64,000 bases of DNA from a virus. Positions 1-64,000 of this stretch are shown piece by piece. Under the pieces are notes generated by a model, which worked only from the letters and a program-made list of their open reading frames with translations, made no database searches and was not told where the DNA came from. A program made the position numbers and the translations under genes. How positions within the stretch are numbered: position 1 is the stretch's first letter; the number at the start of each line of letters is the position of its first letter. The stretch spans positions 128,335 to 192,334 of IMG/VR virus record IMGVR_UViG_3300049893_001984. One strand, given 5' to 3'.

Positions 1-804
1 CAAATAGTAGTCGTCGTCATCGCTCACATAGTAGGGATGTGTGTTGGGGGTGGATCTGGTCACCCTTTTTTCTTTGTAATACGCACTGTCCGCCCATTTA
101 CTCGCATGTGCGCTGTATCCAGAGTAGCTCGAGTAGCCCGAGTAGCTCGTGGGTTCAATCGTATGCTTAGCTACAAGGGCGTCCCATTTTGGGTCATGAA
201 GAGCTCCGTATGCTCCTTCAACAACACCGGGCAATTCTGCGTCAAAGAATTTGCCGCCAAGTTGCCACCGACAGCTGTAGCTGTGATTCAACTTGTCCAG
301 GTTGCCCACAGTGATGTGCAGCCCGTCAAATTGCTTCTCGTCGTTGTCGTCCGTTCCTGAGTGGAACGCATTCATTGACGCATGACTGTGAATGGTCCCA
401 AACCGGAACCAGCCGTCTGGCGGATCCGCCAAGGTCGATATGTCGTACTTTGCAGAGGCTGCAGATACTGTCTGGACCGGTACCTGCGCATCCCATTGCT
501 TACTCGTGGGATTATAGATCAACACAACAACGGCCTCTGACTTGTGATCGATGTACACCTTCTCGAAGAAGGACTCGATCTGGCGAAATAACTGTAACGG
601 AAGTTTTACCACCTTGATTTCCACTGATTCAGCCAAGGTGGCCATCCCCGGAAGGGTGTCAACTTTCACCCTGACAGTGTAGAAGTCGTTGCTTATCTGT
701 TTGAAGATCCCGTTACTCCCAATCAGATAGCAAAACTTGTCCTCCGGGTAAGTAACCGCTTGTACTTCGTCCTTTTCAGTGGAAACCGGTGGGTTGCCCA
801 CCAT
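1..804 (-). CDS. JAB/MPN metalloprotease (Prok-JAB, PRTRC protein A-like); partial, runs off the left edge
   Basis: Not in ORF track (no stop in window). Manual translation from ATG 804: MVGNPPVSTEKDEV...KSEAVVVLIYN...FGTIHSHASMNAFHSGTDDNDE...DGLHITVG, with JAMM Glu, HxH and SxxD motif. SD-like AAGGTGG upstream. Confidence 0.88.
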   Translation of the reverse strand, partial: MVGNPPVSTEKDEVQAVTYPEDKFCYLIGSNGIFKQISNDFYTVRVKVDTLPGMATLAESVEIKVVKLPLQLFRQIESFFEKVYIDHKSEAVVVLIYNPTSKQWDAQVPVQTVSAASAKYDISTLADPPDGWFRFGTIHSHASMNAFHSGTDDNDEKQFDGLHITVGNLDKLNHSYSCRWQLGGKFFDAELPGVVEGAYGALHDPKWDALVAKHTIEPTSYSGYSSYSGYSAHASKWADSAYYKEKRVTRSTPNTHPYYVSDDDDYYL

Positions 805-928
805 AGTTACCACCTTTGAGACCTTCTTTTCTATCAGATGTATTGGAAGCCTTGGCACAGGTCTATTCCTTTCTTGTGCTAAGTGATTTTCGGTTAAACT
901 CGCATTGTGCGAATTTAAATTGTTTGGA

Positions 929-1459
929 CTACTGCGGGTCTGCGCCGCTGACAGTGCCTGCAACTTCGGCTGTTGCTTCGGCTGTTGTTGCCGCTGTTTC
1001 TGTTGATGCTTGAACGGGTTCCGTGACAGACGGGGCAGATGCTGGGGTGATTGCTGGCAGCGTCTCAAGTTGTGCAAGTTTGAGTGCTTCAGCTTCAGTC
1101 TCCTGCCTTTCAAGTATCGCTCTCTGTTCATTCAATTCCCTCAGCAACTGGCTTCTTCTTGCAGAAGCCTGCCTTGCCTTCGTCTTGTCGTAGTGTTCTG
1201 TCCGTGACAAAATTCTTTGTAGCTGGGCATACGTTCCAGATTCGTCAATTTGTGACTCTTTTATGCAAAACCTCAACCTAATAGAATGTACTGCGTGTGC
1301 CACTAGGCTTTGCATTGGGGTGCCAACAAAGTTTTCCAAATCCTCGATTGGGCACACTAAAAAAGGATGTAAAATATCCACGATGCTCAGTTTTTTCTGG
1401 GAAGGGATCGCGCTTAGTGAATTTTTGAGTTTTATAAATTCTTCTGACTCACGGGTCAT
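929..1459 (-). CDS. Hypothetical coiled-coil protein with Ala/Thr-rich tail, inside the Ubl cassette
   Basis: Track ORF 929..1492. ATG 1459 forms an ATGA overlap with the E2 stop. Confidence 0.7.
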   Translation of the reverse strand: MTRESEEFIKLKNSLSAIPSQKKLSIVDILHPFLVCPIEDLENFVGTPMQSLVAHAVHSIRLRFCIKESQIDESGTYAQLQRILSRTEHYDKTKARQASARRSQLLRELNEQRAILERQETEAEALKLAQLETLPAITPASAPSVTEPVQASTETAATTAEATAEVAGTVSGADPQ

Positions 1460-2178
1460 GAATTCTCCTCTCTGCCTAGTATGGCGCTGCAAAGACCGTC
1501 TAAGGTCTTTAGCTTGTGTCTCTTAAGTGATAACTTCTTGTAAAACTCCTTGTCGTTCTGGGTCTTGGCGTTCCAATCCTCTAGATTTAAGATGGCGCCA
1601 CCGCTGTCTTCTTCGTACCGGACCTCCAGGTCGTCATTCCACGTTGAATTATAGATGAGCTCCTGCGCCAACGTGTTAATGCGAACAACGCGGGGAAGTG
1701 AGGCGTCGACTCCTACCTCGCCAGTGCAAAAGTGCCCGTGCCCTTGCTCATGTACATTGGGCAAGCACAACGTATGGATCTGTGCACCAGTTCCCAGCAG
1801 GCACACATCATCCTTTACGCCTACTGCGTACACACTGGAGGGTATTTCTTCGGAGAAGTGAAAGAGCCAAAGTGTCCATCCGATGGACAGTTTGTAGTTG
1901 TATGACTTGTTCCGGTCCAGGCCAGGACCGCCACGTTTGTAATGCATACGTACAGGTAGTATCTGCGGCGGTTTCTGAATTACGTACAGCGATGATGGTC
2001 TACCTCCGCGCAGACCCGTCATGTACCGAACACAGTCCTTTGGCAAAGGTCCAGTGTCCGTACCGCGACCCTCTTGTGTTTGCTTCAAGTACTCCGTCAG
2101 GTTCACGTCGTGCATTATCATACGACGTATCTGGAGTACATGGTCACCGCGTATTTCAATCACATCCTCTTCTTCCAT
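1456..2178 (-). CDS. Prokaryotic E2-like protein (Prok-E2_D / PRTRC protein B-like)
   Basis: LPNVHEQGHGHFCTG matches the PNV..G..C.G active-site pattern, and STWNDDL matches the downstream F/W-N-D-L motif. Lies between Ubl and JAB. Confidence 0.8.
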   Translation of the reverse strand: MEEEDVIEIRGDHVLQIRRMIMHDVNLTEYLKQTQEGRGTDTGPLPKDCVRYMTGLRGGRPSSLYVIQKPPQILPVRMHYKRGGPGLDRNKSYNYKLSIGWTLWLFHFSEEIPSSVYAVGVKDDVCLLGTGAQIHTLCLPNVHEQGHGHFCTGEVGVDASLPRVVRINTLAQELIYNSTWNDDLEVRYEEDSGGAILNLEDWNAKTQNDKEFYKKLSLKRHKLKTLDGLCSAILGREENS

Positions 2179-2200
2179 TACTGCGCCTCCTTTTTAAAAG

Positions 2201-2237
2201 AAAAAGCCGAGGAGCGCGGCAGGTGCGCTCCTCGGCT
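2201..2237 (-). terminator. Intrinsic terminator between Ubl and E2
   Basis: 13-bp perfect stem AGCCGAGGAGCGC/GCGCTCCTCGGCT followed on the minus strand by TTTTCTTTT. Confidence 0.75.
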
Positions 2238-2272
2238 GGTGTTTATGCTACGACAAACTGCTTACGTAACGG

Positions 2273-2497
2273 CTAGCAGCCCTTCTCGGACGCCATCTTC
2301 ACGAACTCCAGGCGCTGACCGGCCTGGAGGCGGGTTTCGCCGCTGACGGGCATGCCGTCGATGCGGGCCTCGACGTTGCTCGGGAGGTTCAGAACATCCG
2401 TGTACTCATTCCGGATGTCGTTGACCGTGTGGCCAACGATGCTGTCGAGGGTCATCTGGTGCACATTGAACTTCAGCATTGCGGTTTCGCCGTTCAT
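2273..2497 (-). CDS. Ubiquitin-like (beta-grasp, ThiS/MoaD-like) protein
   Basis: 74 aa. TVNDIR...LNLP...ARIDG..V.GETRLQAGQRLEFVK pattern, C-terminus ASEKGC. Confidence 0.85.
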   Translation of the reverse strand: MNGETAMLKFNVHQMTLDSIVGHTVNDIRNEYTDVLNLPSNVEARIDGMPVSGETRLQAGQRLEFVKMASEKGC

Positions 2498-2648
2498 CTT
2501 TCTTTTCTCCTTTGACGCTTGGCGTCAGGGTTGTGTTTTGGTGTGTGTTCGCAGCAGTGTATTCCATAGCCACACCTTGTATGGATACCCTGCCAACTGC
2601 TGTGGGCGTGGCTGTGCCTGAAATCGCTCTTTCTAAGCACAGTATATG

Positions 2649-3011
2649 TCAATCAATGTCAAGCTCGGAGAATACTACCCGGTTAGTTGGCATTGATTTA
2701 TAAACAAGCGGTTTCACAGCTTCGGCAGTAACTACTGGCGATGCTTGTTTCTCCGCCTTTATTAGGGGCAACTCGAAGTCAAACCCACGGGGAGGGGATA
2801 GGGGCTTCACGGTTCCACTGTCCCAATCCGAGAGGCGTGTTACCACGCACTTGAACCCTTTATTGCCTGCTTTGTGTTCTGATGTAAGGTACAGGTGGGC
2901 GGACCTCCACCCGAGCTCCAAGGTGACGGGGAGTGATATTACCTCCCAGTCACCTTTCTCTTCCTTACCCAGAATAGCAAAGCGCTCCTTGCCCTCTGCT
3001 GTCTGTGCCAC
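2649..3011 (-). CDS. Hypothetical protein
   Basis: 120-aa ORF, co-oriented, good SD. Confidence 0.65.
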   Translation of the reverse strand: MAQTAEGKERFAILGKEEKGDWEVISLPVTLELGWRSAHLYLTSEHKAGNKGFKCVVTRLSDWDSGTVKPLSPPRGFDFELPLIKAEKQASPVVTAEAVKPLVYKSMPTNRVVFSELDID

Positions 3012-3016
3012 GTGCC

Positions 3017-3769
3017 TTATTCTCCTTCAAGTACGTTGAGGAGCTTTTCGGCTTTGTCACGGACGGTCCTGACTGTTGCGCGAAGATCTTTTACAACCAG
3101 CTTCAAGGTTTCGCGCTTAGCCTCATCGGGCATTTTGTTGACTTCACGCAAGGCTTCTACCACCTCGTCCAGCTTACGGGTAAGGCCGTCAGCCATAGAG
3201 GTTGTAGACCGGAAGACGACGGCAGGGGATATGCCCCCACGGTTGTCGACCTTGTGCCCACGCTTAACAGCTTCAACTTTCGTCTTCTTATTCAACTGCT
3301 TTACTGTCTCCTGCATGTCTTGTCTTGAAATCTCACCATTGACAAGATTTGTCAGGAGTTCCTTTCGCTTGGTGTGATCCTGGATGGAAAGTGTGTAATT
3401 GAGATCTCGCCAGGAGACTTTCATCTCAATGTAAGGATCCAGGCTCTTCACATCTGGAAATGCCTTGTACAGACGGTGGAATGCTCGTACAGATTCCACG
3501 TCGTACCCAATGCTCTGCCCGAAGTACTCGGCTGTGCTCTTACCGTACTTGTCCGGACTATCCAAGAGTTCGGCCACAAACTCACCTTTCTCCCAGTGAG
3601 ATGTGATAATGTCCTCGCGGATCTTCCTATCCTTCTTCGTGAAGTATTCAACCTTTTGGTTAAAACGCTCAACCAGTTTCTTGTCCTTGATTTCAAGTTT
3701 CAAGGTGTGGTTGATTGTCTTAACAGGTGCTGCACTCTTGGCCTCAGCCAGTTGTGACGACATGGCCAT
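3017..3769 (-). CDS. DUF1016 (YhcG) N-terminal-like helical DNA-binding protein with C-terminal coiled coil
   Basis: HWEKGEFV...KYGKSTAEYF...FHRLYKAFP...VSWRDLNYTLSIQD...ISRQDMQETVK follows the DUF1016_N pattern. Confidence 0.55.
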   Translation of the reverse strand: MAMSSQLAEAKSAAPVKTINHTLKLEIKDKKLVERFNQKVEYFTKKDRKIREDIITSHWEKGEFVAELLDSPDKYGKSTAEYFGQSIGYDVESVRAFHRLYKAFPDVKSLDPYIEMKVSWRDLNYTLSIQDHTKRKELLTNLVNGEISRQDMQETVKQLNKKTKVEAVKRGHKVDNRGGISPAVVFRSTTSMADGLTRKLDEVVEALREVNKMPDEAKRETLKLVVKDLRATVRTVRDKAEKLLNVLEGE

Positions 3770-4208
3770 CTCCTAGTAAATCGTGTAAAAGCGGCGGTTT
3801 TATGGATGATTCGGATTCAGCTGCAGCGGTTCTAAACGACTTAGAAAGCGACTTCAGCATGATCCATCTGTCGTAAAGGTTTAGGAGCCAGTGAGCCACC
3901 TCTAGCTGTTTCTCCGGAACCCCTACTAAATGCAGCTCAACTAGAGCTTTGTATTCTCTTTCGGAGAGCAGATCTTTTGGTACGTTTCGTATCTCGCGCA
4001 AGGCCATCTGACCGAGCACAACCCTCAGGTTTATTGCCAACCTGTGTGTTGGGTTGTATGTAGCGAGATTGAAGAAAACATTCGTAGTGCTCTTCGAAAC
4101 TTTTAATTCATTAAGTTTGTTGAAAAGCTCTCCAAGCTGCCTTCTGTCGCCAGGCGCCGAAGCTTTTACCCTTTTTAGTGATGCTGGTTCTACGGGTTCC
4201 ATATGCAA
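3744..4208 (-). CDS. Hypothetical protein
   Basis: 154-aa ORF overlapping neighbours in an operon. Confidence 0.6.
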   Translation of the reverse strand: MHMEPVEPASLKRVKASAPGDRRQLGELFNKLNELKVSKSTTNVFFNLATYNPTHRLAINLRVVLGQMALREIRNVPKDLLSEREYKALVELHLVGVPEKQLEVAHWLLNLYDRWIMLKSLSKSFRTAAAESESSIKPPLLHDLLGDGHVVTTG

Positions 4209-4657
4209 GCCAACCCTTCCAAAAAGTCACTCCATGTTTGTAAGTAACACAAACCCATGTCATGACTGCAAGCAAGCCTTACCTGGTCTTTTAGGTAGGG
4301 CATTGGCGTGAAATTGTGCAAAATCACAATGTTGGAAGGTCCAAGGGTGCACACAAGCCCCTTGTACTCTTTTCCTCCTTCAAGCATCTCTTCAAAATAT
4401 GCCCAGGCTTTTGTTGATTTTATGTTTAAAAGCGTCTTACCTGGATCGATCGAAACTCTTGCTGAAGCCAGGTATATTGGCATCCCACCGATCCTGCTTC
4501 TAAGCCAGTCAAAACCACGCTCAGAAGCTTGGCTGTCCTCGGTTGATATTTCGAACTTTTGAACAAACGCTTTAACCGCCCGCACAGCTAGAGTGCAGTT
4601 GCCTTTTGCGTTCCTTTCTTCTGCGTTTAACTGCATGTTTTCTAGAAACCCGCCCAT
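4190..4657 (-). CDS. Hypothetical protein
   Basis: 155-aa ORF with SD. Confidence 0.6.
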   Translation of the reverse strand: MGGFLENMQLNAEERNAKGNCTLAVRAVKAFVQKFEISTEDSQASERGFDWLRSRIGGMPIYLASARVSIDPGKTLLNIKSTKAWAYFEEMLEGGKEYKGLVCTLGPSNIVILHNFTPMPYLKDQVRLACSHDMGLCYLQTWSDFLEGLACIWNP

Positions 4658-4669
4658 TTCATCCCCTTA

Positions 4670-5215
4670 TTAGTCAGCTCTTCTGACAAGAGCCATGAAC
4701 TTGGCTATGTCTTTTAGAGTGGGTTTATCTTCTATGTTCATAAACAGAACAGAGGGGTGGATACTTAAAACTAGGGCAAGAGCTTTGACCTTTTCTTCGT
4801 CAGGAACGACATTATTACTCTCTATGTAAGAGATAACTGATTGAGGAGTCTTATGACCTATTCCTGACATCAGTTTTGAAATCTGAAGCTGCGACATGTT
4901 TCTTGCCTTACGCCACAGCTTAATGTTATGTCCGAAGGAAAACGACAAGTCGCCTGAGTAGGTCGGTAATTTTACCTGCTCCGGCTTTTCTTCTCTTTGT
5001 ACGTAATCTGCTGGGTTTTCACCGCCATTGAATTGGAGGTGACTGGGCTTTACCCAGTAAGGCTTGTGCTTGTTCCCGAAGAGGGTTGCCACACGCCCAA
5101 GGTTCTTCTTGTCGTGTGGTCTTACATCCTTGATAGCAAAGCCAACTTCTCCGCGCTTTGCTATCTTCATCCCCTTATCAGTCCTGATGCAACATCTAGC
5201 TGTTACGCTAGCCAT
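4670..5215 (-). CDS. XRE-family HTH transcriptional regulator with extra N-terminal domain
   Basis: FGHNIKLWRKARNMSQLQIS...QSVISYIESN..VPDEEKVKALALVLSIHPSVLF. Confidence 0.85.
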   Translation of the reverse strand: MASVTARCCIRTDKGMKIAKRGEVGFAIKDVRPHDKKNLGRVATLFGNKHKPYWVKPSHLQFNGGENPADYVQREEKPEQVKLPTYSGDLSFSFGHNIKLWRKARNMSQLQISKLMSGIGHKTPQSVISYIESNNVVPDEEKVKALALVLSIHPSVLFMNIEDKPTLKDIAKFMALVRRAD

Positions 5216-5223
5216 GAAAGTTC

Positions 5224-5259
5224 CTCCGCCCGTAATCCATGTGTACGATACGGGCGGAG
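5224..5259 (-). promoter_or_regulatory. Hairpin overlapping the SD of the XRE gene
   Basis: 11-bp stem CTCCGCCCGTA/TACGGGCGGAG. The 3' arm contains GGAG of the GGAGG SD upstream of ATG 5215. Confidence 0.55.
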
Positions 5260-5277
5260 TGAACTATGTCAAATGCA

Positions 5278-6546
5278 TTACAACTCTGCGTCTTCCGGCA
5301 AGGACTCAACCTTGCTGGCGTTCTCCAGTATGTTCAAGTCAACGTTATGTTTAGAACAAGCTGGCATTTCTCCGTCGTAGATCTTGTGGCGGATGATTCC
5401 AAGCGCCTTCTGTAAATCTACGAACAGGTTACGGTCTTCTCTGATCATACGACCAAGGTCTCGACCATGAGTACCACTGACCCCAAGCCGCTTACAGTCG
5501 TAGAAGTCAGACCCAACTGACCGGACAGCACAAATGTCCTTTAGCTGGTTACGCATGTTCTCGCCCAGGTAATCCGAAGAATTCTGGGCAAGGTCCAGGA
5601 ATCTGGCCGTTGACTCGTCCCAATCCCACAAGGCGCCACTGGTGTCGGTTTCAGGGTCCTTGTAGCTGATAAAGTCAAAGTTGAACTTACGGTCAGAAAC
5701 ACCCCAGCTAGACTTCTGACAATGGAACTGCACGGAGTGGATCTCGTGGTCAAGTTTTCGGACCTCTCCGTTTATGTAGAACTGTGCTCGTTCCTTCTTG
5801 CCTACGTTAGCCAGGTAGTAATACAAGGAGGCGAAGAACTTCTGTGCGACACCCCCAGGTGTGTGCTTGACTGCAGGTCTCCCAGGCATGGCACTTGGCT
5901 TTTCCTTCAGATGGTTAATTACCACAAGTGTTTGCGGGTAACCAACCAACAGCGGTATGAACACCTTGAAGTACTTGTCCCAGCCCAAGGCTGCTATGGC
6001 AAACGCCTTATCTGCAAACCCATCCTTCATGACCTTCTCAACCTGGGTAGCAGCGTCGACGCCTGTTAGGGAGTCAATAATCATGCACAAGGGCGTATCG
6101 GTAGCCTTTATCTTATGCGTGTATCTTATGCAGTCTGTGAGAATACTCATAACCTGCTGTGCGTCTGTCGCAGGATCTATGAGCATCTTCTTGTTTTCGT
6201 AATGACCCCGAAGCATGGCCTTAACCATACTGTGCGAGATCTTTTCACCTTCTGTGTCAACCAGTCTGGAGAAGCCTCCGATGTCAGCAAACCATCTTGC
6301 TATCTCGAAGCCCATCCCTGACTTGTGTGAAGCAGGAAACCCAGCAAACCCAACCATCTTGGATAGTGGCAGCACGTTTGAGTCGGATACCCACATTAGG
6401 GCCAGACTCGGGAACTCAATCCCTACGACACGGCTTTCGCCTGTTTCTGCGAAGTACGATCCAGAGGTCTTCGCTCCTATCATCTTTGAAAGAAAGTTGG
6501 GTTCCTGTTCCTTGTCTTCTGTTGAAACTTTATTTCTCTTAGCCAT
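5278..6546 (-). CDS. recA: RecA/UvsX-like recombinase
   Basis: Walker A GFPASHKS, LVDTE, Walker B IIDSL, VVINH, TPGG.AQKFFAS. Confidence 0.88.
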   Translation of the reverse strand: MAKRNKVSTEDKEQEPNFLSKMIGAKTSGSYFAETGESRVVGIEFPSLALMWVSDSNVLPLSKMVGFAGFPASHKSGMGFEIARWFADIGGFSRLVDTEGEKISHSMVKAMLRGHYENKKMLIDPATDAQQVMSILTDCIRYTHKIKATDTPLCMIIDSLTGVDAATQVEKVMKDGFADKAFAIAALGWDKYFKVFIPLLVGYPQTLVVINHLKEKPSAMPGRPAVKHTPGGVAQKFFASLYYYLANVGKKERAQFYINGEVRKLDHEIHSVQFHCQKSSWGVSDRKFNFDFISYKDPETDTSGALWDWDESTARFLDLAQNSSDYLGENMRNQLKDICAVRSVGSDFYDCKRLGVSGTHGRDLGRMIREDRNLFVDLQKALGIIRHKIYDGEMPACSKHNVDLNILENASKVESLPEDAEL

Positions 6547-6572
6547 GTACTACCTCGCCTACTACAAATTAC

Positions 6573-6601
6573 AAAAAGGTCAGTGCCCTTTACACTGACC
6601 T
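6573..6601 (-). terminator. Intrinsic terminator
   Basis: 9-bp stem AGGTCAGTG/CACTGACCT plus T-tract on the minus strand. Confidence 0.6.
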
Positions 6602-6624
6602 GTCAAAGGTATGTTGGCTAAGAT

Positions 6625-7986
6625 TTACTTGCCGTTCACCATAGGCAGCATTGACTGTTGCATCGTGCGCTTCATTTCAGCAACACGGGCAAGGTGCTGA
6701 GCCCTTGTGTCTATGATCGGTGTTGGAACCTTGGGTTCCTCGGCGGGTTCGGCAGCAGGGGTTGAAGCCCGCTCGCTGCCTCCCTCAAAAGGGATTTCAT
6801 TCTCCGGGATACCAAGGTACTCCTGTGAGCCCTGCGGGTTCGGCTTTACGTTGGGCTTTGCCTGGCTAAACGGATTGACAGGCGTTGCGGCATACGTAGG
6901 ACGAGCCCCAACAAAGGGAGATGGCGCGACAGACACAGGGGTCTGCGCTGCCATCTTTGGCTTACCAACAGCGGGAGCGTACTGATGCTCGGGCTGTGGA
7001 GCGGCAGGCTGGACAGATTGTGGTACTGATATCTGCACAGACTGCTGGTAAGGCGTTCGCGGAGGCGGATAATTGACAGTTGTCTGTCCCATCCGCTCAA
7101 ACGAACCATGAATTTCATTCGGAAGCATGCCGTAGAATTTGGTCTCACGAAGACCAATATCAACAGCTTCAACCGGATAGTGCTCAAGCAAGGTATTAAC
7201 CTGCTGTTCTGCTGTCATGTAGTACAGCAGTTTTTCCCATGGGACGTATTCCGCAGCGACAAACGAAAGGTCGAGCGGCATGGGTTCGGGGTCCAAGGTG
7301 ATTTCGTACCTCTGTACAGTTTTTCCAAGTACAGCCGGTATGTTTGTAACTATCAATGCCCGACCTTTTGTGGTGGAGCAAACATCGCTAGCAACGAACG
7401 ACCCATTAGTGTCACGAGCGTTACAAATCGCTTCCATAGACTGACGGCCAGACTCGCTCAAGCAAAGCACCATGGGGTGCGAAGGCTCGGGCTGCTTCTG
7501 GTCATTGAGTACTGGAAGACCGCCGAGGGTTATCAGGGCACCCTGAACCATCATAGCCTGCGCAACACGCGGAAGCTTGAGGAAGGAAGGCCCACCTTTT
7601 GGCATCGTTGCGCGGTACTTCGGCCAGGATTCCCAATCCTCAGGGAACCGGCGCGGGGTGTCCTTGAGTGCCTTTGACAAGTTAAACGTAAACTTATCCA
7701 GAGGACCCCATTCACCAACTGGTGCACCTTTCATTGCCGTAAGGCAGGTCAGGCGACCATCACGACCACCGTTGCGGATCATACGACGAGCGGTGACCCA
7801 ACCGGAGAAGTCAAAGTCGCTGGGGCTGTTGCGCCAAGGAACTTCAACTCCGTCCTTTACTTCCGGATAGGGCCTAAAAACAGTAACCCCTTTTGCATTT
7901 GGAAAGACCACTTTATGCGGATATTCGCCGTTCAGCATCAAAAAGTTGCCACCTGCACTCTTAGTCACATCCTCTTTGTACGACAT
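6625..7986 (-). CDS. Probable single-stranded DNA-binding protein with long Pro/Gln/Ala-rich C-terminal tail
   Basis: Position between polymerase and recA. TVFRPYP resembles the gp32-type IRFLP motif. Start reassigned to ATG 7986 (MSYKEDV), just after the polymerase stop. Confidence 0.5.
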   Translation of the reverse strand: MSYKEDVTKSAGGNFLMLNGEYPHKVVFPNAKGVTVFRPYPEVKDGVEVPWRNSPSDFDFSGWVTARRMIRNGGRDGRLTCLTAMKGAPVGEWGPLDKFTFNLSKALKDTPRRFPEDWESWPKYRATMPKGGPSFLKLPRVAQAMMVQGALITLGGLPVLNDQKQPEPSHPMVLCLSESGRQSMEAICNARDTNGSFVASDVCSTTKGRALIVTNIPAVLGKTVQRYEITLDPEPMPLDLSFVAAEYVPWEKLLYYMTAEQQVNTLLEHYPVEAVDIGLRETKFYGMLPNEIHGSFERMGQTTVNYPPPRTPYQQSVQISVPQSVQPAAPQPEHQYAPAVGKPKMAAQTPVSVAPSPFVGARPTYAATPVNPFSQAKPNVKPNPQGSQEYLGIPENEIPFEGGSERASTPAAEPAEEPKVPTPIIDTRAQHLARVAEMKRTMQQSMLPMVNGK

Positions 7987-7999
7987 GTTAACCTCTCTC

Positions 8000-10972
8000 T
8001 TAGCTCTTTTTCCTATTCTCAGCACTATATCTCTCAACGAAGCGCTCAGCCACACCAGCTGCGCGTAATTCCTCGCTGCTCGCGTGCGTTCCCCACCTTG
8101 TACTAACATCAACATCGATGTCGAGGGTGAAGCCGCATGGCGAGTACCAGACTCCCGGTATGTCCCATTCCGGGCAGACGGTAAGCTTTTTCATGCACAA
8201 TGGGAGGACCTCGTCCACCATTGTAGCTATATGTTCAGAAGGCACTTCCAGCAAAAGTGCGTCATGCACTGCCAGAAGTATCTTGAACTTCACCGGCTTT
8301 GAAACTTCATAGTCCCGTCTATGCAATCGCATGACGGCCATGTTCAGCATGTCAGCAACAGTTGACTGTATCGGGAAATTCACAAACTCCCGTTCCTGTG
8401 CTGCCAGTTTTGTCCTGTCTGTGTCTGTCGTGGCCCTCCTTCTTCTGCCCATGGGGTTCTCGATGTACCCCGGATTGTGAACCATATTCTTACTCATTTT
8501 CACGTATCCGTCAACTTCAGTATACGTGGAGTAGTAGTTGTTAATCAGGGCCTGGGCCTGGTCCTGGGAACAGTCAATCTTACCCTTCGTTTCCTTCTTG
8601 ATCTGACGGGCAACAGCTTTGGCTCCACGCTGGTAAGGAATGCCAAAGTTTATGGTTTTCGTAGCAACTCGCTCCGCCTTGTACGTTTGCAACCAGTCAT
8701 CAGGCGGAGGAAGGAAGCTGTCAAAGCCATCCCATTTTGGACACCCAAAGTAATTAACTGCTCCTCGTGCATGCAGGTCAGCCGCTGCGTCTCGTATGAG
8801 GTCAGGGCAGTTAGCAAGGTATCCCAGTGTAAAGATTTCTGCTGATTTAAAATCAGCTTCAATAATGACATTCCCAGGTCCAGCAATGAAACACGAGCGT
8901 ATCGTTTCGAACGATTCGCCCATTATTCTCTGCAACTCCTTGTCCTGCTTTTTAGGCAAATTCTGCAGGTTGGGGTTGCTTGACTTCCAACGCCCTGTCT
9001 CGCTCATCTGTGAAATGCTTGTACGTATACGCCCGTCAGGGTCGATCAGCCCCACTAGGCCATCTACGTACTGCTCTTCACCATATTCGTCTACCGTTTC
9101 AGCAGACCTCAAAAACGTCTTCGTAATCTGATCAATCAGCTTGAAATCACGAAGCTTACTGACAATGGGGTTGGTTGACTGTACAGCCAACTGCTCCAAT
9201 GTCTCTGAGTCTGTTGAAGGAGACACGCCCAACCTATTCTGCGCTGGCAGCCTTACTATATCCTCCCACATACGAGCGGGCTTCTCGGTTGTCTTGTAGG
9301 GGACGAGGTTCAGGTTTCCCTTCTCAACCGGACCGTAAAGGAACTCTCTGAGCTGTATTACTGAACGGGGGTTAAACTGTTCGTCCCCGTGCATTTCACG
9401 TATTTCCTTTAGCAGCTCACGCTTCTTGCCTTCATATATATGGACGAGCTCGATCATCTTCTCGCGGTCAACGAGGATGCCTGTATTTTCGATCTCATGT
9501 ATTGCTGCTGTTACCGGTAAAACAATGTCTGTGAAACAGCGCAGAGGTCCTTCGTTGCCCTCTGATATGAGCTCTTTAACCATAGACTCTGATATTCTGA
9601 ATGTTGCGTCAACGTCGCAAGCAGAGTAAGGAAGCAGGAGCTCGTCGGGAACATCTAAGTAGCCCCTTTCAGACAACTGCTTCTCATTTACTTTGTTATC
9701 CTTAAGCCACTTAGCCGTAGGGTAATCGTACCTGCCCATGTCGGTATGACGCAGCGTACACATTTCCAAACCATGCTCGGCATTCTCGTTTAGGATGTGG
9801 TCCGCGAGCATGGTGTCAAACACCATGTGTTTTACGACTGGGACGCCTAGGTCTTCTAGCCACAAGGCATCAGCACGAAGATTGTGTCCAATAACCCCCA
9901 TTCCATCGGCAGTTACAAGTCTTCTCAACTCATCGATCATAAGAGAACGAGCTTGCAACGATTGGAGATCAACGCCACCTGCGCCACGTAGGCACATTAC
10001 ACAAGCACTCATCGGTTTCCAGCTGAACTGGATATAACGAAGAAGGCCTGACTTAGGTCTGCCACCCCACTCACAGTCAATGGATATGCGCCTGTACCCG
10101 GCTTCTAGTATTTCATTAACTGTGCTTGTCATCTCTTCCGGCGTGCTTATGTACCTGTAGTCGCGCTCTTCTACGGGCGTGTAAGGTCTGCCGGTTAGAA
10201 CAATATTCTTAAACTGCTTGAGGTCAGAGACTATGCCATGTTTGGCCCCTGCCTCAGAAAGAAGTACGCTTGGGTGGTTAGTTGCAAACACCCGTATCAC
10301 ATCTTCATCGCCGTCAAAGACCTCGATCGGAGGTAAGGCAGTGCCAAGGCTCCTGACATTCTTAAGCCCAAAAACCTTGCCCCTAACCTTTTCCAAGGTT
10401 GTCTGTTGCTCAAACACTGCCTTAACTGCTTCTGACCCCAGACACAATATGCACTTAGGCTTCGTGAGTGCTATCTCCTGGGCCAGAAAGGGGTAACTGT
10501 CTTTCTTCCACTGTGACTTTATGGTCTTACCACCGTCAGGTGGTGGAAACCGTAACGTGTTAACACAATAGAATGAAGATAGCATTTCATGTTCAAAGCC
10601 AGCCTCCTGCAGCAGCGTTGAAAATATGCTACCGACCTTGCCCGACATGGTCCTGCCAAAATCGGTGTCGTCCTTGTTGGGCGCCTTACCGATTATCATG
10701 ACAGGATATTCTACTATGGGCCCCCTAGGTGTTCTGCCGTCAAGGCAGCTAGAGGGCACAAAGTTGGCGTTATGGGAAACGCCCGTGCGCATGTCAGTAA
10801 CCGCGATGACTGTTGGCTCGTAAAGCAGCCGCCTGGCCATCTCGTTACTTGTTATCCCCCATCTAGCGGCCTGCTCATCTACGCAGTCCGTGAATGGGAA
10901 CTGGTCAAGTATCTCCGCCAGTTGCTTATCACTTGGCAACGGCGGGAGATAGGGCTGACCTAACGCTCTCAT
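8000..10972 (-). CDS. polA: Family A DNA polymerase with N-terminal UDG(family 4)-like domain and 3'-5' exonuclease
   Basis: Exo I SIDCEW, Exo II GHNLRAD, Exo III YSACD. Motif A EADFKSAE, B RVATKTINFGIPY, C VHDAL. N-terminal IIGKAP...N...KPKCILCLG...TNHPS. Confidence 0.95.
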   Translation of the reverse strand: MRALGQPYLPPLPSDKQLAEILDQFPFTDCVDEQAARWGITSNEMARRLLYEPTVIAVTDMRTGVSHNANFVPSSCLDGRTPRGPIVEYPVMIIGKAPNKDDTDFGRTMSGKVGSIFSTLLQEAGFEHEMLSSFYCVNTLRFPPPDGGKTIKSQWKKDSYPFLAQEIALTKPKCILCLGSEAVKAVFEQQTTLEKVRGKVFGLKNVRSLGTALPPIEVFDGDEDVIRVFATNHPSVLLSEAGAKHGIVSDLKQFKNIVLTGRPYTPVEERDYRYISTPEEMTSTVNEILEAGYRRISIDCEWGGRPKSGLLRYIQFSWKPMSACVMCLRGAGGVDLQSLQARSLMIDELRRLVTADGMGVIGHNLRADALWLEDLGVPVVKHMVFDTMLADHILNENAEHGLEMCTLRHTDMGRYDYPTAKWLKDNKVNEKQLSERGYLDVPDELLLPYSACDVDATFRISESMVKELISEGNEGPLRCFTDIVLPVTAAIHEIENTGILVDREKMIELVHIYEGKKRELLKEIREMHGDEQFNPRSVIQLREFLYGPVEKGNLNLVPYKTTEKPARMWEDIVRLPAQNRLGVSPSTDSETLEQLAVQSTNPIVSKLRDFKLIDQITKTFLRSAETVDEYGEEQYVDGLVGLIDPDGRIRTSISQMSETGRWKSSNPNLQNLPKKQDKELQRIMGESFETIRSCFIAGPGNVIIEADFKSAEIFTLGYLANCPDLIRDAAADLHARGAVNYFGCPKWDGFDSFLPPPDDWLQTYKAERVATKTINFGIPYQRGAKAVARQIKKETKGKIDCSQDQAQALINNYYSTYTEVDGYVKMSKNMVHNPGYIENPMGRRRRATTDTDRTKLAAQEREFVNFPIQSTVADMLNMAVMRLHRRDYEVSKPVKFKILLAVHDALLLEVPSEHIATMVDEVLPLCMKKLTVCPEWDIPGVWYSPCGFTLDIDVDVSTRWGTHASSEELRAAGVAERFVERYSAENRKKS

Positions 10973-11975
10973 ATATTAACTCCCATAGTCCCTCTCTGGT
11001 CATGGTCGCTGGATCTTCGCCTTTTGGCAAAGTAACGCAGTTGACCAGGCCATTGAAAGACGATGCCCTTATGTTTGAGGCTATTTGTTGCATGTCCTTC
11101 TGGGCGTCATCGTCCAGTACGATGATTATTGTCTTTCCATTCCAGGCTTCGAGACAATGCCCTTGCTGCATGCATGACATTGACTTACCAAGTAGAGCCA
11201 CTGCACAGGGGCCTACCCGAAAGGCGTCAAACACGCCTTCTACAACAACCCCAACAGGGTAAGTCTTTGCCCGATCACCGTTGAACAACATCCGGCCTTT
11301 TGGCAATCCAGGCATAGTAAAGTATTTAGGCGTTGACCCCTCAGTAATGGCTCTAGCCTGCCAACCTACCTGCTTGCCTTGCCAGAAGGCTGGTACGACT
11401 ATTCGATTAGAAGCAAGCCCATGAGGCGGAGGTGCGCTTATACAAAACTGCACCTGCCATACGTTCCATAGCTCCTCAACTGAGAACTTGCGCGCCTCTA
11501 TGTACTTAACTGCAGGATGTGATGCATCCAAGTCAACTATAGGAACACATGTGCCCGGAAGAGGTGCTTCGTTGAATGATTGATAAGTTTCGGGAGATTC
11601 AATAATAATGCTCTCACCAAGACGAACGCCTCCTGAGGCGTACATCCTCAACTCATCCTCAAACCTAGACAGCTCCTGGCAGTTTTCATTGAAACAATGG
11701 ATAAGCCATTTACCAAATGGCTTACCCTGCTCGTCAACTGTGTTCCACCTATAGCTGATGTACAGCCTGTACCTTTTGTCCCCACAATACGGGCAGCATA
11801 CTCTGTACTGCTCTCCGTGTTGTGCTATCTGCTGTTTAGTCTTTCGCTCTCGCCCTACGGCGAAAGGGTCGTCAACGTTAGCTACGGTTAGTGCCTGCCC
11901 TTGGTTGGCGACCTTCACTTTCCCATTAAACCTACGGCTTAATGCTGAAAACAACTGTTGATTAAGTACGGCCAT
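10929..11975 (-). CDS. DnaG-type DNA primase
   Basis: Zn finger CPYC...HCFNENC, RIVVP, TOPRIM VVEGVFDA and LDDD. Confidence 0.9.
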   Translation of the reverse strand: MAVLNQQLFSALSRRFNGKVKVANQGQALTVANVDDPFAVGRERKTKQQIAQHGEQYRVCCPYCGDKRYRLYISYRWNTVDEQGKPFGKWLIHCFNENCQELSRFEDELRMYASGGVRLGESIIIESPETYQSFNEAPLPGTCVPIVDLDASHPAVKYIEARKFSVEELWNVWQVQFCISAPPPHGLASNRIVVPAFWQGKQVGWQARAITEGSTPKYFTMPGLPKGRMLFNGDRAKTYPVGVVVEGVFDAFRVGPCAVALLGKSMSCMQQGHCLEAWNGKTIIIVLDDDAQKDMQQIASNIRASSFNGLVNCVTLPKGEDPATMTREGLWELIYESVRSALSPAVAK

Positions 11976-11983
11976 TGAACCCC

Positions 11984-13441
11984 CTACGTTTTAACTGGTT
12001 TGGGGAACGATTTAACACTATACCCAACCGGCTCGTCCTTGATGAGCGGAGATATAGATGAGCCTGGTATGGCATTAGGTCTATTCTTAGGCACAAGGTC
12101 ACCAGTTCTCTTGTCCAGCGCGAGGTCCTCACTTGTGGCCTTGAATGTAGCTATAGCTCCATCAAGCTGAAGGACTTGCTTTACACCGCTTTCCATAGAC
12201 CGGCCTTTGGTCATCATCACCTCGCAAGTCTTCTTCTCAGGATTGACAGTGGAGGCATGGAAAGTGCAATCAAAGTACCAGGCAAAAGACTTAAACTCTG
12301 CTGAGTCTCCTTGTGTCTTTGCCCCCTTCTTTCCAGCGGCTGCGGGCGTCAGCTGATGTGTGACAAGCCCCCAAGTGTTGGTCCGCATAGCCACGCCTTT
12401 AAGCTCGTAGCATAGCGCCTGGTAATACAGCCGATCTTCCTTGATGTTCTTGTACTTAGCCCTGAATCTGCAGCGATTGGCCATGGGCAAGAACCAGTCA
12501 ACAGCAAAGCCGCTGACTTTCTTTCCTTCCTTAGCAAGCTGCACAATAAGGCTTTCTATTTCGTCAGCTCCGCCGTCACCTACTTTGGTGGTCCCGGAGC
12601 AGTCGATGAAAATCAGTCGATCGCCGATGTCCGCAATGGCTTTCTTAAGCTTTGCTGCATCGGCTGGTTTTAGTGAATCCATGTCGCCAGCCTTCTCAAT
12701 AGTGTTTCGAGTAAGGCCTGAGGCGCATGCATACACGGGTATCATGTACTCGTTGCTCGTGCTCTGTTCGTACGAGAAAACAACGAAGTACTTTTCAATC
12801 TTTGCTACGTTTATACCTATCTGGCAACACATGGTAGTCTTTCCACCGCCAGACGGTGCCACGTAACCGTAGAGCTCACCTGGTCTAGTTCCGCCCCCTA
12901 GAAAATGGTCGAAGAACATTGTTCCAGTTGTCTCCCTTGGCTTAACGCCTAACATCAACGCCGATGAGTTAAAAGGCGTTACAAGTGATGTAGGCGCTTG
13001 TTTTATTGGTTCTGCTGCCTTCGCCAGCTCTATCAGGCGCTGAGCAGTCAAGTCTTGTGCCAACTGTGGCACAATCATTCGCTGGTAAAGGAAATCCTCC
13101 AACAACGAAATGCCGTACTCTGGGTTTAGGGACTCCGTAGGGTAATTTGAAAAACAGTTGTGCAAAAGCCTGTAGGTGTCTTCGATCTGGGCTTTTGTCA
13201 ACGTAACACTGTTGTTGGTCCTGGCATCCAAATCAGTAATCAACAACGGAAGTTCTGGCATAGCCTTAAACTGGTCGTAGTAAGATTTTGTGCACAGCCA
13301 TGCGAGAATAAATGGTATTTCTGCAGGGGAGTAGAAAGCTGTTATTGTCAGCTTATCAACAGCCTGCTTAAGGACGGCTGGGCACCTCATCAAGTGCACC
13401 ATGAACGTTTCTAATTGTATTCGCGTGAACTGCTTCATCAC
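11984..13441 (-). CDS. DnaB-like replicative helicase
   Basis: GGTRPGEL, Walker A APSGGGKT, FSYE, AVD, THQL. Adjacent to primase. Confidence 0.85.
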   Translation of the reverse strand: MMKQFTRIQLETFMVHLMRCPAVLKQAVDKLTITAFYSPAEIPFILAWLCTKSYYDQFKAMPELPLLITDLDARTNNSVTLTKAQIEDTYRLLHNCFSNYPTESLNPEYGISLLEDFLYQRMIVPQLAQDLTAQRLIELAKAAEPIKQAPTSLVTPFNSSALMLGVKPRETTGTMFFDHFLGGGTRPGELYGYVAPSGGGKTTMCCQIGINVAKIEKYFVVFSYEQSTSNEYMIPVYACASGLTRNTIEKAGDMDSLKPADAAKLKKAIADIGDRLIFIDCSGTTKVGDGGADEIESLIVQLAKEGKKVSGFAVDWFLPMANRCRFRAKYKNIKEDRLYYQALCYELKGVAMRTNTWGLVTHQLTPAAAGKKGAKTQGDSAEFKSFAWYFDCTFHASTVNPEKKTCEVMMTKGRSMESGVKQVLQLDGAIATFKATSEDLALDKRTGDLVPKNRPNAIPGSSISPLIKDEPVGYSVKSFPKPVKT

Positions 13442-13989
13442 GGCTCCTTTGGAAGCATCTTTGCCAGATGCGTCCTGTACGCAGGCTCGAACATAAGCAT
13501 TCTTCGAGCCGCGCTTTCAAATGTTTTTGCAACTGCAGTTAGTCCGCCGTCGCTCGCTACTGCAAATCTAAATACAGCAGAAAGAGACGCGTCAGGATCC
13601 ATTAAAATTTCTTCTAGTTTCTCGCCCCTACGCATCCTTCTTAAAACTTCCTGTGACTGCAAGCTGCAGAGAAGCTCTATCTCTTTTTCTCTTTCTGGTC
13701 TAGCTGCTAGGTACCGAGCAACTGTACTTGGGCTTGTCACCATCTGCTCATAAACGTTGTCACAACTTTGACAGTAAAACTCAAAAGCGTACCTCATAAA
13801 ACACCCAGGTTCGATCATGTTCTCAGCCAAAGTTCTGCCCAAGTCCCACCACAGCCTCTCACACTTCTTACCAGGGCCTTTATACGAAGGCTCGTAGGTC
13901 TGCCTTAAGTATGTGTAGGCTGTTTGAGCCGCCGATACGTAAACGGCTATCGTGGAGTCGTCCACGGTCGTATCTGTTTTATCTCCCAT
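13438..13989 (-). CDS. Hypothetical protein (possible helicase accessory factor)
   Basis: 183-aa ORF translationally coupled to the helicase. Confidence 0.6.
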   Translation of the reverse strand: MGDKTDTTVDDSTIAVYVSAAQTAYTYLRQTYEPSYKGPGKKCERLWWDLGRTLAENMIEPGCFMRYAFEFYCQSCDNVYEQMVTSPSTVARYLAARPEREKEIELLCSLQSQEVLRRMRRGEKLEEILMDPDASLSAVFRFAVASDGGLTAVAKTFESAARRMLMFEPAYRTHLAKMLPKEP

Positions 13990-15389
13990 CCCTTTTTCCT
14001 GTAGAAGGCCATACGCTGTCTGGCTCTTCGCTCCAAGCCTTGATCGTGCTCGTCCAGGAAATCATACATGATTCCAATTGTTTTGCCTGGATAAGCGCGA
14101 CAGACACGCCCTGGTATCTGTGTGCAAGCTATAGGGTTCGTCTGCCCTCCTGCATTTATGAGTACCTGAAGTTGTGGAAAATCAACCCCGGTTGACCACA
14201 GTGAGGTGGCGATCGCTCGCCTCAGCTCACCACTCTGAAATGAGTCGTGTAGCTGTATCCGCCTTTTGGTTGTAATCGGATGAACACCGCGCTGTATGTA
14301 ACCCTTTCGCTCTGCGTTAATTCTGAGCGCTGGTTCCATGTTGCCGTAGACAAGTTCAAAATCCGGTAAGTGCTTTGCTATCTCTATGACGTGCTCAACT
14401 TTTTCCACCAAAATAAGTATCTGCACATCCTTACCAAACTCAGCCTTCGCTTCCGTAACAGCGTCAACAATCATCCCATTACGGTCTGTGTTTCTCCATA
14501 TGCCATTTCTCTTTATGGAGATTGGTGTTACGTTTTGAATCCTCTGCGCATCCCTCATGCTAAGCATTCGTACCTCAATAGGTACAATCGCCCCAGTTTC
14601 TTGCACCTCTGCGTATGACACCTCAACTAAACGAGGGCCAAACATGGCCATTATTTCTATGTCAGCCTTGTCTCCCCTTCCGAATGGCGAGGCGCTAAAC
14701 CCAAACCTTCTTGCTTTCTTTAGATAGGCCATTGCGTCTGCTGGCGTTCTAGACGCACTCCTGTGTACTTCGTCGTAGATGAATATGTCGCAGTTCTCAA
14801 GATCGCATTTCATCAACGACTTATCAACAGCGCACGTTATGCGCCTGCCTGTTTCGTTTTTCCCTCCGCCGACCATTCCAACAGCCTGGTTAGGGAAAAT
14901 CTCTGAAAGCTTATCGTAAAAATCCCTGACAATTTCGGTGCTGTAACATGTGATTATTATCTTGGCTTCTCGCCACATGTTACATATCTGCTTTATTATG
15001 AAAGACTTCCCGGCACCGGTGGGGGCCTCAAATACGCCGCCGAATTCAGCTGCGGCTATGTTTGCCACGAGCTCAATCTGATGTTCGTCACGAAGAACGT
15101 GCATCTGACTAAGATCAGGGTCAGAAAGTCTGTAGCTCCTGCAGTCAGTTTCAGTTACTACATTTCCTGCCGCTTGAAGTTCGTCTATGACGAGGTCTCT
15201 AAGTCCAGCAGGCACAACAAGATGTCCGTCTTCTTCGCGGAAGAGGCGAAAAGTTACGTACTCCACGTCCTGTTGCCTGCCTCCTGTTTGCACTCGCCTT
15301 TCGTATGTTAGCGTGTCCTTAAGTACGTCAAGACACGAAGGTTCAATGTGGATCAGGTGATGATCCACTCTTGAAACAATCACTTTCAT
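13947..15389 (-). CDS. Superfamily 2 (UvsW-like) helicase
   Basis: APTGAGKS, DEVH, FSAS, STGVDFP, QIPGRVCR. Confidence 0.92.
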   Translation of the reverse strand: MKVIVSRVDHHLIHIEPSCLDVLKDTLTYERRVQTGGRQQDVEYVTFRLFREEDGHLVVPAGLRDLVIDELQAAGNVVTETDCRSYRLSDPDLSQMHVLRDEHQIELVANIAAAEFGGVFEAPTGAGKSFIIKQICNMWREAKIIITCYSTEIVRDFYDKLSEIFPNQAVGMVGGGKNETGRRITCAVDKSLMKCDLENCDIFIYDEVHRSASRTPADAMAYLKKARRFGFSASPFGRGDKADIEIMAMFGPRLVEVSYAEVQETGAIVPIEVRMLSMRDAQRIQNVTPISIKRNGIWRNTDRNGMIVDAVTEAKAEFGKDVQILILVEKVEHVIEIAKHLPDFELVYGNMEPALRINAERKGYIQRGVHPITTKRRIQLHDSFQSGELRRAIATSLWSTGVDFPQLQVLINAGGQTNPIACTQIPGRVCRAYPGKTIGIMYDFLDEHDQGLERRARQRMAFYRKKGWEIKQIRPWTTPR

Positions 15390-15406
15390 TTTTCTACCTC
15401 TGCTAA

Positions 15407-15718
15407 TTAAACAAGTGCTGCCAAAATTATCCGCATCAAGAACTTAAAAGCTAACTCTTTAGTAAGCGCTATTGTGTCCAGTTTTCCTATTACAGCATTA
15501 CGCGCGCCAGATAGCACTTCATTCTCTAGTTTATCTCTTTCTTCCTGGGTCATGTGAACGTACATCAGCATGTCAATTCGCGGCCAATTCTTATTAAGGA
15601 AATGTTTTATGAAGCCCTCGAAAACATGCTGGGCAGCTCTGCCTAGAGCGGGCAAATAAGGCTTAACTGCCTCCAGTACGACCTTTTCACTCTCGTTAAG
15701 ACCTTTTATCTCTTTCAC
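15407..15718 (-). CDS. Hypothetical protein
   Basis: 103-aa ORF, GTG start with SD GGAG. Confidence 0.6.
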   Translation of the reverse strand: MKEIKGLNESEKVVLEAVKPYLPALGRAAQHVFEGFIKHFLNKNWPRIDMLMYVHMTQEERDKLENEVLSGARNAVIGKLDTIALTKELAFKFLMRIILAALV

Positions 15719-15735
15719 TATTCAACATCTCCAAT

Positions 15736-15812
15736 TGGTAGCGAGGGTGGGATTTGAACCCACGACTTCCAGGGTATGAACCTGGCGATCTACCAGACTG
15801 ATCTACCTCGCG
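15736..15812 (-). tRNA. tRNA-fMet-like (anticodon CAT), CCA encoded
   Basis: CGCGAGGTAGATCAGTCTGGTAGATCGCCAGGTTCATACCCTGGAAGTCGTGGGTTCAAATCCCACCCTCGCTACCA. C1xU72 mismatch and A11:U24 are initiator features. Confidence 0.92.
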
Positions 15813-15819
15813 CCATTGT

Positions 15820-15855
15820 TGGCCTGGCTACGCCGTCTCAGACGTAGCCAGGCCA
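15820..15855 (-). promoter_or_regulatory. 13-bp hairpin immediately 5' of tRNA-fMet (processing or stability element)
   Basis: TGGCCTGGCTACG/CGTAGCCAGGCCA, no U-tract. Confidence 0.45.
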
Positions 15856-15859
15856 TGCC

Positions 15860-16216
15860 TTATTCCATCGGGGGAGAGCCAGATACTTTGACACAACCTT
15901 GAGGCACATTTGGTTGTGTCGTCATATTGTACCCGGACATCTCCAGTTTCACACGGGCTTTTACCCCAGCGGACGGCTCTTGTCCAAACACATAATCAAC
16001 AGCCAGTTGTGTGAAACTCGGGGCGGTATTGAAATACCGTTCCGCAATTTCCACTTTTTCCGCATCGGTTTTGGCTGCCTTGAACTCGTCGGCGGCGGTT
16101 GTAGTTTTGACGTTGAAGAAGCTAACGGCTCTCTTCACGCGATCGTCAGTACATCCAGCCAGCCCCGCAACAACGAACATAACAACCAAAATACCCGTCG
16201 TCAACTTCTTCATCAT
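15860..16216 (-). CDS. Lipoprotein
   Basis: MKKLTTGILVVMFVVAG-LAGC lipobox. Confidence 0.75.
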   Translation of the reverse strand: MMKKLTTGILVVMFVVAGLAGCTDDRVKRAVSFFNVKTTTAADEFKAAKTDAEKVEIAERYFNTAPSFTQLAVDYVFGQEPSAGVKARVKLEMSGYNMTTQPNVPQGCVKVSGSPPME

Positions 16217-16231
16217 TTGCCCCTCTGTGGT

Positions 16232-18331
16232 TTAAAGCGTTATCACCTGGTCACAAACGGACGCCAACCTCGGCTCGTGTGTAACCACAATTAACTGCAG
16301 GCCAGCAGAACGGCTGTACCCCCTCACCGATTCCAGTACACCACACACATTTTCAACGTTGTCGTGATCTAGAAAAGTGGTTGGCTCATCCAGGACCATC
16401 AGACCAAAATGGCCAACAAACATCTGGTACACCGCGAAACGGAAGGCAAGACCAAGCATTACTTTCTGCCCTCCGCTTAACCTTTCTGCTGCTTCCTCAA
16501 AGCCACCCGGCAAAATACACTTTACGGAAAAGTCTTCCTGAAACGCAGCTACAAACGGCGATGAAAACTTTTCCAAGTAATGTGCCAGGTGCACATTTAA
16601 GGCTTTTATGTATGACTGTGAGACAAGTCTCGGCAACTGGTCTCTATGCAGAAGTGACTTGGCGCCTTCAAGAAGATTTCGATACCTCTTCTTGCTGTCT
16701 AGCGCCTGCTCTTCGTATTTTAATTTATCTATAGCCAGCTGGTACTGCTCAATCTGTTTCGTGAGCAGTTCGCACTTTCCCTCTAAGGATGAAATTATAG
16801 CCGAGAACTGCCCCCAGTCGGAAACAATTGCTTTGGCATTTTCAAACTCGGAGTGTGACATAACCTCTTTCTGGCTGGCTATTTGAGCTTTAAGATATTC
16901 TTGCGAGTCTTTTCTGTGCCCTTCGTGGAACTTGAGCTTATTGGTTGCCACCTCGAATGCGTTGGCAACCTTATTTCGTGTCTGCTCAAAGGTGTTGAAT
17001 GCCTCCAGTACGTTTTTGCACTGTTCAATCACCTCATTGCTGACTGGCATTACATCAGCCAGTTGCTCAAATTCCTCCATTATGTGAACGCAGTCTTTTT
17101 CTGCGTTCTTGCAGTCACTCTCCCACTTTGAATAAAGCCTAGTGTGCGAGGAGAGTTCAGATTCCATTCTATCCATCTCTGCCTTCATGGTAGTGCCCAT
17201 CGGCTCCAGAAGCTTCACTTCAGATAAGTGTTTATCAATGTGAAGTGGGCTCAGCTCCTGTTGACACGTTGGGCAAGTATGATCTTTTTCAGCGGCAGCC
17301 ATAACTTTTCTGCTTATGGCTAGGCGGCTGGAAATCTCCATATACTTATCTACCAATGCTGAGAGATCTTTCTTTGTCACGGAGCAGGTGGGGGGAGGGG
17401 TGCCGAGGACGCTCTCCGCAACCTGCAGACGTGCAAAGAGGTCTTCTTTGCGCTTATACTTTTTGTTTGTTTCTTCGGCCCGAGAAATTATGTTTCTAGC
17501 TTCTCCAGCTTTAAAGCAGAAGTCTTCCATTTCCAACTCGTAATCGGCCAGGGTGTTGCTTAGATCTTTCATTTCAGCTTTGATCTCAGCAATTGCCAAT
17601 TCATCTTTTCTTATGGACTCAGTCAAATTCTCGATGCTTGATCTCGTGGATTCGTTTTTAAGGTACTCTTGGATTTTCAGGTTAAGGTGTTCAATCTCTG
17701 TGTGGCTGCGCTTTGTCCCAAGTTTTGCCAGTGTGCTCTCGGCCTCTCTCAGACTCTCTTGTGCCTCTTTTTGCTGTTTTACCAGCGTCTCTATTGTTGC
17801 CGCCTGACTACCAATAATAATCGTGCTTATTTCTTCAGACAGTGCCTCACGTATACCCTCAGTACGGTCAAGTCCAAACAAAAGCTGCAATGCCTCTTTT
17901 CTGTCGGATGCTCTCTGGAAGATGATCTGCTCAATCGCTCCCTGTTGCACAAATATCTGCCGCTTAAGTGTATCCGGTGTGACTCCTATGAGTTCTGACA
18001 TGTGTTGCTCAATTTCCGTCGCAGTGTTCCACTCCTGTTCACCGTAGGTCATCTTACCTTTAGCGGATGCAAGCGACCTCCGTATGTACCCATCATGACC
18101 GTTACTGTGAAACCAGAGCTCAATGGTGCCTTTGGTCTCACCTCGGGTAAGATCGTCTTCCTTCTTACCGATATTACCTGTCTCACCTGTCAAAGCCCTA
18201 TAGATAGCCTTGGTCAGGTTGCTTTTGCCCTTGCCGTTAGCTCCTAGAATGCCGACGACGCCAGGGTTGAACTGGATGTCGAGATTCTTGTGCTGACAGA
18301 AGTTGTTGAGCTTTAAGGCTTTAATTCTCAC
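16232..18331 (-). CDS. sbcC: SbcC/Rad50-like SMC ATPase
   Basis: GANGKGKS, Zn hook CPTC, coiled coils, LSGGQK, LDEPT, VTHE. Confidence 0.95.
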   Translation of the reverse strand: MRIKALKLNNFCQHKNLDIQFNPGVVGILGANGKGKSNLTKAIYRALTGETGNIGKKEDDLTRGETKGTIELWFHSNGHDGYIRRSLASAKGKMTYGEQEWNTATEIEQHMSELIGVTPDTLKRQIFVQQGAIEQIIFQRASDRKEALQLLFGLDRTEGIREALSEEISTIIIGSQAATIETLVKQQKEAQESLREAESTLAKLGTKRSHTEIEHLNLKIQEYLKNESTRSSIENLTESIRKDELAIAEIKAEMKDLSNTLADYELEMEDFCFKAGEARNIISRAEETNKKYKRKEDLFARLQVAESVLGTPPPTCSVTKKDLSALVDKYMEISSRLAISRKVMAAAEKDHTCPTCQQELSPLHIDKHLSEVKLLEPMGTTMKAEMDRMESELSSHTRLYSKWESDCKNAEKDCVHIMEEFEQLADVMPVSNEVIEQCKNVLEAFNTFEQTRNKVANAFEVATNKLKFHEGHRKDSQEYLKAQIASQKEVMSHSEFENAKAIVSDWGQFSAIISSLEGKCELLTKQIEQYQLAIDKLKYEEQALDSKKRYRNLLEGAKSLLHRDQLPRLVSQSYIKALNVHLAHYLEKFSSPFVAAFQEDFSVKCILPGGFEEAAERLSGGQKVMLGLAFRFAVYQMFVGHFGLMVLDEPTTFLDHDNVENVCGVLESVRGYSRSAGLQLIVVTHEPRLASVCDQVITL

Positions 18332-19491
18332 AGCAGGGGCACCTCGATGACGTGTTGTTTCCTCACAGATTCGATCACGGATCTGGCGTGACCACCTTTC
18401 AACAAACTAAGGACAAAGGAATGAAGCGCTGGGTCTTTTTCCCTGGGTAGAAGTTGCCCCAAGCACTGTTCCATGGTCTGGTGGGAAACCTTGGCAATAG
18501 CACCCATGTCAGGAAGTTCGCTCTCCAGGACAGTGGGTTTAAACATGAAATGAAGATTCCCCCCTATTGCTTTAAATGCATCCTGCACCTTCTGTATCGT
18601 TGCTTTGAATTTAACGACGATCAAAGAGTGCGGAGGCATGTTCTTGGCTTCGGCAATTGCCTGCTCCAACTCTGCATCACTTTGGATATTGAACATCTTG
18701 AACGGGCGGGTGTTTAGCTTAACCCTTTCCAAGACTATCTTGCGGTTTTTAGCGTCCCCAGAGATGTCAATCACGACAAAGCTCTTATCTGGGACTTCGT
18801 CTACTGACTGCATGGCGATGGATCCGGTGTATTCAACAATGGTTGTCTCACCGTTATTATGCTTTACAGTCTTAGACCAAGGTGCGTGGTAATCACCAAG
18901 CATTACCAGCTTTACGTGTGAAGGAACCCAGGCTGGATCAAAGTCCCAGTTGCTGTGTCCTTCAATTTCCGGCACAGTGCCGCGAGCCATCTGGTGTAAG
19001 AACAAAATGCTCACGTCTTCGGGTATAGCTTTTATTCGTGCTTCGAGTTCGTCTGCCGGTAAGTTGTCAAAGCAGATAAACTTTAAAGCGTGATCATTGC
19101 TGTAATACATCTCCTGAATTTCGTTGTGAACCCATCCAACGCTGGGGGCTATGCTTGTCCAGGGAACAACGACAGGCCTAGGCTTACCCTTATCATCAGG
19201 AAGAAGTACTGATCGAACACGACCGTGCTGGCCTTGTATGGCCATTGTTCTGACGGATGCATCATCAAGCCGTTTCATCTCGTCAATATAAAACTTTGCG
19301 GCATCAGACGGTGGTTCTGCATCAAAAACATCACCGATTAACACCAAACAATCTACAGCGTTGGCCTTGTCAACGCAGTAGTCAACAATCTGTTTGGCTG
19401 AGCTGTATGCGTCACCGCAAACTTCGGGATATGATTTCCAGGCACATGTGGCTAAGTGCCAGTCTCCGGATACGGCTATCCGCAAAGACAT
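18328..19491 (-). CDS. sbcD: SbcD/Mre11-like nuclease
   Basis: SGDWH, IGDVFD, QGQHG, LHQ, GDYH, YTGS. Coupled to sbcC. Start at ATG 19491. Confidence 0.9.
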   Translation of the reverse strand: MSLRIAVSGDWHLATCAWKSYPEVCGDAYSSAKQIVDYCVDKANAVDCLVLIGDVFDAEPPSDAAKFYIDEMKRLDDASVRTMAIQGQHGRVRSVLLPDDKGKPRPVVVPWTSIAPSVGWVHNEIQEMYYSNDHALKFICFDNLPADELEARIKAIPEDVSILFLHQMARGTVPEIEGHSNWDFDPAWVPSHVKLVMLGDYHAPWSKTVKHNNGETTIVEYTGSIAMQSVDEVPDKSFVVIDISGDAKNRKIVLERVKLNTRPFKMFNIQSDAELEQAIAEAKNMPPHSLIVVKFKATIQKVQDAFKAIGGNLHFMFKPTVLESELPDMGAIAKVSHQTMEQCLGQLLPREKDPALHSFVLSLLKGGHARSVIESVRKQHVIEVPLL

Positions 19492-19492
19492 C

Positions 19493-20068
19493 TTACCTCC
19501 GTTTCGTCGCCCTCTTATTAACGGGCGAATGGTTTTCACGAGCCTCACGCCATCCCTGCAAGAACAGGTATGGTAACGGATCCATCACGGGTTGAGATGC
19601 ACACAGGTTTTCAGGTCCGCGCTCCATATAAGCGTCGGGCTCTGATGAGTCCAAATAGATCCATGTGTTGTTCGCATGGTTCCACCTTGACATTCCCGTT
19701 ATGTATATTGCTTGCCGACCGTACTGGTCGAGTTTCATGGGTTTCTGTGAGATGTCGATCACATACCCATCTTTAACTTCATTTACATTAGCGAGGATTG
19801 CCATGTAAATGAAATCTATCTCTGCGAGGTCCGAGTCTCCGAAGAACCGCTTGCCTACGGTTTTGGCTATAGACTCGCGGGCTGCCGTATCCTGGGTCTC
19901 CAGGCGTAGAAGTTTTATCTCAACTAGTTTGTCTTCTGCCTTTTTGTCACGGCCGAACACAAAGATAGTCGGTACAAAATCCTCCACCCCATTGTGGATA
20001 GCGGCTTCATACTGCTCCGTGAGGTGGAGTAGTATGTTGTCGAAACTGCTTTCCTCTTCTCGTGCCAT
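19493..20068 (-). CDS. Hypothetical protein
   Basis: 191-aa ORF. Confidence 0.6.
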   Translation of the reverse strand: MAREEESSFDNILLHLTEQYEAAIHNGVEDFVPTIFVFGRDKKAEDKLVEIKLLRLETQDTAARESIAKTVGKRFFGDSDLAEIDFIYMAILANVNEVKDGYVIDISQKPMKLDQYGRQAIYITGMSRWNHANNTWIYLDSSEPDAYMERGPENLCASQPVMDPLPYLFLQGWREARENHSPVNKRATKRR

Positions 20069-20208
20069 GGCGTTACCCTTGTCTTCCTTCTCGGAGCATA
20101 GACTTTACGTAACCTTCACGCTCCGTTAATTATATACACAAGAGCAAGAAGGCTGAGGTTATTCTGCCTCAGCCTTCTAAAATCGCCATTAAGTTAATAA
20201 AAATTTTA

Positions 20209-20448
20209 CTAATTGTCTTTCGCAGCCAGCTTCTCTTTCTTCTTGACGACAGCTTCCTGCTCCTCCTGCGTACGGTTTAAACGTGTGTTTAACTCCGTAA
20301 CGAGATTGGCCGCGATCTCAGCGCATTTGGCCGTAAGCTTGTCAACTGAATCAAGTGACACGTCTTTCAGGTCAACCTTCTGAACAAGTTCGATCTTTGT
20401 CATCGGGTTTACCTGGTGTGTCATCTTCAGTGTGATTGGTGCCATCAC
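20209..20448 (-). CDS. Hypothetical protein
   Basis: 79-aa ORF coupled to the upstream stop. Confidence 0.55.
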   Translation of the reverse strand: MMAPITLKMTHQVNPMTKIELVQKVDLKDVSLDSVDKLTAKCAEIAANLVTELNTRLNRTQEEQEAVVKKKEKLAAKDN

Positions 20449-21020
20449 GCTAGTTCCCCCTTCATTCTTCTAAGTGCTTCTTCTACCTCACGTTGAACCC
20501 ACTGAAGGCCAACATGTGCTGATGTATGAAGCACGTTCGAATGCGTGGGCACCTGAACAGCTACACCACCAGCTTTACGCCAAGCAGCTATCTGCTTATC
20601 GGAGTCGTCAATGAGAAGCCTGTTTGGCGCGGCTAGCTCATGTTTTTCCCTAATAAAGACAAATTTATTCTCCATGCCGTAAGGCAGGAAGTTCTCCAGC
20701 CATAACATCTTTCCGGCGACCCCAGCTATACCTTTGGGGGGCGAAGTGCAGATGTATGTGTCTCCCTGCGTTGTCAAGAAGTTGTAAAACTCCCTGGCAA
20801 ACGGTTTAAGCTCAAGTGTAGCCCAAAACTCTACGCTCAAGTTGTTCAGTACTTCAAAGAACCTTTCCTGCGGAAACCCGAGTGTGTAGGTGTTTCCATA
20901 GCTTGTTGGCGGTGGCTTGCTGAGAAACTCAGGCATAGATGTGCCCAGTAGGTTCAGCGCTGGTGATGTAAAATCAACCAATGTGTCATCTAGGTCTACG
21001 AATATCTTTACCTTACTCAT
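20445..21020 (-). CDS. 5'(3')-deoxyribonucleotidase (HAD)
   Basis: IFVDLDDTLVDF, CTSP, GKMLWL, LLIDDS. Confidence 0.88.
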   Translation of the reverse strand: MSKVKIFVDLDDTLVDFTSPALNLLGTSMPEFLSKPPPTSYGNTYTLGFPQERFFEVLNNLSVEFWATLELKPFAREFYNFLTTQGDTYICTSPPKGIAGVAGKMLWLENFLPYGMENKFVFIREKHELAAPNRLLIDDSDKQIAAWRKAGGVAVQVPTHSNVLHTSAHVGLQWVQREVEEALRRMKGELA

Positions 21021-21086
21021 GTCAACCTCAAGGTTTAAACCTGGGACGGTGCTAGAACACCGCCCCAGGTCCCGTCTAAACACAGG

Positions 21087-21965
21087 CTATACCGTTTCGA
21101 GCCACTCTCGGAACGGGCAATCCTTCAACAAAGATTCCCTATTTATCCAAGCTTTGTGCTCTCTGCTAAACGTTTTCCTGTAGGGGAGCCACCCTACGTA
21201 ACAGCCTGTGTCCAGCAGTTCCGGCTTTCTACTGTCAACCGCCTTAGCACAATGCTCAAACGGTGACCAATGCCCATCGTTTGCCAGATTGTCGTGCAGC
21301 TCAATATCCTTTTTGAAGTCTATCAAGCCCTCGTGGTTTAGATAAGATGTACGCGCACATCGTGCTGTACATATCTTTAACTTATCCTCCACGGAAATTC
21401 CTTCTTCCTTGATGGTGTCACTAAATGGCATGTGCCATTGCCCAAAATTAAGTATGGATGGGGTGCTCTCCACCATACGTTTAAGCATCAACCAGGCAAT
21501 CCTTTGCATCTCAGGTTGAGCTTCCTTTGAACACCTGAGGGAAAAGAAGTTGTCCCAGGCTGTGGCTGTTATAACAACGGTGATCGTGTTAAAGGGTTCG
21601 ATCACTCTGTTTAGCCACTGCTTGTGCACTCCTATCTCGAGGAGGCGCTCTCCCGCTGACACCGACTCTTGGGCAATTCTACTCCACTCCTGCTCAGCTG
21701 CGGTCGCTGCTGCTGCTTCCAGCGGGGAGTTTGACTCCATGCCCTTGTTATTCGCTCCCCACTCGATCGGTACAACTGGATTTTTCCTTACCCTGCTTAT
21801 CGTCTTTGCAGCAGGCATGGCCCTCGACGATTCGCTGTTTCTAGCAAACACCCGGTGTGTCATCATTTCCGAGTGTATAAACCGAGGGTAAGTGACCAAC
21901 ATTGTAGTTATTCTGTCCACTGAGGGGCTCAGGCTATCTGCTATTACTCGGGCTGAGTAGTGCAC
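21087..21965 (-). CDS. thyX: FAD-dependent thymidylate synthase ThyX
   Basis: TYPRFIHSEMMTHRVFARNSESSRA, ARCARTSY, HWSPFEH. GTG start at 21965 with GGAGG SD. Confidence 0.9.
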   Translation of the reverse strand: MHYSARVIADSLSPSVDRITTMLVTYPRFIHSEMMTHRVFARNSESSRAMPAAKTISRVRKNPVVPIEWGANNKGMESNSPLEAAAATAAEQEWSRIAQESVSAGERLLEIGVHKQWLNRVIEPFNTITVVITATAWDNFFSLRCSKEAQPEMQRIAWLMLKRMVESTPSILNFGQWHMPFSDTIKEEGISVEDKLKICTARCARTSYLNHEGLIDFKKDIELHDNLANDGHWSPFEHCAKAVDSRKPELLDTGCYVGWLPYRKTFSREHKAWINRESLLKDCPFREWLETV

Positions 21966-22281
21966 TTTTTGCCTCCAGGGTCTTGCGCTCTTTGACTGCA
22001 GTCGAGCTTGTTGATGTGGTTGCCGGTTTTGGCTCGGCATGTTGCTGGAGCCACTCCCAAAACATTGTGGCCTGTGCGCTGTGTAGCGTGTATTCAAGCT
22101 TGGGGTTGGAAAGGAAAGCGTACACCAAGTTCGGAAGCTTACTCAGTTCTTCTTGACTGTTAAGATCTTCGACAAGGTAGTTCAACTTGACAAAGGCAAG
22201 CTGGTCGGCCCTGATCAGGATTTCTTCTTCTTCATCACAAAAAGCCGGTATTCTGCACAATGTTGAGCTGTAAAGCGCCAT
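21934..22281 (-). CDS. Hypothetical protein
   Basis: 115-aa ORF with SD. Confidence 0.55.
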   Translation of the reverse strand: MALYSSTLCRIPAFCDEEEEILIRADQLAFVKLNYLVEDLNSQEELSKLPNLVYAFLSNPKLEYTLHSAQATMFWEWLQQHAEPKPATTSTSSTAVKERKTLEAKSALLSPSNSR

Positions 22282-22295
22282 CTTTCGTTCTCCTC

Positions 22296-22859
22296 TTAAA
22301 ATCTCAAATCCAAAAGAACCCCAAAAACGTGGTCAGTTTTGCTCAGTTGAAGCGGATCCCTCTTTCTGTTTTCCCGGTAGTCGTACACTCTGGCATCCAC
22401 TGTTGCGTCCGCAAGACTCCTTCCTTCAACAAAATTTAACAAGTTTCTAAGTTTGCTGGCATTCCACAAGGCATCTTTAAATGTTGTCTCGTGGCACATT
22501 TCCTGCCCTGCCTCAGCAAGCCCAGCCACACCACGACCTAGCCTGTACATAACCATGAACGTGTCGTCTATGTCTGGCACAGAATCAGCCTCTCCTAAAG
22601 ATAGGACAGCCTGTCTTATGTGCTGCCAGTACTGCAAAGCAGTATCTTTTTCATTCTTGAAAGCTGTACGTATTGTCTCCCGGAAAATATCTGTTCCACT
22701 CTGTAGACAGAAGTGTTTGTTTTCAAGCTCCGGTAGACATCCTTCTACGTATACATTCTGCCCGTGCAGTAAGGTATACGCCTGCAAGAATGAAAGAGCC
22801 TGACCTTTTGCAGCCTCAGCGTCCTCCGCATCAACTAGAACAACTGGGTGTGTCCGCAT
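22296..22859 (-). CDS. Hypothetical protein
   Basis: 187-aa ORF. Confidence 0.6.
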   Translation of the reverse strand: MRTHPVVLVDAEDAEAAKGQALSFLQAYTLLHGQNVYVEGCLPELENKHFCLQSGTDIFRETIRTAFKNEKDTALQYWQHIRQAVLSLGEADSVPDIDDTFMVMYRLGRGVAGLAEAGQEMCHETTFKDALWNASKLRNLLNFVEGRSLADATVDARVYDYRENRKRDPLQLSKTDHVFGVLLDLRF

Positions 22860-23451
22860 AGCGTATCTCCTTTGGATAAAACAACTTATCCGTAAGAGCG
22901 TACACCTTGCTCACCAGTTGTTCAATTGTTCCTTCGTTTGTAACTACTTCGTCCCATCCGTCCCAATCCTTAAGCTCAGAGTCGGCGTCGTCATCAAACA
23001 TTTGCTCACTACTACGTGTAACCTTTACAAAAGTAGTGGCTCCCGTTTTCGACAACTTCTCCACTTCGTTCAAGAACCTAAGGTCAGTGACAATTAAAAT
23101 GTCTGGGTTTGTCAACGTGATGCGGTGCATGAATGAGTTTATCCATACCTCATTGCACAGGGATTTCCGCATCAACTTCGTCGCAAATTCTATCATCAGC
23201 TCCCGAACCGTCATGCCCAGTGGTTCGAGGTAATCACTCTTACGCTCCGGATACACTTCATAAAAAGCAGGACTCTTTACACCAGCCCAGGCAAACAACC
23301 TAAACAGTGTGTCCTTTACATCAAAAGCAATTGAATCAGATACAATGTTACAAAGTTTTAGATCTTCTTTTGACTTCAAGTAGTTGCGCATAATAGAAGC
23401 ACACAGATTCTTACCTGTACGCCTTCTATGTCCAAATGCAATTATTCTCAT
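22831..23451 (-). CDS. Deoxynucleoside monophosphate kinase
   Basis: IIAFGHRRRTGKN P-loop, RELMIEFAT, IVTDLRFLNE, WDEVVTNEGT. Confidence 0.85.
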   Translation of the reverse strand: MRIIAFGHRRRTGKNLCASIMRNYLKSKEDLKLCNIVSDSIAFDVKDTLFRLFAWAGVKSPAFYEVYPERKSDYLEPLGMTVRELMIEFATKLMRKSLCNEVWINSFMHRITLTNPDILIVTDLRFLNEVEKLSKTGATTFVKVTRSSEQMFDDDADSELKDWDGWDEVVTNEGTIEQLVSKVYALTDKLFYPKEIRYADTPSCSS

Positions 23452-23470
23452 CGCCCCCTCCTAAAACTTC

Positions 23471-23530
23471 GGGCGGGAGTGTAACTTCTTTATTAAAAAC
23501 GTAAAGTAAAGATTTATTACACTCCCGCCC
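23471..23530. repeat. 14-bp inverted repeat with 32-nt AT-rich spacer
   Basis: GGGCGGGAGTGTAA ... TTACACTCCCGCCC. Confidence 0.8.
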
Positions 23531-23536
23531 TTAAAC

Positions 23537-25408
23537 CTACCGCACCCACGGATCAGGCATGGCCAGTTCACGTCGCAGCCGCTCGACATTTTCTGCTTGC
23601 TCTTTACGAGCCCTCTCGTCGGCCTCTTTCCTAATTTTGACAGAAAACTCTGCCATTTCGGTCAGACGTTTACGGCATGGAAAACACGAAAATCGTACAG
23701 CCCCGTTTCGACTGTTTAACTCGAAGTGGTTAAGGCTGTATATGATTTCGTCAGGCGTCAATTTCTTTTTATGTGAACGTGCTTCAAACTCTCTCCCCCT
23801 AGAGCACAGGGTAGATTCACAGCTGTAGGTACTTGTTAACTCTATAGCTGCTCTAGGCTTCTTTGCTGAGCAGTTAAAGCACAGCAAAGGGCGCACTTCT
23901 GTCTTGTAATAGTCACGCAACCAATTGGTATACGCTACGTTGAGCGTAGTGACTGGACCAGCACAGCTAGTGCATTTTTCGCCAGGCACTTCAAGGAATA
24001 ATGCGTTACGGAAGTTGAGACTGTCAACAAAACACATGTAACACTGCTTATACCCAGCAGAAGCGCCTCTTATTCTTAGGGCGCCATCGTGCAAGCCGAG
24101 CTCGTCTTGTATGTAATAGTTCCCAAACAGGTAATAATCCATAAGGTCAACGTGAGCGCATAATTTATAAATTTTTGTGTTTTGAATAAACTGGTTAATG
24201 CGGTTTGAAACATCCATATGCGTACGACTAACACACACGTGTGGAGATAGGGGTATTGGTTTTATAACTGTTGTGTGCCAACAATCCAAACACATGCGTT
24301 TATCCCCACAAAGTTCTCTTAACTCTCTAGTGTATATCGGCGGCCGCATATTTAGATATTCTAACTCGGACAAAGGTCTAGCACATTGAAGGCAATTATA
24401 GGCCGTTAAAGGTCCGGGTATGCATGGCCCGTCCGGTCTAGTATGAAGGCCGTCGATACATATAGGCCAATTTATTTCTAAGGCCAGTGGTGCGTTCGGG
24501 GAGGGGAAACTGTCAAACAGATCACCTGGTTTTTCTATTAGTTTCTTTTGGTAAAGACCGACAGGGTCTGGCGATCTTTGGATTTTAGGCTCTAAAGAAA
24601 GCGTAAATACAAATTTAGGGCCTGTTTCTTTTGAAGGCGAAACTGGTTTAGGGCTGTCTTCGCCTCTCAAATCAGCGGGAAGCTGGTCAAAACAACCGCC
24701 ACAATACTTATCTCCGTTTATGTCTCTATACAATACGCTTATGGGGTAGAAGTCCCCGCATTCCTCGCATTGTTCTTCTTCTTCTGGTTCTTCTTCTCTT
24801 GTTTCTTCGTCTTCTGTTTCTTCTTCTTCGTCTTCGTTTACGTTATTTACAGGTGGCGTCAACACCCGACCGATAGCTATGGGATTAGAAGACGGATCCG
24901 AACCGGCGAGGCGAATTTTTATCTGCTCGCTGGTTGTGACGTTCTTCACGCGCGCGAAGAGCGTTGAGCGTGGGTCTGGCTTGGTACTGTAGTGGTTAGG
25001 CAACAGAACCCTTCGTACGTAGCGCAGTGACGCGTCGTTGAATATCTGGTCCTCTCGGTGCGACACGTGTTGAAGCAAATGCATTACGACCGAGCCTGCC
25101 AGCTCTCCGTGGAGTAATCGGTCGGCGCACTCAATCGCTGTATGTGGTTTGCGGAATGTGACATTGAATATTATGTCTGATTCAATCTTTGCCGGATCGT
25201 GTTTATATATTTTTAGGTTGTAGTGGCATTGTCTATCCACTTGCACAATAAATGTTGACGTACGTTCATCGTCAGTAACGATATAAATTATCGTACCGGG
25301 TAAAGGCCTGTTTATTTTTGCACAAAGTTCATCGGACTTCTTATTCATATCAACGATTGTGTTGTACATCTCAATCTGTTCATCTTTTGTTAGTAGCTTT
25401 GTATCCAC
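23537..25408 (-). CDS. Large multi-zinc-finger protein with acidic linker
   Basis: CEEC, CGGC, CLQC, CLDC, CYMC, CTSC, CFNC, CFPC. Poly-E tract. GTG start with SD. Confidence 0.65.
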   Translation of the reverse strand: MDTKLLTKDEQIEMYNTIVDMNKKSDELCAKINRPLPGTIIYIVTDDERTSTFIVQVDRQCHYNLKIYKHDPAKIESDIIFNVTFRKPHTAIECADRLLHGELAGSVVMHLLQHVSHREDQIFNDASLRYVRRVLLPNHYSTKPDPRSTLFARVKNVTTSEQIKIRLAGSDPSSNPIAIGRVLTPPVNNVNEDEEEETEDEETREEEPEEEEQCEECGDFYPISVLYRDINGDKYCGGCFDQLPADLRGEDSPKPVSPSKETGPKFVFTLSLEPKIQRSPDPVGLYQKKLIEKPGDLFDSFPSPNAPLALEINWPICIDGLHTRPDGPCIPGPLTAYNCLQCARPLSELEYLNMRPPIYTRELRELCGDKRMCLDCWHTTVIKPIPLSPHVCVSRTHMDVSNRINQFIQNTKIYKLCAHVDLMDYYLFGNYYIQDELGLHDGALRIRGASAGYKQCYMCFVDSLNFRNALFLEVPGEKCTSCAGPVTTLNVAYTNWLRDYYKTEVRPLLCFNCSAKKPRAAIELTSTYSCESTLCSRGREFEARSHKKKLTPDEIIYSLNHFELNSRNGAVRFSCFPCRKRLTEMAEFSVKIRKEADERARKEQAENVERLRRELAMPDPWVR

Positions 25409-25427
25409 ACAGTTTCCTTTCTTTTGT

Positions 25428-25506
25428 GAAAGAGGGACTTCTAAAATCGGTCCAGTTTTTCGAAACTTAAGTGGAGAAAAATGGACGACTTTTAGGAGTC
25501 CCTTTC
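25428..25506. repeat. Long imperfect inverted repeat in divergent intergenic region
   Basis: GAAAGAGGGACTTCTAAAATCGGTCCAGTTTTTC vs GAAAAATGGACGACTTTTAGGAGTCCCTTTC, 14-nt loop. Confidence 0.7.
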
Positions 25507-25652
25507 TTCTTTAGAAGAAGCGGATGGTTTTCCGACAGTTTTCAGCAGAAGGTACCCCCCTTGAATCTGAAAACCGGATTTGCATTAGACAGATCAAGAA
25601 TCTCGATTATTCTAGCCTCTGTCAGTTTCACCCAACCAGCTTGGAGAACCGA

Positions 25653-26633
25653 ATGCCTCGCTCGTCCACTCTCACAATCCAGTCCTTGGCAGACGTATTC
25701 ACAGCCCATCACAAAGCTCCCGCCGTATGGGTAGCTTTAACCCTGTTAGCTGCTGATCGTGGTACGGTCTGCCTTTCCCTTAACCGTAAGGCCATCGCAC
25801 GTTACCTTAACGTTAAGACACAAAACGCTTTACGATGGATTGGCACGTGTATACGAGTGTTGGAGAAAGCAGGCTGGGTACGTACGGCAAAACACACTGT
25901 GCACACGGCGAAAGGTCCACGCACTGTGCGTCGGGTTTGGCTCTTATTCCATTGGCAGAACTCATCACCAAATCTTATGCACCCGTTAGTTGATGCAACC
26001 ATGCCGAAAGGCCGAAAGGCAACAGCAGGTAAATCTAAGAAGGGCAATAAGGCCGTTGCAGACGCAGCTGTCGAGCTTAAACCCGTTAAAGCGGTGGAAA
26101 CGCCTGTATCGCCCGAGGAGGCTCGTCAGAGCCTCGTAAACGAGCTCTGGAAGCGTGTCTCTTCTTCCTACACGCAACCGACCTACGCAGACTTCTGGTC
26201 AGCAATACAGGACCACATTGTGCGTCTTGACTGGAATCCAGATACTGCAACGGTGCATATTGTTCTCAATTCACCTTTGGCGCAGTTACATACCAGGGTG
26301 GCTGAGCGGCGTGGTGTACTGATTAACCCACAAGTCTTTTATGCAGCCGCTAATACACTTCAATGGGATTACGAACCTTGTGATATCAATGACGTGGTTA
26401 TGACAGGGGGCCCGCTAACAGACGGGCCCCCCAGGGTCGATACGGACGAATCTGAAACCAGCGGTCAGCCTGCGGTTTCAGTTGATGGCCTGTTAAAGAC
26501 TTGCGCGCTTAAGTCTCTAACTCACCACGGTAACGCACTAGCCGAGGAAGAAGTAGCGCCCCTCCTCTTCAGCGTTCCTCCGCCATCTCTTGGATCCCAT
26601 GGAGATGGCCTCGTTGATCCGCTTGTTGATTGA
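25653..26633 (+). CDS. Winged-helix DNA-binding protein
   Basis: LSLNRKAIARYLNV...WIGTCIRVLEKAGWVRT wHTH pattern. ATG 25653 has a GGAG SD (track start 25524). Confidence 0.6.
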   Translation: MPRSSTLTIQSLADVFTAHHKAPAVWVALTLLAADRGTVCLSLNRKAIARYLNVKTQNALRWIGTCIRVLEKAGWVRTAKHTVHTAKGPRTVRRVWLLFHWQNSSPNLMHPLVDATMPKGRKATAGKSKKGNKAVADAAVELKPVKAVETPVSPEEARQSLVNELWKRVSSSYTQPTYADFWSAIQDHIVRLDWNPDTATVHIVLNSPLAQLHTRVAERRGVLINPQVFYAAANTLQWDYEPCDINDVVMTGGPLTDGPPRVDTDESETSGQPAVSVDGLLKTCALKSLTHHGNALAEEEVAPLLFSVPPPSLGSHGDGLVDPLVD

Positions 26634-27134
26634 TTTACACATACGCTCAACTGAGCGGGCCTTCTTACGATTGGAGGAGTAGCCCCACCGGTACAAGCAC
26701 TTTCCAATGCTTGTGTAGTGGAGCTCCGTTGCGCCAAGGTGCCTGTAAATAGCAGCCGCCGCCTCAAGCATGTCCAGCCCTGCAAGAGACGGAAGTTTCG
26801 ACCGGAGTTCGTAGCTCTCAACGACGGTCGTGTCATCGGTTATTGCGGTTGAGTTTGCAGGGCTTACAACAGGCGCAGCCTTAACCTGGGCTCTACGCCG
26901 CATTGTACGTGCAACTGATTCCCGAGAGTCCTCTGTTACCATCGAAGTCAAAAACTGTATCTGTGTCTGAACCTTGTCCAAGTTGACTTCGACATCATGC
27001 TTCAGCTTTTCCACCTCAGACCGGGTAGTAAGCAGATCTGCTTCCTTCGACATCAAATCAACCAGTGTTGGCTTCAAGTCAACCTGGATGACTTCCGAGT
27101 TATTGCTCTTCTCTGCAATTGTTGCAATTTCCAT
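26538..27134 (-). CDS. Coiled-coil plus HARE-HTH-like winged-helix protein
   Basis: MLEAAAAIYRHLGATELHYTSIGKCL...GRYFFL resembles HARE-HTH. Confidence 0.5.
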   Translation of the reverse strand: MEIATIAEKSNNSEVIQVDLKPTLVDLMSKEADLLTTRSEVEKLKHDVEVNLDKVQTQIQFLTSMVTEDSRESVARTMRRRAQVKAAPVVSPANSTAITDDTTVVESYELRSKLPSLAGLDMLEAAAAIYRHLGATELHYTSIGKCLYRWGYSSNRKKARSVERMCKSINKRINEAISMGSKRWRRNAEEEGRYFFLG

Positions 27135-27143
27135 CGTCTACTC

Positions 27144-28541
27144 CTACTTTACAGTAGCCTTGGTGGCCTTGACTGCCTTAGCGGGTGTGCTTGCTTCAAC
27201 CAGAGGCTTGAGCTCCATACCATAGGCCCTTGCCATTGCCAGAAGGAAGCTTTTCAACCCGGTAGACAGAATGGTCACGATCTTCACGCCATTAGATTCG
27301 GCAACAGACCGGATCCGGCTCCAGTCATTCCCGCAATGGCGTTTTAAAGCAATAATTCCGGTGGTTCCGCCTGTCCGAATGCTTTCCACCAACTTGGAAC
27401 TCTCGCCACCAGCACGCGAGGCAGAGTACCACTTGTGCACTTTTGCGCCGATCACCTTCTCCAGCGCAGTTGTCATGTTACCTGCATCCCTGGACAATGC
27501 CTCACTACCGTAGAAAGACCAGGTACGACTTGTGATGGCCTTAATCACAGCGGGGTTTCTGGTAATCTGCTGCAGTAGGTAGTGCACTTCCGGGTCCTTG
27601 CCTTTCACCGCCTCCATCTTTCTGGAAGCTTCTTTCACGTCCGACTCCACGAGAACCTTACAAATTTCCACGTCAGTAAGTTCCGGAGCCGTTATTGCCT
27701 CTTCCTGGGCGAGGATTTTATCCTCCACGTCCTGAAGAGCCTTGATCCAGCCCACTGGCGGTTGTGCAAACGACGAAGACCAGTAACACGGATCTTCAAG
27801 CTTGTGGGCCGCCGCTACACTCTTGTAAATCTCAGTGCAGTTGTTGAACAGCACAGTTTCGTACACGCAAAGACTTTCAGTGGGGCACTCAACTTCTAAC
27901 AGCGCCTGCCTCATACGTATTTCCTGCCGAGCGAGATAGTAATCAGCAAGGGGTCTAATCCCATTAACAGCCCTGATCTCTGAATCCAGGGTCAACGCCG
28001 CTGCATACACATCTCGAACGCACTCACGACTTCCGGCGATCGCAACCTCCGCCGAAATCTTGTTCATCGGTATCGCATACTTCTGTATTACATGCAGGGG
28101 ATTCCTTTCAAACTCTTCCCTCTGGCCTATCAGGAAATTCATCTTATCCCACGTCTGATTCATCTCAACCATAAGACGCTCAGACTCACTAATGTATTTG
28201 TCCCGCTTCACAATGGCTTCGGCAAGTCTTGCCCTTGAGCCGTTTATTCCCTGCTCAACCATTGTGATCTGATCTTTCGTTGACGCATACGGCTTTATAG
28301 CTCGGAAGTCGTCGAGCATTGTCGTAAAGGTTGCCACCTCTTTTCGGTGGACAGCCACACTGTTCTCCGCTGAATTGCGCTGCTCAGTCATTTTCACTGC
28401 GCTTGCTCGCAACTCTTCAATTTCTCTAGACAAAGACGTCAGCTTGGGGATGTCTTTGACTTTGTTGAGAAGCAGTGATAATGCTTCGAAGTTCAACTCC
28501 GAGCCAGGTAATGGCTCTTGGTTAAGGACAACGTTATCCAC
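27144..28541 (-). CDS. Coiled-coil protein, C-terminal alpha/beta domain (DUF2325-like?)
   Basis: Heptad-rich N-half. C-terminal GIIALKRHCG..W..IRSVAESNGVKIV...GLKSFL. Confidence 0.6.
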   Translation of the reverse strand: MDNVVLNQEPLPGSELNFEALSLLLNKVKDIPKLTSLSREIEELRASAVKMTEQRNSAENSVAVHRKEVATFTTMLDDFRAIKPYASTKDQITMVEQGINGSRARLAEAIVKRDKYISESERLMVEMNQTWDKMNFLIGQREEFERNPLHVIQKYAIPMNKISAEVAIAGSRECVRDVYAAALTLDSEIRAVNGIRPLADYYLARQEIRMRQALLEVECPTESLCVYETVLFNNCTEIYKSVAAAHKLEDPCYWSSSFAQPPVGWIKALQDVEDKILAQEEAITAPELTDVEICKVLVESDVKEASRKMEAVKGKDPEVHYLLQQITRNPAVIKAITSRTWSFYGSEALSRDAGNMTTALEKVIGAKVHKWYSASRAGGESSKLVESIRTGGTTGIIALKRHCGNDWSRIRSVAESNGVKIVTILSTGLKSFLLAMARAYGMELKPLVEASTPAKAVKATKATVK

Positions 28542-28543
28542 GT

Positions 28544-28930
28544 CTAATTCCCTCCCTTTTTTAACTCATTTAACCAAAACCCGCTTGCACTTGTCTTCAC
28601 ATTTACTGGCGTAACCAGTATCAGGCGAAGTAGATCTCGTTTATAGTTTGAGAAATTTCCACTGAAGCTGAAGACTAACCTTTCCGTTGGTTTCATCCAC
28701 TTTGAAACCCTCGTGTAGAAAAACTCCTCAAGGTCAGGAGGAGGGCTGTCCCAGAACTGTAGGACGATATTTCCAGCGGACAGCAAGTCGCCGTTTTCCA
28801 GCTTTATTACCTCGATGTCCTTACTGCTTGCGGCCAACTCGCTAAACTCCTCGACGATTGGTCGCCAGTTTTCCACAAAGGTGCTCTCCACTAATTGGAG
28901 AACGCCTGTTAAACATCCATCGACCGCCAT
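28544..28930 (-). CDS. Hypothetical protein
   Basis: 128-aa ORF. Confidence 0.55.
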   Translation of the reverse strand: MAVDGCLTGVLQLVESTFVENWRPIVEEFSELAASSKDIEVIKLENGDLLSAGNIVLQFWDSPPPDLEEFFYTRVSKWMKPTERLVFSFSGNFSNYKRDLLRLILVTPVNVKTSASGFWLNELKKGGN

Positions 28931-28953
28931 CCTTGCATCCCCCCTTTTTTGCT

Positions 28954-29451
28954 TTACGGCACAAACTCCTCGTTAACCTGCGCTATTCTTTTTGTTGTCG
29001 AAAAGGTTTGGTCATACGGAGAGAAGAGAATCCTCCCGCCATGCCGCAGCACTGCGCACTCTTCTGGCAGTTGCTTACCTTCATACTCCGAACCCTTAAC
29101 GTAAAGACGTGGCTTATATAGCTCTATTGCTGTTTCCGGTGTGTCATCTGTGTCGCCAAGGATAAAGACCTCGTCAACACACCAAAGACTGTACAACATC
29201 TCTCGTCTTACGGAGGCAGGCCATCTTGGTCTGTCTACCCCTTTCAATCTCCTTACGCTTGCATCTGAGTTTATTACTGCAATTAAAGAAATATTGTTTT
29301 GAGCTCCAAACACATCTATTCCTTTTGATTTCGCCCATTTTAGTGTTCTGACATGCCCTGGATGTAGTAGATCAAAACACCCAGCGCACATCACACTTAT
29401 GTCCTGACTAAGCATCAGTGCCGCTCTCCTTCTCTTCTGGTTTAAAGTCAA
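28954..29451 (-). CDS. HldC/RfaE2-like nucleotidyltransferase (heptose-1-phosphate adenylyltransferase family)
   Basis: GCFDLLHPGH, INSDASVRRLKG..RP, YVKGSEY, FSTT. Alternative start 29415. Ends EEFVP. Confidence 0.88.
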   Translation of the reverse strand: MTLNQKRRRAALMLSQDISVMCAGCFDLLHPGHVRTLKWAKSKGIDVFGAQNNISLIAVINSDASVRRLKGVDRPRWPASVRREMLYSLWCVDEVFILGDTDDTPETAIELYKPRLYVKGSEYEGKQLPEECAVLRHGGRILFSPYDQTFSTTKRIAQVNEEFVP

Positions 29452-29755
29452 ACGCTATATCCTTTTGAATCCTGTTTTTAGAGTGGAACAGGTCGTGCAG
29501 CAGCTGTGACACTCTGATAGCCGAGAGCACATAGGCGGGAGTATTTATGTCATATAAGTGTAGGACGACCAACAGCAGACCAGTCCAGTGGCTAAGACAA
29601 AACGCGCACAGGAGCAGGTCTGAAATAAAACCGCCCCGCGCTTCTAACCATGCGCGGGGCTTTTCAAATATTGAACCGTGTTTGAATGTCTCAACAGCTT
29701 GCCAGTTTGCCAGAGCTATTATCAGCAAACTGGGCAGGTAGCTACCGCTGGACAA
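29408..29755 (-). CDS. DUF1360-like membrane protein
   Basis: LANWQAVE...IFEKPRAW...LLLCAFCLSHW. Confidence 0.7.
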   Translation of the reverse strand: MSSGSYLPSLLIIALANWQAVETFKHGSIFEKPRAWLEARGGFISDLLLCAFCLSHWTGLLLVVLHLYDINTPAYVLSAIRVSQLLHDLFHSKNRIQKDIAFDFKPEEKESGTDA

Positions 29756-29961
29756 GGTATGTCTCCCTTGTGTGGCACACGATCTTTCTCCTCAATCGTG
29801 TACACTCTGTTACCGGGCTTATCCGGTGGTATCAACGCAGGCAGAGGCACAACTGGACGAAGCTGTACATGACTGTTGTTGACGGCGTAACGGGGCACGT
29901 GACGCTCGGATAAGAATATGCGCTGGCGCTGGAGGAAGGCCATTGACCCTTGTGAAAGCAT
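29722..29961 (-). CDS. Hypothetical protein
   Basis: Start reassigned to ATG 29961 (MLSQGS) to avoid overlap with terminase. Confidence 0.5.
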   Translation of the reverse strand: MLSQGSMAFLQRQRIFLSERHVPRYAVNNSHVQLRPVVPLPALIPPDKPGNRVYTIEEKDRVPHKGDIPCPAVATCPVC

Positions 29962-30011
29962 GGTTTTTCTCCTATGGTATGCTGCCGTAATGATAAGGAG
30001 AATAAAACCGT

Positions 30012-31823
30012 ATGTCCACACAAACCATGGCAAGCACCAGAGATCTAATTCTTTCTGGTAGCTCAAAGCCATCTGATATTTTGAAGGCTATGAGTGAACT
30101 GCTGCACAAGCAGCCCCACACGCTGGTACCTCTTCTAGGTCTTCTGTCTATTCGTGGTAAACCGTACACGCTAAACAGACATTTCAGCATGGAGCCCTTG
30201 TATAAGCTAGCACTCCCCAAACAGTCGTTATGGAAGTGCGGCCGTCAGGTTGGTAAATCAGCGTCATTGGCCAGCTCGGGTATTCTTAGGGCAGCTGGCA
30301 CGTCAGATATCAACATGCTCTACTGCACCCCCCGGTATGAACAGATACGACGTCTGTCTACCAACTATGTGCGCCCATTTATTAACAACTCCCTTGTCAA
30401 ACACCTTCTAGTGGACGAGAGCTGTACTCAGCACGTCTTACAGCGGTCTTTCCTCAACCGCTCGACGTTGTACTTCTCTTTTGCCTTCCTGGACGCCGAT
30501 CGTATCCGTGGACTTTTCACAGATATTAACAACATCGACGAAACCCAGGATATGGACTTTGAATTCTTGCCGATCATCCAGGAGTGTATGTCGGCAAGTG
30601 ATTACGCTATAACTATTTACTCGGGCACGCCAAAAACGCTCGACAACACCATTGAAGCACTTTGGCAGGACTCCACAAAGGCCGAATGGGTTGTCCCTTG
30701 CCAGGCCTGTGGTTACTGGTCCATGGCAAGTATCCACGCCGATCTTATGAAGATGATAGGCAAGGATGGGGTTGTATGCGGACGCTGTTCAAAGCTGATT
30801 AACCCAGCTATTGGCCATTGGCACCATACGGACAAGTCCAAGACTGACTTCCATGGATTCCATGTGCCACAGATTATCCTACCTGTGCACTACTCTAACC
30901 CAGAGAAGTGGTACGAGCTGCTTTCCAAGCGTGATGGGAAAAAGAACTACTCATCCAGCAAGTTTTTGAACGAGGTGCTGGGAGAATCCGCCGACTCCGG
31001 TGTGAAACTCATTACAGTAACGGACATTAAGGAGGCTTCTGACCTTGGCGTCAACGAGTTTAACGGAGCCATGCTTGATAGGTTCAGGGAGCGTTGTCCG
31101 TATCGTGTTATGGGCGTAGACTGGGGCGGTGGCGGCAAAGACCAGGTGTCGTTCACAACAATTGCACTTGTAGGCATGACAGCCACAGGCAAGATCGAGT
31201 GTCACTATTGTTTCAGGTTTCACTCGGGCTATGCCCATGACGACGAGGCCAGGTCAATCCTGAAAATGTTCAGGGAATCTGGTTGCCAGTTCCTTGCTCA
31301 TGACTTTGGTGGGTCTGGATCTGTACGTGAAACCCTGCTCATACAGTCTGGGCTGCCCATGGATCGTATTATGAACTTTATGTACGTCCGGGCATCTGCC
31401 AGAAACATGGTGCATTGGCATCCGCCCCCGGAAGGCGAAATCCGTGGATACTATGCGCTGGACAAGGCGAGAAGCCTCGTGCTACAGGCCACGGCCATGA
31501 AGTCCAAAATTATCAGGCTACCTGAATATGAGTCGAGCCGGAATGTAACATCTGACCTCTTGGCCTTGATGGAAGATAAGCACGAGATGCCAGGCGGCGC
31601 CGACGTTTACCTTGTGCGCAAACAACCAAAGCTTTCTGACGACTTTGCGCATGCCCTTAACTATGCCTGTATATGTCTGTGGCACACGAACGATGCTTAC
31701 CCAGACTTGTCACAGATCGTTGGTATGAAGCTTTCGCAAGAACAGCTTCAGTTTTCAAATCCGCCTAACGCATTTAGGTCAGATGATTATGAACCAACCA
31801 CGAGAGACAGGTACGCGGACTAG
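30012..31823 (+). CDS. Terminase large subunit
   Basis: Walker A KCGRQVGKS, Walker B NIDETQD, SGTPK, RNase-H MGVDWG, DDFAHA. Confidence 0.9.
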   Translation: MSTQTMASTRDLILSGSSKPSDILKAMSELLHKQPHTLVPLLGLLSIRGKPYTLNRHFSMEPLYKLALPKQSLWKCGRQVGKSASLASSGILRAAGTSDINMLYCTPRYEQIRRLSTNYVRPFINNSLVKHLLVDESCTQHVLQRSFLNRSTLYFSFAFLDADRIRGLFTDINNIDETQDMDFEFLPIIQECMSASDYAITIYSGTPKTLDNTIEALWQDSTKAEWVVPCQACGYWSMASIHADLMKMIGKDGVVCGRCSKLINPAIGHWHHTDKSKTDFHGFHVPQIILPVHYSNPEKWYELLSKRDGKKNYSSSKFLNEVLGESADSGVKLITVTDIKEASDLGVNEFNGAMLDRFRERCPYRVMGVDWGGGGKDQVSFTTIALVGMTATGKIECHYCFRFHSGYAHDDEARSILKMFRESGCQFLAHDFGGSGSVRETLLIQSGLPMDRIMNFMYVRASARNMVHWHPPPEGEIRGYYALDKARSLVLQATAMKSKIIRLPEYESSRNVTSDLLALMEDKHEMPGGADVYLVRKQPKLSDDFAHALNYACICLWHTNDAYPDLSQIVGMKLSQEQLQFSNPPNAFRSDDYEPTTRDRYAD

Positions 31824-31831
31824 CTGATAGT

Positions 31832-31868
31832 AAAAGAAAAAGCACACGCCTTTTAGGGCGTGCGCTTT
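31832..31868 (-). terminator. Intrinsic terminator at convergence with terminase
   Basis: Minus strand GCGCACGCC/GGCGTGTGC (one G-U) followed by TTTTTCTTTT. Confidence 0.7.
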
Positions 31869-31894
31869 AACCTGCAGGGGAAACTTCCCCCTGC

Positions 31895-32254
31895 TCAACT
31901 CTTTGCCCGCGTGAAATGGTCGGCGGGCGCCGACATGGGAGGAATTACTGCGTCGTCTTTCGGAGTCCGAAGGCCCTGCGCCTTCTTCATCCGTTCGACG
32001 TGCTCCGCGTGTTCCTCCGAACGACGCTGAGCTTCGTGCTGCATGCGTTGCGAGTGCTCGTCACTGAGCTCCTGCGAACGCTTCAACACTGCTGAGGCGA
32101 GCAACGGCACAACCGCCGTTGCCATATCTTTAACTCCAGAAAGTACTGCCAGCTGCAGTTCTTTCTGTCCCTTGACTTGCTCGGCAAGGGCACCGATTGC
32201 GTTGCTCATTGTCTTTTGCGAGACAACGAGCCCTTCTTTTCTTTTCTTTCCCAC
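31895..32254 (-). CDS. Hypothetical protein
   Basis: 119-aa ORF. Confidence 0.6.
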   Translation of the reverse strand: MGKKRKEGLVVSQKTMSNAIGALAEQVKGQKELQLAVLSGVKDMATAVVPLLASAVLKRSQELSDEHSQRMQHEAQRRSEEHAEHVERMKKAQGLRTPKDDAVIPPMSAPADHFTRAKS

Positions 32255-32263
32255 ATTCCCTCC

Positions 32264-32476
32264 TCAGTATGGGCGCGTGCCCCGGATTAACTCTGAGGCG
32301 GCGTTTGCAAACGCCCGCCTTTGTTTCTGTGTTTTGAGAAGGAGCATAATTAAAGACTCCACTCCTAGCTCAAAACACCCGGCGATGACAATCCCAAGGA
32401 CGATGCCATGGGTTGCCATCATGTAACCTGTCACGGCCGCTTCCACGACCGCAACGACAAACGTAAATACGGCCAT
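32264..32476 (-). CDS. Small membrane protein
   Basis: Two hydrophobic segments, GGAGG SD. Confidence 0.55.
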   Translation of the reverse strand: MAVFTFVVAVVEAAVTGYMMATHGIVLGIVIAGCFELGVESLIMLLLKTQKQRRAFANAASELIRGTRPY

Positions 32477-32506
32477 TTTAGCGACCTCCTTGGGCCAAAA
32501 GTTTAA

Positions 32507-32594
32507 CCCCCCGGTGTGGGTTTATTGGTCTCTCTCGAGGGCCCTTTCGAGGAGTTTTTGGTGGTGTGTGGTTTACAGGCCGCACACCGGGGGG
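32507..32594 (-). other. Structured element downstream of tRNA-Ile2
   Basis: 12-bp stem CCCCCCGGTGTG/CACACCGGGGGG enclosing an inner CTCGA/TCGAG hairpin. Confidence 0.5.
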
Positions 32595-32647
32595 TATCTC
32601 TTACTACACATAGGCGTGGCAGGATTCGAACCTGCGACCTGGGGATT

Positions 32648-33356
32648 CCCGTTTGTGTGTGTTTCCACACTCCGTGGACTATATCATCGCCATACACTTT
32701 TCAGTGTTTAGGCGTCGGGAGCTTATGCGGTTATTAAGAGGACTTAACCTCTCCGCTAGTCTCTGCACCTTCCGCCGGTGTACCGGCGGCTCGGCTCAGT
32801 GTTGCCGTGTTTAAACCATACTTACGTGCCCATTTGCGAACAGCGTTGTCTGATACGCCAAAAAGCTTTCCAACAGAAACGACCGAGTTTTCACTCAGCA
32901 GCCTCTGCAAGCGTTCTTTTGATGGCCATTCAACCTTTCGCTGTTTGTTTCTGTAACACCCTTCAGAACAAAACTGCTTCTGCTTGTTCTGTAAGGTGTG
33001 ACCGCAAATACCGCACAGTTTTGGTTGTTTAAACGACGGGTTCACTGAATTCACCCGATTCATCCTATAGCTTTCGCATATAGGCGCACCAGAATTCATC
33101 CAAGCGTGGATCTTTGAGTGCTGGTCTGCGCTAACCACAAGGAGATTCTCTATCCTGTTGTTAGCTCTATCCCCATCTAAATGGTGCACAATCTCATCAT
33201 CACGGATAGACCGGCCTAGGTCTTTTTCCATGATAAAGATGTGTTCATAAACATAACCAAGCCAGTTGGCAGACTTCATTGCCTTTGGGTGGTCTGGTTT
33301 ATAAACAAGTCTGTACCCATTTAGAAACCTCACGCTTTTACTGAATTCTTTCATTG
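32648..33356 (-). mobile_element. Group I self-splicing intron (IC3, Azoarcus tRNA-Ile type), 709 nt
   Basis: P1 CTCAT/GTGAG with U-G at the splice site, P3 TCGGG/CCCGA, P4 TCAGTG/CACTGA, P7 GACTA/TAGTC, P8 GCGG/CCGC, P9 GTGTG-GAAA-CACAC, terminal G before AATCC. Confidence 0.93.
32734..33354 (-). CDS. Intron-encoded HNH homing endonuclease (HNH + Zn finger + HTH)
   Basis: YEH...VHHLDGDRANNRIENL...H..IH, CGIC..CSEGC, SVGKLFGVSDNAVRKWARK. ATG 33354 is 2 nt into the intron. Confidence 0.9.
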   Translation of the reverse strand: MKEFSKSVRFLNGYRLVYKPDHPKAMKSANWLGYVYEHIFIMEKDLGRSIRDDEIVHHLDGDRANNRIENLLVVSADQHSKIHAWMNSGAPICESYRMNRVNSVNPSFKQPKLCGICGHTLQNKQKQFCSEGCYRNKQRKVEWPSKERLQRLLSENSVVSVGKLFGVSDNAVRKWARKYGLNTATLSRAAGTPAEGAETSGEVKSS

Positions 33357-33400
33357 ATGAGTCCCTCGCTCTCACCGCTGAGCTACACGCCCCCTAAACA

Positions 33401-33464
33401 AGCTCGGCATGGGATTCAAACCCATCTGCACACGTTGTTACACGTGGCGTTTCTGAAGCCGAGC
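33401..33464 (-). ncRNA. tRNA-like element lacking a D-stem
   Basis: Acceptor GCTCGGC/GCCGAGC, CACGT/ACGTG arm with 6-nt loop, T-arm ATGGG-TTTGAAT-CCCAT. Confidence 0.55.
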
Positions 33465-33473
33465 GACCTCCGT

Positions 33474-33644
33474 CTACTTCTTCGCCTCCATAATGGCACG
33501 GCGAAGCAGTAACACCTTACCCGACCAGCTTTCGATCGAGTAGGTGATTTGCTCCCGTTGGAATCCAACCGCAGATCCGGCCGCCTTCTTCAGCTTGCCG
33601 AGTTTTGTCTCGGCGTCATACAACTCCCGCTCAACATTCGTCAT
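33474..33644 (-). CDS. Hypothetical 56-aa protein
   Basis: GGAGG SD before ATG 33644 (MTNVERE). Confidence 0.6.
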   Translation of the reverse strand: MTNVERELYDAETKLGKLKKAAGSAVGFQREQITYSIESWSGKVLLLRRAIMEAKK

Positions 33645-33670
33645 GTCTCCTCCAGGCCTTTTATCGTCCT

Positions 33671-33947
33671 GCCTAGGACACAAATTTCCTAAACAGCTTT
33701 TGGGGTGGCATGCTTCAGCGCCGTTAGGCTCCACATGCCACCCCTGGCAGCCAACCACCAGGTACGCCTGGGCGCCTAGTTTTCCGGGAGCTACCCCGGT
33801 TCAATCGTCGGTTAGGATCCGACTAGGGGGGCAGCCGACCCCCCGTGTTTCATGGCTCGTGGATGTTTTTGATCCCGTTAGCTTGTTTGCTCGGCGCTGC
33901 GGGATAGAAAATCAGGCTCAGCTTTGGATTTAATCGTTATCCTAGGC
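33671..33947 (-). ncRNA. Unassigned ~277-nt multi-stem structured RNA
   Basis: Closing stem GCCTAGGA/TCCTAGGC and six internal helices (see findings). Confidence 0.65.
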
Positions 33948-34025
33948 TCCTTTTGCCTTATTTTCCAGCGCCTCGGTCTTGTCTAGCGTTTTCATCCTTC
34001 TCTCCTTTTGCCTTTTCATCGTTTT

Positions 34026-34060
34026 GCCCCTTAAACTCGCCTTTTCGGAGTTTAAGGGGC
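34026..34060. promoter_or_regulatory. 13-bp perfect hairpin upstream of the RNA cluster
   Basis: GCCCCTTAAACTC/GAGTTTAAGGGGC, no U-tract on either strand. Confidence 0.55.
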
Positions 34061-34065
34061 CCAGC

Positions 34066-34581
34066 CTACAATCTGTCCACGTCGATGTGAGCGACGTAAC
34101 TGTCATTGTCGCTCACTTTGAACCTCGGCTCCTGAGCGCCGAAACCATCCGGCTGCTCGTCGGGGGAGCAACTCATTTCTTGCAGTGCCCCCTCCCTGGG
34201 ATAGAGCCCACCGTACGGCTCCGCCACCTTTTCAATATGCCTGAGAAAGGCGACGGCGGCTCTTCGGGATTGGAAATTCATATTCCAGTCATACTTCGAG
34301 TCTATGTTTGTGGTTGCCGAGACCACAAACCGACCCTTTTTGTCTTCGATGTCCAGGGCCTGTTCGTGGGCCTCTGACTCTTCCTTGTCTGCGTTATTAC
34401 ACGCAGAGCAAAGGTGTATCGTTTCGAATCCAAAGGAATCAGTTTCCCCCTGGACAACCAGCTCCGCTGGTTTATCGCAGAACTCGCACTGCTGCGGCTC
34501 CACTGTCTCTTTGATTCCACCCCCCCAATGGATTACTTTTCCATTGTCTTGAGGTATTCGGGCCAGTACTTTTCCTCTCAT
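34066..34581 (-). CDS. Hypothetical zinc-ribbon protein
   Basis: CEFC...CSAC, GGAGG SD. Confidence 0.6.
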   Translation of the reverse strand: MRGKVLARIPQDNGKVIHWGGGIKETVEPQQCEFCDKPAELVVQGETDSFGFETIHLCSACNNADKEESEAHEQALDIEDKKGRFVVSATTNIDSKYDWNMNFQSRRAAVAFLRHIEKVAEPYGGLYPREGALQEMSCSPDEQPDGFGAQEPRFKVSDNDSYVAHIDVDRL

Positions 34582-34609
34582 TTTACATTTCCTCCACCCA
34601 AAAAACGCC

Positions 34610-34670
34610 TTGCGAACAGTTAACCAAAGGTTAACCTCAACAAGTAATAATAACGCATTTTTGCGTTTAT
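34610..34670 (+). promoter_or_regulatory. Putative sigma70-like promoter overlapped by a palindromic operator
   Basis: TTGCGA-16-TAACCT, palindrome GTTAACC-AAA-GGTTAAC (34619-34635), second imperfect IR ATAACGCA/TGCGTTTAT. Confidence 0.4.
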
Positions 34671-34686
34671 TTTAGGTGGGCCAAAC

Positions 34687-35457
34687 ATGTCAAAATTGAC
34701 CAAAATAGCCATTTTTTGCCTATTTTTGACTACTTTTTCGGGTTGCCAGCTGGCTGGGAGCCAATCCAGGAGTAATCAGAACAATACAGTCAACCAAAGC
34801 CTGCCAGGCGTGGTTCCGGGCACTAGAAATGAGCCTGTACCCCCTGATGTTGTGACTCCTTTGAAGAGTGAGATCCTTCAATCCGCTAACAACACACAGA
34901 ACCAACTTTCGGGCCTTTTGAACGCATCTGTGTCAAAATTGTCTGAAAAGTTGACTGGTGTGGAAGCAAATCTTTCCGAGCTGGTTAAGGTGACTGCAAA
35001 TACCAATATTTCGTCGAATTTAGAGCTGAAAAACCAGATTTCAGCGGCTGTAACCGCTGTGGCTGACCTGAAGGTCGAAATTAAGGCAACCGCCACCTTT
35101 ACGAACGAAATGACCGCCCACATAGCCCGTTTGGAGGCTATTATGACAAATAATGTCAACGGGCAGGCTGGCGTCTACAATAAGTTGGATTCCATGCAAC
35201 AGGAGTTCAAATCAGCTGCTGGAAGGGACATCCAGAACAATTACCTGCCGAAAGAAGCTGTCAAGATCATAGAGTCCAGCAATTGGATGCTTCTTGGCAT
35301 AATTTCTACATTTTGCGGCCTTGGGCTCAGTGTTTTGACAATCGCTTACCGAAACGCACGCCACCGTGAGAATTTGAACTCAAAACTGCTGATGGCGTGC
35401 CTTGCCTCTATGGAGCCTGAAAAAGCCGAGGCCATTCAGAAATCAATAAGTCTCTAG
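34687..35457 (+). CDS. Lipoprotein with coiled-coil body and C-terminal TM helix (u-spanin-like topology)
   Basis: Lipobox FSGC at residue 20, heptad-rich middle, TM WMLLGIISTFCGLGLSVLTIAY. Confidence 0.6.
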   Translation: MSKLTKIAIFCLFLTTFSGCQLAGSQSRSNQNNTVNQSLPGVVPGTRNEPVPPDVVTPLKSEILQSANNTQNQLSGLLNASVSKLSEKLTGVEANLSELVKVTANTNISSNLELKNQISAAVTAVADLKVEIKATATFTNEMTAHIARLEAIMTNNVNGQAGVYNKLDSMQQEFKSAAGRDIQNNYLPKEAVKIIESSNWMLLGIISTFCGLGLSVLTIAYRNARHRENLNSKLLMACLASMEPEKAEAIQKSISL

Positions 35458-38130
35458 GGTGTTGTAATCCGGGGGAACGTCTCCGCGTATTACCATGTCC
35501 CAGCATTCCTTCTTGATTACCCACCCATTGAAGTCTGGAGTGTCTATGCTCCAGCCTTTCGAGATGAACGTCTCTGTAGCGTTGTTGAAGTCCGGTACTG
35601 GGTACTTATTGGACGACAACGCAGTCTGAATGACGCCACGGTCGATCGCAACCAGGTTATTCTTAATATCAATACAGAATGCGAACTTGTTGTTAGTACC
35701 ATTCAGAATTGACGCTAAGAAGTACTTAACCTCGTTGTTAGTCACCATGACCTTACCAAGGCGCCGCAGGTTCTGACACATCTCCAGCAGAGAGAACCCA
35801 TAGCAGACCGGCACACGAAGCATCTTCTTGGCCGGTTCGTACAGCTCCATCATGTCTTTCTTTATGTAGCTGCTATACCAGGTGATGAAGTCCTTAAGGA
35901 TCAGCTGGACGGGGTGAGAACCTGGGTCCTGCTTTGGCCATCCTTTTTTCTGGTGGTGTGCCAGGTAGAACGCAATGTCGTCAAAACCAGGCAGCGGTTG
36001 AGTGCAAACCCTTGGCTGTGGAGCACTTACAATAAGCCAAGGTGAACCAACGGCCAAAGGCATGGCTTCCCACGTTTCACACCCAAGGAACACGTAGGGG
36101 GCGTTTGAGGCGTCGAACTGTCCCAGGAGGAACCCGCTCTGCGTGCTAAGGTAGATGGGGTACGTGTGCTTATTCAGCTTAGCATGTACCGCGCTCATCT
36201 CTGCCACGTGCCCACTTTTAAGAATTACACAATCCATCCCAGATGTTTTGGCTAGATGGTTAACCGCAACACGTGCACAGGAGCCATAACTGCCCGCAGC
36301 AGCTACTGGTATGTTAGGCATATCACGCAGGGGGGCCAATAGGTTGTAGATATAGCAAGCCGCCAAGGCAGCCCAGGCAGACCTTACAGGGCTGACTATA
36401 TCTGATGGTCTTACTCCGCGCTTCTCGGGGATAGGGACCGTGGATGTCGGTACTCCTATATTGCACACATACTGGTTAGGCACTATCTCACCTTCCTGAA
36501 TTGTGAATTTCTGGAAGTGAATGACCCCGTCAGGCGTGGCGCCTATCGAGGATGTCGTGGTCATAACCTGGGGCGTGGAGAAGCTCTTGGCCAAGTAAGC
36601 AAACGATCCGCGCCACTTTGACATCGTTATAGGCATGCCAAGGCCAGCCTCAGATATCTTACGCCGTAGAAACGCCTCCGGGTCAGCTTCAATCTCTGTA
36701 ACAGGTGCGGTAAAAGGAATCTTGTTACGCTTGAAGTGAATTTCGCCTTCCCAGTGGGTTACCAGCTGGGCTGTGTCGTTTATTTCCTTGTGGATCTTTA
36801 TCACTGCATCGGACAACAGCTCCTCGGCGTTTGACTCCTTGGACATGAAATACCAGGCATTATCACGTTCAAGTACGACACCCCGCCCGTACGACATGGA
36901 CTTAACGGCACGTGAGTCGCAGAGGAAATGTTCTACTCTCTCCCGTAGAGAACGAGGGCAGGCTGCACGTATATCTTCCTTTTCCTGGGGGGTAAATGCC
37001 AGGTTGGCAACCGCCTCCTTTATCTCCGACTCAGACAGCCTCCCGTCCGTGAGCCATTCACACAGGACAATCCGCCAATCCTGGGCATGCTTCTGCATGA
37101 TGTCAGTGAGATAGTTCAGCGAAACGGACGCCATGTATCTCTGAGGATTTTCGGCATCTGCATACTGATTCGGCTTTGTTGTTATCTTCGACCGGGGTAC
37201 ACGTCTTGCTTGGTCAAACGTCTTCCAGCTAAGTCCCCTGTTCCAAAATATAACATTGTCGGCATTAACTGATTGCCAGGCCAAAGCCGTATCATCAGTG
37301 TAAAGCACCAAAGGAAGGGGCTCATCCTCCTCGTAGAACCTCTTGCGGTGCATCAACATTGCCAAGGTAGGGTCGCTCGTGGCGTATACGTATTCTTGAT
37401 GAGGACGTATACAGTCCAGCATAGCAAGACCACCTTCGCCTCCCTTACCGGCTCCAACTTCGCCAAGCTTGTGCATAATCATGGGCTCGTCACCGTTGTT
37501 GAACAGTCCAAATCCAACACTACGGCCTGGCACATCTTGAAAGTTCAAAACAAGGGCTGCACCCCAGGATTGCGGCAGTAAAGCCTTGTCTTTAAACCGC
37601 TTACATATAGGATTACGTAAATCGCCGCCGACAATCTTGGTGAGCAGGTTTTGCCGACCTATGCGCCAGCCTGACCACAAGTGGTTGTCCTGTATGAGTT
37701 TAAGTAAGGCGGCTGAGGGTTTTTCTAGGATTGCATTTTGTAGAGCTTTCCAGTGCCCCTTAGCAAAGTTACGAGGATCTACAAAGTTTTTGATGTACCG
37801 CTGAATATTATCAGAACTTAGCTCTTCTGCCGGGAAAGACACCAACGACAAGGCAGAAGCACGTTCTATTGCTTCAGGTATGGAAACATTACACATCTTG
37901 GCATATAGTTCACATGTATCGCCTGACCAGTCGCAGGCGAAACAGGTGAGCCAGCGGTTAAACCTGTTGGTGGTTGTGATAACGGGATCCATATAGATTG
38001 AGAAGCTTTCCTTGCCACAAAAAGGGCACGTGGTAAGTTCAGGCGTCCAACCTTTGATCTCAATATTAGCCGTCGCTAGGATACGAGCTACGTTAAAGTG
38101 CCTGGACAAATCTCTTGGAGAATGACTCAT
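35443..38130 (-). CDS. Large primase/helicase-like protein with N-terminal zinc-binding domain; catalytic motifs not recognisable
   Basis: CPFC...LTCFAC..SGD..ELYA...SIPEAIE is a DnaG-type Zn-binding domain. The remainder has no intact TOPRIM or Walker A that I can see. Confidence 0.55.
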   Translation of the reverse strand: MSHSPRDLSRHFNVARILATANIEIKGWTPELTTCPFCGKESFSIYMDPVITTTNRFNRWLTCFACDWSGDTCELYAKMCNVSIPEAIERASALSLVSFPAEELSSDNIQRYIKNFVDPRNFAKGHWKALQNAILEKPSAALLKLIQDNHLWSGWRIGRQNLLTKIVGGDLRNPICKRFKDKALLPQSWGAALVLNFQDVPGRSVGFGLFNNGDEPMIMHKLGEVGAGKGGEGGLAMLDCIRPHQEYVYATSDPTLAMLMHRKRFYEEDEPLPLVLYTDDTALAWQSVNADNVIFWNRGLSWKTFDQARRVPRSKITTKPNQYADAENPQRYMASVSLNYLTDIMQKHAQDWRIVLCEWLTDGRLSESEIKEAVANLAFTPQEKEDIRAACPRSLRERVEHFLCDSRAVKSMSYGRGVVLERDNAWYFMSKESNAEELLSDAVIKIHKEINDTAQLVTHWEGEIHFKRNKIPFTAPVTEIEADPEAFLRRKISEAGLGMPITMSKWRGSFAYLAKSFSTPQVMTTTSSIGATPDGVIHFQKFTIQEGEIVPNQYVCNIGVPTSTVPIPEKRGVRPSDIVSPVRSAWAALAACYIYNLLAPLRDMPNIPVAAAGSYGSCARVAVNHLAKTSGMDCVILKSGHVAEMSAVHAKLNKHTYPIYLSTQSGFLLGQFDASNAPYVFLGCETWEAMPLAVGSPWLIVSAPQPRVCTQPLPGFDDIAFYLAHHQKKGWPKQDPGSHPVQLILKDFITWYSSYIKKDMMELYEPAKKMLRVPVCYGFSLLEMCQNLRRLGKVMVTNNEVKYFLASILNGTNNKFAFCIDIKNNLVAIDRGVIQTALSSNKYPVPDFNNATETFISKGWSIDTPDFNGWVIKKECWDMVIRGDVPPDYNTLETY

Positions 38131-39426
38131 ATGTCCGAACCTATTGACTTCCTATCGGACTCCAACCAACAGCAGATGTACATGCTGGACAGGCTCTACG
38201 GTCTGCCGGAGTTCGTCAAGAATGCCGCTTTCGAAAGTACCGACGCGCTGACCGGTTTACCGGATTCTTCGTTTGCTGACCCACGGCGCCGTAAATTCCC
38301 GTGTCACACAAAAGCAGCCACGTGGCTGGCCAACGCGTACTTCCAGCAATCACGCGGTGCGTATCCTAAGGATGAAGCAACTTTCGTGCAAGGTCGGATC
38401 ACTAAGTACGCATCCCACTGGAAGATCCAGAGCCTTGTCAACGCTTTCAACACAGTACATGCAAAACTAGCCTCGGCAAACTCACCGGACCTTCAGGATA
38501 AGGACTATGCCTTGGTGGCAGTTACTGAAGATGGGCAAAAGGTTAGACGTATGCCCATTAACAACCCGGTGAACATTAAACACGCTGGAGAGTTCTTGTA
38601 CGCCAATAGGGAGAAATACCCGTACAGCTGGCGTAAAACGGCTGCCCGTAACATTCTCAAAGCCGCCAGTGAGTGGGGTCATAAGGCCGCTGAAAACGAC
38701 ATCAGTGCGCAGTCTGAACTCATGTTCACTCGGTTTAATGATGATACGGCTGATTATCTGGAAAGGGCGTCTGGGTTTGGCATTACACATCCCCGTCGTG
38801 CAGCCGAGAAAATTGCATCAAGAGTTATGATGCTCGGCTCTAACCACAAAGATATCCAAACCAAGCTTGCGCACATTGCGACCACGCTTAAGGACATGGA
38901 TATCGTAAAACCGGAACAGTTACAGAAACTGGCCGAGATTGTGGACCGCGTGGACATCCAGACCGGACTTAACCACCACTATACCGATGGGGTGGACATG
39001 CCCGAAGACATTTTCTTCAGTGTCCTCGAGAAGGAAGCTGCAATGGCAGACCTTCAGCATGTTGTGCTTACTACGGGAACGGTCATTGACTTGATGGATC
39101 TGGCTGGTCTTCCTCTTAACAAGGTCGCCGAGATTATGGGCGATGAGTTTAAGGAAGCCGTTCAGTCTGAATCCGGCATGTACGTCGACCTTGAAAAGTT
39201 TGCAGAAGTTATCCCGACACTCCCGCGCTGTGACGCTGTTCTTCTTGAGAAGGCTCTTAAGGATGTGTCCGAAGAGCGTGAGGCTAACCATGGGATCAAA
39301 CAGGCATTTAACCTTGACCTGTTGACTAAGGAAGCCATCACCGATTATCTTAAGAAGAAAGGTCATAATGTCTTTGAGACCGACTATCAGCTCAACGTCC
39401 GCATGGAGACCAACCAACGTGCTTAA
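38131..39426 (+). CDS. Probable virion/head-associated protein with two DUF6582-like repeats
   Basis: KFPCHTKAATWLANAYF and RMPINNPVNIKHAGEFL...RKTAARNILKAA. First gene of a plus-strand operon. GGAG SD before ATG 38131. Confidence 0.55.
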   Translation: MSEPIDFLSDSNQQQMYMLDRLYGLPEFVKNAAFESTDALTGLPDSSFADPRRRKFPCHTKAATWLANAYFQQSRGAYPKDEATFVQGRITKYASHWKIQSLVNAFNTVHAKLASANSPDLQDKDYALVAVTEDGQKVRRMPINNPVNIKHAGEFLYANREKYPYSWRKTAARNILKAASEWGHKAAENDISAQSELMFTRFNDDTADYLERASGFGITHPRRAAEKIASRVMMLGSNHKDIQTKLAHIATTLKDMDIVKPEQLQKLAEIVDRVDIQTGLNHHYTDGVDMPEDIFFSVLEKEAAMADLQHVVLTTGTVIDLMDLAGLPLNKVAEIMGDEFKEAVQSESGMYVDLEKFAEVIPTLPRCDAVLLEKALKDVSEEREANHGIKQAFNLDLLTKEAITDYLKKKGHNVFETDYQLNVRMETNQRA

Positions 39427-40033
39427 ATCCGCTAGCCTGATAGGGTTCGAGATGGCGGTTATGCAGTCTGAGCTTCCTGACGAGGATAAAGAGAATATCC
39501 TCGTCAAACGAGCTAACATACTGTATGACGCAGCTGAATCGCTAGGAAAGAAGGTTCAAACCGGTCTTGGCGATACTTTTTTGGCAAACTTAACAGGAAT
39601 GCGTTCAAAGCTGGACGCAGTTGACCCAAACTGGGCTACGAACAAAGCACCGTCCGCAGCTCTTAAAACCCTTTTAGACTCGCACCATAGACGACTAGGC
39701 GGAGGGGCTGCCGGTCTAGCCGCAGCGGCTACAGCCGGGATTGCTGCACTAGTACTTTCAGGGCATGGCAATGTTGGTGACCAGGAAGATTTTTACCCGA
39801 GCGGTGGTCCCGAAGGAAAGGGTAAGGCTGATACCGCGCAACAACCCTCTGCGCCCGCTATGCAGCAGATGAACCCGATGATGATGAATCCCATGATGAA
39901 CCCCATGATGAACCCCATGATGGGGCAGGGGATGAACCCCATGATGGGTGGAATGCCTAGACCCCTTCCTCTGGGGATGGGTACACCATATATTGGGTCT
40001 GACGGACGAGTTCACCACCACAGGTACTTCTAA
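39368..40033 (+). CDS. Hypothetical protein with Gly/Ala hydrophobic segment and Met-rich tail
   Basis: GGGAAGLAAAATAGIAALVLSG, (NPMM)n. Start uncertain (39368 or 39452). Confidence 0.65.
   Translation: MSLRPTISSTSAWRPTNVLKSASLIGFEMAVMQSELPDEDKENILVKRANILYDAAESLGKKVQTGLGDTFLANLTGMRSKLDAVDPNWATNKAPSAALKTLLDSHHRRLGGGAAGLAAAATAGIAALVLSGHGNVGDQEDFYPSGGPEGKGKADTAQQPSAPAMQQMNPMMMNPMMNPMMNPMMGQGMNPMMGGMPRPLPLGMGTPYIGSDGRVHHHRYF
39869..39946 (+). repeat. 12-bp coding tandem repeat ATGAACCCCATG
   Basis: About 5 copies encoding MNPM. Confidence 0.85.
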
Positions 40034-40785
40034 TGCGTCAAGAGAACATTGCCGTAGGTAAGGTGCTAAGCGACCCATCCACATTTGGGTCTGCTATTGT
40101 TGTTGCCATGTGTGACGCCTGGGGCACTGAATGGTTTGACTGGGAAGGTCAAACCATTCGTATGGAGGCGCATGCCACGTGGGGGTCCGAAATACCTGAA
40201 GTTAACATGAACAAGGTACACGCGCTCCTTGCTGTGCTAACTACAAATCAGTTTCAGCGCAACCTTCACTGTTTCGTCCATGTTTGTAACGCCCTTAACG
40301 GGCATGGAAACAACTTCGATACGGTTGACCGTGTGAACACATCGGAGATATGCTGGGCTATAGCGGAAGTAGCACTCATCGACCCTGATGCGGTTGCCAA
40401 GAACAAGTTCGATCATGACATAGTTACTTACATAAAGCAGACGATGACTGAAGATGGGTTTCACAAGTCTCCCCGTATCCTCTCTCCATATATTAATATA
40501 GAGGAGGATACCGAGGGACTTGAGCAGAGCCTTAGTGCAGACGGTATAGACTTCTCCGCCTTCTGGCGTGATCAAGAAGAAAAGCGGATGGAGGTTGACA
40601 GTTACGTTAGAGACAACCTTAACCTTCTGTTTCAGCAGGTTGCTTCTCTTCCTCTGCACAACGCTGTCGAAGGGTTCGAGCAAGATTTGCCTTCGAAACT
40701 TCAAAGAGCTTTGGCAGATTCACGGCGAGCGACAGAAGCGGATTCGGAGGGAGCTCCGAAGAAACCATTTCAAGGATATCGATAA
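40033..40785 (+). CDS. Hypothetical protein
   Basis: 250 aa, TAATG coupling to the upstream gene. Confidence 0.7.
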   Translation: MRQENIAVGKVLSDPSTFGSAIVVAMCDAWGTEWFDWEGQTIRMEAHATWGSEIPEVNMNKVHALLAVLTTNQFQRNLHCFVHVCNALNGHGNNFDTVDRVNTSEICWAIAEVALIDPDAVAKNKFDHDIVTYIKQTMTEDGFHKSPRILSPYINIEEDTEGLEQSLSADGIDFSAFWRDQEEKRMEVDSYVRDNLNLLFQQVASLPLHNAVEGFEQDLPSKLQRALADSRRATEADSEGAPKKPFQGYR

Positions 40786-41101
40786 CACATTCATGCTCAG
40801 GCATGATTGTTACATACCTATTATCCAGGATTTGGAGAGAAGCCCCCCTTACGGGGCTTCTCTTTTTGTAAGCCTCCTCGTACTCACTTGAGAGCTTTTT
40901 GATAGGTTTCCACTGCATAAACAAAGCGAATGTAACCTTTGATTCACTGAATCCGACATCACGAAGTATTTTCATGATGCAGGCCAGCAAAAGATCACAG
41001 TCGTTGAACTCAGTTGGTACGACACCGCTGCAAAACCTGAGTAAGGTCCGTATGTCCTTGGGTTCGACACCCGAAGCCTTACTCAGGGTGGTTATGTCCA
41101 T
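40619..41101 (-). CDS. HTH (MerR-like) protein
   Basis: MDITTLSKASGVEPKDIRTLL...DLLLACIMKILRDVGFS. Start follows the upstream TAG. Confidence 0.5.
   Translation of the reverse strand: MDITTLSKASGVEPKDIRTLLRFCSGVVPTEFNDCDLLLACIMKILRDVGFSESKVTFALFMQWKPIKKLSSEYEEAYKKRSPVRGASLQILDNRYVTIMPEHECVIDILEMVSSELPPNPLLSLAVNLPKLFEVSKANLARTLRQRCAEEEKQPAETEG
40837..40867 (+). terminator. Intrinsic terminator of the plus-strand operon, embedded in the opposite-strand CDS
   Basis: GAGAAGCCCC/GGGGCTTCTC plus TTTTT. Confidence 0.75.
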
Positions 41102-41102
41102 A

Positions 41103-41390
41103 CTAAATTCCTTTCGTAAGCCGGAAGGTGTTCCGGTATGCAGTGACCGACTCTTTCTTACTATTCCCATCTTTAATCAACTTTTCCTCGCTGACCTGTT
41201 CCCCGTCTTTACCAACTGGGTAAGGTCCGCCGTATGTCTCAACACCAGCCGAGTGCATGTTGTGCTCCACACGAGCAGCATATGCCAACTTTCTTGCTGC
41301 GTATGACATGACCTCAGGCAATGTGTCCCCTTCCACGGTAATCAACATCTCCCTATCAAGGGGTTCTGCTTTTACAACTCTTAGTGCCAT
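41103..41390 (-). CDS. Hypothetical protein
   Basis: 95-aa ORF with SD. Confidence 0.65.
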   Translation of the reverse strand: MALRVVKAEPLDREMLITVEGDTLPEVMSYAARKLAYAARVEHNMHSAGVETYGGPYPVGKDGEQVSEEKLIKDGNSKKESVTAYRNTFRLTKGI

Positions 41391-41566
41391 TCTTCTTCTC
41401 CTATAGAGCCTGGCGGTAGTTTATACGTAGAAGTTTGTAGTGCAACAGCACTAAAACAAGCTGAACCCACCATAGAAGAGGATACGGTAGGCGCATGCTG
41501 CGAAAAACAAACCAAGGCCTATCCAAACACAACCTAAAAACTCGTTATCACCAGTTTGCTTCACAT

Positions 41567-41917
41567 TCACTCCTTTTTAATCGGTGGGGTTAATCTCCTA
41601 CCTGTGTTACGCTCGACGGTTACAGCTCTGTCGTCCCAAAGCTCCACCATGTCATAATCCTTGCAGGAGGTCACCTCCAGCTCCTTACCGATATGTTTCG
41701 TGCACCACTGCCGTATGTTATACTGCTCCGTGTGCCATTGCTTACTGGAGAGGCGCGCAGTAAAAATACGCACCTCTATGCCCCTGGACAACCACATCTT
41801 AACGCGGTCGACCATTTCTTTCACAGGTGGCCCTATCCCGAACTCCTCTTCCTTTGTGTCGTCTGCCAACGTCCCATCCAAGTCAACTCCAACCCATCCC
41901 ATGATCACCTCCGTCAC
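41567..41917 (-). CDS. HAD-family phosphatase (PNKP phosphatase-like)
   Basis: VGVDLDGTLA, IFTAR, KD..M.ELWDDRA. Confidence 0.8.
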   Translation of the reverse strand: MTEVIMGWVGVDLDGTLADDTKEEEFGIGPPVKEMVDRVKMWLSRGIEVRIFTARLSSKQWHTEQYNIRQWCTKHIGKELEVTSCKDYDMVELWDDRAVTVERNTGRRLTPPIKKE

Positions 41918-42258
41918 GGTACTAACTCTTGAATGACACCAGGCATTACATCCAACCTCAGCGTTACACTGGACCTGTAATACAGGTACGCATCATTACG
42001 AGACAACTCTTGAGCCAAAAAAGATCCGTCCAGCAATTGGTACATCCCCCAGAATTTGTAGCTTTTTGGCAAATCATTTGTAGCGGGTACAGATGAAAAC
42101 CAAATTGGGTATTGTATAAACAACTCTGGGCTGACTTCACACTCTTCAGGCTTCCGGATTCGTCCGAGTGTGTAAACTTTCTCACCGGCGCTAGGTAGTA
42201 ATCGACGCGAGTTCCACCTAACGATTGGTGCTGTAAACGATCTTTTCGCTCGTGCCAT
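41914..42258 (-). CDS. Hypothetical protein, ends QELVP
   Basis: 114-aa ORF. Confidence 0.6.
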   Translation of the reverse strand: MARAKRSFTAPIVRWNSRRLLPSAGEKVYTLGRIRKPEECEVSPELFIQYPIWFSSVPATNDLPKSYKFWGMYQLLDGSFLAQELSRNDAYLYYRSSVTLRLDVMPGVIQELVP

Positions 42259-42316
42259 TTATTTTTCCCTGTGTTGGTTTTACGAACTACGATTGTTAAC
42301 ACCCTAGGCTAATGAC

Positions 42317-42811
42317 CTAGCCATGAATACGCGCATACATATCGTCATCAGCTCCTCGTCCCAGCTTATTTAAAAGATCACCGATCCTGTAATGCAGTAA
42401 ACGTATGCAGGTTTCCTTGTACATATGTGACTTCCCTTTAATCTTTTCGTTCATGCTAATAATTGCGGGGTACCCACAAAAAGTACAACAAACAATAAAC
42501 TCATAGTCTGCTATGTTAGCCTGAGTAGAGGGGCGCTCTGTAAAAACTAAGCACCTCTCGTACTCGCGGTTTGACTCTTTACGGATACGAAGCTCATTTC
42601 GGAGTTCTTCTGCATACGACGAATTTCCATCACTTTCAAAACTCTTGCTGGTGATGGCCGCATGTACAGCAACCTTTTTCAAGTCGATATATATTGAGTC
42701 GGAACAGGCCTCTGGAATATCTTCATTTGGTTTTTCACATTTTTCACAAAGAACTGGATCTTTGGTACATTCAGAGTCTCCTTCGCACCATGACACGCCA
42801 TTTTTGCACAT
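42317..42811 (-). CDS. Hypothetical Cys-rich protein
   Basis: 164-aa ORF, CEKC, CTFC. Confidence 0.55.
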   Translation of the reverse strand: MCKNGVSWCEGDSECTKDPVLCEKCEKPNEDIPEACSDSIYIDLKKVAVHAAITSKSFESDGNSSYAEELRNELRIRKESNREYERCLVFTERPSTQANIADYEFIVCCTFCGYPAIISMNEKIKGKSHMYKETCIRLLHYRIGDLLNKLGRGADDDMYARIHG

Positions 42812-42821
42812 TAGACACTCC

Positions 42822-43043
42822 TTAAAAAACGTGCTGCACTATCCAAATAACAACACGTATGAAGAGCCAAAACAGTGCGCATGCACCCACACACGCAAGA
42901 AGGAACATTATAATTAAATCTCTGAGACACCCCTGAGCGTCTTTTTCTGTAAAAGGGACCATATTAACTCCCAAGCCAGCTGAGAACGCAGCAGACAAAA
43001 ATGCCGACAGCAAACCCGCACCAAAAGTAGAATGCTGGTTCAA
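42822..43043 (-). CDS. Small membrane protein
   Basis: Two hydrophobic segments. Confidence 0.5.
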   Translation of the reverse strand: MNQHSTFGAGLLSAFLSAAFSAGLGVNMVPFTEKDAQGCLRDLIIMFLLACVGACALFWLFIRVVIWIVQHVF

Positions 43044-43371
43044 GCTTTTGCATGTTTAAAGCAGCTTTCAAGTGCTTGTCGTGAATGCGGTTAAGATCTT
43101 CAAGAGACCGAATCCACCTGTTGTTGCAATCCTCATACTCCTTAAGGAGAAGCTCAAACGATTTCTTTAACTGTTTTTTCTCCTCATCGTCGTCGTCGTT
43201 ATTTGCTTTTTGTATCTCAAACACGCCATTTCCTCCCTTAAGCCAAAGACAATTTCCAAACCCAAGGATCCTCATCCCACTGCATCCACTCAATCTTTGT
43301 TTTGAGGTCCCACATGGCAGCGAACTGACAGATACGTTGACCAGGCCCACTACAACCCTCTGCGAACGCAT
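42964..43371 (-). CDS. Hypothetical coiled-coil protein with C-terminal TM; true start likely further downstream
   Basis: Acidic run, coiled coil, FYFWCGFAVGIFVCCVLSW. Confidence 0.45.
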   Translation of the reverse strand: MRSQRVVVGLVNVSVSSLPCGTSKQRLSGCSGMRILGFGNCLWLKGGNGVFEIQKANNDDDDEEKKQLKKSFELLLKEYEDCNNRWIRSLEDLNRIHDKHLKAALNMQKLEPAFYFWCGFAVGIFVCCVLSWLGS

Positions 43372-43846
43372 CCTCCTCCGTAATACTCTGGAGGCGTTCG
43401 ACAGCTATTGCTACAACGGTTGTATGTGGCATGTAAGGGATAAAGTCATTTGGAATGGTCTTTCCGTTCCTTATTCTCCCCGCCCAGTCAGGAGGTAAGC
43501 TTGACTGACCGGCATGCCATATTTTCGAACCAATCTCAGCGATGCGCAGGCCTGAATCTGATATCTTGTCAAAAGATTTGTCAACCGCCCAAGCCGTTCG
43601 GATCAGTAGTTTTCTGTTCAACCTGTACGGGCACACTGCTGTGTGCCAGTTTTTACTGGCATCAGGAGACCCTATCCGATCTAGGTCCCCGACTGTTGAC
43701 CAATGTAAAACCCCGCCGATCGGGTCAAATGTGTAAGACCCCTTCGGATCTACTTTGGGTATTATTACGCGCCGAAGCTGTGTCTTTTCGCCGTTTGAAA
43801 TCGCCAGCGCCTCTGACCTGCTTGCAAAAATTGAATTTAAAGCCAT
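43238..43846 (-). CDS. ASCH/PUA-like phage protein
   Basis: AISNGEKTQLRR, CPY, VERLQSITEEDAFAEG, F..MW...W..DPWVW. GGAGG SD before ATG 43846. Confidence 0.75.
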   Translation of the reverse strand: MALNSIFASRSEALAISNGEKTQLRRVIIPKVDPKGSYTFDPIGGVLHWSTVGDLDRIGSPDASKNWHTAVCPYRLNRKLLIRTAWAVDKSFDKISDSGLRIAEIGSKIWHAGQSSLPPDWAGRIRNGKTIPNDFIPYMPHTTVVAIAVERLQSITEEDAFAEGCSGPGQRICQFAAMWDLKTKIEWMQWDEDPWVWKLSLA

Positions 43847-43859
43847 CCTATTTCCTCCA

Positions 43860-44237
43860 TCAAGGAACAAAGTTTTCACTGACTAGAACTTCAAAAAGTT
43901 CTCTGAGCTTTTCCGGCGGCAGAAGTGCATCCGAGGGACTTAAAAAAACAAGCTTCCCATTTCCAAACAAGAAATATACTCTTTTAGAGTAGTTAAAACT
44001 GGCCATAAACAACTGCACTTTGTCCTGCGGGTGTATAAGTACGCTTAAAGATCCACCTGGGCTCAATGAGCTCTTTGGTTCACAATCACCCACCTTAGTT
44101 AATATTGGGTCGCAGTACGCGTTGAACTTATTGACCATCCCCACGCTTATTTGTACTGCAGCGTTGCTACTATTACTGAAGGCAACGATACAGTTAAGCT
44201 TTGCCGTCAGGTACACCGACAATTCGCTGCTAGCCAT
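43860..44237 (-). CDS. Hypothetical protein, ends ENFVP
   Basis: 125-aa ORF. Confidence 0.6.
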   Translation of the reverse strand: MASSELSVYLTAKLNCIVAFSNSSNAAVQISVGMVNKFNAYCDPILTKVGDCEPKSSLSPGGSLSVLIHPQDKVQLFMASFNYSKRVYFLFGNGKLVFLSPSDALLPPEKLRELFEVLVSENFVP

Positions 44238-44246
44238 ATCCCTCCT

Positions 44247-44492
44247 TCAACATCCTCGCATGGGCCGAGCCGTTACGTAGGCTGTGCCAGTCCTCGGTCT
44301 TTCTTTGGGTGCTTTTGCGTTGTACTGTACCTCTCCAACCTTTATTCCAGACCTGGCAGTGATATCCTTGTACGGGCACCAGCGATACCAGCCCGTGTGG
44401 TATAAAACCCATTCATTGGGTTTACCTAGTAGGGTCACAAGCAATGACGAGCAAAGTTTTATGTTGTTCGTTCCGACTTCTAAGGCTATCAA
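44247..44492 (-). CDS. Hypothetical protein
   Basis: TTG start behind AAGGAGG. Confidence 0.55.
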   Translation of the reverse strand: MIALEVGTNNIKLCSSLLVTLLGKPNEWVLYHTGWYRWCPYKDITARSGIKVGEVQYNAKAPKERPRTGTAYVTARPMRGC

Positions 44493-44506
44493 ATTTCCTC
44501 CTTTGC

Positions 44507-44536
44507 AAAAAAGGCGCACTCGAAGTGCGCCTTTTT
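44507..44536. terminator. Bidirectional intrinsic terminator
   Basis: AAAAAGGCGCACT/AGTGCGCCTTTTT. Confidence 0.75.
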
Positions 44537-44811
44537 GCTAACCTACCTTTCCTATTTAGCCCTGGACGCCCAGTGCTTTGTGGCCTCGTCTATCCTTCTC
44601 GGAGGCCAGTTTGTGACCACCTTCAGCCTATCCTTCAGCTTCTTTACAGCGTCTTCGAGTGTGTCACCAACGCCCTCAACAATTTCTTGCTTTCGGGGGT
44701 TTTTGAAACGTAAACCCAGACTCTAACCACGCTATTTACTCCTATGACACGAAAACACAGCGGCAGGAGCTCTGCGCTTGATTGAGCATCGTGCTGCGAT
44801 ATTTTCTTATG

Positions 44812-45258
44812 CTATTCTGATTTGATTTTTGAAAGACTGTTGACGTCTTTGGGACTTACGACCATGCACGTGGCTTTACTCATGTCTACGCTTGATTGGA
44901 GCATAGAGTCAGCAAACTGTTCAAACTTGCTAAGCAAGTCAGAATTTGGATCATCAATCCTGTCCAGGTAGTTTAAAGCCAACTGCAATGCCAGCTTAAC
45001 CGACTTCAAATCAACATCCTTAACCTCACTACCTTCAGCGGATGTTAATATAGTCAAGGCATATGTGATCTGATTCCTGGCTGCATCTGTGGCTAATTCC
45101 GGGTTGCCGACAAGAGATACACGCATTTCATTTCTGATTGTTCTGCATAAAATTTCAGCCAACTTCTCCATCTTCTTTTTCTTCACGCTACCTCCCGTTT
45201 CTGCTGTCAAAAAAGTCATCTCGTTTGCCACAATCACTACAAAAGCCGCCAGGACCAT
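44812..45258 (-). CDS. Hypothetical protein
   Basis: 148-aa ORF, start uncertain. Confidence 0.55.
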   Translation of the reverse strand: MVLAAFVVIVANEMTFLTAETGGSVKKKKMEKLAEILCRTIRNEMRVSLVGNPELATDAARNQITYALTILTSAEGSEVKDVDLKSVKLALQLALNYLDRIDDPNSDLLSKFEQFADSMLQSSVDMSKATCMVVSPKDVNSLSKIKSE

Positions 45259-45373
45259 GCTCTCTCCAGTCGTGGCAACCTATACGGCAATACCATTTTT
45301 TGGGCATAAAGATAAAAGAAAACAGAACCAAGAGAATTATAGCTGGCACCATTTATTGCTCTCCAACATGTGC

Positions 45374-45748
45374 TTATGCTTTGGCTTTTAGATACTTCAT
45401 CGCCTCAAGGGCCGCTCTGCATACAGCATGCGGCAAGGACTTGGGGTCCAAAGCTGTGCACTCCTTTTCCCTGTTTTTAAGGATGAATGTTGCTCTCACC
45501 CCTGTCTTACTGTTCGTCATCCTGACCAGCCAGCCCATCTCCTTCATGGTGTCAATAACCTGCAAGAACTTCGACCCATCGGGGTTGGCAAAATCAGGTA
45601 TGCACTCTTTGTAACCAGCTCCAGGCGCAGACAGTATGGGCCACTTATAGCTATCCCATATGTCCTTCTGGATAAAACCTGGTCTTTCCAATCGCCGCCA
45701 TCCCATGACGGAAATAGCGACGGCTTCATTTAGCGCTTCGTCTGTCAT
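45374..45748 (-). CDS. Phage ABA-sandwich (Phage_ABA_S-like) protein, paralog 1
   Basis: LNEAVAISVMGW...LPHAVCRAALEA. Confidence 0.7.
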   Translation of the reverse strand: MTDEALNEAVAISVMGWRRLERPGFIQKDIWDSYKWPILSAPGAGYKECIPDFANPDGSKFLQVIDTMKEMGWLVRMTNSKTGVRATFILKNREKECTALDPKSLPHAVCRAALEAMKYLKAKA

Positions 45749-45797
45749 GGTGTCCTCCCAGTAATGGTTTTTAAAAATGCTAACAAATCACTAACTG

Positions 45798-46046
45798 TTA
45801 CTCAATAGGCTCCTCTTCTATCCAGTAATTTCGCCCATTGGTCATTCCTGAGAGCTCCAGCTTTGAAAGTTCCTCCTCGGCGGCAGCTTTTGTTTTTCGA
45901 GCAACCTCAAACCGGACAACATCGCTGTCCGGATAGCACGAGAAGATAAGGAAAACAGTCGCCTTCTTCTCTGCTTTCGGCGCTCGGCGGATGACAATGC
46001 TGTCTGACTCATCCTGGCTGTGGATCACGGTCTTCGTCTTCGGCAT
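45798..46046 (-). CDS. Hypothetical protein
   Basis: 82-aa ORF with SD. Confidence 0.6.
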   Translation of the reverse strand: MPKTKTVIHSQDESDSIVIRRAPKAEKKATVFLIFSCYPDSDVVRFEVARKTKAAAEEELSKLELSGMTNGRNYWIEEEPIE

Positions 46047-46070
46047 TCTGCCCTCCTGTTGTGTCCCCGA

Positions 46071-46592
46071 TCAGTTGTCGTACCCGACCTTACGCAGATC
46101 CTCTTCATGCCACTCCTCTGCCACCACATCGCCAGCTATCTCACGTAAGACGATCCAGGTTTTTTCACGCGGACCCTTCTCACTTACCTTTCCTGTTGCG
46201 TACTCGTTTTTCTCCTCGTCCAGGAGGAAAACGATATCGTTCACACTGATTGGGCACTCTGGCAACCTGAACACAAAGCTTATACCGTTATTCTTCGGTA
46301 TGATGTCGTCAGGAGCTCCGGACGCCCTCAGCTCTTCAAAGAACTTATTCCTGGCCTTTACAAACTGGATCGGATCCCACCGCAGAGATTTCATGAAGAC
46401 ATATCCGCATACCTCAAGATAAGTCAGAAGATCCAGTATGTTTGAGAAAGGCAGAATACTGCGCACCCTTATAAACTCTTTTGGGAGGATTATTTGCCCT
46501 GACCCCTCTGTGTTAATGCAGATATTAAAATTGCTGTCAGAAACAGAACGCTGCGTAGAAATAAGCAGCTCAATTCCACCGTTGCACTTCAT
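46071..46592 (-). CDS. Hypothetical protein with SH3-like C-terminus
   Basis: ISVNDIVFL...TGKV...WIVL...EWHEEDLRKV. Confidence 0.5.
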   Translation of the reverse strand: MKCNGGIELLISTQRSVSDSNFNICINTEGSGQIILPKEFIRVRSILPFSNILDLLTYLEVCGYVFMKSLRWDPIQFVKARNKFFEELRASGAPDDIIPKNNGISFVFRLPECPISVNDIVFLLDEEKNEYATGKVSEKGPREKTWIVLREIAGDVVAEEWHEEDLRKVGYDN

Positions 46593-46614
46593 CTCTTTCT
46601 CCTTTAGTAAAACC

Positions 46615-47214
46615 TCACCACTCCACCCCGGCTAACCTGTATACATCCAGCTCGCCCAAACATACAAACTGGCATACGCCAATATGATATGTCTGCAGGT
46701 TATGATGGTGACCGAAGAACCAGTACTCTGGTTTGTGCACTTCAAACATAGCCTGAAGTGCTTCACTGGTTCTTGTCTTAATCATTCGTGGCTTGCCCAT
46801 CATTACACTGACAATATGGCTTGGACCCTCGTGGCTTATCATGATACGAGGCTTTACCTTACTGTACTTATCCAAAGCCTTGCCCAGGGTTTCGTAGGTC
46901 AGCTCCTCGTCGTCCCAAATGGATATTCCCGGTATACGTGACTTCCAGTCGATGGACCAAGCACCACTAACAAAGAATATGCTTGGCTTCTCTGCAAATC
47001 CGTAATCCCCGAGATAACCAGCTGTTCCTCTGCAGATGGCTGGTGAATCATGGTTACCGCGAACAAACCTGCGGTTACCGCCCAGTTTTGGAACAATTTT
47101 ATTGTGGTCAAAGAACCCAAATCCAAAGTCTCCGAGCTGCGCAGTATGCTCTTCATTCTGCACAATCTCGTTGTATTCGCGCACCCTACCGTGCACATCG
47201 CCGATGAACAACAT
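46615..47214 (-). CDS. Calcineurin-like metallophosphoesterase
   Basis: IGDVHG, LGDFG, RGNHD, SHEGP, FGHHH. Confidence 0.9.
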   Translation of the reverse strand: MLFIGDVHGRVREYNEIVQNEEHTAQLGDFGFGFFDHNKIVPKLGGNRRFVRGNHDSPAICRGTAGYLGDYGFAEKPSIFFVSGAWSIDWKSRIPGISIWDDEELTYETLGKALDKYSKVKPRIMISHEGPSHIVSVMMGKPRMIKTRTSEALQAMFEVHKPEYWFFGHHHNLQTYHIGVCQFVCLGELDVYRLAGVEW

Positions 47215-47269
47215 TCATACACTCCTTGTAGAATGGAAGGGGGCCTTTAATGGGCCCCCTTTACCGTGG

Positions 47270-47776
47270 TTAGCCTTGGGTGTTTTCGGCGGCGATGAGT
47301 ATTTTCTTGAGGCGGTCAATCTCCCCTAACCGGCTTTTTGCCATGTTAAGTTCGTGTTTTGTTGAATCGAACTTGAGGCTCAACTCCTTCTCCCGCTCCT
47401 CGGCATTTTTGCGGCGTAGGCGTTCCTGCGCCAACTCTCGGGCGACTGACTCTGACTTCTTATCTGCCGCATCCATCTTTTCATGCGCCGCTTTCGTTGC
47501 CTCTTCAGCTTTTTTCGTTGCGACCCTTACAGCTTCACGGATTTCAATCTCGTGCTCCGAAACCTTTTGTTCACGCTGCTGTAGCTCCTCCTCCTTCTTT
47601 TTCAGCTCATTTCCACGTTCGACGATTGCGTTGTACTCAGCGTTCAACCAGTTTGACACCCGAATCAAGGCTGGCAACTGCTTGCCAGTGATATCGGCAA
47701 TAACCGGTGCTATTCCCCTTACCAGAAGGAGATCCTCGTTTGACGGCACGCAGACCTCATTACCCTGGTTGCTCAT
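47270..47776 (-). CDS. Coiled-coil hypothetical protein
   Basis: 168 aa, E/K-rich heptads. Confidence 0.65.
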   Translation of the reverse strand: MSNQGNEVCVPSNEDLLLVRGIAPVIADITGKQLPALIRVSNWLNAEYNAIVERGNELKKKEEELQQREQKVSEHEIEIREAVRVATKKAEEATKAAHEKMDAADKKSESVARELAQERLRRKNAEEREKELSLKFDSTKHELNMAKSRLGEIDRLKKILIAAENTQG

Positions 47777-47825
47777 ATTAAAAACTCCCTGCTATGCCCA
47801 GTTGGGCGGCTCACAACGCATGCAA

Positions 47826-48155
47826 TCAGGACACAGTTGCCTGAATTTGCACCCTATCCAGATCCTGACAGACCCTCTTCCAATCATTTCTCGCCGCAGC
47901 CGACTCTGCTCTCTGTTCAGCTGTGCTTTTCGAATTTCTTACCCTGGTTATGTTCTCCATGTTCCACCAATTGTAGCAACGCAGTGCAACTGACAACTGC
48001 TGCTGCCACGTCAAGATGTCCCACGGTAAGAAAGCTTGAACGTTTTCCGGGAAGGAAAACCTCGGTGTTCTAGCGCCTTTTTTGAACCAATCCCCCTCGG
48101 TAGGCAAAAAGCAATTTTTGTACAAGTGAACTCTCACTGTAGCTCCTTGGATCAC
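47826..48155 (-). CDS. Hypothetical protein
   Basis: 109-aa ORF. Confidence 0.5.
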   Translation of the reverse strand: MIQGATVRVHLYKNCFLPTEGDWFKKGARTPRFSFPENVQAFLPWDILTWQQQLSVALRCYNWWNMENITRVRNSKSTAEQRAESAAARNDWKRVCQDLDRVQIQATVS

Positions 48156-48285
48156 AATGTTTAGGTTGGGGTCGGCAGTTAACAGAATTTATTTCAGCGC
48201 GCAAAGCTTCTGTGTCTTTAATAGAAAATCACCCTGGTCGGTGCTCCTTATGCCTTCCAGGGTGTTTTATTCACAACTTACACTG

Positions 48286-48483
48286 TCATTCAGCGGGTTT
48301 GAAGTCTGTTTTCTTGCGCCATGTACCAGCAGGGAGGTACTCATAACCCTGCTTATACATCTCGATGTCCTTCTCGCGGCTTTTATTTGATACGTAAGAA
48401 GCCACAAGAATGATGGACACAACAAAAAGCCCAACGCTCCCGATAAATACCAACATTTTGGCAACTTCAGACCAACTATCCAT
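48286..48483 (-). CDS. Small single-pass membrane protein (related to 63376..63570)
   Basis: TM followed by GYEYLPAGTWRK. Confidence 0.6.
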   Translation of the reverse strand: MDSWSEVAKMLVFIGSVGLFVVSIILVASYVSNKSREKDIEMYKQGYEYLPAGTWRKKTDFKPAE

Positions 48484-48502
48484 TATTGTCTCCTAGCCAA
48501 AC

Positions 48503-48574
48503 TAGACCCAGGGGGAATCGAACCCCCATCTGCCGATTAGAAGTCGGCGGCTTTATCCGTTAAGCTATGGGTCA
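48503..48574 (-). tRNA. tRNA-Arg (TCT), CCA not encoded
   Basis: TGACCCATAGCTTAACGGATAAAGCCGCCGACTTCTAATCGGCAGATGGGGGTTCGATTCCCCCTGGGTCTA. Confidence 0.88.
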
Positions 48575-48581
48575 GTGTGGC

Positions 48582-48896
48582 CTATTCCTTACTCACTTCC
48601 TCACTTTTTTGGTGAAGGGAACAAATCCCTTCACGCACTACTTGGTGGTTTTTCTGCCACAAGAGCAGCTGCTCGTTAGCAGCCACCATCTCGTGCCATT
48701 CCTTGGAGTACGGACTTAAAAGTCCAAGCGGTGTACCGTCCCCTGAGATGTCTGGCGCTAGAACCGCATACCATGGTTGTTCCTTGCGCGGATCAAAGAC
48801 TTCACAGTACATGTCAGGTCCCGCGTCATGACTCCAGTGGTGGTAGAAGCAATGCGCGCAGTTGTGGCACCCGTCCTGTACTTTGTAGTCCTTCAT
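48582..48896 (-). CDS. CxNC four-cysteine family protein, paralog 1
   Basis: YKVQDGCHNC...YC...GIC..H. Confidence 0.65.
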   Translation of the reverse strand: MKDYKVQDGCHNCAHCFYHHWSHDAGPDMYCEVFDPRKEQPWYAVLAPDISGDGTPLGLLSPYSKEWHEMVAANEQLLLWQKNHQVVREGICSLHQKSEEVSKE

Positions 48897-49324
48897 TTCT
48901 TTTTACCCTTTACCACTCCGGTGCTTTTCTTTGTCGTTGTCGCCGGAGCATTCGCGTTTCTGCCGGGACGCCAGTTATAGGACATGGTTGCGTACTTTCT
49001 GGCATGGGCCAGCTCCGACAAGTACTTTCCAATAATCTTTGACGTTTTCTTCGCCTTTGGCAATTTCACGAAGGCGTCCTTGGCACGCGAAGCTTCGTCA
49101 ACCCAAGCCCGGAAGGCGCACGACTGAACCACCCAGACCTCCTGCGCGGACAGCTTTTCTGTGAGCGATGCCTGCGCAACTTTTCCGAAGTCGAAGTGCG
49201 CGGTCTTGACGATCGGTAAACCGTTTACAATCTTTACCCCGGTGTCTGCCAAGATGATCGGGGCCTTCTTGCTGACAGCCTTCTTAGCGGGGGCCAATGT
49301 CGCGGGTTTGATGCTGTTGCTCAC
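48893..49324 (-). CDS. Lys/Ala-rich basic protein
   Basis: GTG start behind AAGGAG. AKKAVSKKAP and TKKSTGVVKGKK. Confidence 0.6.
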   Translation of the reverse strand: MSNSIKPATLAPAKKAVSKKAPIILADTGVKIVNGLPIVKTAHFDFGKVAQASLTEKLSAQEVWVVQSCAFRAWVDEASRAKDAFVKLPKAKKTSKIIGKYLSELAHARKYATMSYNWRPGRNANAPATTTKKSTGVVKGKKK

Positions 49325-49502
49325 GGTACTCTCCTTTTTCGTGATTGTCACAAATCCCCTGCAGCACAATGCGCGGGGCGATTTCTGTCGATGGCCTGGG
49401 GTGAATACAAATGTCCCAGTCCATCCATTCTTCAAGGCCGTAAATTGTCTTGCGGTACTTGCAGTTCCAACACCCGTCTTGAACCCTGTAGTTATTACAC
49501 AT
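49284..49502 (-). CDS. CxNC family, paralog 2
   Basis: YRVQDGCWNC...IC...GICDNH. Confidence 0.6.
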   Translation of the reverse strand: MCNNYRVQDGCWNCKYRKTIYGLEEWMDWDICIHPRPSTEIAPRIVLQGICDNHEKGEYREQQHQTRDIGPR

Positions 49503-49509
49503 GGGAGGC

Positions 49510-49728
49510 CTAGCCTATCGGGTAATCGTTCTCCGTCAAAGCACGTTCAAACGCGCTCTTTACGGCCTCATCTCGGGTGTTTCCCACGCCCGTGGTAAAT
49601 TTTCCAACCACACTACCGTCTGACTTAACATCGTTCCAACCCAACGAACAACACCAGGCGCCTAGACTTGGGTCATAAATCACGCTCTTAGGACCCTTGT
49701 GCTTTCCGTACAACGATTCCAAAGCCAT
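49510..49728 (-). CDS. Hypothetical protein
   Basis: 72 aa with SD. Confidence 0.6.
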   Translation of the reverse strand: MALESLYGKHKGPKSVIYDPSLGAWCCSLGWNDVKSDGSVVGKFTTGVGNTRDEAVKSAFERALTENDYPIG

Positions 49729-49772
49729 ACATTTCCCTCCTTATGGGCCAAAGATTTTTACACAGCCTACAC

Positions 49773-50081
49773 TCAAAGCCTTTTCACGACCTTTGGGTCA
49801 ATTTCCTCCTGTATCTGTTGCACTAGTTTTTCCCAGCAGGCGATCGATCGTTTAAATTCGCCATTGGGTTCTGAAAGGTTGGTAAGTGCGCGCCAGCACC
49901 AAATAGCCAGTTCCAGTTTGTCTGGCAGCAAAAGGTCGTCCCAGTGCACTTTTTCAAGATGTTTGTAACGGTCACGACCCCGGCTTGAAAGCACACAGCA
50001 GACGCGATCGGCAGGGCACCAGTTTGGCAAGGTACAGCCAGGGGGCAGCTCTTTTTTCCAGTTCGGCCATGTTCCGTACAT
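49773..50081 (-). CDS. LPxGCxLP family protein
   Basis: WKKELPPGCTLPNWC. Confidence 0.6.
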   Translation of the reverse strand: MYGTWPNWKKELPPGCTLPNWCPADRVCCVLSSRGRDRYKHLEKVHWDDLLLPDKLELAIWCWRALTNLSEPNGEFKRSIACWEKLVQQIQEEIDPKVVKRL

Positions 50082-50362
50082 CAGCCCTCCTGTTTATTCT
50101 TCTCAATGAGGCGCCGTATCTGGCTAGCCAGGCACCTGCTGGAATGAGGCCCTTCCAGCAGGTTCAAGGCAGCAGATATCTCTTGCTCACACCGTTCCAG
50201 TTTTTTCTCCAGCTCTTCAACTTTTGCAAACAGATGTGGCTCGCAGGAACCAACACAGTGCTGCCAATCACCCGGTGTTGATGACCCATCCGGGTTAAAC
50301 TTCAGTCGCTGCCACCCGTCTAATTTTGTTACCTCTCCTCCGCACATATGGCACTTATTCAC
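50081..50362 (-). CDS. Zinc-ribbon plus coiled-coil hypothetical protein
   Basis: GTG start at 50362 (GTGA overlap), CHMC...HC..SC. Confidence 0.55.
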   Translation of the reverse strand: MNKCHMCGGEVTKLDGWQRLKFNPDGSSTPGDWQHCVGSCEPHLFAKVEELEKKLERCEQEISAALNLLEGPHSSRCLASQIRRLIEKNKQEG

Positions 50363-50787
50363 GGTACAAACTCCGTAGTTACGTTCGTAAGCGTTGTAGG
50401 ACTCCAATCTTTCCACAGTCTCACATATTCAGCTGCCCTGGCGTGAACATGCGAAAACGCGTTTCTCCGGTACTGCAGGTAGAGGGAGCTAAGTCCTCCG
50501 ACCCTTGCCATTTCTGCCTCTACTTTCTCTATGTTTTTTAACGCCAACATTTCGTCCTCTTCCCAGCATTCGATGCAGGCGTTTTTCAACTCCAGCATCT
50601 GCTCGGGGCTTGCTGTATTCACGCAGATAGGTTTTTCACCTTCTTTTTTAAATTCAACAAGCCCATTGATTACATCAAAGCTAAACTGTGCATCCCCCAG
50701 CGGTACAGGGAGGTCATTAATAAATACGCACGCACGCCCAATAACAGCGATGGGATTAGACGGATCGAAAGCCATGTTCTCGCTCAT
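50359..50787 (-). CDS. Hypothetical protein, ends TEFVP
   Basis: 142-aa ORF. Confidence 0.65.
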   Translation of the reverse strand: MSENMAFDPSNPIAVIGRACVFINDLPVPLGDAQFSFDVINGLVEFKKEGEKPICVNTASPEQMLELKNACIECWEEDEMLALKNIEKVEAEMARVGGLSSLYLQYRRNAFSHVHARAAEYVRLWKDWSPTTLTNVTTEFVP

Positions 50788-51191
50788 GGTACAAATTCCT
50801 CCTGAGGCGAAACCTGGGCGGGTGCCTGTCTATAAGCTGGATCTGGTGGCTGCCATTGGAGGCAAACCTGGGCATACTGTGCAGCCCTTGAAATGTTTAA
50901 CGCCAATGTACCCTGCGCCCTGTCATTGCGTGGATCGGCCAACTCTCCTGCGATCATCTGCTGCGTCAGCTCACGATGCAGGTCCATCCATACTCTGTAA
51001 CCAACGCTAGAACCTATATATGGAATGTTTCTAATAAACCCTTGCCCCACTAAGTAGACACGAAGAGAACCATCGCCCATTCTAAGCACCTCAAACATAC
51101 GATCCAGCACATCGCCGGGGTAATGGTTGTTTACCGGAATTGGAAAACCCTCAACAATTTGGGGTGCTATTACTTGTTCCGCGTAATTCAT
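50784..51191 (-). CDS. Hypothetical protein, ends EEFVP
   Basis: 135-aa ORF. Confidence 0.65.
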   Translation of the reverse strand: MNYAEQVIAPQIVEGFPIPVNNHYPGDVLDRMFEVLRMGDGSLRVYLVGQGFIRNIPYIGSSVGYRVWMDLHRELTQQMIAGELADPRNDRAQGTLALNISRAAQYAQVCLQWQPPDPAYRQAPAQVSPQEEFVP

Positions 51192-51203
51192 GCGTACTCC
51201 TTG

Positions 51204-51527
51204 TTAGGGGACAAGCTCAGCTTCAACGAAAGAATTTGACCTCTCCTTTTCTAAAATCAAATCCAGCATTCTTTTCCACGACGCGTTATTGTGAAACTCC
51301 TTAATCAGGCGGGTGGCTATAATCCTCTTCTCCGCAAGACTAAGGTCTTTCCATAAAACGATAAGGTTTTTACCCAGCTGTCCTACCTTTGGATAAAACC
51401 TACGCTGTTCCAGTGGGCCAAGCAGCCAATGCATTTTGTAGGGTAGACACCAAAAGGGTAAGACACAGGTTGGCGGCAATTCCTTCTCCCATTTCTCCCA
51501 TTCCTTCTCGTCCGCAGTATTGCTCAT
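51204..51527 (-). CDS. LPxGCxLP family protein, ends AELVP
   Basis: WEKELPPTCVLPFWC. Confidence 0.65.
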   Translation of the reverse strand: MSNTADEKEWEKWEKELPPTCVLPFWCLPYKMHWLLGPLEQRRFYPKVGQLGKNLIVLWKDLSLAEKRIIATRLIKEFHNNASWKRMLDLILEKERSNSFVEAELVP

Positions 51528-51568
51528 GTGTCACTCCTTGAGTTTGTAACTCCTTTGTGCCAAAAGTG

Positions 51569-52735
51569 TTAGAAGGCTACCTTACGTATTGCATCGATCT
51601 TTGCCTGCAGTGCGCGAACATCTTTCTCCAGTGTATTGATATATCCTGTTTTTTGGTAACAGGGCTGACAGTACTTTTGACTCCCATCGCACTTTTCGTA
51701 TTGGGCTGGCACCAGTTTGAGAGTCTCAATATGCTCTCGGCACTCCCTTAACTGACGTTGGGCGCCAATAAGATCCTCACGCATTCGCTTCAACTCCTTT
51801 GCCAGGTCCTCGCTGACCTTCCGCTCCTCTTTCAGGTCATGCTCCAGCACGTGACTGTTCGCCTTCTCCCTCTCCAAGTCTTCACTGCACCTGTGCAGAG
51901 TTTTCAACTGCTCTTTCAGGTTCTGCTCCAGCGTGTGGCTCTTAGCCTTCTCCTTCTCCAAGTCTTCACCGCGCCTGTTCAGGGCTGTCAACTGTTCTTT
52001 GCATTCGAAAGTAGAAATTTCCAATTTTGCCCGCAGCCTCTCATTCTCATCAGCCAGGACGTGGCTATTGCGCATCAACTCATCAATGGATTTGTTCCTG
52101 CTGTCCATGAGTTCCCGCGTCTTCTTTAGCTCATCCTTGAGCGCTAAGATCTGCTGTTCGGCTGTGTTTTGCTTGTACTCCTCCCAGGCCAGCCCAGGTT
52201 CAACTTCCTTTTTCTGGCTCACCTCGGGGTCGTTCTGCGTCTTGCCCTTGTAATACTCCACGGTCGACTCCAGCTTTTTCACACGGTCATCCAGTTTTTC
52301 GTTCTCCAGGATCAAGTTGCGCAACCCCGCTAGACTGGACTTCAACCTTTCCAGGGTTTTGGGCGACGTGTCCGTGCTGATCCTTTTCCGGAGCTCGTCC
52401 AGCATGATCTGCAGCCCTTCGTTGGGGGCGACGAGCAGTACACCCTGGGCATCAGCGGCTTCGAAGAACTTCCACAGCGCGGTGGCCCAGGCTGAGACCT
52501 CGGTGTTCTCCGACCTGGCTTCGCCTTTTACCCCCGTATAGGAGTCCGAGATCGTCACTTTCCATGACTGGTGGGGTATTGCCTGGTACTCGGCGTAAAT
52601 ACTCAGGTTCAGGTTGACCAGCCTTTCCCTGACCCGAGTGACCCAGTCGGGTGGGGTGGTGTTGGCTGCGAAAGGGCGTTTCACGGGTTCGGGCCAGAGC
52701 CTGCACAAAACTTTTTCAACTTTGATGGTTTCCAT
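51569..52735 (-). CDS. Long coiled-coil protein with 28-aa internal duplication
   Basis: 84-bp tandem copies at 51827-51910 and 51911-51994. C-terminal CEKC...CQPC. Confidence 0.75.
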   Translation of the reverse strand: METIKVEKVLCRLWPEPVKRPFAANTTPPDWVTRVRERLVNLNLSIYAEYQAIPHQSWKVTISDSYTGVKGEARSENTEVSAWATALWKFFEAADAQGVLLVAPNEGLQIMLDELRKRISTDTSPKTLERLKSSLAGLRNLILENEKLDDRVKKLESTVEYYKGKTQNDPEVSQKKEVEPGLAWEEYKQNTAEQQILALKDELKKTRELMDSRNKSIDELMRNSHVLADENERLRAKLEISTFECKEQLTALNRRGEDLEKEKAKSHTLEQNLKEQLKTLHRCSEDLEREKANSHVLEHDLKEERKVSEDLAKELKRMREDLIGAQRQLRECREHIETLKLVPAQYEKCDGSQKYCQPCYQKTGYINTLEKDVRALQAKIDAIRKVAF

Positions 52736-52761
52736 CGTGTAACTCCTTTATTGGATTAGGG

Positions 52762-53046
52762 TTAGGGAACAAGTTCCACGGTTGTGGAAACCTGGGGTTT
52801 CGGTTCGTGATGGTTGTAAATCAGGGAATCTTCGCAAGCATTAATTGCCTCGGAGAAGGTGGGGTAGCAAGGGCTGACTTCCTTTGATTCCGTCAACCCC
52901 CACTTTATCCAGACCCACCCGTGTTGCCTTAAAACAATATCCGCGATGGGTTCGCCTTTCTTTAGGAGAATTGCACCACCTCCGGAAATTCTCCAAGCGT
53001 AATGCTCAACCCTGTCAAGAGTTGATTGTCTAACCAGCACTTCCAT
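52762..53046 (-). CDS. Hypothetical protein, tandem paralog, ends VELVP
   Basis: VEHYAWRIS...YPTFSEAINACED...KPQVSTTVELVP. Confidence 0.7.
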   Translation of the reverse strand: MEVLVRQSTLDRVEHYAWRISGGGAILLKKGEPIADIVLRQHGWVWIKWGLTESKEVSPCYPTFSEAINACEDSLIYNHHEPKPQVSTTVELVP

Positions 53047-53078
53047 CGTGTAAGTCCTTTGTGGGGTTGGTGTTAGTG

Positions 53079-53396
53079 TTAAGGTACAAGTTCCACGGGG
53101 GTGGAAACCGGGGGTTTAAAGTCTCGAGACTTGTTGGGTCCCATGGCGCAGACATTGCCGTAGATCATGGCGTCTTCACAGGCGTCCATGGCTTTGACTA
53201 TGGTTGGGTAAGAGTCAATGCATACAGCTCCGTAGTGAGGTTCCACCCAACTTATCCAAGTCCACAATCTGTTTATTATCAAAACTTCCGCTATGTTGTT
53301 TCCATTCCTTTGCAGCTTGGCACCACTTGGGGACATCTTCCATATATAATGCTCGATCTCATTCAGGTTCATGGAGGGTTTAACTACCTCGCTCAT
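53079..53396 (-). CDS. Hypothetical protein, tandem paralog, ends VELVP
   Basis: IEHYIWKMS...YPTIVKAMDACED...KPPVSTPVELVP. ATG 53396 with GGAGG SD. Confidence 0.7.
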   Translation of the reverse strand: MSEVVKPSMNLNEIEHYIWKMSPSGAKLQRNGNNIAEVLIINRLWTWISWVEPHYGAVCIDSYPTIVKAMDACEDAMIYGNVCAMGPNKSRDFKPPVSTPVELVP

Positions 53397-53407
53397 CTTG
53401 CCTCCTT

Positions 53408-53653
53408 TTATGGGATTAACTCGAGAGCCGCTGCAGGGTAGAATTTGTCTTTTACAACCGCCATGCAGTTTGCTTTGACATCCTCTACGTCCTTTGACAT
53501 AAATGGCTGGTATACACCTTTGAATGGGTAGTAGTACCATTTCCAATAAAGATCAGATCCTCTGACTACAACAGCTATATAGTTGTCACCTTCGTATAAG
53601 AAAAACGTTTGGTTCGACAAACCTAGATAAGCGGATCTCCATGTTAACTCCAC
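53408..53653 (-). CDS. Hypothetical protein, ends LELIP
   Basis: GTG start behind AAGGAG. Confidence 0.65.
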   Translation of the reverse strand: MELTWRSAYLGLSNQTFFLYEGDNYIAVVVRGSDLYWKWYYYPFKGVYQPFMSKDVEDVKANCMAVVKDKFYPAAALELIP

Positions 53654-53799
53654 TTTTTACTCCTTTCTTGTAACTTGTTTAATGTGAAAAACAGACGCCT
53701 CCTTCAAAGTGAAATCCAAGGATCACCTCCTCTCTAGTAATCTGTTTATTGTGCTTATGCGTGAGGGTATACTCCACGCAACTTTGGAGATGACAGATT

Positions 53800-54774
53800 A
53801 TGTACCTAAAGTACCTTATTACACAGGCTGTACAGGGGTCCAACCTCACCAAGGTTGCTGCAAACGTTTCAACACTGGCCCAGGTTGCCAAAGCCAATAA
53901 CGTCCCTCTCGTTGGTGATTGGCGTTATGCAGCACGCCTTATGGCCAAGAAAACAAGAGCTACACCAGAAGGACAGGCTCACTACGACAAAGTGCTGGGG
54001 TTCTCTACGCCTGAACAGCGGGCGACTATTGACCAACTGAGGAAGCAATCGCTCACACCAAAAGGACGGCTTGAAAACTGGAAAGCAACGATAGGTGACG
54101 CCTCTGAGGCAAATTTAGCCCTGGAAGCAGCCACCCCGAGAATTCACCGTAATAAACAGCGTGAATTTGGTATTGTAAAGAACACCGGAGCGCCTGAGCT
54201 TGGGGTTATAGGGGTTAGAGGACGTGTGGCTATGCCTATCCACGGCGAAACCGGTAATCTTGGCAGCAATGAACTCGGACCTCTATTACACGTAGAGAGG
54301 ACACTCCACACTCATCCAGATATTTTAACGGACCGGCGTATCCGACAGGCTATGGAAAGTGCCTCACCCTTCCGCAAGGGCGAACTGGGGGTAGGTTTTC
54401 CGTCTGGACCGCTTGATTTCCCAGGTGTAGCGAAGTCACCGGAATACTTAAGACGTGAAAAATTCCTTCAACAAAAAATGGACGCCGGTGAACACGATCA
54501 TGCTATTGAATTTTTCAATTTGAAATCCAACCCCCAATACGATTTACCAGTAGCTAAAACACCAGACCAAGCTATTGACACATATAAAAAGATGCGGATA
54601 GGACCTAACACACAAGGTGGCGGCGATATGGCCATGCTAAACTCGCCATTCATGGCTACGCACACAGTTGTAACGCCTCACACAAACCAAGAGACTGTGT
54701 TCAAGGGAAGCCAAGGCCAACTTCGCCGGATGTACTTCCAAAAACAAAACCCAGGTCAGCCTATCGGCACTTAG
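53800..54774 (+). CDS. Solitary plus-strand protein with JAB/MPN-like C-terminal domain
   Basis: QREFG ... LHTHP ... FPSG ... GDM, GGAG SD. Confidence 0.5.
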   Translation: MYLKYLITQAVQGSNLTKVAANVSTLAQVAKANNVPLVGDWRYAARLMAKKTRATPEGQAHYDKVLGFSTPEQRATIDQLRKQSLTPKGRLENWKATIGDASEANLALEAATPRIHRNKQREFGIVKNTGAPELGVIGVRGRVAMPIHGETGNLGSNELGPLLHVERTLHTHPDILTDRRIRQAMESASPFRKGELGVGFPSGPLDFPGVAKSPEYLRREKFLQQKMDAGEHDHAIEFFNLKSNPQYDLPVAKTPDQAIDTYKKMRIGPNTQGGGDMAMLNSPFMATHTVVTPHTNQETVFKGSQGQLRRMYFQKQNPGQPIGT

Positions 54775-55189
54775 CGCATGTGTACTGCACATCATGTATG
54801 CCTGCGCACATACAAATATTGTCGCGCTGCTCCTCAAGGGCAGCTAGCGCTGCTCGGCATACGGTACGCGGCATTGTTTCGTCGTGCTCGTATCGTGTTC
54901 CACTTAACTTTTCGTGCATAAAACCAGCAGCCCATTTATATTTAGGATCAGTCATGCCGGTCATGCGTAGGGCAGGCTTAAATCCTAAGGCCTCCATACG
55001 TTCAACAACCGGACGAACGCAATCCCAATTTTTATCATTAATGAAGTCGCCATGCTCTTCATCAAGAAACCCCATCTTGTCGTACCAACCAGCTGGAAGG
55101 TCATCGGGCTCTTGGTAAGACCAGCCCATGACCTTCTCTGCTACCTCTTTGTTGAGCTCTTCGTCAGTCATGTCTTTTAAGTATTTCAT
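54761..55189 (-). CDS. Phage_ABA_S-like protein, paralog 2
   Basis: LNKEVAEKVMGW...MPRTVCRAALAAL. Confidence 0.7.
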   Translation of the reverse strand: MKYLKDMTDEELNKEVAEKVMGWSYQEPDDLPAGWYDKMGFLDEEHGDFINDKNWDCVRPVVERMEALGFKPALRMTGMTDPKYKWAAGFMHEKLSGTRYEHDETMPRTVCRAALAALEEQRDNICMCAGIHDVQYTCAKCR

Positions 55190-55319
55190 TTTACCCACCC
55201 CGCAACCCAGGATATGATCAAGGTGGCACCGCACCCGAAGACATACCCAGCCATCCCAGGTAGCCCGAGCAAGCCCCAGGCTACCCCCGTAGTTACAAAC
55301 AACGTCATGACCATCTTGC

Positions 55320-55544
55320 TTAAATCGCTAGTTCGCTCCAAGAACTGTCACCTTTCTGCCGCTGCTCTGGTGTAACTTGATTTGCACTGCACTTGGCACC
55401 GTTTCGTTGCTCGAAGTGCCCCTTGCCTCCACAACAAGGGCAGATCGTCTCGGTGGTAACCACAAAGTGCTTACACTTATGGTTACTACATTCGACGGTG
55501 CTGAATCCTACGTATGCCTCGTCGCCACAGTCTGGACATTTCAA
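55320..55544 (-). CDS. Zinc-ribbon protein
   Basis: CPDC..CSNHKC, CPCC. Confidence 0.6.
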   Translation of the reverse strand: MKCPDCGDEAYVGFSTVECSNHKCKHFVVTTETICPCCGGKGHFEQRNGAKCSANQVTPEQRQKGDSSWSELAI

Positions 55545-55565
55545 CAGTCACCTCCCTTTAAATGC

Positions 55566-56021
55566 CTATCTACGAAGCACTGCCAGGCCACGTGCTGTGT
55601 TGACAGTGCTTACACGCCAACCCCTGTCGCCCATTAACTTTATGGATTCTTTCTCACCTCCCCTGTGTGCATCATGCATCACAATCAGCTTTGTTAGGTT
55701 CTCCACAAATAACAAAGACTCAATACGACTTAGCCTTTCCTGACCTCGAGGGCCGTCAACAAATGTCATGCCATAACTTGGCAGAAGCCCTGTAGGTGGT
55801 TTGTCTTTCAGGAGATCACAGAGGTAGGTGTTAACCCCAGGTAGAGCCTTGAGTTCTTTGTAATACTCAGGGTCTGCCTCTATTGTGTCAATTTGACTAA
55901 CTAGTTTGACCAAGTGCGTGGTCGATCTGCCAGGACCAAATTCGATGATCGTTTTTACATTGTGCACCAAGACCAAATGGGAAAGCACGTCCAGATCATC
56001 GTCGTCTACAGCGTAGCTCAT
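55566..56021 (-). CDS. Class I SAM-dependent methyltransferase
   Basis: IIEFGPGRST, TIEAD, TFVDGP, VMHDA. Confidence 0.75.
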   Translation of the reverse strand: MSYAVDDDDLDVLSHLVLVHNVKTIIEFGPGRSTTHLVKLVSQIDTIEADPEYYKELKALPGVNTYLCDLLKDKPPTGLLPSYGMTFVDGPRGQERLSRIESLLFVENLTKLIVMHDAHRGGEKESIKLMGDRGWRVSTVNTARGLAVLRR

Positions 56022-56266
56022 TACTCCTCAACCTTCTTTGGCTCAACAGGCTTTTCCGGTTTGGCTTCCTCTTTCTTGATGTCTGTTACCCAGGTAAATA
56101 CAGGATCGCCTTCTGGATTTGTAACATACTTTGCCAAACCACGCTTACAGGCCTCCCTTTGTACTGATTCCTTACCCCTGTCCCTGCCGGTGCAGCCACC
56201 TATGGGGAAGAAAAGGATAAGCCCTAAAAATGTACCAAGCACAAAAGCTGGTGTGTCACTGTCCAT
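56021..56266 (-). CDS. Small membrane protein (paralog of 57056..57292)
   Basis: TM followed by SVQREAC...KYV...G...FTW. Confidence 0.6.
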   Translation of the reverse strand: MDSDTPAFVLGTFLGLILFFPIGGCTGRDRGKESVQREACKRGLAKYVTNPEGDPVFTWVTDIKKEEAKPEKPVEPKKVEE

Positions 56267-56278
56267 TGTTGTAACTCC

Positions 56279-56695
56279 TTAGGGGACAATTTCTTCTGAA
56301 CTTTCAACCCGTACTGGCTGTTCCTGGCTGTCACTTTCTGGTGCCTGCTGGTGGTAGGCATTTAAAACAAACCTTTCGTGATCGTGCCAGAACGTTTTCC
56401 AATTACGGTACTGTTCGCCTATCCGGTAGTTTTGCCCAGCGTGCGTAAGTGTTTCTAATGGTAGTTCCAACCACCAAAGCGCACAGCGAGCAATACAACC
56501 GGACCTTTCAAACGGTGATAGATTGGCCCAAGGTATCTTCAACGTAGTTATCCCACACATAAACCAAACTTGGCCACCTTCATTACCACACCAGAAGACC
56601 CCCGGAGGAAGAACACACCCGTCGGGGATCTGCACATTTGTGTAGTTTACCATCCCTACGAACCTAGACGCCTCAGACCTCTGCTCTTCATCCAT
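56279..56695 (-). CDS. LPxGCxLP family protein, ends EEIVP
   Basis: IPDGCVLPPGVFWC...WFMCG...GCIARCALWW. Confidence 0.65.
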   Translation of the reverse strand: MDEEQRSEASRFVGMVNYTNVQIPDGCVLPPGVFWCGNEGGQVWFMCGITTLKIPWANLSPFERSGCIARCALWWLELPLETLTHAGQNYRIGEQYRNWKTFWHDHERFVLNAYHQQAPESDSQEQPVRVESSEEIVP

Positions 56696-56705
56696 TGTTG
56701 TGCCC

Positions 56706-57059
56706 TCAAGGTACTATCTCGCCGACGACCTTCCCAGGTGCTGTGTAACATTTTGCCAGTTCCCTATCAACTTGTATGGAAAGCCAACTATGCAGAGCTG
56801 CCCAGTTCTTATGAATTTCATTAACTTCAGTGTAGTTATGCTTTGTCATATCCTTCTCAGCAAACATACCATACTCATAGACCTGCCTATTCCACCATAG
56901 AGTACAGCGCGCAACGCACCCAATCTGCTGGTGTTTTGACATTGTAGAATAAGCTACTTTAAAGTTGTTTTCCCCACAAACAAACCAGGCATCCTCTTCG
57001 TCTTGACTACACCACAACTCCCCTATAGGCAGCACACACCCAACTGGAAGCTTGTTCAT
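56706..57059 (-). CDS. LPxGCxLP family protein, ends GEIVP
   Basis: LPVGCVLPIGELWC...WFVCG...GCVARCTLWW. Confidence 0.65.
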   Translation of the reverse strand: MNKLPVGCVLPIGELWCSQDEEDAWFVCGENNFKVAYSTMSKHQQIGCVARCTLWWNRQVYEYGMFAEKDMTKHNYTEVNEIHKNWAALHSWLSIQVDRELAKCYTAPGKVVGEIVP

Positions 57060-57292
57060 TCTTTTCGCCTCTCTTTCACAGACTCTTTTTCGGGATTATC
57101 CGAGTTCCAGACAAATGTGCTGTTGCCGTACTCGTCTGCAACATACCGGCCAGCTTTGTGCTCGCAGGCCTCCCTTCTGATCGATCGTCTTCCGTCGCTA
57201 TTACCTGCCACATAGGAAAGAATTATGAACAGGCCTGATACCACAGCAACAAGTATAAAGAGTGTCATGTCGTCCTTGTCACTTTCCCGCAT
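57056..57292 (-). CDS. Small membrane protein (paralog of 56021..56266)
   Basis: TM followed by SIRREAC...RYV...G...FVW. Start reassigned to 57292. Confidence 0.6.
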   Translation of the reverse strand: MRESDKDDMTLFILVAVVSGLFIILSYVAGNSDGRRSIRREACEHKAGRYVADEYGNSTFVWNSDNPEKESVKERRKE

Positions 57293-57563
57293 TGCTATCC
57301 TCCGACAAGTAATTGTTGCAGGTGCCTTGCGCTGAGACCATGCGCGGCTTAGCCCAGTCATCCCAGGCTTTCTCAATTGCATTTACCTCTTCGTCAGGGG
57401 TGTCCATCCGGATGAAGAAACCTTCACCCATCAACACCGATCCTGACTTCGGTCTTGGCGGTGCGTTGAAACCGCAGAACAGCACGGTCTCACAATCGTA
57501 CTCAGCTATACGTACGCAATGCTTACAGTTATGGCACCCGTCCTGCATCTTGTATCCGTCCAT
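57279..57563 (-). CDS. CxNC family, paralog 3
   Basis: YKMQDGCHNC...FC...W...GTCNNY. Confidence 0.65.
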   Translation of the reverse strand: MDGYKMQDGCHNCKHCVRIAEYDCETVLFCGFNAPPRPKSGSVLMGEGFFIRMDTPDEEVNAIEKAWDDWAKPRMVSAQGTCNNYLSEDSNAGK

Positions 57564-57569
57564 CGCAGT

Positions 57570-57932
57570 TTACTCCTTCTCAGGGAAGTCAAACTTCAAG
57601 CCGTTGTCCTCTGCATATTTCCACAAACAATCTCTCCACTCCGAGACCATCCCTCTGTCGTGTATATTCTGTAAGCCAGCCAGAAAATCCCAGTCTTCTT
57701 CCGTGACTACGTCCAAGGCTTTTGAAAGGGGAGAATTAGTGATCAGCAGGTCAGTTATACCCCAGCCTTCCATTTCCTCCTTGTATAGCTCATCAGGGAT
57801 CAAACATCCGATCGCGCAGCGCCTACCTGTGTCAGGATCCCGGTAGGCACACCTATTATCAACTCCAATGCACCTTACATTCTGGGTGAGTAGGTGCTCT
57901 GCGACTTTGTTAAAGACAGCCTGCTTGTCCAT
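57570..57932 (-). CDS. Hypothetical phage protein (CAIG.LIPDELY family), paralog 1
   Basis: DKQAVFNKVAEHLLTQ...CAYR...CAIGCLIPDELY. Confidence 0.7.
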   Translation of the reverse strand: MDKQAVFNKVAEHLLTQNVRCIGVDNRCAYRDPDTGRRCAIGCLIPDELYKEEMEGWGITDLLITNSPLSKALDVVTEEDWDFLAGLQNIHDRGMVSEWRDCLWKYAEDNGLKFDFPEKE

Positions 57933-57969
57933 TCTTGTAAGTCCTTATGCCTACAAGGCGTTATGTGAT

Positions 57970-58164
57970 TCAACCATCATAAACGCCCAATTGACGCCAG
58001 CCACGTCGGCCGCGCACCATGTGGCATTTCTCCGTAATGTGATCCGGATGACGCTCACCACATTCCGGACAAACGTCTATGTCTTTCCATTTTTCACCAG
58101 GAACCGTGTTACCTATGCACTTGGGCGATGACCGTAGTACAAAATCCTCAAACGGCTGGTGCAT
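57970..58164 (-). CDS. Small zinc-ribbon protein
   Basis: CPEC...H...C. Confidence 0.5.
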   Translation of the reverse strand: MHQPFEDFVLRSSPKCIGNTVPGEKWKDIDVCPECGERHPDHITEKCHMVRGRRGWRQLGVYDG

Positions 58165-58519
58165 AGTGTTTTCCCTTGCCCTTTAAACCTTTGCCGGTTT
58201 TCAGCCTACGCCAGATGCGTAGCTCTTCTCTTACAAAAGCCAGAGTCTTACGCCGTAATAAGGAACGTGAGTGCAGTCGACCTGAGTCGTCGTACATAAA
58301 CAAAATACAGTCGCTTGTACCGCATCCATCCTTCAGCGGACCTGTTTGTACAAGGAAACAAGACAGCTGATGCGCCAGTGTCTCCTTTGCTAAAATACGG
58401 GCAGTTTCATTTTCTATGTCCTCTGCCCACTCGTAGCCGTACTCAATTAGAGTCAGGACTTTTTCCAACTCCCGTTTGAACCTATCACCGATAGGCATTA
58501 TTGAACCTCCTCTGCCCAC
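58148..58519 (-). CDS. Hypothetical protein
   Basis: 123-aa ORF. Confidence 0.55.
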   Translation of the reverse strand: MGRGGSIMPIGDRFKRELEKVLTLIEYGYEWAEDIENETARILAKETLAHQLSCFLVQTGPLKDGCGTSDCILFMYDDSGRLHSRSLLRRKTLAFVREELRIWRRLKTGKGLKGKGKHYAPAV

Positions 58520-58878
58520 TGTGCCGGGAAAACCAGCTTGTGCCTGTCGGCCAACAACTTCAACTCGTACACCCAGGTTACAGGGTCTTTCTCGTCATGA
58601 AGCTGTTGAAGCTCCATCAGGAAATTCGTGTCATCGAAAAAATTCTTTATCTCCAGATGGGCATACAGCTTCGGGTTAGTCTGTATTAAAACAGTGGCCT
58701 GCTTGCCTTCCATGCTCGGGGTGTACAACTCGTCTGGGATCAAAACTCCAATTGCACACTTCAACCCATCATCGCCCCTGTAAACACAGCTGGCGATGAA
58801 CGCCTCTTCAGTGACACTTCGCTTGCCTTGCTTCAACAGGTGATTTGCCACTGTTGTAAACACAGCTTGTTTATCCAC
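58498..58878 (-). CDS. CAIG.LIPDELY family, paralog 2
   Basis: DKQAVFTTVANHLLKQ...CVYR...CAIGVLIPDELY, GTG start. Confidence 0.7.
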   Translation of the reverse strand: MDKQAVFTTVANHLLKQGKRSVTEEAFIASCVYRGDDGLKCAIGVLIPDELYTPSMEGKQATVLIQTNPKLYAHLEIKNFFDDTNFLMELQQLHDEKDPVTWVYELKLLADRHKLVFPAQWAEEVQ

Positions 58879-58944
58879 GTAGTTACCCCTTGCATTTAGT
58901 AACGTGAACGTTAAACTTGGCGAAGTTCCCACCTTCGCCAAGCA

Positions 58945-59112
58945 TCAATCTTCCAGCGTGTACGTCACCTTGTACTTCCTGCCGCCAAAGCCAAGGCTGT
59001 TTGCCCCTCCACGTGTACTCCTGCGCAGCTCAGCCAGGCGGCGCTGTAGCCTCTTTCGATCGCCTTCAGCAATCAACTCCTTCTTGCCGTTGGCCATCCT
59101 GTATAGCTTCAT
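58945..59112 (-). CDS. Small basic 55-aa protein (not in ORF track)
   Basis: MKLYRMANGKKELIAEGDRKRLQRRLAELRR...YTLED, starts at the repeat cassette ATG. Confidence 0.6.
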   Translation of the reverse strand: MKLYRMANGKKELIAEGDRKRLQRRLAELRRSTRGGANSLGFGGRKYKVTYTLED

Positions 59113-59140
59113 TCTCGTAACTCCTTACGCCGCAAAGGCG

Positions 59141-59506
59141 TTATAGGAAATGTTCGATTATGTCGGCGATCTGACTGAAGGTAAAACCATTGTCATTCAG
59201 AAATGCCAACGAAATCTGTTGATTGTACTTGTCTTTCAACCCCGGAATTGCCCCCATGGGATTAAGACCGGTCTTTATGCATAAGTCGAGGGGCAGGACA
59301 TCGTACTCGTCTATGTAATACGTGTTTCCATCTTTCTCGCCAAGATGCCACTTGATCGGGTCGTTCAGGTCGCAAAGAACACCCAAACAGCAATACTCAC
59401 TTTCGTAGTTCTTCAGCAACCCTTTGCCCTGAGGGTACTGTCCAGATCGCAGCGCTTCGACCCATCTCTGTTTGAGTTCCGGACTTAACTTCACCTCGTT
59501 AACCAT
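59141..59506 (-). CDS. Hypothetical phage protein
   Basis: WVEALRSGQYPQG...CCLGVLCDL...NDNGFTFSQIADII. Confidence 0.7.
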   Translation of the reverse strand: MVNEVKLSPELKQRWVEALRSGQYPQGKGLLKNYESEYCCLGVLCDLNDPIKWHLGEKDGNTYYIDEYDVLPLDLCIKTGLNPMGAIPGLKDKYNQQISLAFLNDNGFTFSQIADIIEHFL

Positions 59507-59539
59507 TCACGTAACTCCTTACGCCACAAAGGCGTTATG

Positions 59540-60073
59540 TTACTCCCTGTCAGGCTTCCTGCAGTATCGCTCCCGCTTGAGCGCCTCCAACTCATCGAGC
59601 GTATGCAACAACCATTCCTCATTACGCCAGCACCTGTCTTTGGACCAGGCTTGTGCGGCTAACACAACAAGCCCAGTAATGCGCTCTTCCAACGATGACC
59701 GCCTTACACTGCGTCGTATGGCAGCCCTTGACATTGATTTATACTTCTTCTGGTTAAGGTGCCACTTGGCGTAATCAACTTCTTCGCCGATATCCGGATG
59801 GTGTGGTTTATCTTTAACCTCAACCGGACGCTTATCCTGCGTGCCACTGCAATCGCGTTCTGGCTGCGTTACAGCGGCTTTAACCTCAAGAGGCTGACTT
59901 ACTAGGGCTAAGCTGTCAGAGCTCTCCACAGGCTTACGGAGCGGGGTATTCCGGTTTTCTGTAAAAAGCCCCGCGACGAGACTCCGCATTACTGCCCTAA
60001 TCTCGGCATGACGCTCTTCAAGCGTTGGGCCTCCTGCTGGGCTACTATTTACTTCCATGGTTATGACCTCCAA
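59540..60073 (-). CDS. Hypothetical protein
   Basis: 177-aa ORF, GGAGG SD. Confidence 0.55.
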   Translation of the reverse strand: MEVITMEVNSSPAGGPTLEERHAEIRAVMRSLVAGLFTENRNTPLRKPVESSDSLALVSQPLEVKAAVTQPERDCSGTQDKRPVEVKDKPHHPDIGEEVDYAKWHLNQKKYKSMSRAAIRRSVRRSSLEERITGLVVLAAQAWSKDRCWRNEEWLLHTLDELEALKRERYCRKPDRE

Positions 60074-60087
60074 ATTTGAATTTCACG

Positions 60088-60113
60088 TAACTCCTTGATG
60101 CATCAAGGAGTTA
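60088..60113. repeat. 26-bp perfect palindrome
   Basis: TAACTCCTTGATGCATCAAGGAGTTA. Confidence 0.9.
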
Positions 60114-60342
60114 TGGAACATTTGCTTGGCCTTTTGGCGTGAGCTGCGTCAGCAGCCATGGTTAGCAGCATGCGTATATTCACCAGCTGCCCAACAGAGT
60201 GGCTTTCGGCAACAGCTTCACCTATCTCTTTCAGCTGGTCGATGGTCAGCTGCTTTTCATCACCATTTTCACAGAACGCTGAGTCAGCCGCACACACGGC
60301 CGCTTTCAACGCCTGTACGATGCAGTATTGCGCTCTTGTCAT
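60103..60342 (-). CDS. Hypothetical protein
   Basis: 79-aa ORF. Confidence 0.55.
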   Translation of the reverse strand: MTRAQYCIVQALKAAVCAADSAFCENGDEKQLTIDQLKEIGEAVAESHSVGQLVNIRMLLTMAADAAHAKRPSKCSITP

Positions 60343-60372
60343 TTCTCACCTTTCTCATAACTCCTTATGGCA

Positions 60373-60678
60373 TCAAGGAATTATGTCATCTGATTTGCTT
60401 TCGTTGCCAATGCTTAGCAGCCCGCGCCGCAGCTCTGGTGGCAACTCTATAACTTCGCGTGCTACGACATTTGCTGCCTTTTCGTAGTGATTACAGACGA
60501 AATGAAGGGCAACATCTCTGTCCTTCGCCCATTCCTCGAATGACAGGGCATTCCAGTATGCAGGCATGGGCGGCGCCTCGTACCTGCAGTACAGCTTGGA
60601 ATCATCAGGCTCATCAGAACGGCATGAGTGTCTGCAATTGAAACAGCAGGGTTGCTCCCTGAATCCCTCTGGCGGCAT
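60373..60678 (-). CDS. CxNC family, paralog 4, ends DDIIP
   Basis: FREQPCCFNC...YC...W...VCNHY. Start 60678 (or 60813). Confidence 0.6.
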   Translation of the reverse strand: MPPEGFREQPCCFNCRHSCRSDEPDDSKLYCRYEAPPMPAYWNALSFEEWAKDRDVALHFVCNHYEKAANVVAREVIELPPELRRGLLSIGNESKSDDIIP

Positions 60679-60706
60679 TACGTATCTCCTGTTAGTGACG
60701 GGTCGA

Positions 60707-60880
60707 TTAAATGCATCCGCCCTCCATGCACTCCAAGTTGCACTCCAATCGTTCACGCGAGCAACCACGCAACCAGGCAATGATCTGCCGTTCAGTATCT
60801 CCAACCTTGCCATCTAGGACAAAATCACGATCCGGTCGCACCAATTGTGCCCAGTCAGCCGCCACCTGTTCAGCTGTCAT
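60707..60880 (-). CDS. Small hypothetical protein
   Basis: ATG 60880 behind AGGAG, overlapping the upstream TAA. Confidence 0.45.
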   Translation of the reverse strand: MTAEQVAADWAQLVRPDRDFVLDGKVGDTERQIIAWLRGCSRERLECNLECMEGGCI

Positions 60881-61119
60881 TACGTATCTCCTGTTAGCGG
60901 CGGGTTGCACCGCGTGCTTGGCGTGTGCTCATCGCAAACGCCCGTCTCTGTCACCATACGCCCCTCGGCCCACTCTAGAAAGAGGATTGGACTGCTGTAA
61001 GGCGGCATTGGGTTCGCATTGTGCGTACAGTACAGTACACGGAAGTCGACTCCCTCAGGCTCAACTGCCTTCTTACAGTTCCAGCAGCCTGATCTCTGTC
61101 TGTAGCTTGTGGGACGCAT
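60880..61119 (-). CDS. CxNC family, paralog 5
   Basis: YRQRSGCWNC...YC...W...GVCDEH. Confidence 0.65.
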   Translation of the reverse strand: MRPTSYRQRSGCWNCKKAVEPEGVDFRVLYCTHNANPMPPYSSPILFLEWAEGRMVTETGVCDEHTPSTRCNPPLTGDT

Positions 61120-61146
61120 TTACACTCCTCCTGTTCACATAACTCC

Positions 61147-61416
61147 TTATGGCATCTCCTTTTCCAGTCGTTCGAGGGTGTCAACTGTTCCCATCAGCTC
61201 TATCAGGAGTTTGGTTGACTTACTACGATTCTGATTCTGAAACCACGCTTTCGCCGCCTCCACGACGGCATCACGGGCGGCGGCATAGGTACGCTCGCCA
61301 ATCATCGGCCATGCAATTTTGTTCTTTCCAAATCTAAACCACGGCATTCCGTATCTATCAACTCCGCACCACTCCACCCCCACCGGCAGAATGCAATCCT
61401 TCGGAAGTTCGGTCAT
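61147..61416 (-). CDS. LPxGCxLP family protein
   Basis: MTELPKDCILPVGVEWC, ATGA coupling. Confidence 0.65.
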   Translation of the reverse strand: MTELPKDCILPVGVEWCGVDRYGMPWFRFGKNKIAWPMIGERTYAAARDAVVEAAKAWFQNQNRSKSTKLLIELMGTVDTLERLEKEMP

Positions 61417-61655
61417 GGTTTCGTCTCCGGTTTCGTTTCCACGATATGAAAATCGCACCCCTGACCACAAAGGCAATCGTTAACCTTGTATCCAGCCTTG
61501 CAATCAAAACGAACGTTTCCGCACGGCGCAAGGTCGTCAATCTCGCAGGCGCACTCAGACCACGAATTGAAAAGCCCGTCGTATCCTCCCGCCTTGAGCC
61601 ACGTTTTCAGAATGTCGCCAACGGTATTGTCGTCGTGAGTCATCCCTTCCCCCAT
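61413..61655 (-). CDS. Small Cys-rich phage protein
   Basis: GYDGL...ECACEIDDLAPC...CKAGY...C.C...CDF. Confidence 0.65.
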   Translation of the reverse strand: MGEGMTHDDNTVGDILKTWLKAGGYDGLFNSWSECACEIDDLAPCGNVRFDCKAGYKVNDCLCGQGCDFHIVETKPETKP

Positions 61656-62019
61656 CCTTTAGATTCCAAACCAGATACGCGCTGCTGCACTTAGCATTAA
61701 AACTCCAGCAGAAAACAGAAAGAATTTAATTGCGTGTTCAAGTTCGTCAGTCATCCCTTCCCCCATTCTTTCATTGTGATTTTGATTTTCATTTCCGCCT
61801 CCCAAAGAACAGCCGCCACGCTTTCACCCACCATCGCACTTTAGGACAATCCCAGCATCGACGGCGCGGGCAACCGCGACAGCTCACGCTTTCACCCTCC
61901 AAAAGAAATGTGCGTGTACAACCACCACACCCCGTAGATTATCCCCGCCACAGAAGCGAGGATGCCAATCAATGCAAACACTGCAATAGATAACCAAACG
62001 CCGTCGCTGGGTCCGTACA

Positions 62020-62121
62020 TTATTTCACCCCCTCCAATTCGCGCCAGAGTTTGCGCCAAATTTCGCATTCATACCAGTCCACCCCCACCGGCAGCACGCG
62101 CTCTTTCGGAAGTTCATTCAT
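62020..62121 (-). CDS. 33-aa truncated LPxGCxLP-family peptide (not in ORF track)
   Basis: MNELPKERVLPVGVDWYECEIWRKLWRELEGVK, coupled to both neighbours. Confidence 0.5.
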   Translation of the reverse strand: MNELPKERVLPVGVDWYECEIWRKLWRELEGVK

Positions 62122-62555
62122 CCCTTCCCCTCCTTCCCGCCGTCGAGGGCGGCGCGTGCGTAATCTTTAGCGGCCTCTTTAGCAGTGAGAAAACCCTGAC
62201 GGAATCCGTCTGACCACCTATCAACATCGTATGGATGATTTGCGGAGTGGAGTTTACGGCGGTCGATAAATTCGCCGATGGATTCAGGCTCCAGCGCCTT
62301 CCGCAGCCGGTCATTCTCCGCCCGGAGGCGCGCTTTCTCAAAATCCTGTGTTAGTTGGTACGCTCGCAACTCCGTATTCTCCGCCCGGAGGCGGTCGCGG
62401 TCGGCCTTCAAATGCGTCATACAACCCGACGCTTCGCAATGTACCCAATATGGCCCAATCGGTTTTCCGCTGGCGTTAAATAGCGTCCGCCCGAGGCCGT
62501 CGTTTTTTGCAATCGCACCACCGCACTCGTCACAAATCCTTACCCCGTCATTCAT
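62118..62555 (-). CDS. Zinc-ribbon plus coiled-coil hypothetical protein
   Basis: CDEC...HCEASGC, DRDRLRAEN. Confidence 0.6.
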   Translation of the reverse strand: MNDGVRICDECGGAIAKNDGLGRTLFNASGKPIGPYWVHCEASGCMTHLKADRDRLRAENTELRAYQLTQDFEKARLRAENDRLRKALEPESIGEFIDRRKLHSANHPYDVDRWSDGFRQGFLTAKEAAKDYARAALDGGKEGKG

Positions 62556-62980
62556 TTCTTCACCTCCCCTTTCGTCGCCTCGTCGGCGCGGGCGATCATT
62601 TCGTAAGCCTTTGCGCGCCATGACATTTTCTCATCTGTCATCCGCAACCAGTTTGAGCCGCTCAACTCAATCAATGCGTCCGAGTGAACTATACCCTCCG
62701 AAAGCAGCAGCACCGCCTCCTCCAACGCCTTCCGCAGCTGCTCGTTTTTCGCCTCAGCCTTTTGAATCCTGACGGCGAACGCCGTGCGTAGTTCATCGCC
62801 CTTTTTCGCCCACGACTCTTCAGAGGTAAGCTTTTGCCTCAGTTCGTCGTTTTCCGTCTGGAGTCGGTCTCTGTCGGTCCGGATTTCCTCGCAGCTCTCA
62901 CTCAGCACAAGGTCGCCAAACTCACACTGGCATGTGCCTTTCTTTTGCCCGCAAATGCAATTATCGGCCTTCACGCTCAT
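62552..62980 (-). CDS. Coiled-coil hypothetical protein
   Basis: CICG..C.C, DRDRLQTEN. Confidence 0.6.
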   Translation of the reverse strand: MSVKADNCICGQKKGTCQCEFGDLVLSESCEEIRTDRDRLQTENDELRQKLTSEESWAKKGDELRTAFAVRIQKAEAKNEQLRKALEEAVLLLSEGIVHSDALIELSGSNWLRMTDEKMSWRAKAYEMIARADEATKGEVKK

Positions 62981-63348
62981 TCCCCACCTCCCAACGCCTT
63001 GAGCGCCGCGAGACAGACGGCGCGGGGTGCGGAGTCAGAAAACTCCTGAGTGCCCTTACTGATTCCGACACGGTAAAACTGTGAATAAATACCGCTGTCG
63101 TAAACATCTATGGTGCACAGCCACCCTATCTCCCGCATCCTCTCCACCACCAACCAAGCGTCTGCAATACGCTCAGCAGGTCTAAAGTCTGCAACGGCTT
63201 GCCGCATGCCCAACATCGGTTGTGAGACTTCCTCTGCCTTCACGTAGAACACTTTGTGCTGGGTATGCTTTTTCCACCCCATGACTTTCTCGGCCACGGA
63301 GGCGTTTAGTTCGTCAGTACTTAGATCGCTAGTCATGCCGTCCCTCAT
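62977..63348 (-). CDS. Phage_ABA_S-like protein, paralog 3
   Basis: LNASVAEKVMGW...IADAWLVVERM...APRAVCLAALKAL. Confidence 0.75.
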   Translation of the reverse strand: MRDGMTSDLSTDELNASVAEKVMGWKKHTQHKVFYVKAEEVSQPMLGMRQAVADFRPAERIADAWLVVERMREIGWLCTIDVYDSGIYSQFYRVGISKGTQEFSDSAPRAVCLAALKALGGGE

Positions 63349-63375
63349 AATTTGAAAGCCATGCTGTTTCTCGGC

Positions 63376-63570
63376 CTACTCGTTTGGCTCCTGTGTCTTT
63401 TGCCACTGTCCGTTTTTGTTCGGAATAAACTTGTATCCAGCATCAATAAACTGCTGGTTGTTCATCCGGTTTACCCAGCCCACTGTGAAAATAGCAACAC
63501 ACACCACGATTGTAACTGCGGTTGTGATGAGCAACGCTGTCTTTACTTCTTCATCGACACGGTAGTTCAT
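63376..63570 (-). CDS. Small single-pass membrane protein
   Basis: TM followed by GYKFIPNKNGQWQK. Confidence 0.6.
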   Translation of the reverse strand: MNYRVDEEVKTALLITTAVTIVVCVAIFTVGWVNRMNNQQFIDAGYKFIPNKNGQWQKTQEPNE

Positions 63571-63620
63571 TTGATCTCCCTTTTGTGAACAGAGTGCATC
63601 CGACGTCGGAACAACATTGC

Positions 63621-63971
63621 TTATTCTTTGGCCCGCTCGTAGGCATCAACAGCCTTTTCGAGGTTCTCCACTGCCTGTATGCCCTCGGACATGCAAGCGT
63701 CTGTATGGCGCCATTTAATCGCCGCCTCTAGGAGGACATCGCGGGCGGCGTTGAGTTTCTCAGCCTGCAGCTTTCTGTCTGTTGCCGCAGTGTTATCGAC
63801 CTCAGCAACGATATCCAGCTCCGGGTCTAAAACAGTCAGCACAGCGGTTGGCAAATTGTCATCCGCTTTAATCGTGACATCGACACGAGTGATATGGTCG
63901 ATTGGCTTGCCTGTATCAACGTCTATCACGCTAACGTTGCTACCACTGCCTTTGATGTGCACTTTAGCCAT
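63621..63971 (-). CDS. Hypothetical protein
   Basis: 116-aa ORF with SD. Confidence 0.65.
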   Translation of the reverse strand: MAKVHIKGSGSNVSVIDVDTGKPIDHITRVDVTIKADDNLPTAVLTVLDPELDIVAEVDNTAATDRKLQAEKLNAARDVLLEAAIKWRHTDACMSEGIQAVENLEKAVDAYERAKE

Positions 63972-64000
63972 GAGCTTATCCTTTCCGGAGTAACACCTTT

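Follow-up and report, generated by a model that had tools for sequence, protein, structure and literature searches.

Protein conjugation has been demonstrated for the bacterial Bil, type II CBASS and Bub (6E) systems, all of which are antiphage immune systems (PMC11601596), and host immunity is so far the only role in which ubiquitin-type tagging has been shown in bacteria. What, then, would a phage do with a tagging system of its own? The question is raised by an uncultured 192-kb phage genome that is predicted to encode a full set for attaching a ubiquitin-like protein (Ubl), namely the tag, an activating enzyme (E1), a carrier enzyme (E2) and a trimming protease (JAB). We analyzed a window of 64,000 nucleotides, which spans positions 128,335 to 192,334 of this genome, and the sequence adjoining its left edge. 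That the genome belongs to a phage is judged from its IMG/VR/CheckV record and from the presence of cassette homologues in cultured phages; a profile search found no Terminase_6N (PF03237) in the genome, and blastn of window positions 1-6600 against 50,697 phage records returned no DNA match.

An initial annotation of the window had named Ubl, E2 and JAB genes, with an unassigned gene (here X) between the last two. All four are genuine open reading frames on the minus strand, each preceded by a good ribosome-binding site, and the three identities are supported by a fold model for Ubl, by HMM matches of homologues and an invariant cysteine for E2, and by the JAMM motif for JAB. The annotation had also predicted an E1 immediately outside the left end of the window and advised inspecting the adjacent contig, where we indeed found a ThiF-type E1 gene at a distance of 341 bases from the window edge, 32 nt beyond the JAB stop codon. 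The cassette therefore reads Ubl-E2-X-JAB-E1, with every gene on the minus strand (Table 1). The last 103 codons of JAB also lie outside the window, at genome positions 128026-128334, so that the gene extends 308 nt beyond the left edge.

Table 1. Components of the predicted Ubl cassette, in window positions unless another frame is named.
Feature	Position	Strand	Basis
Ubiquitin-like modifier precursor, 74 aa, end Lys72-Gly73-Cys74	2273..2497	-	RBS AAAGGAG; family HMM; AF2/Foldseek
Terminator-like hairpin between Ubl and E2 genes, 13-bp stem, 10 G-C pairs, plus T-run	2195..2237	-	folding versus shuffles
E2-like carrier protein, 240 aa, divergent Prok-E2_D / PRTRC_B type, candidate catalytic Cys151	1456..2178	-	homologues; AF2
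X, 176 aa, no assigned family, fast-evolving	929..1459	-	RBS GAGGAG; ATGA overlap with E2
JAMM/JAB metallopeptidase, 388 aa, GTG start at 858	1..858, continuing left of the window	-	PRTRC_A and Prok-JAB matches
ThiF-type E1, 286 aa	genome 127133-127993 = L001:1246-2106 = window -1201 to -341	-	PF00899

E1 matched PF00899 at 2e-20 and 73.4 bits (cut-off, 28.1) and was the sole ThiF match in the genome. It consists of one ThiF domain of the ThiF/MoeB type, and its best NCBIfam match was PRTRC_ThiF (6.4e-21). The nucleotide-binding GxGGxG motif (G12/G14/G15/G17), D41, R52-Q53, K64, D108-N109 and R113 each occur in 93% or more of 61 orthologues; Cys175 is present in all 61. JAB, for which we collected 136 homologues, matched PRTRC_A (TIGR03735) at E = 4e-14 and Prok-JAB at 4e-4 and carries a long low-complexity tail. 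The initial annotation had described an intact JAMM protease, and this description holds, since the E..HxHx7SxxD motif is complete and its residues E108, H157, H159, S167 and D170 do not vary among 30 sequences. We take the GTG to be the true start of JAB because it agrees with the N-termini of homologues; a start at ATG 1131 was rejected.

The E2 assignment draws mainly on the homologues of the window protein, which form 80 clusters. The window E2 itself matched no curated HMM (Pfam; NCBIfam at E ≤ 0.1), and tblastn against phages found no close relative. Among 56 homologues, 32 matched Pfam Prok-E2_D (PF14460; best, 2.5e-10) and 20 matched PRTRC_B (TIGR03737; best, 2e-7). P46, N141, C151, G153 and N181 are invariant across these 56 sequences, in which P140-N141 and C151 are all invariant or nearly so; Cys151 lies within GHFCTG, the motif in which a candidate catalytic cysteine had been proposed at the outset. 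The His of the HPN motif is absent. The AF2 model (pLDDT 93) has structural neighbors that are mostly E2/UEV/RWD proteins and span the whole UBC core, but the matches are weak (Z 4.2-5.2). Such proteins made up about 33 of the top 50 neighbors in a wide search and about 46 of 50 after Foldseek re-alignment, while Foldseek gave nothing below E 0.09 and the E2 family profile recovered no E2 from PDB sequences.

The beta-grasp fold that the initial annotation had assigned to Ubl is backed by an AF2 model (pLDDT 87) with a flexible C-terminal tail, for which the top 50 Foldseek matches in the PDB were all ubiquitin, SUMO, MoaD or ThiS proteins (TM 0.58-0.71). The window Ubl matched no curated HMM, including TIGR03738 and Prok_Ub, and a word-based homologue search returned the query alone; a family HMM found relatives in 58 of about 68 loci. 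The Ubl ends in one Gly after Lys, and the classical Gly-Gly is absent. Lys-Gly is invariant in 52 distinct Ubls of the family and is followed by a stop codon in 31, by a single Cys in 15, as here, and by other tails in 6. Four of the 52 are tandem di- or tri-Ubls, and gp211 of Bacillus phage WH1 is a penta-Ubl. An invariant Lys-Gly followed by a stop, a Cys or another tail, together with the tandem poly-Ubls, argues for processing by JAB and C-terminal activation, and the C terminus fits the pattern expected of a processed modifier.

The hairpin 3' of the Ubl gene folds better than expected (z = -3.4; 0/200 shuffles folded equally well), and a strong hairpin occupies the same place in 7/7 short-type relatives examined, four of which have a clear U-run. 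Its position after the Ubl gene, here and in these relatives, suggests that more tag than enzyme is made, a layout that would be expected if Ubl were a consumable substrate produced in excess.

The start codon of X and the E2 stop codon overlap in the sequence ATGA, which predicts translational coupling to E2, as the initial annotation had claimed for this gene, and coupling also appears in relatives. Loci L005-L009, L018 and L056 have a gene of 76-140 aa at the same position, which overlaps or nearly abuts E2 and JAB (gaps ≤13 nt). Homology is weak, with X matching L006 alone (E = 2.7e-4) and L006 in turn matching L005 (1.6e-5). HMM, word-based (query alone) and ESM Atlas searches found no family or homologue for X, which lacks a recognizable fold.

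We found the related loci by scanning with a JAB alignment; a search with the single E2 returned nothing, and two E2 alignments had no stretch conserved enough for scanning. The E2-JAB-E1 triad occurs in the same order in approximately 57 IMG/VR viral contigs, in which E2 identity is only approximately 30%, and it recurs in cultured Salmonella (Arash), Vibrio (D69/D181/D148) and Bacillus (WH1, Edson and KLEB27-3) phages. The cassette is conserved in dozens of large phages, and its constant triad order across highly divergent large phages looks like long vertical inheritance. A 205-aa gene coupled to E1 and the remaining flanking genes are not conserved beside the cassette in other loci, and we therefore left them out of the parts list; the ESM Atlas gave nothing usable for the 205-aa protein, which is encoded downstream of E1. 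Elsewhere in the genome, a second pair of genes with a Gly-Gly tail (109335-109691 and 108659-109333) shows no resemblance at the HMM level to the Ubl, E2 or JAB families, and we claim no link, although this pair may use the single E1 of the genome.

Taken together, we propose, with a probability of roughly 70%, that this locus is a phage operon for conjugating Ubl to proteins, of the PRTRC or '6d' lineage, pared down to an enzymatic core and one lineage-specific gene, X. This reading is supported by the intact catalytic residues of all four activities (E1 Cys175, E2 N141/C151 and the JAB E..HxHx7SxxD motif), by the fold and C terminus of Ubl, by the co-occurrence of the genes, by the PRTRC-like homology and order, by the hairpin layout and, by analogy, by the protein conjugation of the related E1/E2/JAB/Ubl systems Bil, type II CBASS and Bub. 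Against it we count the missing curated HMM matches of the window E2 and Ubl, the weak structural matches of E2, the Ubl terminus without Gly-Gly and the lack of a recognizable fold in X. Our data directly support the identities of the genes, the Ubl fold and, more weakly, that of E2, the catalytic residues, the conservation across the family and the C-terminal pattern, whereas the chemistry at each step and the conjugates themselves are inferred. In the proposed pathway, Ubl would be made in excess as a precursor capped by its Lys-Gly-Cys end, the hairpin separating its gene from the enzyme genes. The JAMM peptidase would remove the cap and expose Gly73, and in relatives it would cut the tandem poly-Ubls to monomers. 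The ThiF-type E1 would then adenylate Gly73, hold Ubl as a thioester on Cys175 and hand it to Cys151 of the E2-like protein, which, perhaps guided by X, would join it to lysines of target proteins; JAB could reverse the mark. The initial annotation had offered host or replisome proteins as possible substrates, competition against Ubl-based host defenses as another possible role and X as a candidate substrate adaptor. We identified neither an E3 nor a target for the cassette, and a weak lead points to virion-associated proteins as targets.

A bolder version, which we regard as tentative and would bet against as it stands, is that large phages forming a deep clade use a polyubiquitin-style pathway of their own for a core function, in which an excess of capped or tandem tag is trimmed by the phage JAMM peptidase, after which E1 and E2 attach it to proteins of the virion, to proteins injected along with it or, at takeover, to those of the host.

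The alternatives fare less well. Ubl might instead be joined to a lipid, a nucleic acid or a component of the cell wall, or the (poly-)Ubl might be a virion building block that is merely processed and cross-linked. The WH1 penta-Ubl was deposited as a 'virion structural protein', the Arash E1 and E2 homologues were deposited as 'structural protein', and in long-type cassettes the Ubl bears an N-terminal Rho_N/SAP-like domain, all of which would suit such an end. However, a literature search found no paper behind the WH1 label, and in Arash 'structural protein' is the authors' label for proteins detected by MS in particles, whose proteome comprises 116 proteins including ribonucleotide reductases, which makes carry-over likely. 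Our analysis gave no sign of a lipid or nucleic-acid acceptor, and we consider this family of explanations unlikely.

Somewhat less probable still is an accessory conflict system, a Bil-like weapon that tags and disables competing phages or host defense proteins and serves no core function. In its favor, homologous parts make up the immune systems Bil, type II CBASS and Bub (PMC11601596), and X evolves fast, as conflict genes do. On the other hand, the triad keeps its order across very divergent large phages, and E1 is single-domain, unlike BilD. PADLOC defense models likewise say little for this idea: the 'E1-E2' models matched the E1 part only (4.6e-11), and the other cassette proteins gave no match below E 0.01, the best being X to PycC (0.026). 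The scanned genes adjoining the cassette contained no match to a CD-NTase. Least probable of all is a sulfur carrier, in which a ThiS/MoaD/TtuB-like Ubl would receive a thiocarboxylate from E1 for cofactor or tRNA thiolation and would not tag proteins, for although E1 is of the single-domain ThiF/MoeB type and the Ubl fold resembles those of MoaD, ThiS and TtuB, the inherited set always includes a JAB peptidase and an E2-like protein whose Cys is invariant, the Lys-Gly C terminus is often capped or tandem-repeated, and family HMM scans found no rhodanese, sulfurtransferase or cofactor genes in the operon.

If protein conjugation is the function, a conserved, complete yet minimal version owned by large phages would reverse the picture drawn from host immunity, with the virus as the user of the tag. 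Should the core-function pathway prove true, it would be the first complete virus-owned Ubl conjugation system with a defined role in prokaryotic viruses. Since cultured relatives carry the cassette, tractable models are available. The invariant Lys-Gly end offers a proteomic handle, as it would leave a mono-Gly remnant after trypsin, and with the capped and poly-Ubl precursors the JAB peptidase could be assayed simply as a first step.

Among known systems, the closest is PRTRC, the ParB-Related, ThiF-Related Cassette (NCBIfam TIGR03734-03742), which corresponds to operon type 6d of Iyer, Burroughs and Aravind, a family predicted in 2006 (PMC1779556); the searchable literature yielded no experimental test or biochemical data on PRTRC/6d systems. 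Profile comparison marks E1, JAB and Ubl as distant homologues of PRTRC ThiF, A and C, and E2, through its relatives, as a probable distant homologue of protein B; the gene order agrees, and PRTRC is the nearest named family for all four core proteins. E1 aligned to PRTRC_ThiF (TIGR03736) over its full length (2-227 versus 8-239 of 245) at 74.8 bits (cut-off, 144.75), and JAB aligned to model positions 29-191 of 192 of PRTRC_A at 52.6 bits (cut-off, 101.8). With hhalign, E2 aligned to Cupriavidus protein B (E = 6e-4), including the N...C.G motif, and Ubl to Cupriavidus PRTRC protein C (1.1e-4), with a common C-terminal FV(K/R)xAGxKG. The canonical Cupriavidus plasmid cassette runs ParB-E-C(Ubl)-F-B(E2)-A(JAB)-ThiF, and its C-F-B-A-ThiF portion set against Ubl-E2-X-JAB-E1 upholds the PRTRC-type order recognized in the initial annotation; the Ubl...E2-JAB-E1 order and an E2 of 240 aa are common to both. 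Type 6d was likewise noted to have an E2 without the HPN His and a fast-evolving helical extra gene (PMC1779556), and the phage cassette shares the absent His and an extra fast-evolving gene.

The differences are also clear. The phage proteins all score below the curated cut-offs, an unrelated gene X lies between E2 and JAB, the JAB tail is long and of low complexity, and the cassette sits in a large phage of apparently virulent type, not in a plasmid, ICE or prophage. Neither ParB nor E was detected: the 192-kb genome gave no match to PRTRC ParB at E ≤ 0.01 with responding controls, and none to protein E with a control that responded in Bacteroides. The PRTRC F model found no match in the phage genome, but also none in any control genome. 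The temperate Burkholderia gladioli prophages AB2 and BgVeeders33 also hold a PRTRC-type Ubl/E1/E2/JAB set within a phage genome, but theirs are annotated as full canonical cassettes with ParB, which the authors read as partitioning modules (PMC13366799); the phage family described here is far more divergent and lacks ParB. We conclude that this cassette is, as judged from its sequence, a stripped-down and distant variant of the known PRTRC type.

Bil, Bub and CBASS Cap2/Cap3 share the same parts (Ubl, E1, E2 and JAB), and in them a JAB or other peptidase processes the Ubl precursor, as is predicted for the phage set, but the architectures differ. BilD is a tandem IAD-AAD-CYS E1, with an inactive and an active adenylation domain and a CYS domain (PMC11601596), whereas the phage E1 is a single 286-aa ThiF domain. 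In type II CBASS, Cap2 is an E2-E1 fusion encoded next to a CD-NTase, whereas in the phage E2 and E1 are encoded by different genes that flank X and JAB, and PADLOC similarity is limited to the E1 half of Cap2-type models. Bub has fused BubAB/BubCD and DUF6527, whereas the phage parts are all separate genes. The head-to-tail Ubl repeats and the one-residue cap after the activating Gly in the phage family recall eukaryotic polyubiquitin and capped ubiquitin precursors; their sequences are unrelated beyond the fold, the phage terminus being Lys-Gly rather than Gly-Gly and the predicted processing enzyme a JAMM metallopeptidase.

Six closely spaced genes, all on the minus strand, lie at the left end of the window, which covers bases 128335-192334 of an IMG/VR virus record of 192,334 bp with a CheckV completeness of 92%. 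The initial annotation had predicted an E1 just left of base 1, and we found it there, on the own-genome segment L001; the genome has no other match to the ThiF family. Strong Shine-Dalgarno sites accompany the Ubl, E2 and X genes; the E2 stop overlaps the X start as ATGA, the gap from JAB to E1 is 32 nt, and the E1 stop overlaps the ATG of a 205-aa gene in the same ATGA style. This last gene matched no family and is absent beside the cassette in other loci; its product carries a C-x2-C-x12-C-x3-C motif, a possible zinc knuckle. Upstream of the cassette lie minus-strand genes for an HTH_3 protein (window 4670-5215) and a UvsX/RecA-like recombinase (PHROG 97, 5e-15; window 5278-6546), and genes for 154 and 250 aa (window 3017-4208) are common only to the closest relative, L006.

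Features of the cassette and its left flank
Feature	Coordinates	Strand	Length	Remark
Ubl	window 2273-2497	-	74 aa
Hairpin	window 2237-2205	-	13-bp stem	GC-rich, then T-run; between Ubl and E2 genes
E2-like	window 1456-2178	-	240 aa
X	window 929-1459	-	176 aa
JAB	window 858 to 308 nt past left edge; L001:2139-3305	-	388 aa
E1	L001:1246-2106 = genome 127133-127993	-	286 aa
Unconserved gene	L001:632-1249 = genome 126519-127136	-	205 aa	just left of window

A word search found no database relative of the Ubl. We retrieved 65 viral loci via the JAB alignment, inspected neighbouring ORFs and seeded a family HMM from the small ORF adjoining the cassette, which found members in 58 of ~68 loci (1e-13 to 1e-29). 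The only invariant columns in the alignment are a terminal Lys-Gly, which is followed by a stop in 31 of 52 distinct Ubls, by a single Cys in 15, including the window's own (...EKGC), and by other tails in six (DG, F, TDSVA, IDVGL, VILTK and IIGTLLKKC). One tri-Ubl and three di-Ubls are joined head to tail directly after the Lys-Gly, and gp211 of Bacillus phage WH1 (L072:1146-2045, LC597490.1) is built of five Ubl repeats of ~57 aa in tandem, all of which end ...VIEFKVQAGTKG, and a tail of 15 residues, with E2, JAB and ThiF within the next 3 kb. Copies of gp211 are 96% identical in phage Edson and 50% in KLEB27-3. Protein C of a Cupriavidus plasmid PRTRC ends in the same motif (...FVRAAGAKG-AD; hhalign E 1.1e-4). 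The window's Ubl was modelled as a beta-grasp with a disordered tail (pLDDT 87), and its top 50 Foldseek matches in the PDB were all ubiquitin, SUMO, FAT10, ISG15, MoaD, ThiS or TtuB (probability 1.00, TM 0.54-0.71, one outlier). A modifier that has to be trimmed by a peptidase before activation at its C-terminus would be expected to look like this, with an invariant Gly followed by variable caps or further repeats, and this pattern is the main new argument for real conjugation chemistry. A second tag-like pair lies ~18.6 kb left of the window (genome 108659-109691, minus strand), comprising a protein of 118 aa with the C-terminus ...TLIFTKPPVGG and a partner of 224 aa that has a cysteine within LCAHP; neither showed HMM similarity to the cassette's Ubl or E2 families. 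As a single ThiF E1 is encoded in the genome, the pair could conceivably share it.

The JAB protein matched PRTRC_A over model positions 29-191 of 192 (E 4e-14, below the cut-off) and Prok-JAB at 4e-4. Its 136 homologues, many at ~50% identity and some on contigs of 100-300 kb, seldom carry the JGI name 'PRTRC genetic system protein A'. Because their aligned N-termini, M-(I/V)-P-(I/L)-H, match the GTG at 858, we placed the start there and not at the ATG at window 1131, which falls within gene X. E108, H157, H159, S167 and D170 are invariant, and the JAMM site is therefore intact, as originally proposed. The last ~160 residues (~230-388) form a low-complexity tail that differs among relatives; it consists of SYSGYSSYSGYS and then a T/P/A-rich stretch, and relatives carry unrelated tails instead, some with CxxC...CxxC zinc-ribbon-like motifs.

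E1 matched Pfam ThiF at 73.4 bits (cut-off 28.1), and its top NCBIfam model was PRTRC_ThiF, aligned end-to-end at 6.4e-21 and 74.8 bits, below the cut-off of 144.75. Across 61 orthologues, each adjoining a JAB gene in viral contigs, the nucleotide-binding residues (G12xG14G15xG17, D41, N49..R52-Q53, K64, D108-N109 and R113) are conserved in 93-100% and Cys175, in the loop after H159-P-E-I, in 100%. This is the residue pattern of a predicted adenylating E1 with a thioester cysteine.

The E2-like protein had no match among the models of Pfam, NCBIfam, PHROGs and PADLOC. An exhaustive HMMER search yielded 80 clusters of ~240-aa homologues; among 56 that were aligned, 32 matched Pfam Prok-E2_D (best 2.5e-10) and 20 matched PRTRC_B (best 2e-7). 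P46, N141, C151, G153 and N181 are invariant in these 56, C151 being the candidate catalytic cysteine picked out from the sequence earlier. The motif, L-P-x-P-N-x9-C-x-G, contains an HPN-like Asn, ten residues N-terminal to the Cys, and lacks the His, as do the 6d E2s of Iyer et al. (PMC1779556). AlphaFold modelled the protein confidently (pLDDT 93.3, pTM 0.82), and a structural search against 48,161 chains returned mostly UEV, E2 and RWD domains in its top 50, as did re-aligning Foldseek's top 1000; residues ~41-218 were covered against whole UBC domains, at Z of only 4.2-5.2. Foldseek alone gave no significant match, and the sequence profile recovered no solved E2. We read the protein as a divergent member of the UBC fold, mainly on the grounds of transitive sequence homology, genomic context and the invariance of its Cys. 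Together, the conserved catalytic residues and the processed-precursor pattern lead us to infer a conjugation mechanism.

The hairpin after the Ubl gene has a z-score of -3.4, and none of 200 shuffles folded as well. All seven short-type relatives also have a gap of 70-117 nt after the Ubl gene, with a strong hairpin in it (a clear U-run is present in four), and the remaining junctions are overlapping or very short. Most simply, the hairpin would act as an attenuator or terminator, so that more tag than enzyme is produced.

The order E2, JAB, E1 occurs in ~57 IMG/VR contigs, in two layouts. The short layout, that of the window, runs Ubl, E2 of ~240 aa, X, JAB, E1. The long layout, in ~45 viral contigs (L010-L062; e.g. 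L022:567-9760), runs radical-SAM protein, WYL_2 protein, unknown, a ~860-aa protein with an N-terminal E2 (Prok-E2_D) domain, JAB, E1, a protein of ~155 aa that begins with a Rho_N-like domain and ends with a Ubl, unknown, and a second ThiF paralogue. Cultured carriers are Salmonella phage Arash (gp246c-249c), Vibrio phages D69, D181 and D148, and Bacillus phages vB_BceM_WH1, Edson and vB_BauM_KLEB27-3, whose records name the gene products simply as hypothetical, ThiF or structural proteins; related gene sets also occur on Bacillales plasmids. The slot between E2 and JAB holds a 76-140-aa gene in seven related loci (L005-L009, L018 and L056), usually overlapping or almost abutting its neighbours. 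Similarity is barely detectable (window X against L006, E 2.7e-4; L005 against L006, 1.6e-5), a search found no homologues beyond these, and X is absent from Arash and D69. Since the slot is kept while the sequence barely is, and some carriers lack it, X is an integral yet fast-evolving, lineage-specific component; a role as substrate adaptor is a guess.

GenBank gives the E1 and E2 homologues of Arash the label 'structural protein', which the authors applied to proteins identified by two or more unique peptides when particle preparations were analysed. The gp numbers in their table may not match the GenBank record. Carry-over is likely, because 116 proteins were detected, ribonucleotide reductases included. 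WH1 gp211 is deposited as 'virion structural protein'; we looked for the basis of this label and found none. Taken together, these labels point to virion or co-injected proteins as a class of targets worth testing, and to nothing more.

Altogether, the cassette reported initially is confirmed, and its interpretation is supported as far as the identities of the genes and the type of system are concerned. New in our analysis are the Lys-Gly(-Cys)/poly-Ubl pattern, the finding that a hairpin is conserved downstream of the Ubl gene, the conserved position of X and the examples from cultured phages, among them the WH1 penta-Ubl. Our limited literature search found no paper describing this large-phage family, which is not proof of absence, and no experimental tests of PRTRC/6d systems. 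Burkholderia prophages hold canonical PRTRC cassettes, read by their authors as partition modules (PMC13366799), and among bacterial relatives it is Bil, type II CBASS and Bub that have been characterised (PMC11601596). The canonical PRTRC cassette runs ParB-E-C(Ubl)-F-B(E2)-A(JAB)-ThiF; the four shared parts are collinear with it, in the order first noted, and the E2 is equal in size. PRTRC ParB and E were undetected in the phage genome, so the cassette is not PRTRC by the NCBIfam definition; F was also undetected, with a model that had no positive control. The cassette belongs to the same 6d lineage as a reduced and highly divergent branch (PMC1779556).

Follow-up and report, generated by a model that had tools for sequence, protein, structure and literature searches.

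Among the 255 genes called on the whole 192,334-bp genome of this uncultured phage, 12 minus-strand genes for small proteins finish in [E/D/N]-[L/F/I]-[V/I]-P-stop, a C-terminal tag that is abbreviated below as E-Φ-V-P. Judged by how often this pattern ([EDN][LFI][VI]P) occurs inside the proteins, 0.08 gene ends of this type are expected, which corresponds to a Poisson P of 1.7e-22, and the enrichment is still given by P = 4e-16 if each of nine independent families is counted as one event. The ending [VI]P alone was observed at 15 gene ends versus 1.56 expected. A six-frame scan of the genome for the pattern [EDNQ][LFIMV][VI]P-stop revealed 13 sites, 12 of which are the tagged gene ends and one of which belongs to an ORF of 7 codons, and in a de novo k-mer scan with a reduced-alphabet triple scan the E-Φ-V-P motif was the only strong C-terminal signal. 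All 12 ORF ends listed in an earlier, sequence-only reading of this DNA were recovered at their coordinates on the minus strand, and the enrichment over a genome-wide null, which that reading had set as a test, is present; the tag is therefore real and far above chance level. Our literature searches gave no description of a shared C-terminal phage tag like E-Φ-V-P.

In the following, the window is the whole stretch of 64,000 nt that was analysed; genes are located on its minus strand and are designated by their first coordinate. The only carrier with orthologues elsewhere is 28954 (28954..29451), which encodes an HldC-like cytidylyltransferase according to its Pfam match (PF01467) and ends in ...AQVNEEFVP-stop; its start codon is uncertain, being either a TTG or the ATG at 29394. 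Orphan proteins are encoded by 41914 (41914..42258, 114 aa, ...GVIQELVP-stop with TGA), 43860 (43860..44237, 125 aa, ...LVSENFVP-stop), 50359 (50359..50787, 142 aa, ...NVTTEFVP-stop), 50784 (50784..51191, 135 aa, ...AQVSPQEEFVP-stop), and 53408 (53408..53653, 81 aa, ...AAALELIP-stop). For 41914, neither a Pfam or PHROG match nor a homologue among the relatives examined was found. The product of 50359 is the sole member of its own family among 5.8 billion proteins, and its ESM Atlas model (pTM 0.70) has no named relatives. The stop codon of 50784 and the start codon (ATG) of the following gene are overlapping (ATGA).

The remaining carriers belong to families A, B, and C. Family C comprises 52762 (52762..53046, 94 aa, ...PQVSTTVELVP-stop) and its paralogue 53079 (53079..53396, 105 aa, ...PPVSTPVELVP-stop), and these two window copies were the only full-length matches in a profile search of 1.84 billion representatives. 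Due to the length of the database copy P0123 (105 aa), the longer 53079 ORF reaching up to 53546 is probably an over-extension. Family A is represented by 56279 (56279..56695, 138 aa, with a database copy of 124 aa, ...VESSEEIVP-stop), 56706 (56706..57059, 117 aa, ...GKVVGEIVP-stop), and the distant member 51204 (51204..51527, 107 aa, ...FVEAELVP-stop). The loosest form of the tag (...SKSDDIIP-stop) is found in the Cys-rich family B protein of 60373 (60373..60813, 146 aa).

BLASTP comparisons with the tails removed, together with alignments, assign the carriers to at least nine independent families and reveal three paralogue groups, i.e., 52762/53079, 56279/56706/51204, and 60373 with three untagged paralogues. 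The earlier statement that several of the tagged proteins are unrelated thus holds for most but not for all of them. Between paralogues of only 25-45% identity the tag is kept, and it has decayed in others. In case of the family A paralogue 49773 (49773..50081), the link of which to 51204 is weak in BLASTP, alignment indicates an apparently decayed tag ...QEEIDP that is followed by the six residues KVVKRL before the stop; the family A paralogue 61147 (61147..61476) ends in ...EKEMP-stop, a degenerate or shortened tag, and QATVS was found as a further decayed form. Alignment of 28954 with its orthologues in the relatives L001, L002, and L004 shows that the tails of the latter are unrelated; the tag of 28954 is therefore a lineage-specific extension of roughly nine residues. 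Similarly, the tag of 60373 is situated on a C-terminal extension of roughly 30 residues, which according to an alignment is absent from its untagged paralogues 57279, 60880, and 48582. The tag is modular and was gained, retained, and lost among proteins.

Glu occupies position -3, counted back from the terminal proline, in 10 of the 12 carriers, the others having Asp or, solely in 43860, Asn. Position -2 is Leu, Phe, or Ile throughout, the penultimate residue is Val in 10 carriers and Ile in two, and an extended footprint is given by Val at -6 (6 of 12) and at -8 (5 of 12). Each of the four Val codons and each of the four Pro codons occurs, in agreement with the codon variation claimed before. 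Over the 12-nt core, the nine families show a mean pairwise identity of 7.97, compared to 7.84 +/- 0.17 after synonymous resampling (P = 0.23); the DNA is therefore conserved no more than the peptide demands. Selection on the tag acts at the peptide and not at the DNA, as had been proposed from the codon variation. The AF2 model of 56279, for which no fold match was found in the PDB, shows a folded core at residues 22-117 (block-mean pLDDT mostly 75-92, with one block of 57), followed by residues 118-138 including the tag as coil with a pLDDT of about 60. Residues -20 to -6 of the carriers are composed of 31% P/S/T/Q versus 21% in the proteome. Based on this single medium-confidence model and the linker composition, the tag presumably rides on a flexible tail behind a folded core.

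The carriers represent 11 of the 57 genes of a hypervariable accessory arm (window 41-64 kb) and one neighbouring enzyme gene, and the description of the tag as phage-wide had to be abandoned accordingly. None of the structural, replication, and nucleotide-metabolism core genes is tagged, which bears out the earlier observation for the core replication genes. The DNA pattern of the tag occurs 11 times in this genome versus 0-3 times per record, which equals the control level, in 32 uncultured phage records that are related, and no comparable C-terminal motif was found in eight whole relatives (G+C 52-66%). The tag is specific to this one lineage.

All tagged genes are located at genome positions 157-189 kb, and the structural genes at about 6-80 kb. 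In encapsulin systems a C-terminal targeting peptide, and in T4 the N-terminal capsid-targeting sequence of the internal proteins, allow one shell or scaffold to read unrelated cargo. Like the tag, such cargo-loading peptides place one short terminal peptide on unrelated proteins, but their consensus is another one and the tag carriers are not found among late or head genes, whereas cargo of this kind is expected to be encoded or expressed together with the shell genes. The SSB C-terminal tip (...DDDIPF) is an acidic run ending in Pro-Phe-COOH. A terminal Phe occurs in none of the carriers, and only the end of 60373 (SKSDDIIP) is similar.

We tentatively prefer the reading that one partner recognises E-[L/F/I]-V-P-COOH as a short linear docking motif, or address label, at the C-terminus. 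A single reader protein, encoded by host or phage, would recognise the last four to nine residues and would grip the free carboxyl end, by which a common destination or assembly partner would be given to nine or more accessory proteins that are otherwise unrelated. Judged by gene order, the carriers may be early or host-takeover proteins. In Pfam searches of 57 of the 255 proteins, of which 47 are encoded in the window and 10 elsewhere in the genome, nothing recognisable as a peptide-binding protein (PDZ, TPR, clamp, ClpX, or another) was detected. It would be unusual for a known carboxylate-reading domain to have a ligand that ends in proline, as the ssrA tag, clamp-binding motifs, and the ligands of PDZ domains illustrate.

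The anatomy that suggests docking, a short C-terminal motif situated on a tail and common to unrelated proteins, is equally expected of a degron by which a host or phage protease, unfoldase, or adaptor co-clears the accessory proteins, e.g., after the early phase, and the small accessory genes that carry the tag lie upstream of the replication module, which would suit such a timed removal. C-terminal degrons are established, as for the LAA-COOH of ssrA and the tail of MuA. By analogy to these degrons, which are read by AAA+ proteases (ClpX in the case of MuA), the tag consists of few terminal residues, is portable, and would impose a common fate. The C-motif classes of ClpX have a non-polar, LAA-like or a basic, MuA-like free C-terminus, whereas the tags carry Asn or an acidic residue at -3 and have V/I-P as their last residues; no known bacterial C-terminal degron class is matched. 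Furthermore, the proteins scanned did not include a Clp, Lon, or FtsH-type protein, the HldC-like metabolic enzyme is an odd target for programmed removal, and we know of no phage in which a fifth of the accessory genes encode a degron-type signal. We regard a degron as unlikely.

The tag might instead be a protective cap or have little function. The tails of 50784 and of 52762/53079 have a longer sequence (P/A)QVS...E-Φ-VP in common, which includes the identical DNA run CCCAGGTTTC, and thus some tails are suggested to share ancestry. Together with the existence of decayed copies, this is consistent with an uneroded 3' module that was recombined among accessory genes, or with a V-Pro-COOH end that serves as a cap against exopeptidases and tail-specific proteases. 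Such a cap would need neither the Glu at -3 nor L/F/I at -2 or Val at -1. Moreover, the peptide persists despite randomised synonymous sites, the distant paralogues mentioned above still have the tag, and between-family DNA identity upstream of the core is at background level. Both versions appear improbable.

The tag might also act on the ribosome, if ...E-Φ-V-Pro slowed peptide release at TAA or TGA and so programmed a pause that results in tagging by tmRNA, cleavage of the mRNA, or coupling to the following cistron. As in Pro-stop stalling, a C-terminal proline directly precedes the stop in all 12 carriers, and the next start codons are situated 0-25 nt past the stop, but this distance varies and is mostly independent of the tag. 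The exclusive use of TAA and TGA noted in the sequence-only reading was found in all 12 carriers; due to the fact that TAG is rare in the arm (10 of 57 genes), its absence from the carriers is not significant. In 41914, 50359, and 50784 the same reading had taken the tag DNA to double as Shine-Dalgarno sequence and start/stop overlap; two of the three also offer a downstream ATG, which is preceded by a good Shine-Dalgarno sequence in 41914 and by none in 50359. According to Hayes, Bose and Sauer 2002, as cited in PMC7246954, ssrA tagging is strongest with D, E, or P before the proline, and none of these residues occurs at the penultimate position of the carriers, which is always V or I. Conservation moreover extends far beyond the last two residues, to -3, -2, and often -6 or -8, and the tag is preceded by a variable linker; an effect in the exit tunnel fits this less well than recognition of a free peptide does. 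A pause is further disfavoured by a Mycoplasma pneumoniae library, in which proline in the last two residues did not significantly change expression (PMC7246954). Taken together, we consider the ribosome effect as hardly probable.

As a special case of docking, the tail could be a motif for the sliding clamp of the host, tethering the carriers to the beta clamp or competing for its cleft, which we judge to be very improbable. T4 gp43, gp33, and gp55 bind the gp45 clamp with their tails, and clamp-binding tails in general are tiny, often located at the extreme C-terminus, acidic or polar (e.g., Ser) and then hydrophobic, common to unrelated proteins, and known to dock these on one hub. Examples are QVELEF of Pol III alpha and QLVLGL of Pol IV, to which QEEFVP of 50784 and IQELVP of 41914 may be compared. 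In favour of this case, the clamp motif of B. subtilis MutL is QEMIVP and shares its IVP ending with the tag, but it is atypical and its binding as a peptide was not measurable (bioRxiv 10.64898/2026.05.27.728225). In the consensus QΦxLF or QΦxLxL, positions 1, 4, and 5 matter most (bioRxiv 10.64898/2026.05.27.728225), whereas, with the terminal proline aligned as position 6, the Gln of position 1 is found at -5 only in 50784 and is off by one residue (-4) in 41914, position 4 is L/F/I, and neither F nor L ever occurs at positions 5 (V/I) and 6 (P). Moreover, the phage has a family A polymerase, the tag is carried by small accessory orphans and not by known DNA enzymes or by replication or transcription factors, and a phage sliding clamp was not detected with the models searched, PF00712, PF02768, and PF00705 (bacterial beta-clamp and PCNA N-terminal models).

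Returning to the docking motif, the accessory arm in which the carriers reside shares almost nothing with the relatives, the G+C content of which differs greatly, and we therefore lean towards a host-specific hub as the putative reader. E-Φ-V-P-COOH might thus, with due reserve, represent a protein address code of the phage's own, with a lineage-specific host hub as the foremost candidate for its reader, by which at least nine protein families would be handled together.

Genome-wide gene calling with a codon-usage model resulted in 255 genes, 12 of which end in [EDN][LFI][VI]P compared to 0.08 expected from the internal frequency of this pattern (P = 1.7e-22), and P is still 4e-16 if at least nine independent families are taken as units. 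With these counts, the tabulation of C-terminal motifs against a null proposed by the sequence-only reading yields a clear excess, and all 12 ORF ends which that reading had listed were found again at their positions, i.e., in the minus-strand genes whose 3' (stop) ends lie at window positions 28954, 41914, 43860, 50359, 50784, 51204, 52762, 53079, 53408, 56279, 56706, and 60373 (carriers, named by these coordinates). Ends in [VI]P occur in 15 of the 255 genes versus 1.56 expected. Within the 192 kb, a six-frame scan for [EDNQ][LFIMV][VI]P-stop returned 13 occurrences, of which 12 are the carrier gene ends and the remaining one closes a 7-codon ORF; hidden copies of the tag accessible by frameshift or read-through were not found. 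When C-terminal k-mers and reduced-alphabet triples were scanned without supervision, the tag motif was also the sole strong signal. Counted from the terminal Pro as residue 0, the consensus of the last ten residues consists of Glu at -3 (10 out of 12), Leu, Phe, or Ile at -2, Val at -1 (10 out of 12), and Pro at 0 (12 out of 12), and Val is furthermore found at -6 in six and at -8 in five of the 12 carriers. A second, weaker C-terminal bias of the genome, with basic residues at -4 and -2 and Ser/Thr at -1 (7 genes versus 0.43 expected), probably reflects low-complexity basic tails.

After removal of the last eight residues, BLASTP linked the carriers into three groups only. Family A comprises 56279, 56706, and, weakly, 51204, with the N-terminal motif ELPxGCVLPxGxxWC; family B combines 60373 with three untagged genes; family C consists of 52762 and 53079. 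Judged by this comparison without tails, the carriers appear to be mostly unrelated and to represent at least nine independent families, in agreement with the earlier statement that several of them are unrelated. One carrier is a PF01467 cytidylyltransferase (28954, HldC-like), and the remaining carriers match neither Pfam nor PHROG entries. Carrier homologues were searched in collections of 5.8 billion or 1.84 billion proteins; for 50359, 56279, and a family C profile (1.84 billion representatives), full-length homologues were restricted to the window's own copies. The sole exception in these searches is given by short repeat matches of family C, whose residues 15-36 (EHYxWxxSxxGAxL..G..IA) resemble repeats in the database proteins P0125 (3065 aa, 9 repeats) and P0126 (2143 aa, 14 repeats), and thus the small family C protein may contain one repeat unit of these very large proteins. 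No PDB fold match was obtained for the family A model, and no usable model resulted for family B.

The sequence-only reading had attributed the tag to selection on the peptide, and the codon variation on which it relied is real, as Val and Pro are each encoded by all four of their codons. Over the 12-nt core, the mean pairwise identity between the nine independent families is 7.97 compared to 7.84 +/- 0.17 upon synonymous resampling with genome usage (P = 0.23), and upstream of the core the identity between families does not exceed background, except for true paralogues. The absence of TAG stops from the carriers is not significant, since TAG terminates just 10 out of 57 genes of the accessory arm (the hypervariable window region 41-64 kb), and neither are the preferences for GTA and TTT codons. 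Taken from these comparisons, selection acts on the peptide and not on the DNA.

The tag further behaves like a module that, as far as paralogues and orthologues indicate, was gained, kept, and lost. In case of the cytidylyltransferase, the orthologues of three related phages have ends unrelated to the tag, and the protein of this phage carries approximately nine residues (AQVNEEFVP) after the conserved ...STTKRI. In family B, one out of four paralogues is tagged, namely on an extension of about 30 residues. Tagged paralogues within families A and C share only 25-45% identity, with the tag kept and the preceding linker diverging freely. Among the remaining members of family A, the ends are EKEMP, QATVS, or EEIDP plus six further residues, which look like decayed tags. 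The AlphaFold model of 56279 comprises a folded core (residues 22-117; block-mean pLDDT mostly 75-92, one block 57), followed by the tag-bearing residues 118-138 as coil with a pLDDT of approximately 60. Across the carriers, residues -20 to -6 are enriched in P/S/T/Q (31% versus 21% in the proteome).

On its coding strand, the genome has 11 matches to the degenerate DNA pattern GANNTNRTNCCNTRA, with 1 and 2 occurrences of control patterns, and 32 related IMG/VR records have 0-3 matches each, which equals the control pattern. In eight whole relatives (G+C 52-66%), for which genes were called and the unsupervised C-terminal scan was run, no comparable tag was detected but only low-complexity charged or Ser-rich ends (P 1e-5 to 1e-6 versus 1e-12 here). 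Relatives identified through the terminase (43-63% identity) are without the tag. These observations point to the tag as an innovation of this lineage, and literature searches brought up no description of such a tag.

The record of 192,334 bp, the final 64 kb of which form the window, is classified in IMG/VR as linear and approximately 92% complete, and nearly all genes are located on the minus strand. The phage is far from every cultured phage: neither a 7-kb segment nor an 895-aa protein had a match in the phage collection, and close relatives are absent from known phages (blastn, tblastn) and from IMG/VR (polymerase query). Its family A DNA polymerase (window 8000-10972, minus strand), with an N-terminal uracil-DNA-glycosylase-superfamily (UDG-like) domain and a 3'-5' exonuclease domain, shares 44-45% identity with those of the related phage genomes G002 and G003 and only about 24% with known or cultured phage polymerases. 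By its terminase (window 30012-31823, plus strand), which has relatives of 36-63% identity (961 proteins, 137 IMG/VR loci), the phage is assigned to a large family of uncultured phages, 160-226 kb in size. The genome bins used for host inference were mis-binned contigs under several phyla. A fused RNA polymerase of 1983 aa, consisting of beta and N-terminal beta-prime domains and an intein with a LAGLIDADG domain, is encoded at genome 60657-66608 (L109:657-6608, minus strand), and a 614-aa gene of its own at genome 55188-57032 (L108:15188-17032, minus strand), located 3.6 kb away amid presumed structural genes, encodes the C-terminal part of beta-prime (Rpb1 domain 5). A class II ribonucleotide reductase, ThyX, a dNMP kinase, and a 5'-nucleotidase are encoded as well. 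Adjoining the tagged cytidylyltransferase, a block on the minus strand (window 19493-28930) is missing from G002 and G003; it contains the NT5C-like, ThyX, and dNMP-kinase genes and genes for 623-aa and 465-aa proteins without known identity, and perhaps acts as a module for DNA modification or nucleotide salvage. A group I intron (window 32655-33111, minus strand; Rfam RF00028, 65 bits) overlaps a 213-aa ORF (32734-33375), and since no tRNA was called by ARAGORN in window 31-36 kb, any host tRNA there must be intron-split.

Eleven carriers are found among the 57 genes of the accessory arm, which has almost nothing in common with the relatives, and the enzyme at 28954 is the only carrier outside it. 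None of the structural, replication, and nucleotide-metabolism core genes among the 255 called genes is tagged, which extends the earlier remark on core replication genes. The tag is thus one of the accessory arm plus a single enzyme, and its former description as phage-wide is not retained. The replication and structural modules follow the arm downstream on the same strand, an order that suggests its early expression; as scans for sigma-70-type promoters and terminators in the arm remained at shuffle level, "early" is read from gene order only. The arm also contains three dispersed paralogues with a Phage_ABA_S (ABA sandwich) domain (45374-45748, 54761-55234, and 62977-63348, minus strand), all without the tag, and a single tRNA gene (48503-48574, minus strand; Rfam RF00005, 65 bits) lies in its middle among small genes.

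The anatomy of the tag is best fitted by a short linear motif that a single partner recognises as free C-terminal peptide, a reading which we prefer tentatively. This partner, the reader, would recognise the free end of all carriers. In favour of docking are the conserved end of 4-9 residues, the variable P/S/T/Q-enriched tail preceding it, the independence from the fold, the purifying selection on the peptide, and the restriction to one lineage and to an arm presumed to deal with the host. The fate shared by the carriers could be localisation, assembly, or destruction. Pfam scans of 57 of the 255 proteins (47 of the window, including 37 scanned in addition to the carriers, and 10 of the rest of the genome) revealed no recognisable peptide-binding domain, and a beta-clamp or PCNA was not detectable in the phage with PF00712, PF02768, and PF00705. 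A comparative search for the reader fails because 140 out of 255 genes lack a homologue in the eight relatives, too many for one candidate. Located exactly between two tagged triplets (50359, 50784, 51204 and 52762, 53079, 53408) is the largest gene of the arm (51569-52735, minus strand), an orphan encoding a 388-aa protein with an N-terminal globular domain, a coiled coil of about 220 residues, and a Cys-containing C-terminus.

The main rival to docking is a degron, which we regard as rather unlikely. A ribosome pause in termination at Pro-stop is improbable: strong contexts were reported for D, E, or P as penultimate residue (PMC7246954), whereas the tag has V or I, its conservation runs upstream of the last two residues, and the explanation is weakened by a library study in one species, in which Pro among the last two residues caused no significant expression change (PMC7246954). 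A mere protective cap or drifting 3' module, to which we assign a similarly small chance, leaves the conserved E-Φ-V unexplained. Binding to the host clamp, which the C-terminal position and the resemblance to the MutL motif QEMIVP might suggest, is very improbable, since the tags lack the terminal L/F and mostly also the key Gln, and the MutL peptide itself showed no measurable binding (bioRxiv 10.64898/2026.05.27.728225).

Small accessory genes of large phages are mostly without known function, and the shared tag makes a dozen of them accessible at once. Once identified, the reader would indicate the destination or target of all carriers and could expose a host hub targeted by the phage; a portable peptide of 4-9 residues that redirects proteins could also be a useful tool. 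Should other large phages also carry comparable tags specific to their lineages, these may represent a general way of organising host-takeover proteins.

Follow-up and report, generated by a model that had tools for sequence, protein, structure and literature searches.

According to reviews, the endonuclease ORFs of group I introns reside in one peripheral loop and overlap the ribozyme core only to a limited extent, the largest overlap listed being 81 nt (PMC3073962). This value belongs to the LSU intron of Synechococcus lividus, which, like the T4 td intron, where I-TevI shares 20 nt of P6a-P7, is among the overlaps described as 'core creep' (PMC3073962). The tRNA-fMet intron of Synechocystis PCC 6803 encodes I-Ssp6803I (Bonocora & Shub 2001; Table 1 in PMC3073962), a PD-(D/E)XK enzyme whose ORF lies in a single loop, P1, and overlaps 61 nt of P1/P2. 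Although phages have many tRNA genes, every phage intron known up to 2014 resided in a gene for a protein (PMC3984707), and phage tRNA introns were still called unreported in 2019 (Devoto et al. 2019; PMC6784885). We found no published description of an interleaved intron-endonuclease family in the literature.

The window analyzed here is the whole 64,000-nt stretch of viral DNA corresponding to positions 128,335 to 192,334 of IMG/VR record IMGVR_UViG_3300049893_001984. Our analysis confirmed that an element on its minus strand is a group I intron in a phage tRNA gene, whose splicing has not been tested. We consider it probable that this is a mobile tRNA(CAU)-type group I intron with its endonuclease interleaved with the ribozyme; there are no RNA or activity data for it. 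The gene is organized as follows:

33357..33392, minus strand: 5' exon of tRNA(CAU), 36 nt, ending in ...CUCAU (ARAGORN cloverleaf on the joined exons).
32648..33356, minus strand: group I intron, 709 nt, with a 3'-terminal G (RF00028, exon joining and the same site in 28 relatives).
32611..32647, minus strand: 3' exon of tRNA(CAU), 37 nt (exon joining).
32734..33354, minus strand: endonuclease ORF of 206 aa, ATG at 33354-33352 and TAA at 32736-32734 (ORF call, Pfam and homologs).

The intron interrupts the tRNA between positions 36 and 37, just after ...CUCAU. Joining of the exons in silico (33392-33357 plus 32647-32611) produced a canonical 73-nt tRNA(CAU) cloverleaf in ARAGORN, the length that an earlier sequence-only reading of this DNA had anticipated for the spliced product. 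That reading had also proposed a check with group I covariance models, and the match to Rfam RF00028 (65.3 bits, E 2.6e-14, positions 33111..32655, covering the full model 1-253) is above the gathering score of 50, which supports the presence of a group I intron in the tRNA gene. A U-G pair can form at the 5' splice site between exon CAU and the guide GUG at 33089-33087, and the intron ends with G at 32648. The assignment to tRNA-Ile2 agrees with the closest E. coli matches of the joined tRNA, which are genes annotated as tRNA-Ile (88-90% identity). The 192-kb phage genome has three tRNAs in total, the split gene being the only tRNA-Ile2-like one, and it is overlooked by default tRNA scanning. 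When introns were allowed, ARAGORN placed the intron 3 nt off, giving Pro(cgg) or Gln(ctg); this placement was rejected, since a U preceding the intron together with a G as its last nucleotide is obtained with the CAU placement alone.

The ORF begins 2 nt into the intron, as had been noticed from the sequence (start codon at intron nt 3-5), and is threaded through the following RNA elements:

33343..33356, minus strand: 5' strand of the P1 extension, in which CA and GAAUUC flank a bulge, AUGAAA, containing the start codon; the strand pairs with GAAUUC-UG at 33097-33090 (covaries in relatives).
33098..33342, minus strand: L1 insertion at intron nt 15-259, with the coding sequence of the HNH_3 catalytic domain (Pfam; ORF-less relatives have 6-10 nt here).
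33087..33097, minus strand: 3' strand of the P1 extension (GAAUUCUG) and guide GUG at 33089-33087, read as M-N-S-G in the protein (guide GUG present in every intron).
33064..33084, minus strand: P2 hairpin with a GAAA tetraloop, encoding P-I-C-E-S-Y-R (hairpin in 18/18 introns, with differing stems).
33027..33058, minus strand: P3 5' (33058-33052), J3/4 AAUU, P4 5' (33047-33043), J4/5 and P5 5' (33039-33027), encoding N-R-V-N-S-V-N-P-S-F-K-Q (Rfam alignment; P3 and P4 covary).
32817..33026, minus strand: L5 insertion, 210 nt, encoding a Zn finger (33015-32956) and a helix-turn-helix (about 32919-32821) (invariant Cys, AF2 and homologous modules in free-standing nucleases).
32757..32816, minus strand: P5 3', J5/4, P4 3', P6, P6a (7 bp with a UACA loop), J6/7 and P7 5', encoding G-L-N-T-A-T-L-S-R-A-A-G-T-P-A-E-G-A-E-T-S (RNAalifold covariation).
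32727..32756, minus strand: extra two-tier P7.1-like hairpin between P7 5' and P3', in which the final codons and the stop, UAAUAA, are located (stem covariation).
32648..32721, minus strand: non-coding 3' part of the ribozyme, with P3 3' (32721-32715), P8 (32713-32689), P7 3' (32681-32676), P9 with a GAAA loop (32670-32657) and the terminal G (Rfam and covariation).

About 166 of the ~254 ribozyme nucleotides (about 65%) double as codons, and the core RNA between the two domain-coding loops, L1 and L5, amounts to 71 nt. The protein stretch GAPICESYRMNRVNSVNPSFKQ is encoded by the IGS, P2 with its GAAA loop, J2/3, P3, J3/4, P4, J4/5 and the P5 5' strand, so that the coding role previously attributed to the 5' strands of P2, P3, P4 and P5 was borne out, with the IGS added to it. 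The Zn finger and helix-turn-helix do lie in the P5 loop, and the L5 insertion is closed by the arms CCGU-C-GUUUAAAC / GUUUAAAC-ACGG, as had been described. In contrast, the HNH part, which the sequence-only reading located between P1 and P2 (J1/2), was placed inside the P1 loop because the relatives show a conserved guide directly 5' of P2. A more proximal guide, GUGAG at 33333-33329, would pair perfectly with CUCAU over 5 bp; it was rejected since it is not conserved in the relatives, whereas every intron has the GUG directly 5' of P2, flanked by sequence that covaries with the intron's first bases. The 25-aa C-terminal tail is encoded by P5', P4', P6, P7 and the P7.1-like hairpin; its assignment to P4 3', P6 and P7 therefore stood, but its extension into P8 did not, as the last codons and the stop fall in the P7.1-like hairpin.

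The ORF product matches Pfam HNH_3 (PF13392) over residues 36-80 (33249-33115) with 43.7 bits, the cut-off being 24.8 bits. The catalytic His...Asn...His is present, and across 32 sequences including this one H57, H58, N66, N70 and H79 do not vary. Cys114, 117, 129 and 133 are also invariant and form a CxxC...CxxxC Zn finger followed by three helices; every family-invariant His, Asn and Cys is present in this copy. Pfam matches of the C-terminal module to HTH and treble-clef families were only weak. In the AF2 model, both domains are confident (pLDDT 85-97; 85-93 over residues 111-180, the Zn finger/HTH), and the linker (47-59) and tail (51-61) are poorly predicted. Judged from the conserved residues and the structural model, a separate DNA-binding module (Zn finger plus HTH) is present beside HNH_3. 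The RNA-constrained parts of the protein coincide precisely with its disordered segments, the linker and the tail. A Foldseek search of the whole AF2 model against the PDB gave nothing at E ≤ 0.001, its weak matches being HNH (I-HmuI, E 0.7; type I-F HNH Cascade) and HTH proteins, and a profile search of PDB sequences with the endonuclease gave no match.

To I-HmuI (PDB 1U3E), encoded by the group I intron of the SPO1 DNA polymerase gene, the product is similar in being an HNH homing endonuclease from a phage intron, with its catalytic part at the N terminus and an HTH at the C terminus; however, the I-HmuI ORF lies in P8 with a 9-nt overlap, the structural match is weak, and no match between the two enzymes was found by sequence profile. 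The resemblance to the Azoarcus tRNA-Ile intron is in the RNA: a tRNA(CAU) host, insertion in the anticodon loop just after CAU, a short CAU/GUG P1 with an extension, a guide directly 5' of a GAAA-looped P2, a GAAA loop in P9 and a compact core. Unlike that intron, the one described here has coding insertions of 245 nt in L1 and 210 nt in L5, a P7.1-like hairpin and a phage genome as host. The same insertion site occurs in 57 bacterial tRNA(CAU) genes, and ORF-less introns with the same core word and site are found in Rhodocyclaceae tRNA(CAU) genes resembling tRNA-Ile2 (Zoogloea, Azonexus). These introns lend indirect support to the claim of an Azoarcus-type site and core; the Azoarcus sequence itself was not aligned. 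The GAAA loops of L2 and L9 and the compact core agree with subgroup IC3 (no subgroup models were used); the P5 of this copy is without the CCUAAG/UAUGG-type receptor found in relatives, and the family has the extra P7.1 hairpin.

With the I-Ssp6803I intron, the locus shares a tRNA with a CAU anticodon, but the enzyme here is an HNH protein coded in two loops and the overlap, from the P1 extension to P7.1, is about 166 nt instead of 61 nt. As in the 'core creep' cases, the 3' end of the ORF enters the core helices until the next stop, and the length of the ORF tail in the core varies among related introns, as 'core creep' predicts. However, in those cases only the ends of the ORF overlap the core (Edgell et al. 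2011), whereas here the middle of the ORF does so too, and the single-loop criterion is not met, given that two folded domains occupy L1 and L5. Since the ORF middle between the folded domains is core RNA, stop-codon loss alone cannot produce this layout.

The split of the endonuclease over two loops and its reading through the core hold not only for this copy but also across a large family. We identified 804 clusters of homologous proteins, with 50-60% identity over 84-100% of the length, and about 800 clusters share the endonuclease architecture. RF00028 was found in the same register at 4/4 of the family loci tested with Rfam, and all 28 relatives with rebuildable exons have a tRNA(CAU) split after CAU and an intron ending in G. 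The interleaved layout is more than a chance occurrence: it recurs in 20 non-redundant relatives (18 once closely similar pairs are reduced), whose helices show compensatory base changes. The P1 extension, P2, P3, P4 and P6a covary among relatives, the P1 extension being 7 bp long in L009 and L024 and 5 bp in L010 and L016. The guide GUG is directly 5' of P2 in every intron, and in 16 of the 18 it is inside the word GGUGC. According to RNAalifold, 30 of 42 pairs of the 3' half (P6, P7, P7.1, P8, P9) change on both sides, and pairs of P6a show such changes in up to 12 of 17 sequences. The P7.1-like stems also covary (GCGG/CCGC, GUGG/CCAC, CUGG/CCAG and CCGG/CCGG).

Over the 22 codons that follow the guide, the 18 introns have no in-frame stops, and 34 and 40 in the other frames, while 26 ORF-less control introns have 32 stops in the same frame. 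The frame is open in 18/18 ORF-bearing introns vs 4/26 controls; one ORF-less intron, L147, is open in it up to the same UAA. In the 18 introns, the stop is 33-53 nt before P7, or 20 or 29 nt after the start of P7, which defines three classes located in J5/4 or P5', in the L7.1 loop and in the P7.1 internal loop. A constant length from the guide to P5 was considered as proof of a coding constraint, but this argument was dropped because at least five hand-checked ORF-less introns share the spacing, including the 38 nt between the guide and J3/4. We regard the anatomy of the element, the conservation of its layout, the covariation of its RNA and the selection for an open frame as established.

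Phage tRNA(CAU) genes also contain introns of 232-238 nt without an ORF, located by a 3'-core pattern, and these pin both insertion points; their guide GUG is 6-10 nt from the 5' splice site, and one of them, L174, is the counterpart of L019/L020 in the same tRNA. A search for viral introns without the L1 insertion using the pattern CTCAT..GTGCNCC..RTGAATTCA gave 25 matches, all of them chance occurrences in coding DNA. On the protein side, phiKZ gp296 (PHIKZ296), BRkr RVBP21_2480 and Bacillus phage PBC2 gp251 are homologous over both domains (35-43% identity). No hidden introns were found around these three genes, nor around L026, L031, L034 and L036-L053, and for this reason we call them free-standing. 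These homologs (phiKZ, BRkr, PBC2 and others within L026-L053) carry HNH and ZnF-HTH in one polypeptide, joined by a linker of about 12 aa vs 25 aa here, with no surrounding ribozyme and no RNA-encoded tail. The sequence GGUGCNCC, which is the guide and the start of P2 as RNA and Gly-Ala-Pro as protein, is also present in the nearest free-standing genes; that it served as a recombination joint via microhomology is merely an idea. Free-standing HNH_3-ZnF-HTH enzymes adjoin tRNA genes in phage tRNA clusters. Bonocora and Shub are said to have proposed that free-standing endonucleases invade introns, and by analogy these tRNA-adjacent homologs would fit such an invasion. In the protein tree, the intron forms group together with support of 95/91, in a clade that includes three free-standing sequences as well. 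No direction of evolution is claimed, because branching within this clade is not resolved and the tree has merely a midpoint root.

The start of the ORF differs from that of most relatives, whose AUG is at intron nt 40-76 and is preceded by a leader with its own SD (AGGAG/GGAG), several of these leaders carrying also a promoter-like TTGACA-17-TAnnnT match; in L006 and L012 a −10 box is 5 nt before the ATG. This leader is absent here, the AUG being at nt 3, and there is no room for a promoter or an SD of its own. The remark of the sequence-only reading that no SD was evident has to be qualified, as a GAGG is present 9 nt upstream of the AUG, within the anticodon-stem strand of the exon.

These features bear on the possibility that the intron still splices but that its endonuclease gene became a silent relic after loss of the L1 leader, leaving the intron immobile. 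The lost leader, together with the absence of any sigma-70-like site in a promoter scan of 32300-34100 and of a second copy of the endonuclease gene in the phage genome, agrees with this explanation. Nevertheless, we think it unlikely: the 206 codons are intact with all the family-invariant residues kept, the GAGG is available, an intron once excised would have almost no leader, and in three other lineages the ATG is also close to the 5' end (nt 16 in L024, 17 in L030 and 12 in L033), so that short leaders persist in the family. A more severe decay, in which insertion of the endonuclease destroyed the tRNA gene and the ribozyme-like segments are remnants of a non-functional intron, deserves next to no credence. 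Default scanning does miss the tRNA gene, and P3 has one mismatch, a U-U common only to relative L033; however, the Rfam score is on par with those of the relatives (65 vs 60-74 bits), all helices are intact, the terminal G and the potential splice-site U-G pair are present, the exons rejoin to a perfect cloverleaf, and the gene is the phage's only tRNA-Ile2-like one among three tRNAs.

It could also be argued that two products are made, an HNH polypeptide from L1 and a separate ZnF-HTH protein starting within the core, with Met98 in J2/3 as one candidate start; the frame left open across P2-P5 would then be incidental. Both this copy and L007 have an AUG in J2/3-P3, the ORF of L166 can start at an AUG in P3/J3-4 and run into L5, and a stretch of 21 codons would be open and in frame by chance about 12% of the time. 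This explanation is nonetheless highly improbable in our assessment, given that Met98 is not conserved (V, G, I or E occupy that column in relatives), that the frame is open in all the ORF-bearing introns and few controls, that free-standing homologs carry both domains in a single polypeptide, and that the HNH_3 domain alone would be without its DNA-binding module.

According to the interleaved-intron reading that we favor, the L1 insertion encodes the HNH catalytic domain and the L5 insertion the Zn-finger/HTH DNA-binding domain, and the RNA of the guide, P2, P3, P4 and P5 joins both in frame as a flexible linker of about 22 residues. The 25-residue tail represents read-through of P5', P4', P6, P7 and the P7.1 hairpin, and it is presumed dispensable because many relatives stop before it. 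We infer that the RNA self-splices and restores the tRNA, and that homing is driven by cleavage, by the protein, of tRNA(CAU) genes without the intron in phages that infect the same cell. Ribosomes crossing the core would be expected to unfold the ribozyme, so splicing and translation would be separated, either by molecule or in time. Most likely, the excised intron would itself serve as a near-leaderless mRNA for the ORF, with only 2-3 nt between its 5' end and the AUG; alternatively, translation could occur from the precursor via the GAGG in the anticodon-stem strand. Mutual exclusivity of translation and splicing had been inferred before; an ordered scheme, in which splicing comes first and the excised intron is then translated, fits at least as well, and both remain inferences.

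It is possible, though we hold it only as a tentative idea and doubt it, that splicing gates the synthesis of the endonuclease: translation of the near-leaderless excised intron would occur only once the tRNA has been repaired, with ribosomes unfolding a spent ribozyme. The AUG of this copy lies in the bulge of the P1 extension, and after excision the added G and CA would leave 3 nt before it; in L006 and L012, transcription would give rise to the same leaderless state. If splice gating were true, the interleaving would serve to time synthesis and would not be accidental.

The family breaks both generalizations about phage introns and their endonucleases, since phage tRNA genes are split and the enzyme is coded in two loops. 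Phage tRNA-Ile2 genes are under-counted, because tRNA scanners miss them and the ORFs are annotated as a lone 'HNH endonuclease'. Given that free-standing, ORF-less and interleaved forms coexist, the family can show how a composite mobile intron is assembled. It is also a natural system in which the constraints of an RNA fold and of a protein are met by one sequence, and it can reveal how collisions between translation and splicing are avoided.

An Rfam search of the window, which derives from a 192-kb phage record in IMG/VR, revealed a complete group I intron at 33111..32655 on the minus strand (RF00028, 65.3 bits, E 2.6e-14), the match being interrupted by a large insertion within P5. Standard tRNA scanning of the window did not detect the split tRNA(CAU) gene. 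Joining the exons 33392-33357 and 32647-32611 (minus strand) computationally yielded a canonical 73-nt tRNA with anticodon CAU, which sets the intron limits at 33356..32648 (minus strand, 709 nt, 3'-terminal base G) and the insertion site directly after the U of CAU (tRNA position 36/37). Both the covariance model and the joined product bear out the sequence-only reading. Its assignment to tRNA-Ile2 is reasonable, since the joined tRNA was 88-90% identical to E. coli genes annotated as tRNA-Ile and no tRNA-Met ranked first. The only other tRNAs of the phage genome are Met(CAT) and Arg(TCT), giving a set of three with the intron-split Ile2(CAT). Arg(TCT) and Ile2(CAT) form the classic rare-codon pair (AGA/AUA), which Stx phages carry too.

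The endonuclease ORF begins at an ATG at intron nt 3, that is, 2 nt into the intron as previously described, and comprises 206 codons up to a TAA stop (32736-32734, minus strand). Residues 36-80 correspond to Pfam HNH_3 (43.7 bits, cut-off 24.8), and four Cys within residues 114-133 are followed by three helices. Its map onto the RNA is as follows.

Segments of the intron (all on the minus strand) and the protein parts that they encode
Intron nt 1-14: 5' strand of the extended P1, with the AUG in a 6-nt bulge; encodes the start, residues 1-4
Intron nt 15-259: insertion; encodes the HNH domain
Intron nt 260-330: P1 3' strand (GAAUUCUG-GUG), P2 (GAAA loop), J2/3, P3, J3/4, P4, J4/5 and P5; encodes M-N-S-G-A-P-I-C-E-S-Y-R-M-N-R-V-N-S-V-N-P-S-F-K-Q
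Intron nt 331-540: L5 insertion, 210 nt; encodes the Zn finger and HTH
Intron nt 541-623: P5', J5/4, P4', P6, P6a, J6/7, P7 5' and most of an extra hairpin; encodes the 25-residue tail and the stop

The non-coding ribozyme parts are P3', P8, P7' and P9; about 166 of ~254 ribozyme nt (65% of the core) double as codons.

A search of 5.8 billion proteins recovered 804 clusters homologous to the endonuclease (50-60% identity over 84-100% of the length), including long forms ending in ...TLSQAxxTxxEGAETSGEVKSS and short forms ending in ...YGLL. Seven contigs were retrieved via these proteins; in all of them, as in further IMG/VR loci, a tRNA(CAU) is split after CAU by a 704-778-nt intron ending in G, and RF00028 was found in the same register at the four relative loci tested. 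Among 18 non-redundant introns, the P2 hairpin is always present with a differing stem sequence, and the pairing of P3 and P4 is maintained by compensatory changes. Seventeen of the introns have P6a, always as a perfect stem of 7 bp, and in 16 of them the stem sequence differs. RNAalifold analysis of the 3' halves recovered P6, P6a, P7, P7.1, P8, P9.0 and P9; both partners have changed in 30 of the 42 pairs.

Two helix labels had to be corrected. The HNH domain had been placed between P1 and P2, and a proximal GUGAG (33333-33329, minus strand) could indeed pair with the 5' exon; this candidate guide sequence was ruled out because it is not conserved among relatives. In contrast, a GUG immediately 5' of P2 is present in every relative (inside a GGUGC word in 16 of 18 introns), and the bases preceding it covary with the first intron bases, extending P1 (UACGGUU/AGACCGU in relative L009, AGGAGUU/AACUCUU in L024, CCCG/CGGG in L010, CUGAG/CUCAG in L016). 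In ORF-less relatives, this GUG is merely 6-10 nt from the splice site. From these results, we place the HNH part inside the P1 loop (L1), the same location as the ORF of I-Ssp6803I (PMC3073962, Table 1). The stop-codon hairpin, formerly labeled P8, sits between P7 5' and P3' and is therefore P7.1-like.

Sequence comparison supports the reading of the core as protein, with the HNH in L1, the ZnF-HTH in L5 and the core in frame between them, and with it the extensive dual coding. Over the 22 codons that begin at the guide sequence, 18 introns have no in-frame stop, versus 34 and 40 stops in the other frames; among 26 ORF-less introns belonging to this ribozyme family, the equivalent frame has 32 stops and is open in only 4. 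Free-standing homologs (phiKZ PHIKZ296, BRkr, Bacillus phage PBC2 and many IMG/VR tRNA-cluster loci), around which no ribozyme was found, carry both domains in one polypeptide, with a linker of ~12 residues as against 25 in the window copy. In an AlphaFold2 model (32 sequences), confidence was high for the two domains (pLDDT 85-97) and low precisely at the core-read segments (linker 47-59, tail 51-61). The tail residues follow the RNA pairing, since AAGTPAEG in the window copy versus AACTQAEG in L005 tracks the P6a stem, and short-form relatives lack the tail, stopping in J5/4 or P5' within a UAUGA word that resembles half of the 11-nt tetraloop receptor. For these reasons, the tail looks like a product of "core creep" in the sense of Edgell et al. 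(PMC3073962), a process that cannot be the origin of the internal linker.

Most relatives have an L1 leader of 40-76 nt, many with an SD. Leaders of four relatives (L006, L010, L011, L012) contain a 10/12 match to TTGACA-17-TATAAT. In two of them (L006, L012), the end of the -10 box lies 5 nt upstream of the ATG, so that a leaderless mRNA is predicted. An RNA starting there would lack the 5' exon, so that it could not splice and would be free for translation. GGTTCGA(AT) words, T-loop-like, occur in the first 40-60 intron nt of L005, L006, L009 (twice) and L012, where they coincide in part with the promoter-like -35/-10 matches; as yet unexplained, these words may be functional or may be left over from tRNA halves.

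The window copy has no L1 leader, and a promoter scan of its vicinity found no promoter-like site near the intron. Its endonuclease gene may be silent. Alternatively, the precursor could be translated with the help of a GAGG that precedes the AUG by 9 nt and belongs to the anticodon-stem strand, or the excised intron could serve as template, its 5' end being 2-3 nt from the AUG. The ORF retains every invariant residue, and on this ground we favor the inference that the gene is expressed. Since 65% of the core is coding, it is also reasonable to infer that ribosome passage and ribozyme folding are mutually exclusive.

ORF-less introns of 232-238 nt are present in phage tRNA(CAU) genes. One of them (L174) and the ORF-bearing L019 and L020 share the same tRNA and a near-identical core, and the comparison therefore fixes both insertion points. 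Another, the 234-nt L147, lacks stops in the endonuclease frame between its guide sequence and the same UAA of P7.1; it could derive from an ORF-bearing intron that lost both insertions cleanly, or its open frame could be due to chance. Just downstream of the split tRNA(CAU) of L024, ARAGORN detected another interrupted tRNA gene (1431-1726), for tRNA-Leu(TAA), whose ORF-less intron measures 212 nt, so that this phage has two neighboring tRNA introns.

The same 3' core, including P7.1, was found in 66 tRNA genes of bacterial genome contigs (L191-L266), namely 57 tRNA(CAU), of the tRNA-Ile2 type (e.g. Rhodocyclaceae: Zoogloea, Azonexus) or the tRNA-fMet type (e.g. Clostridia), and 9 others including tRNA-Leu. 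Nearly all of these introns are ORF-less and measure 220-290 nt. Five reach 562-782 nt, and the three of these seen to carry a window-type endonuclease ORF (L201, L233, L235) may lie in phage contigs binned into MAGs. L166 (IMGVR_UViG_3300045988_137110) has a 555-nt intron with the same core that splits an initiator-like tRNA(CAU); its different HNH_3 enzyme lies wholly within L5 and starts at the AUG of P3/J3-4, and it is an example of an ORF 5' end creeping into the core.

In the protein tree, the intron-borne enzymes all belong to a single clade with support (95/91) that lies among free-standing enzymes and includes three of them; because neither the root nor the inner branches are resolved, we claim no direction of evolution. 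Two free-standing nucleases of phage tRNA clusters (L002:2845-3366, L003:2815-3375) join a CxxC-type HNH differing from that of the window copy to a ZnF-HTH module homologous to the L5-encoded one, which suggests that tRNA-gene-targeting endonucleases have shuffled their DNA-binding modules. The free-standing homologs of the cultured jumbo phages phiKZ (gp296, NC_004629 268916-269398) and BRkr and of Bacillus phage PBC2 (L093, L094, L095) adjoin tRNA genes, and they are bench-ready relatives for finding the cleavage targets of the enzyme family.

ORF ends that overlap core helices, by up to 81 nt, are known (PMC3073962; PMC3984707), among them the P1-located ORF of the Synechocystis tRNA-fMet intron (PMC3073962). 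The phage introns known to a 2014 review were all in protein-coding genes (PMC3984707), and Devoto et al. (2019) called phage tRNA introns previously unreported, leaving their own unclassified (PMC6784885). Full-text searches brought up no published account of a phage tRNA gene split by a group I intron, nor of an endonuclease whose coding sequence is shared between two loops, and an earlier report in subscription journals is not excluded. Overall, the original observation is confirmed with the two helix labels corrected, and its interpretation is supported. We class the element as a mobile group I intron that carries an HNH homing endonuclease; splicing, cleavage and the timing of translation are still to be shown. 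The notable features of this element are its interleaved dual coding and the use of a phage tRNA as the host gene.
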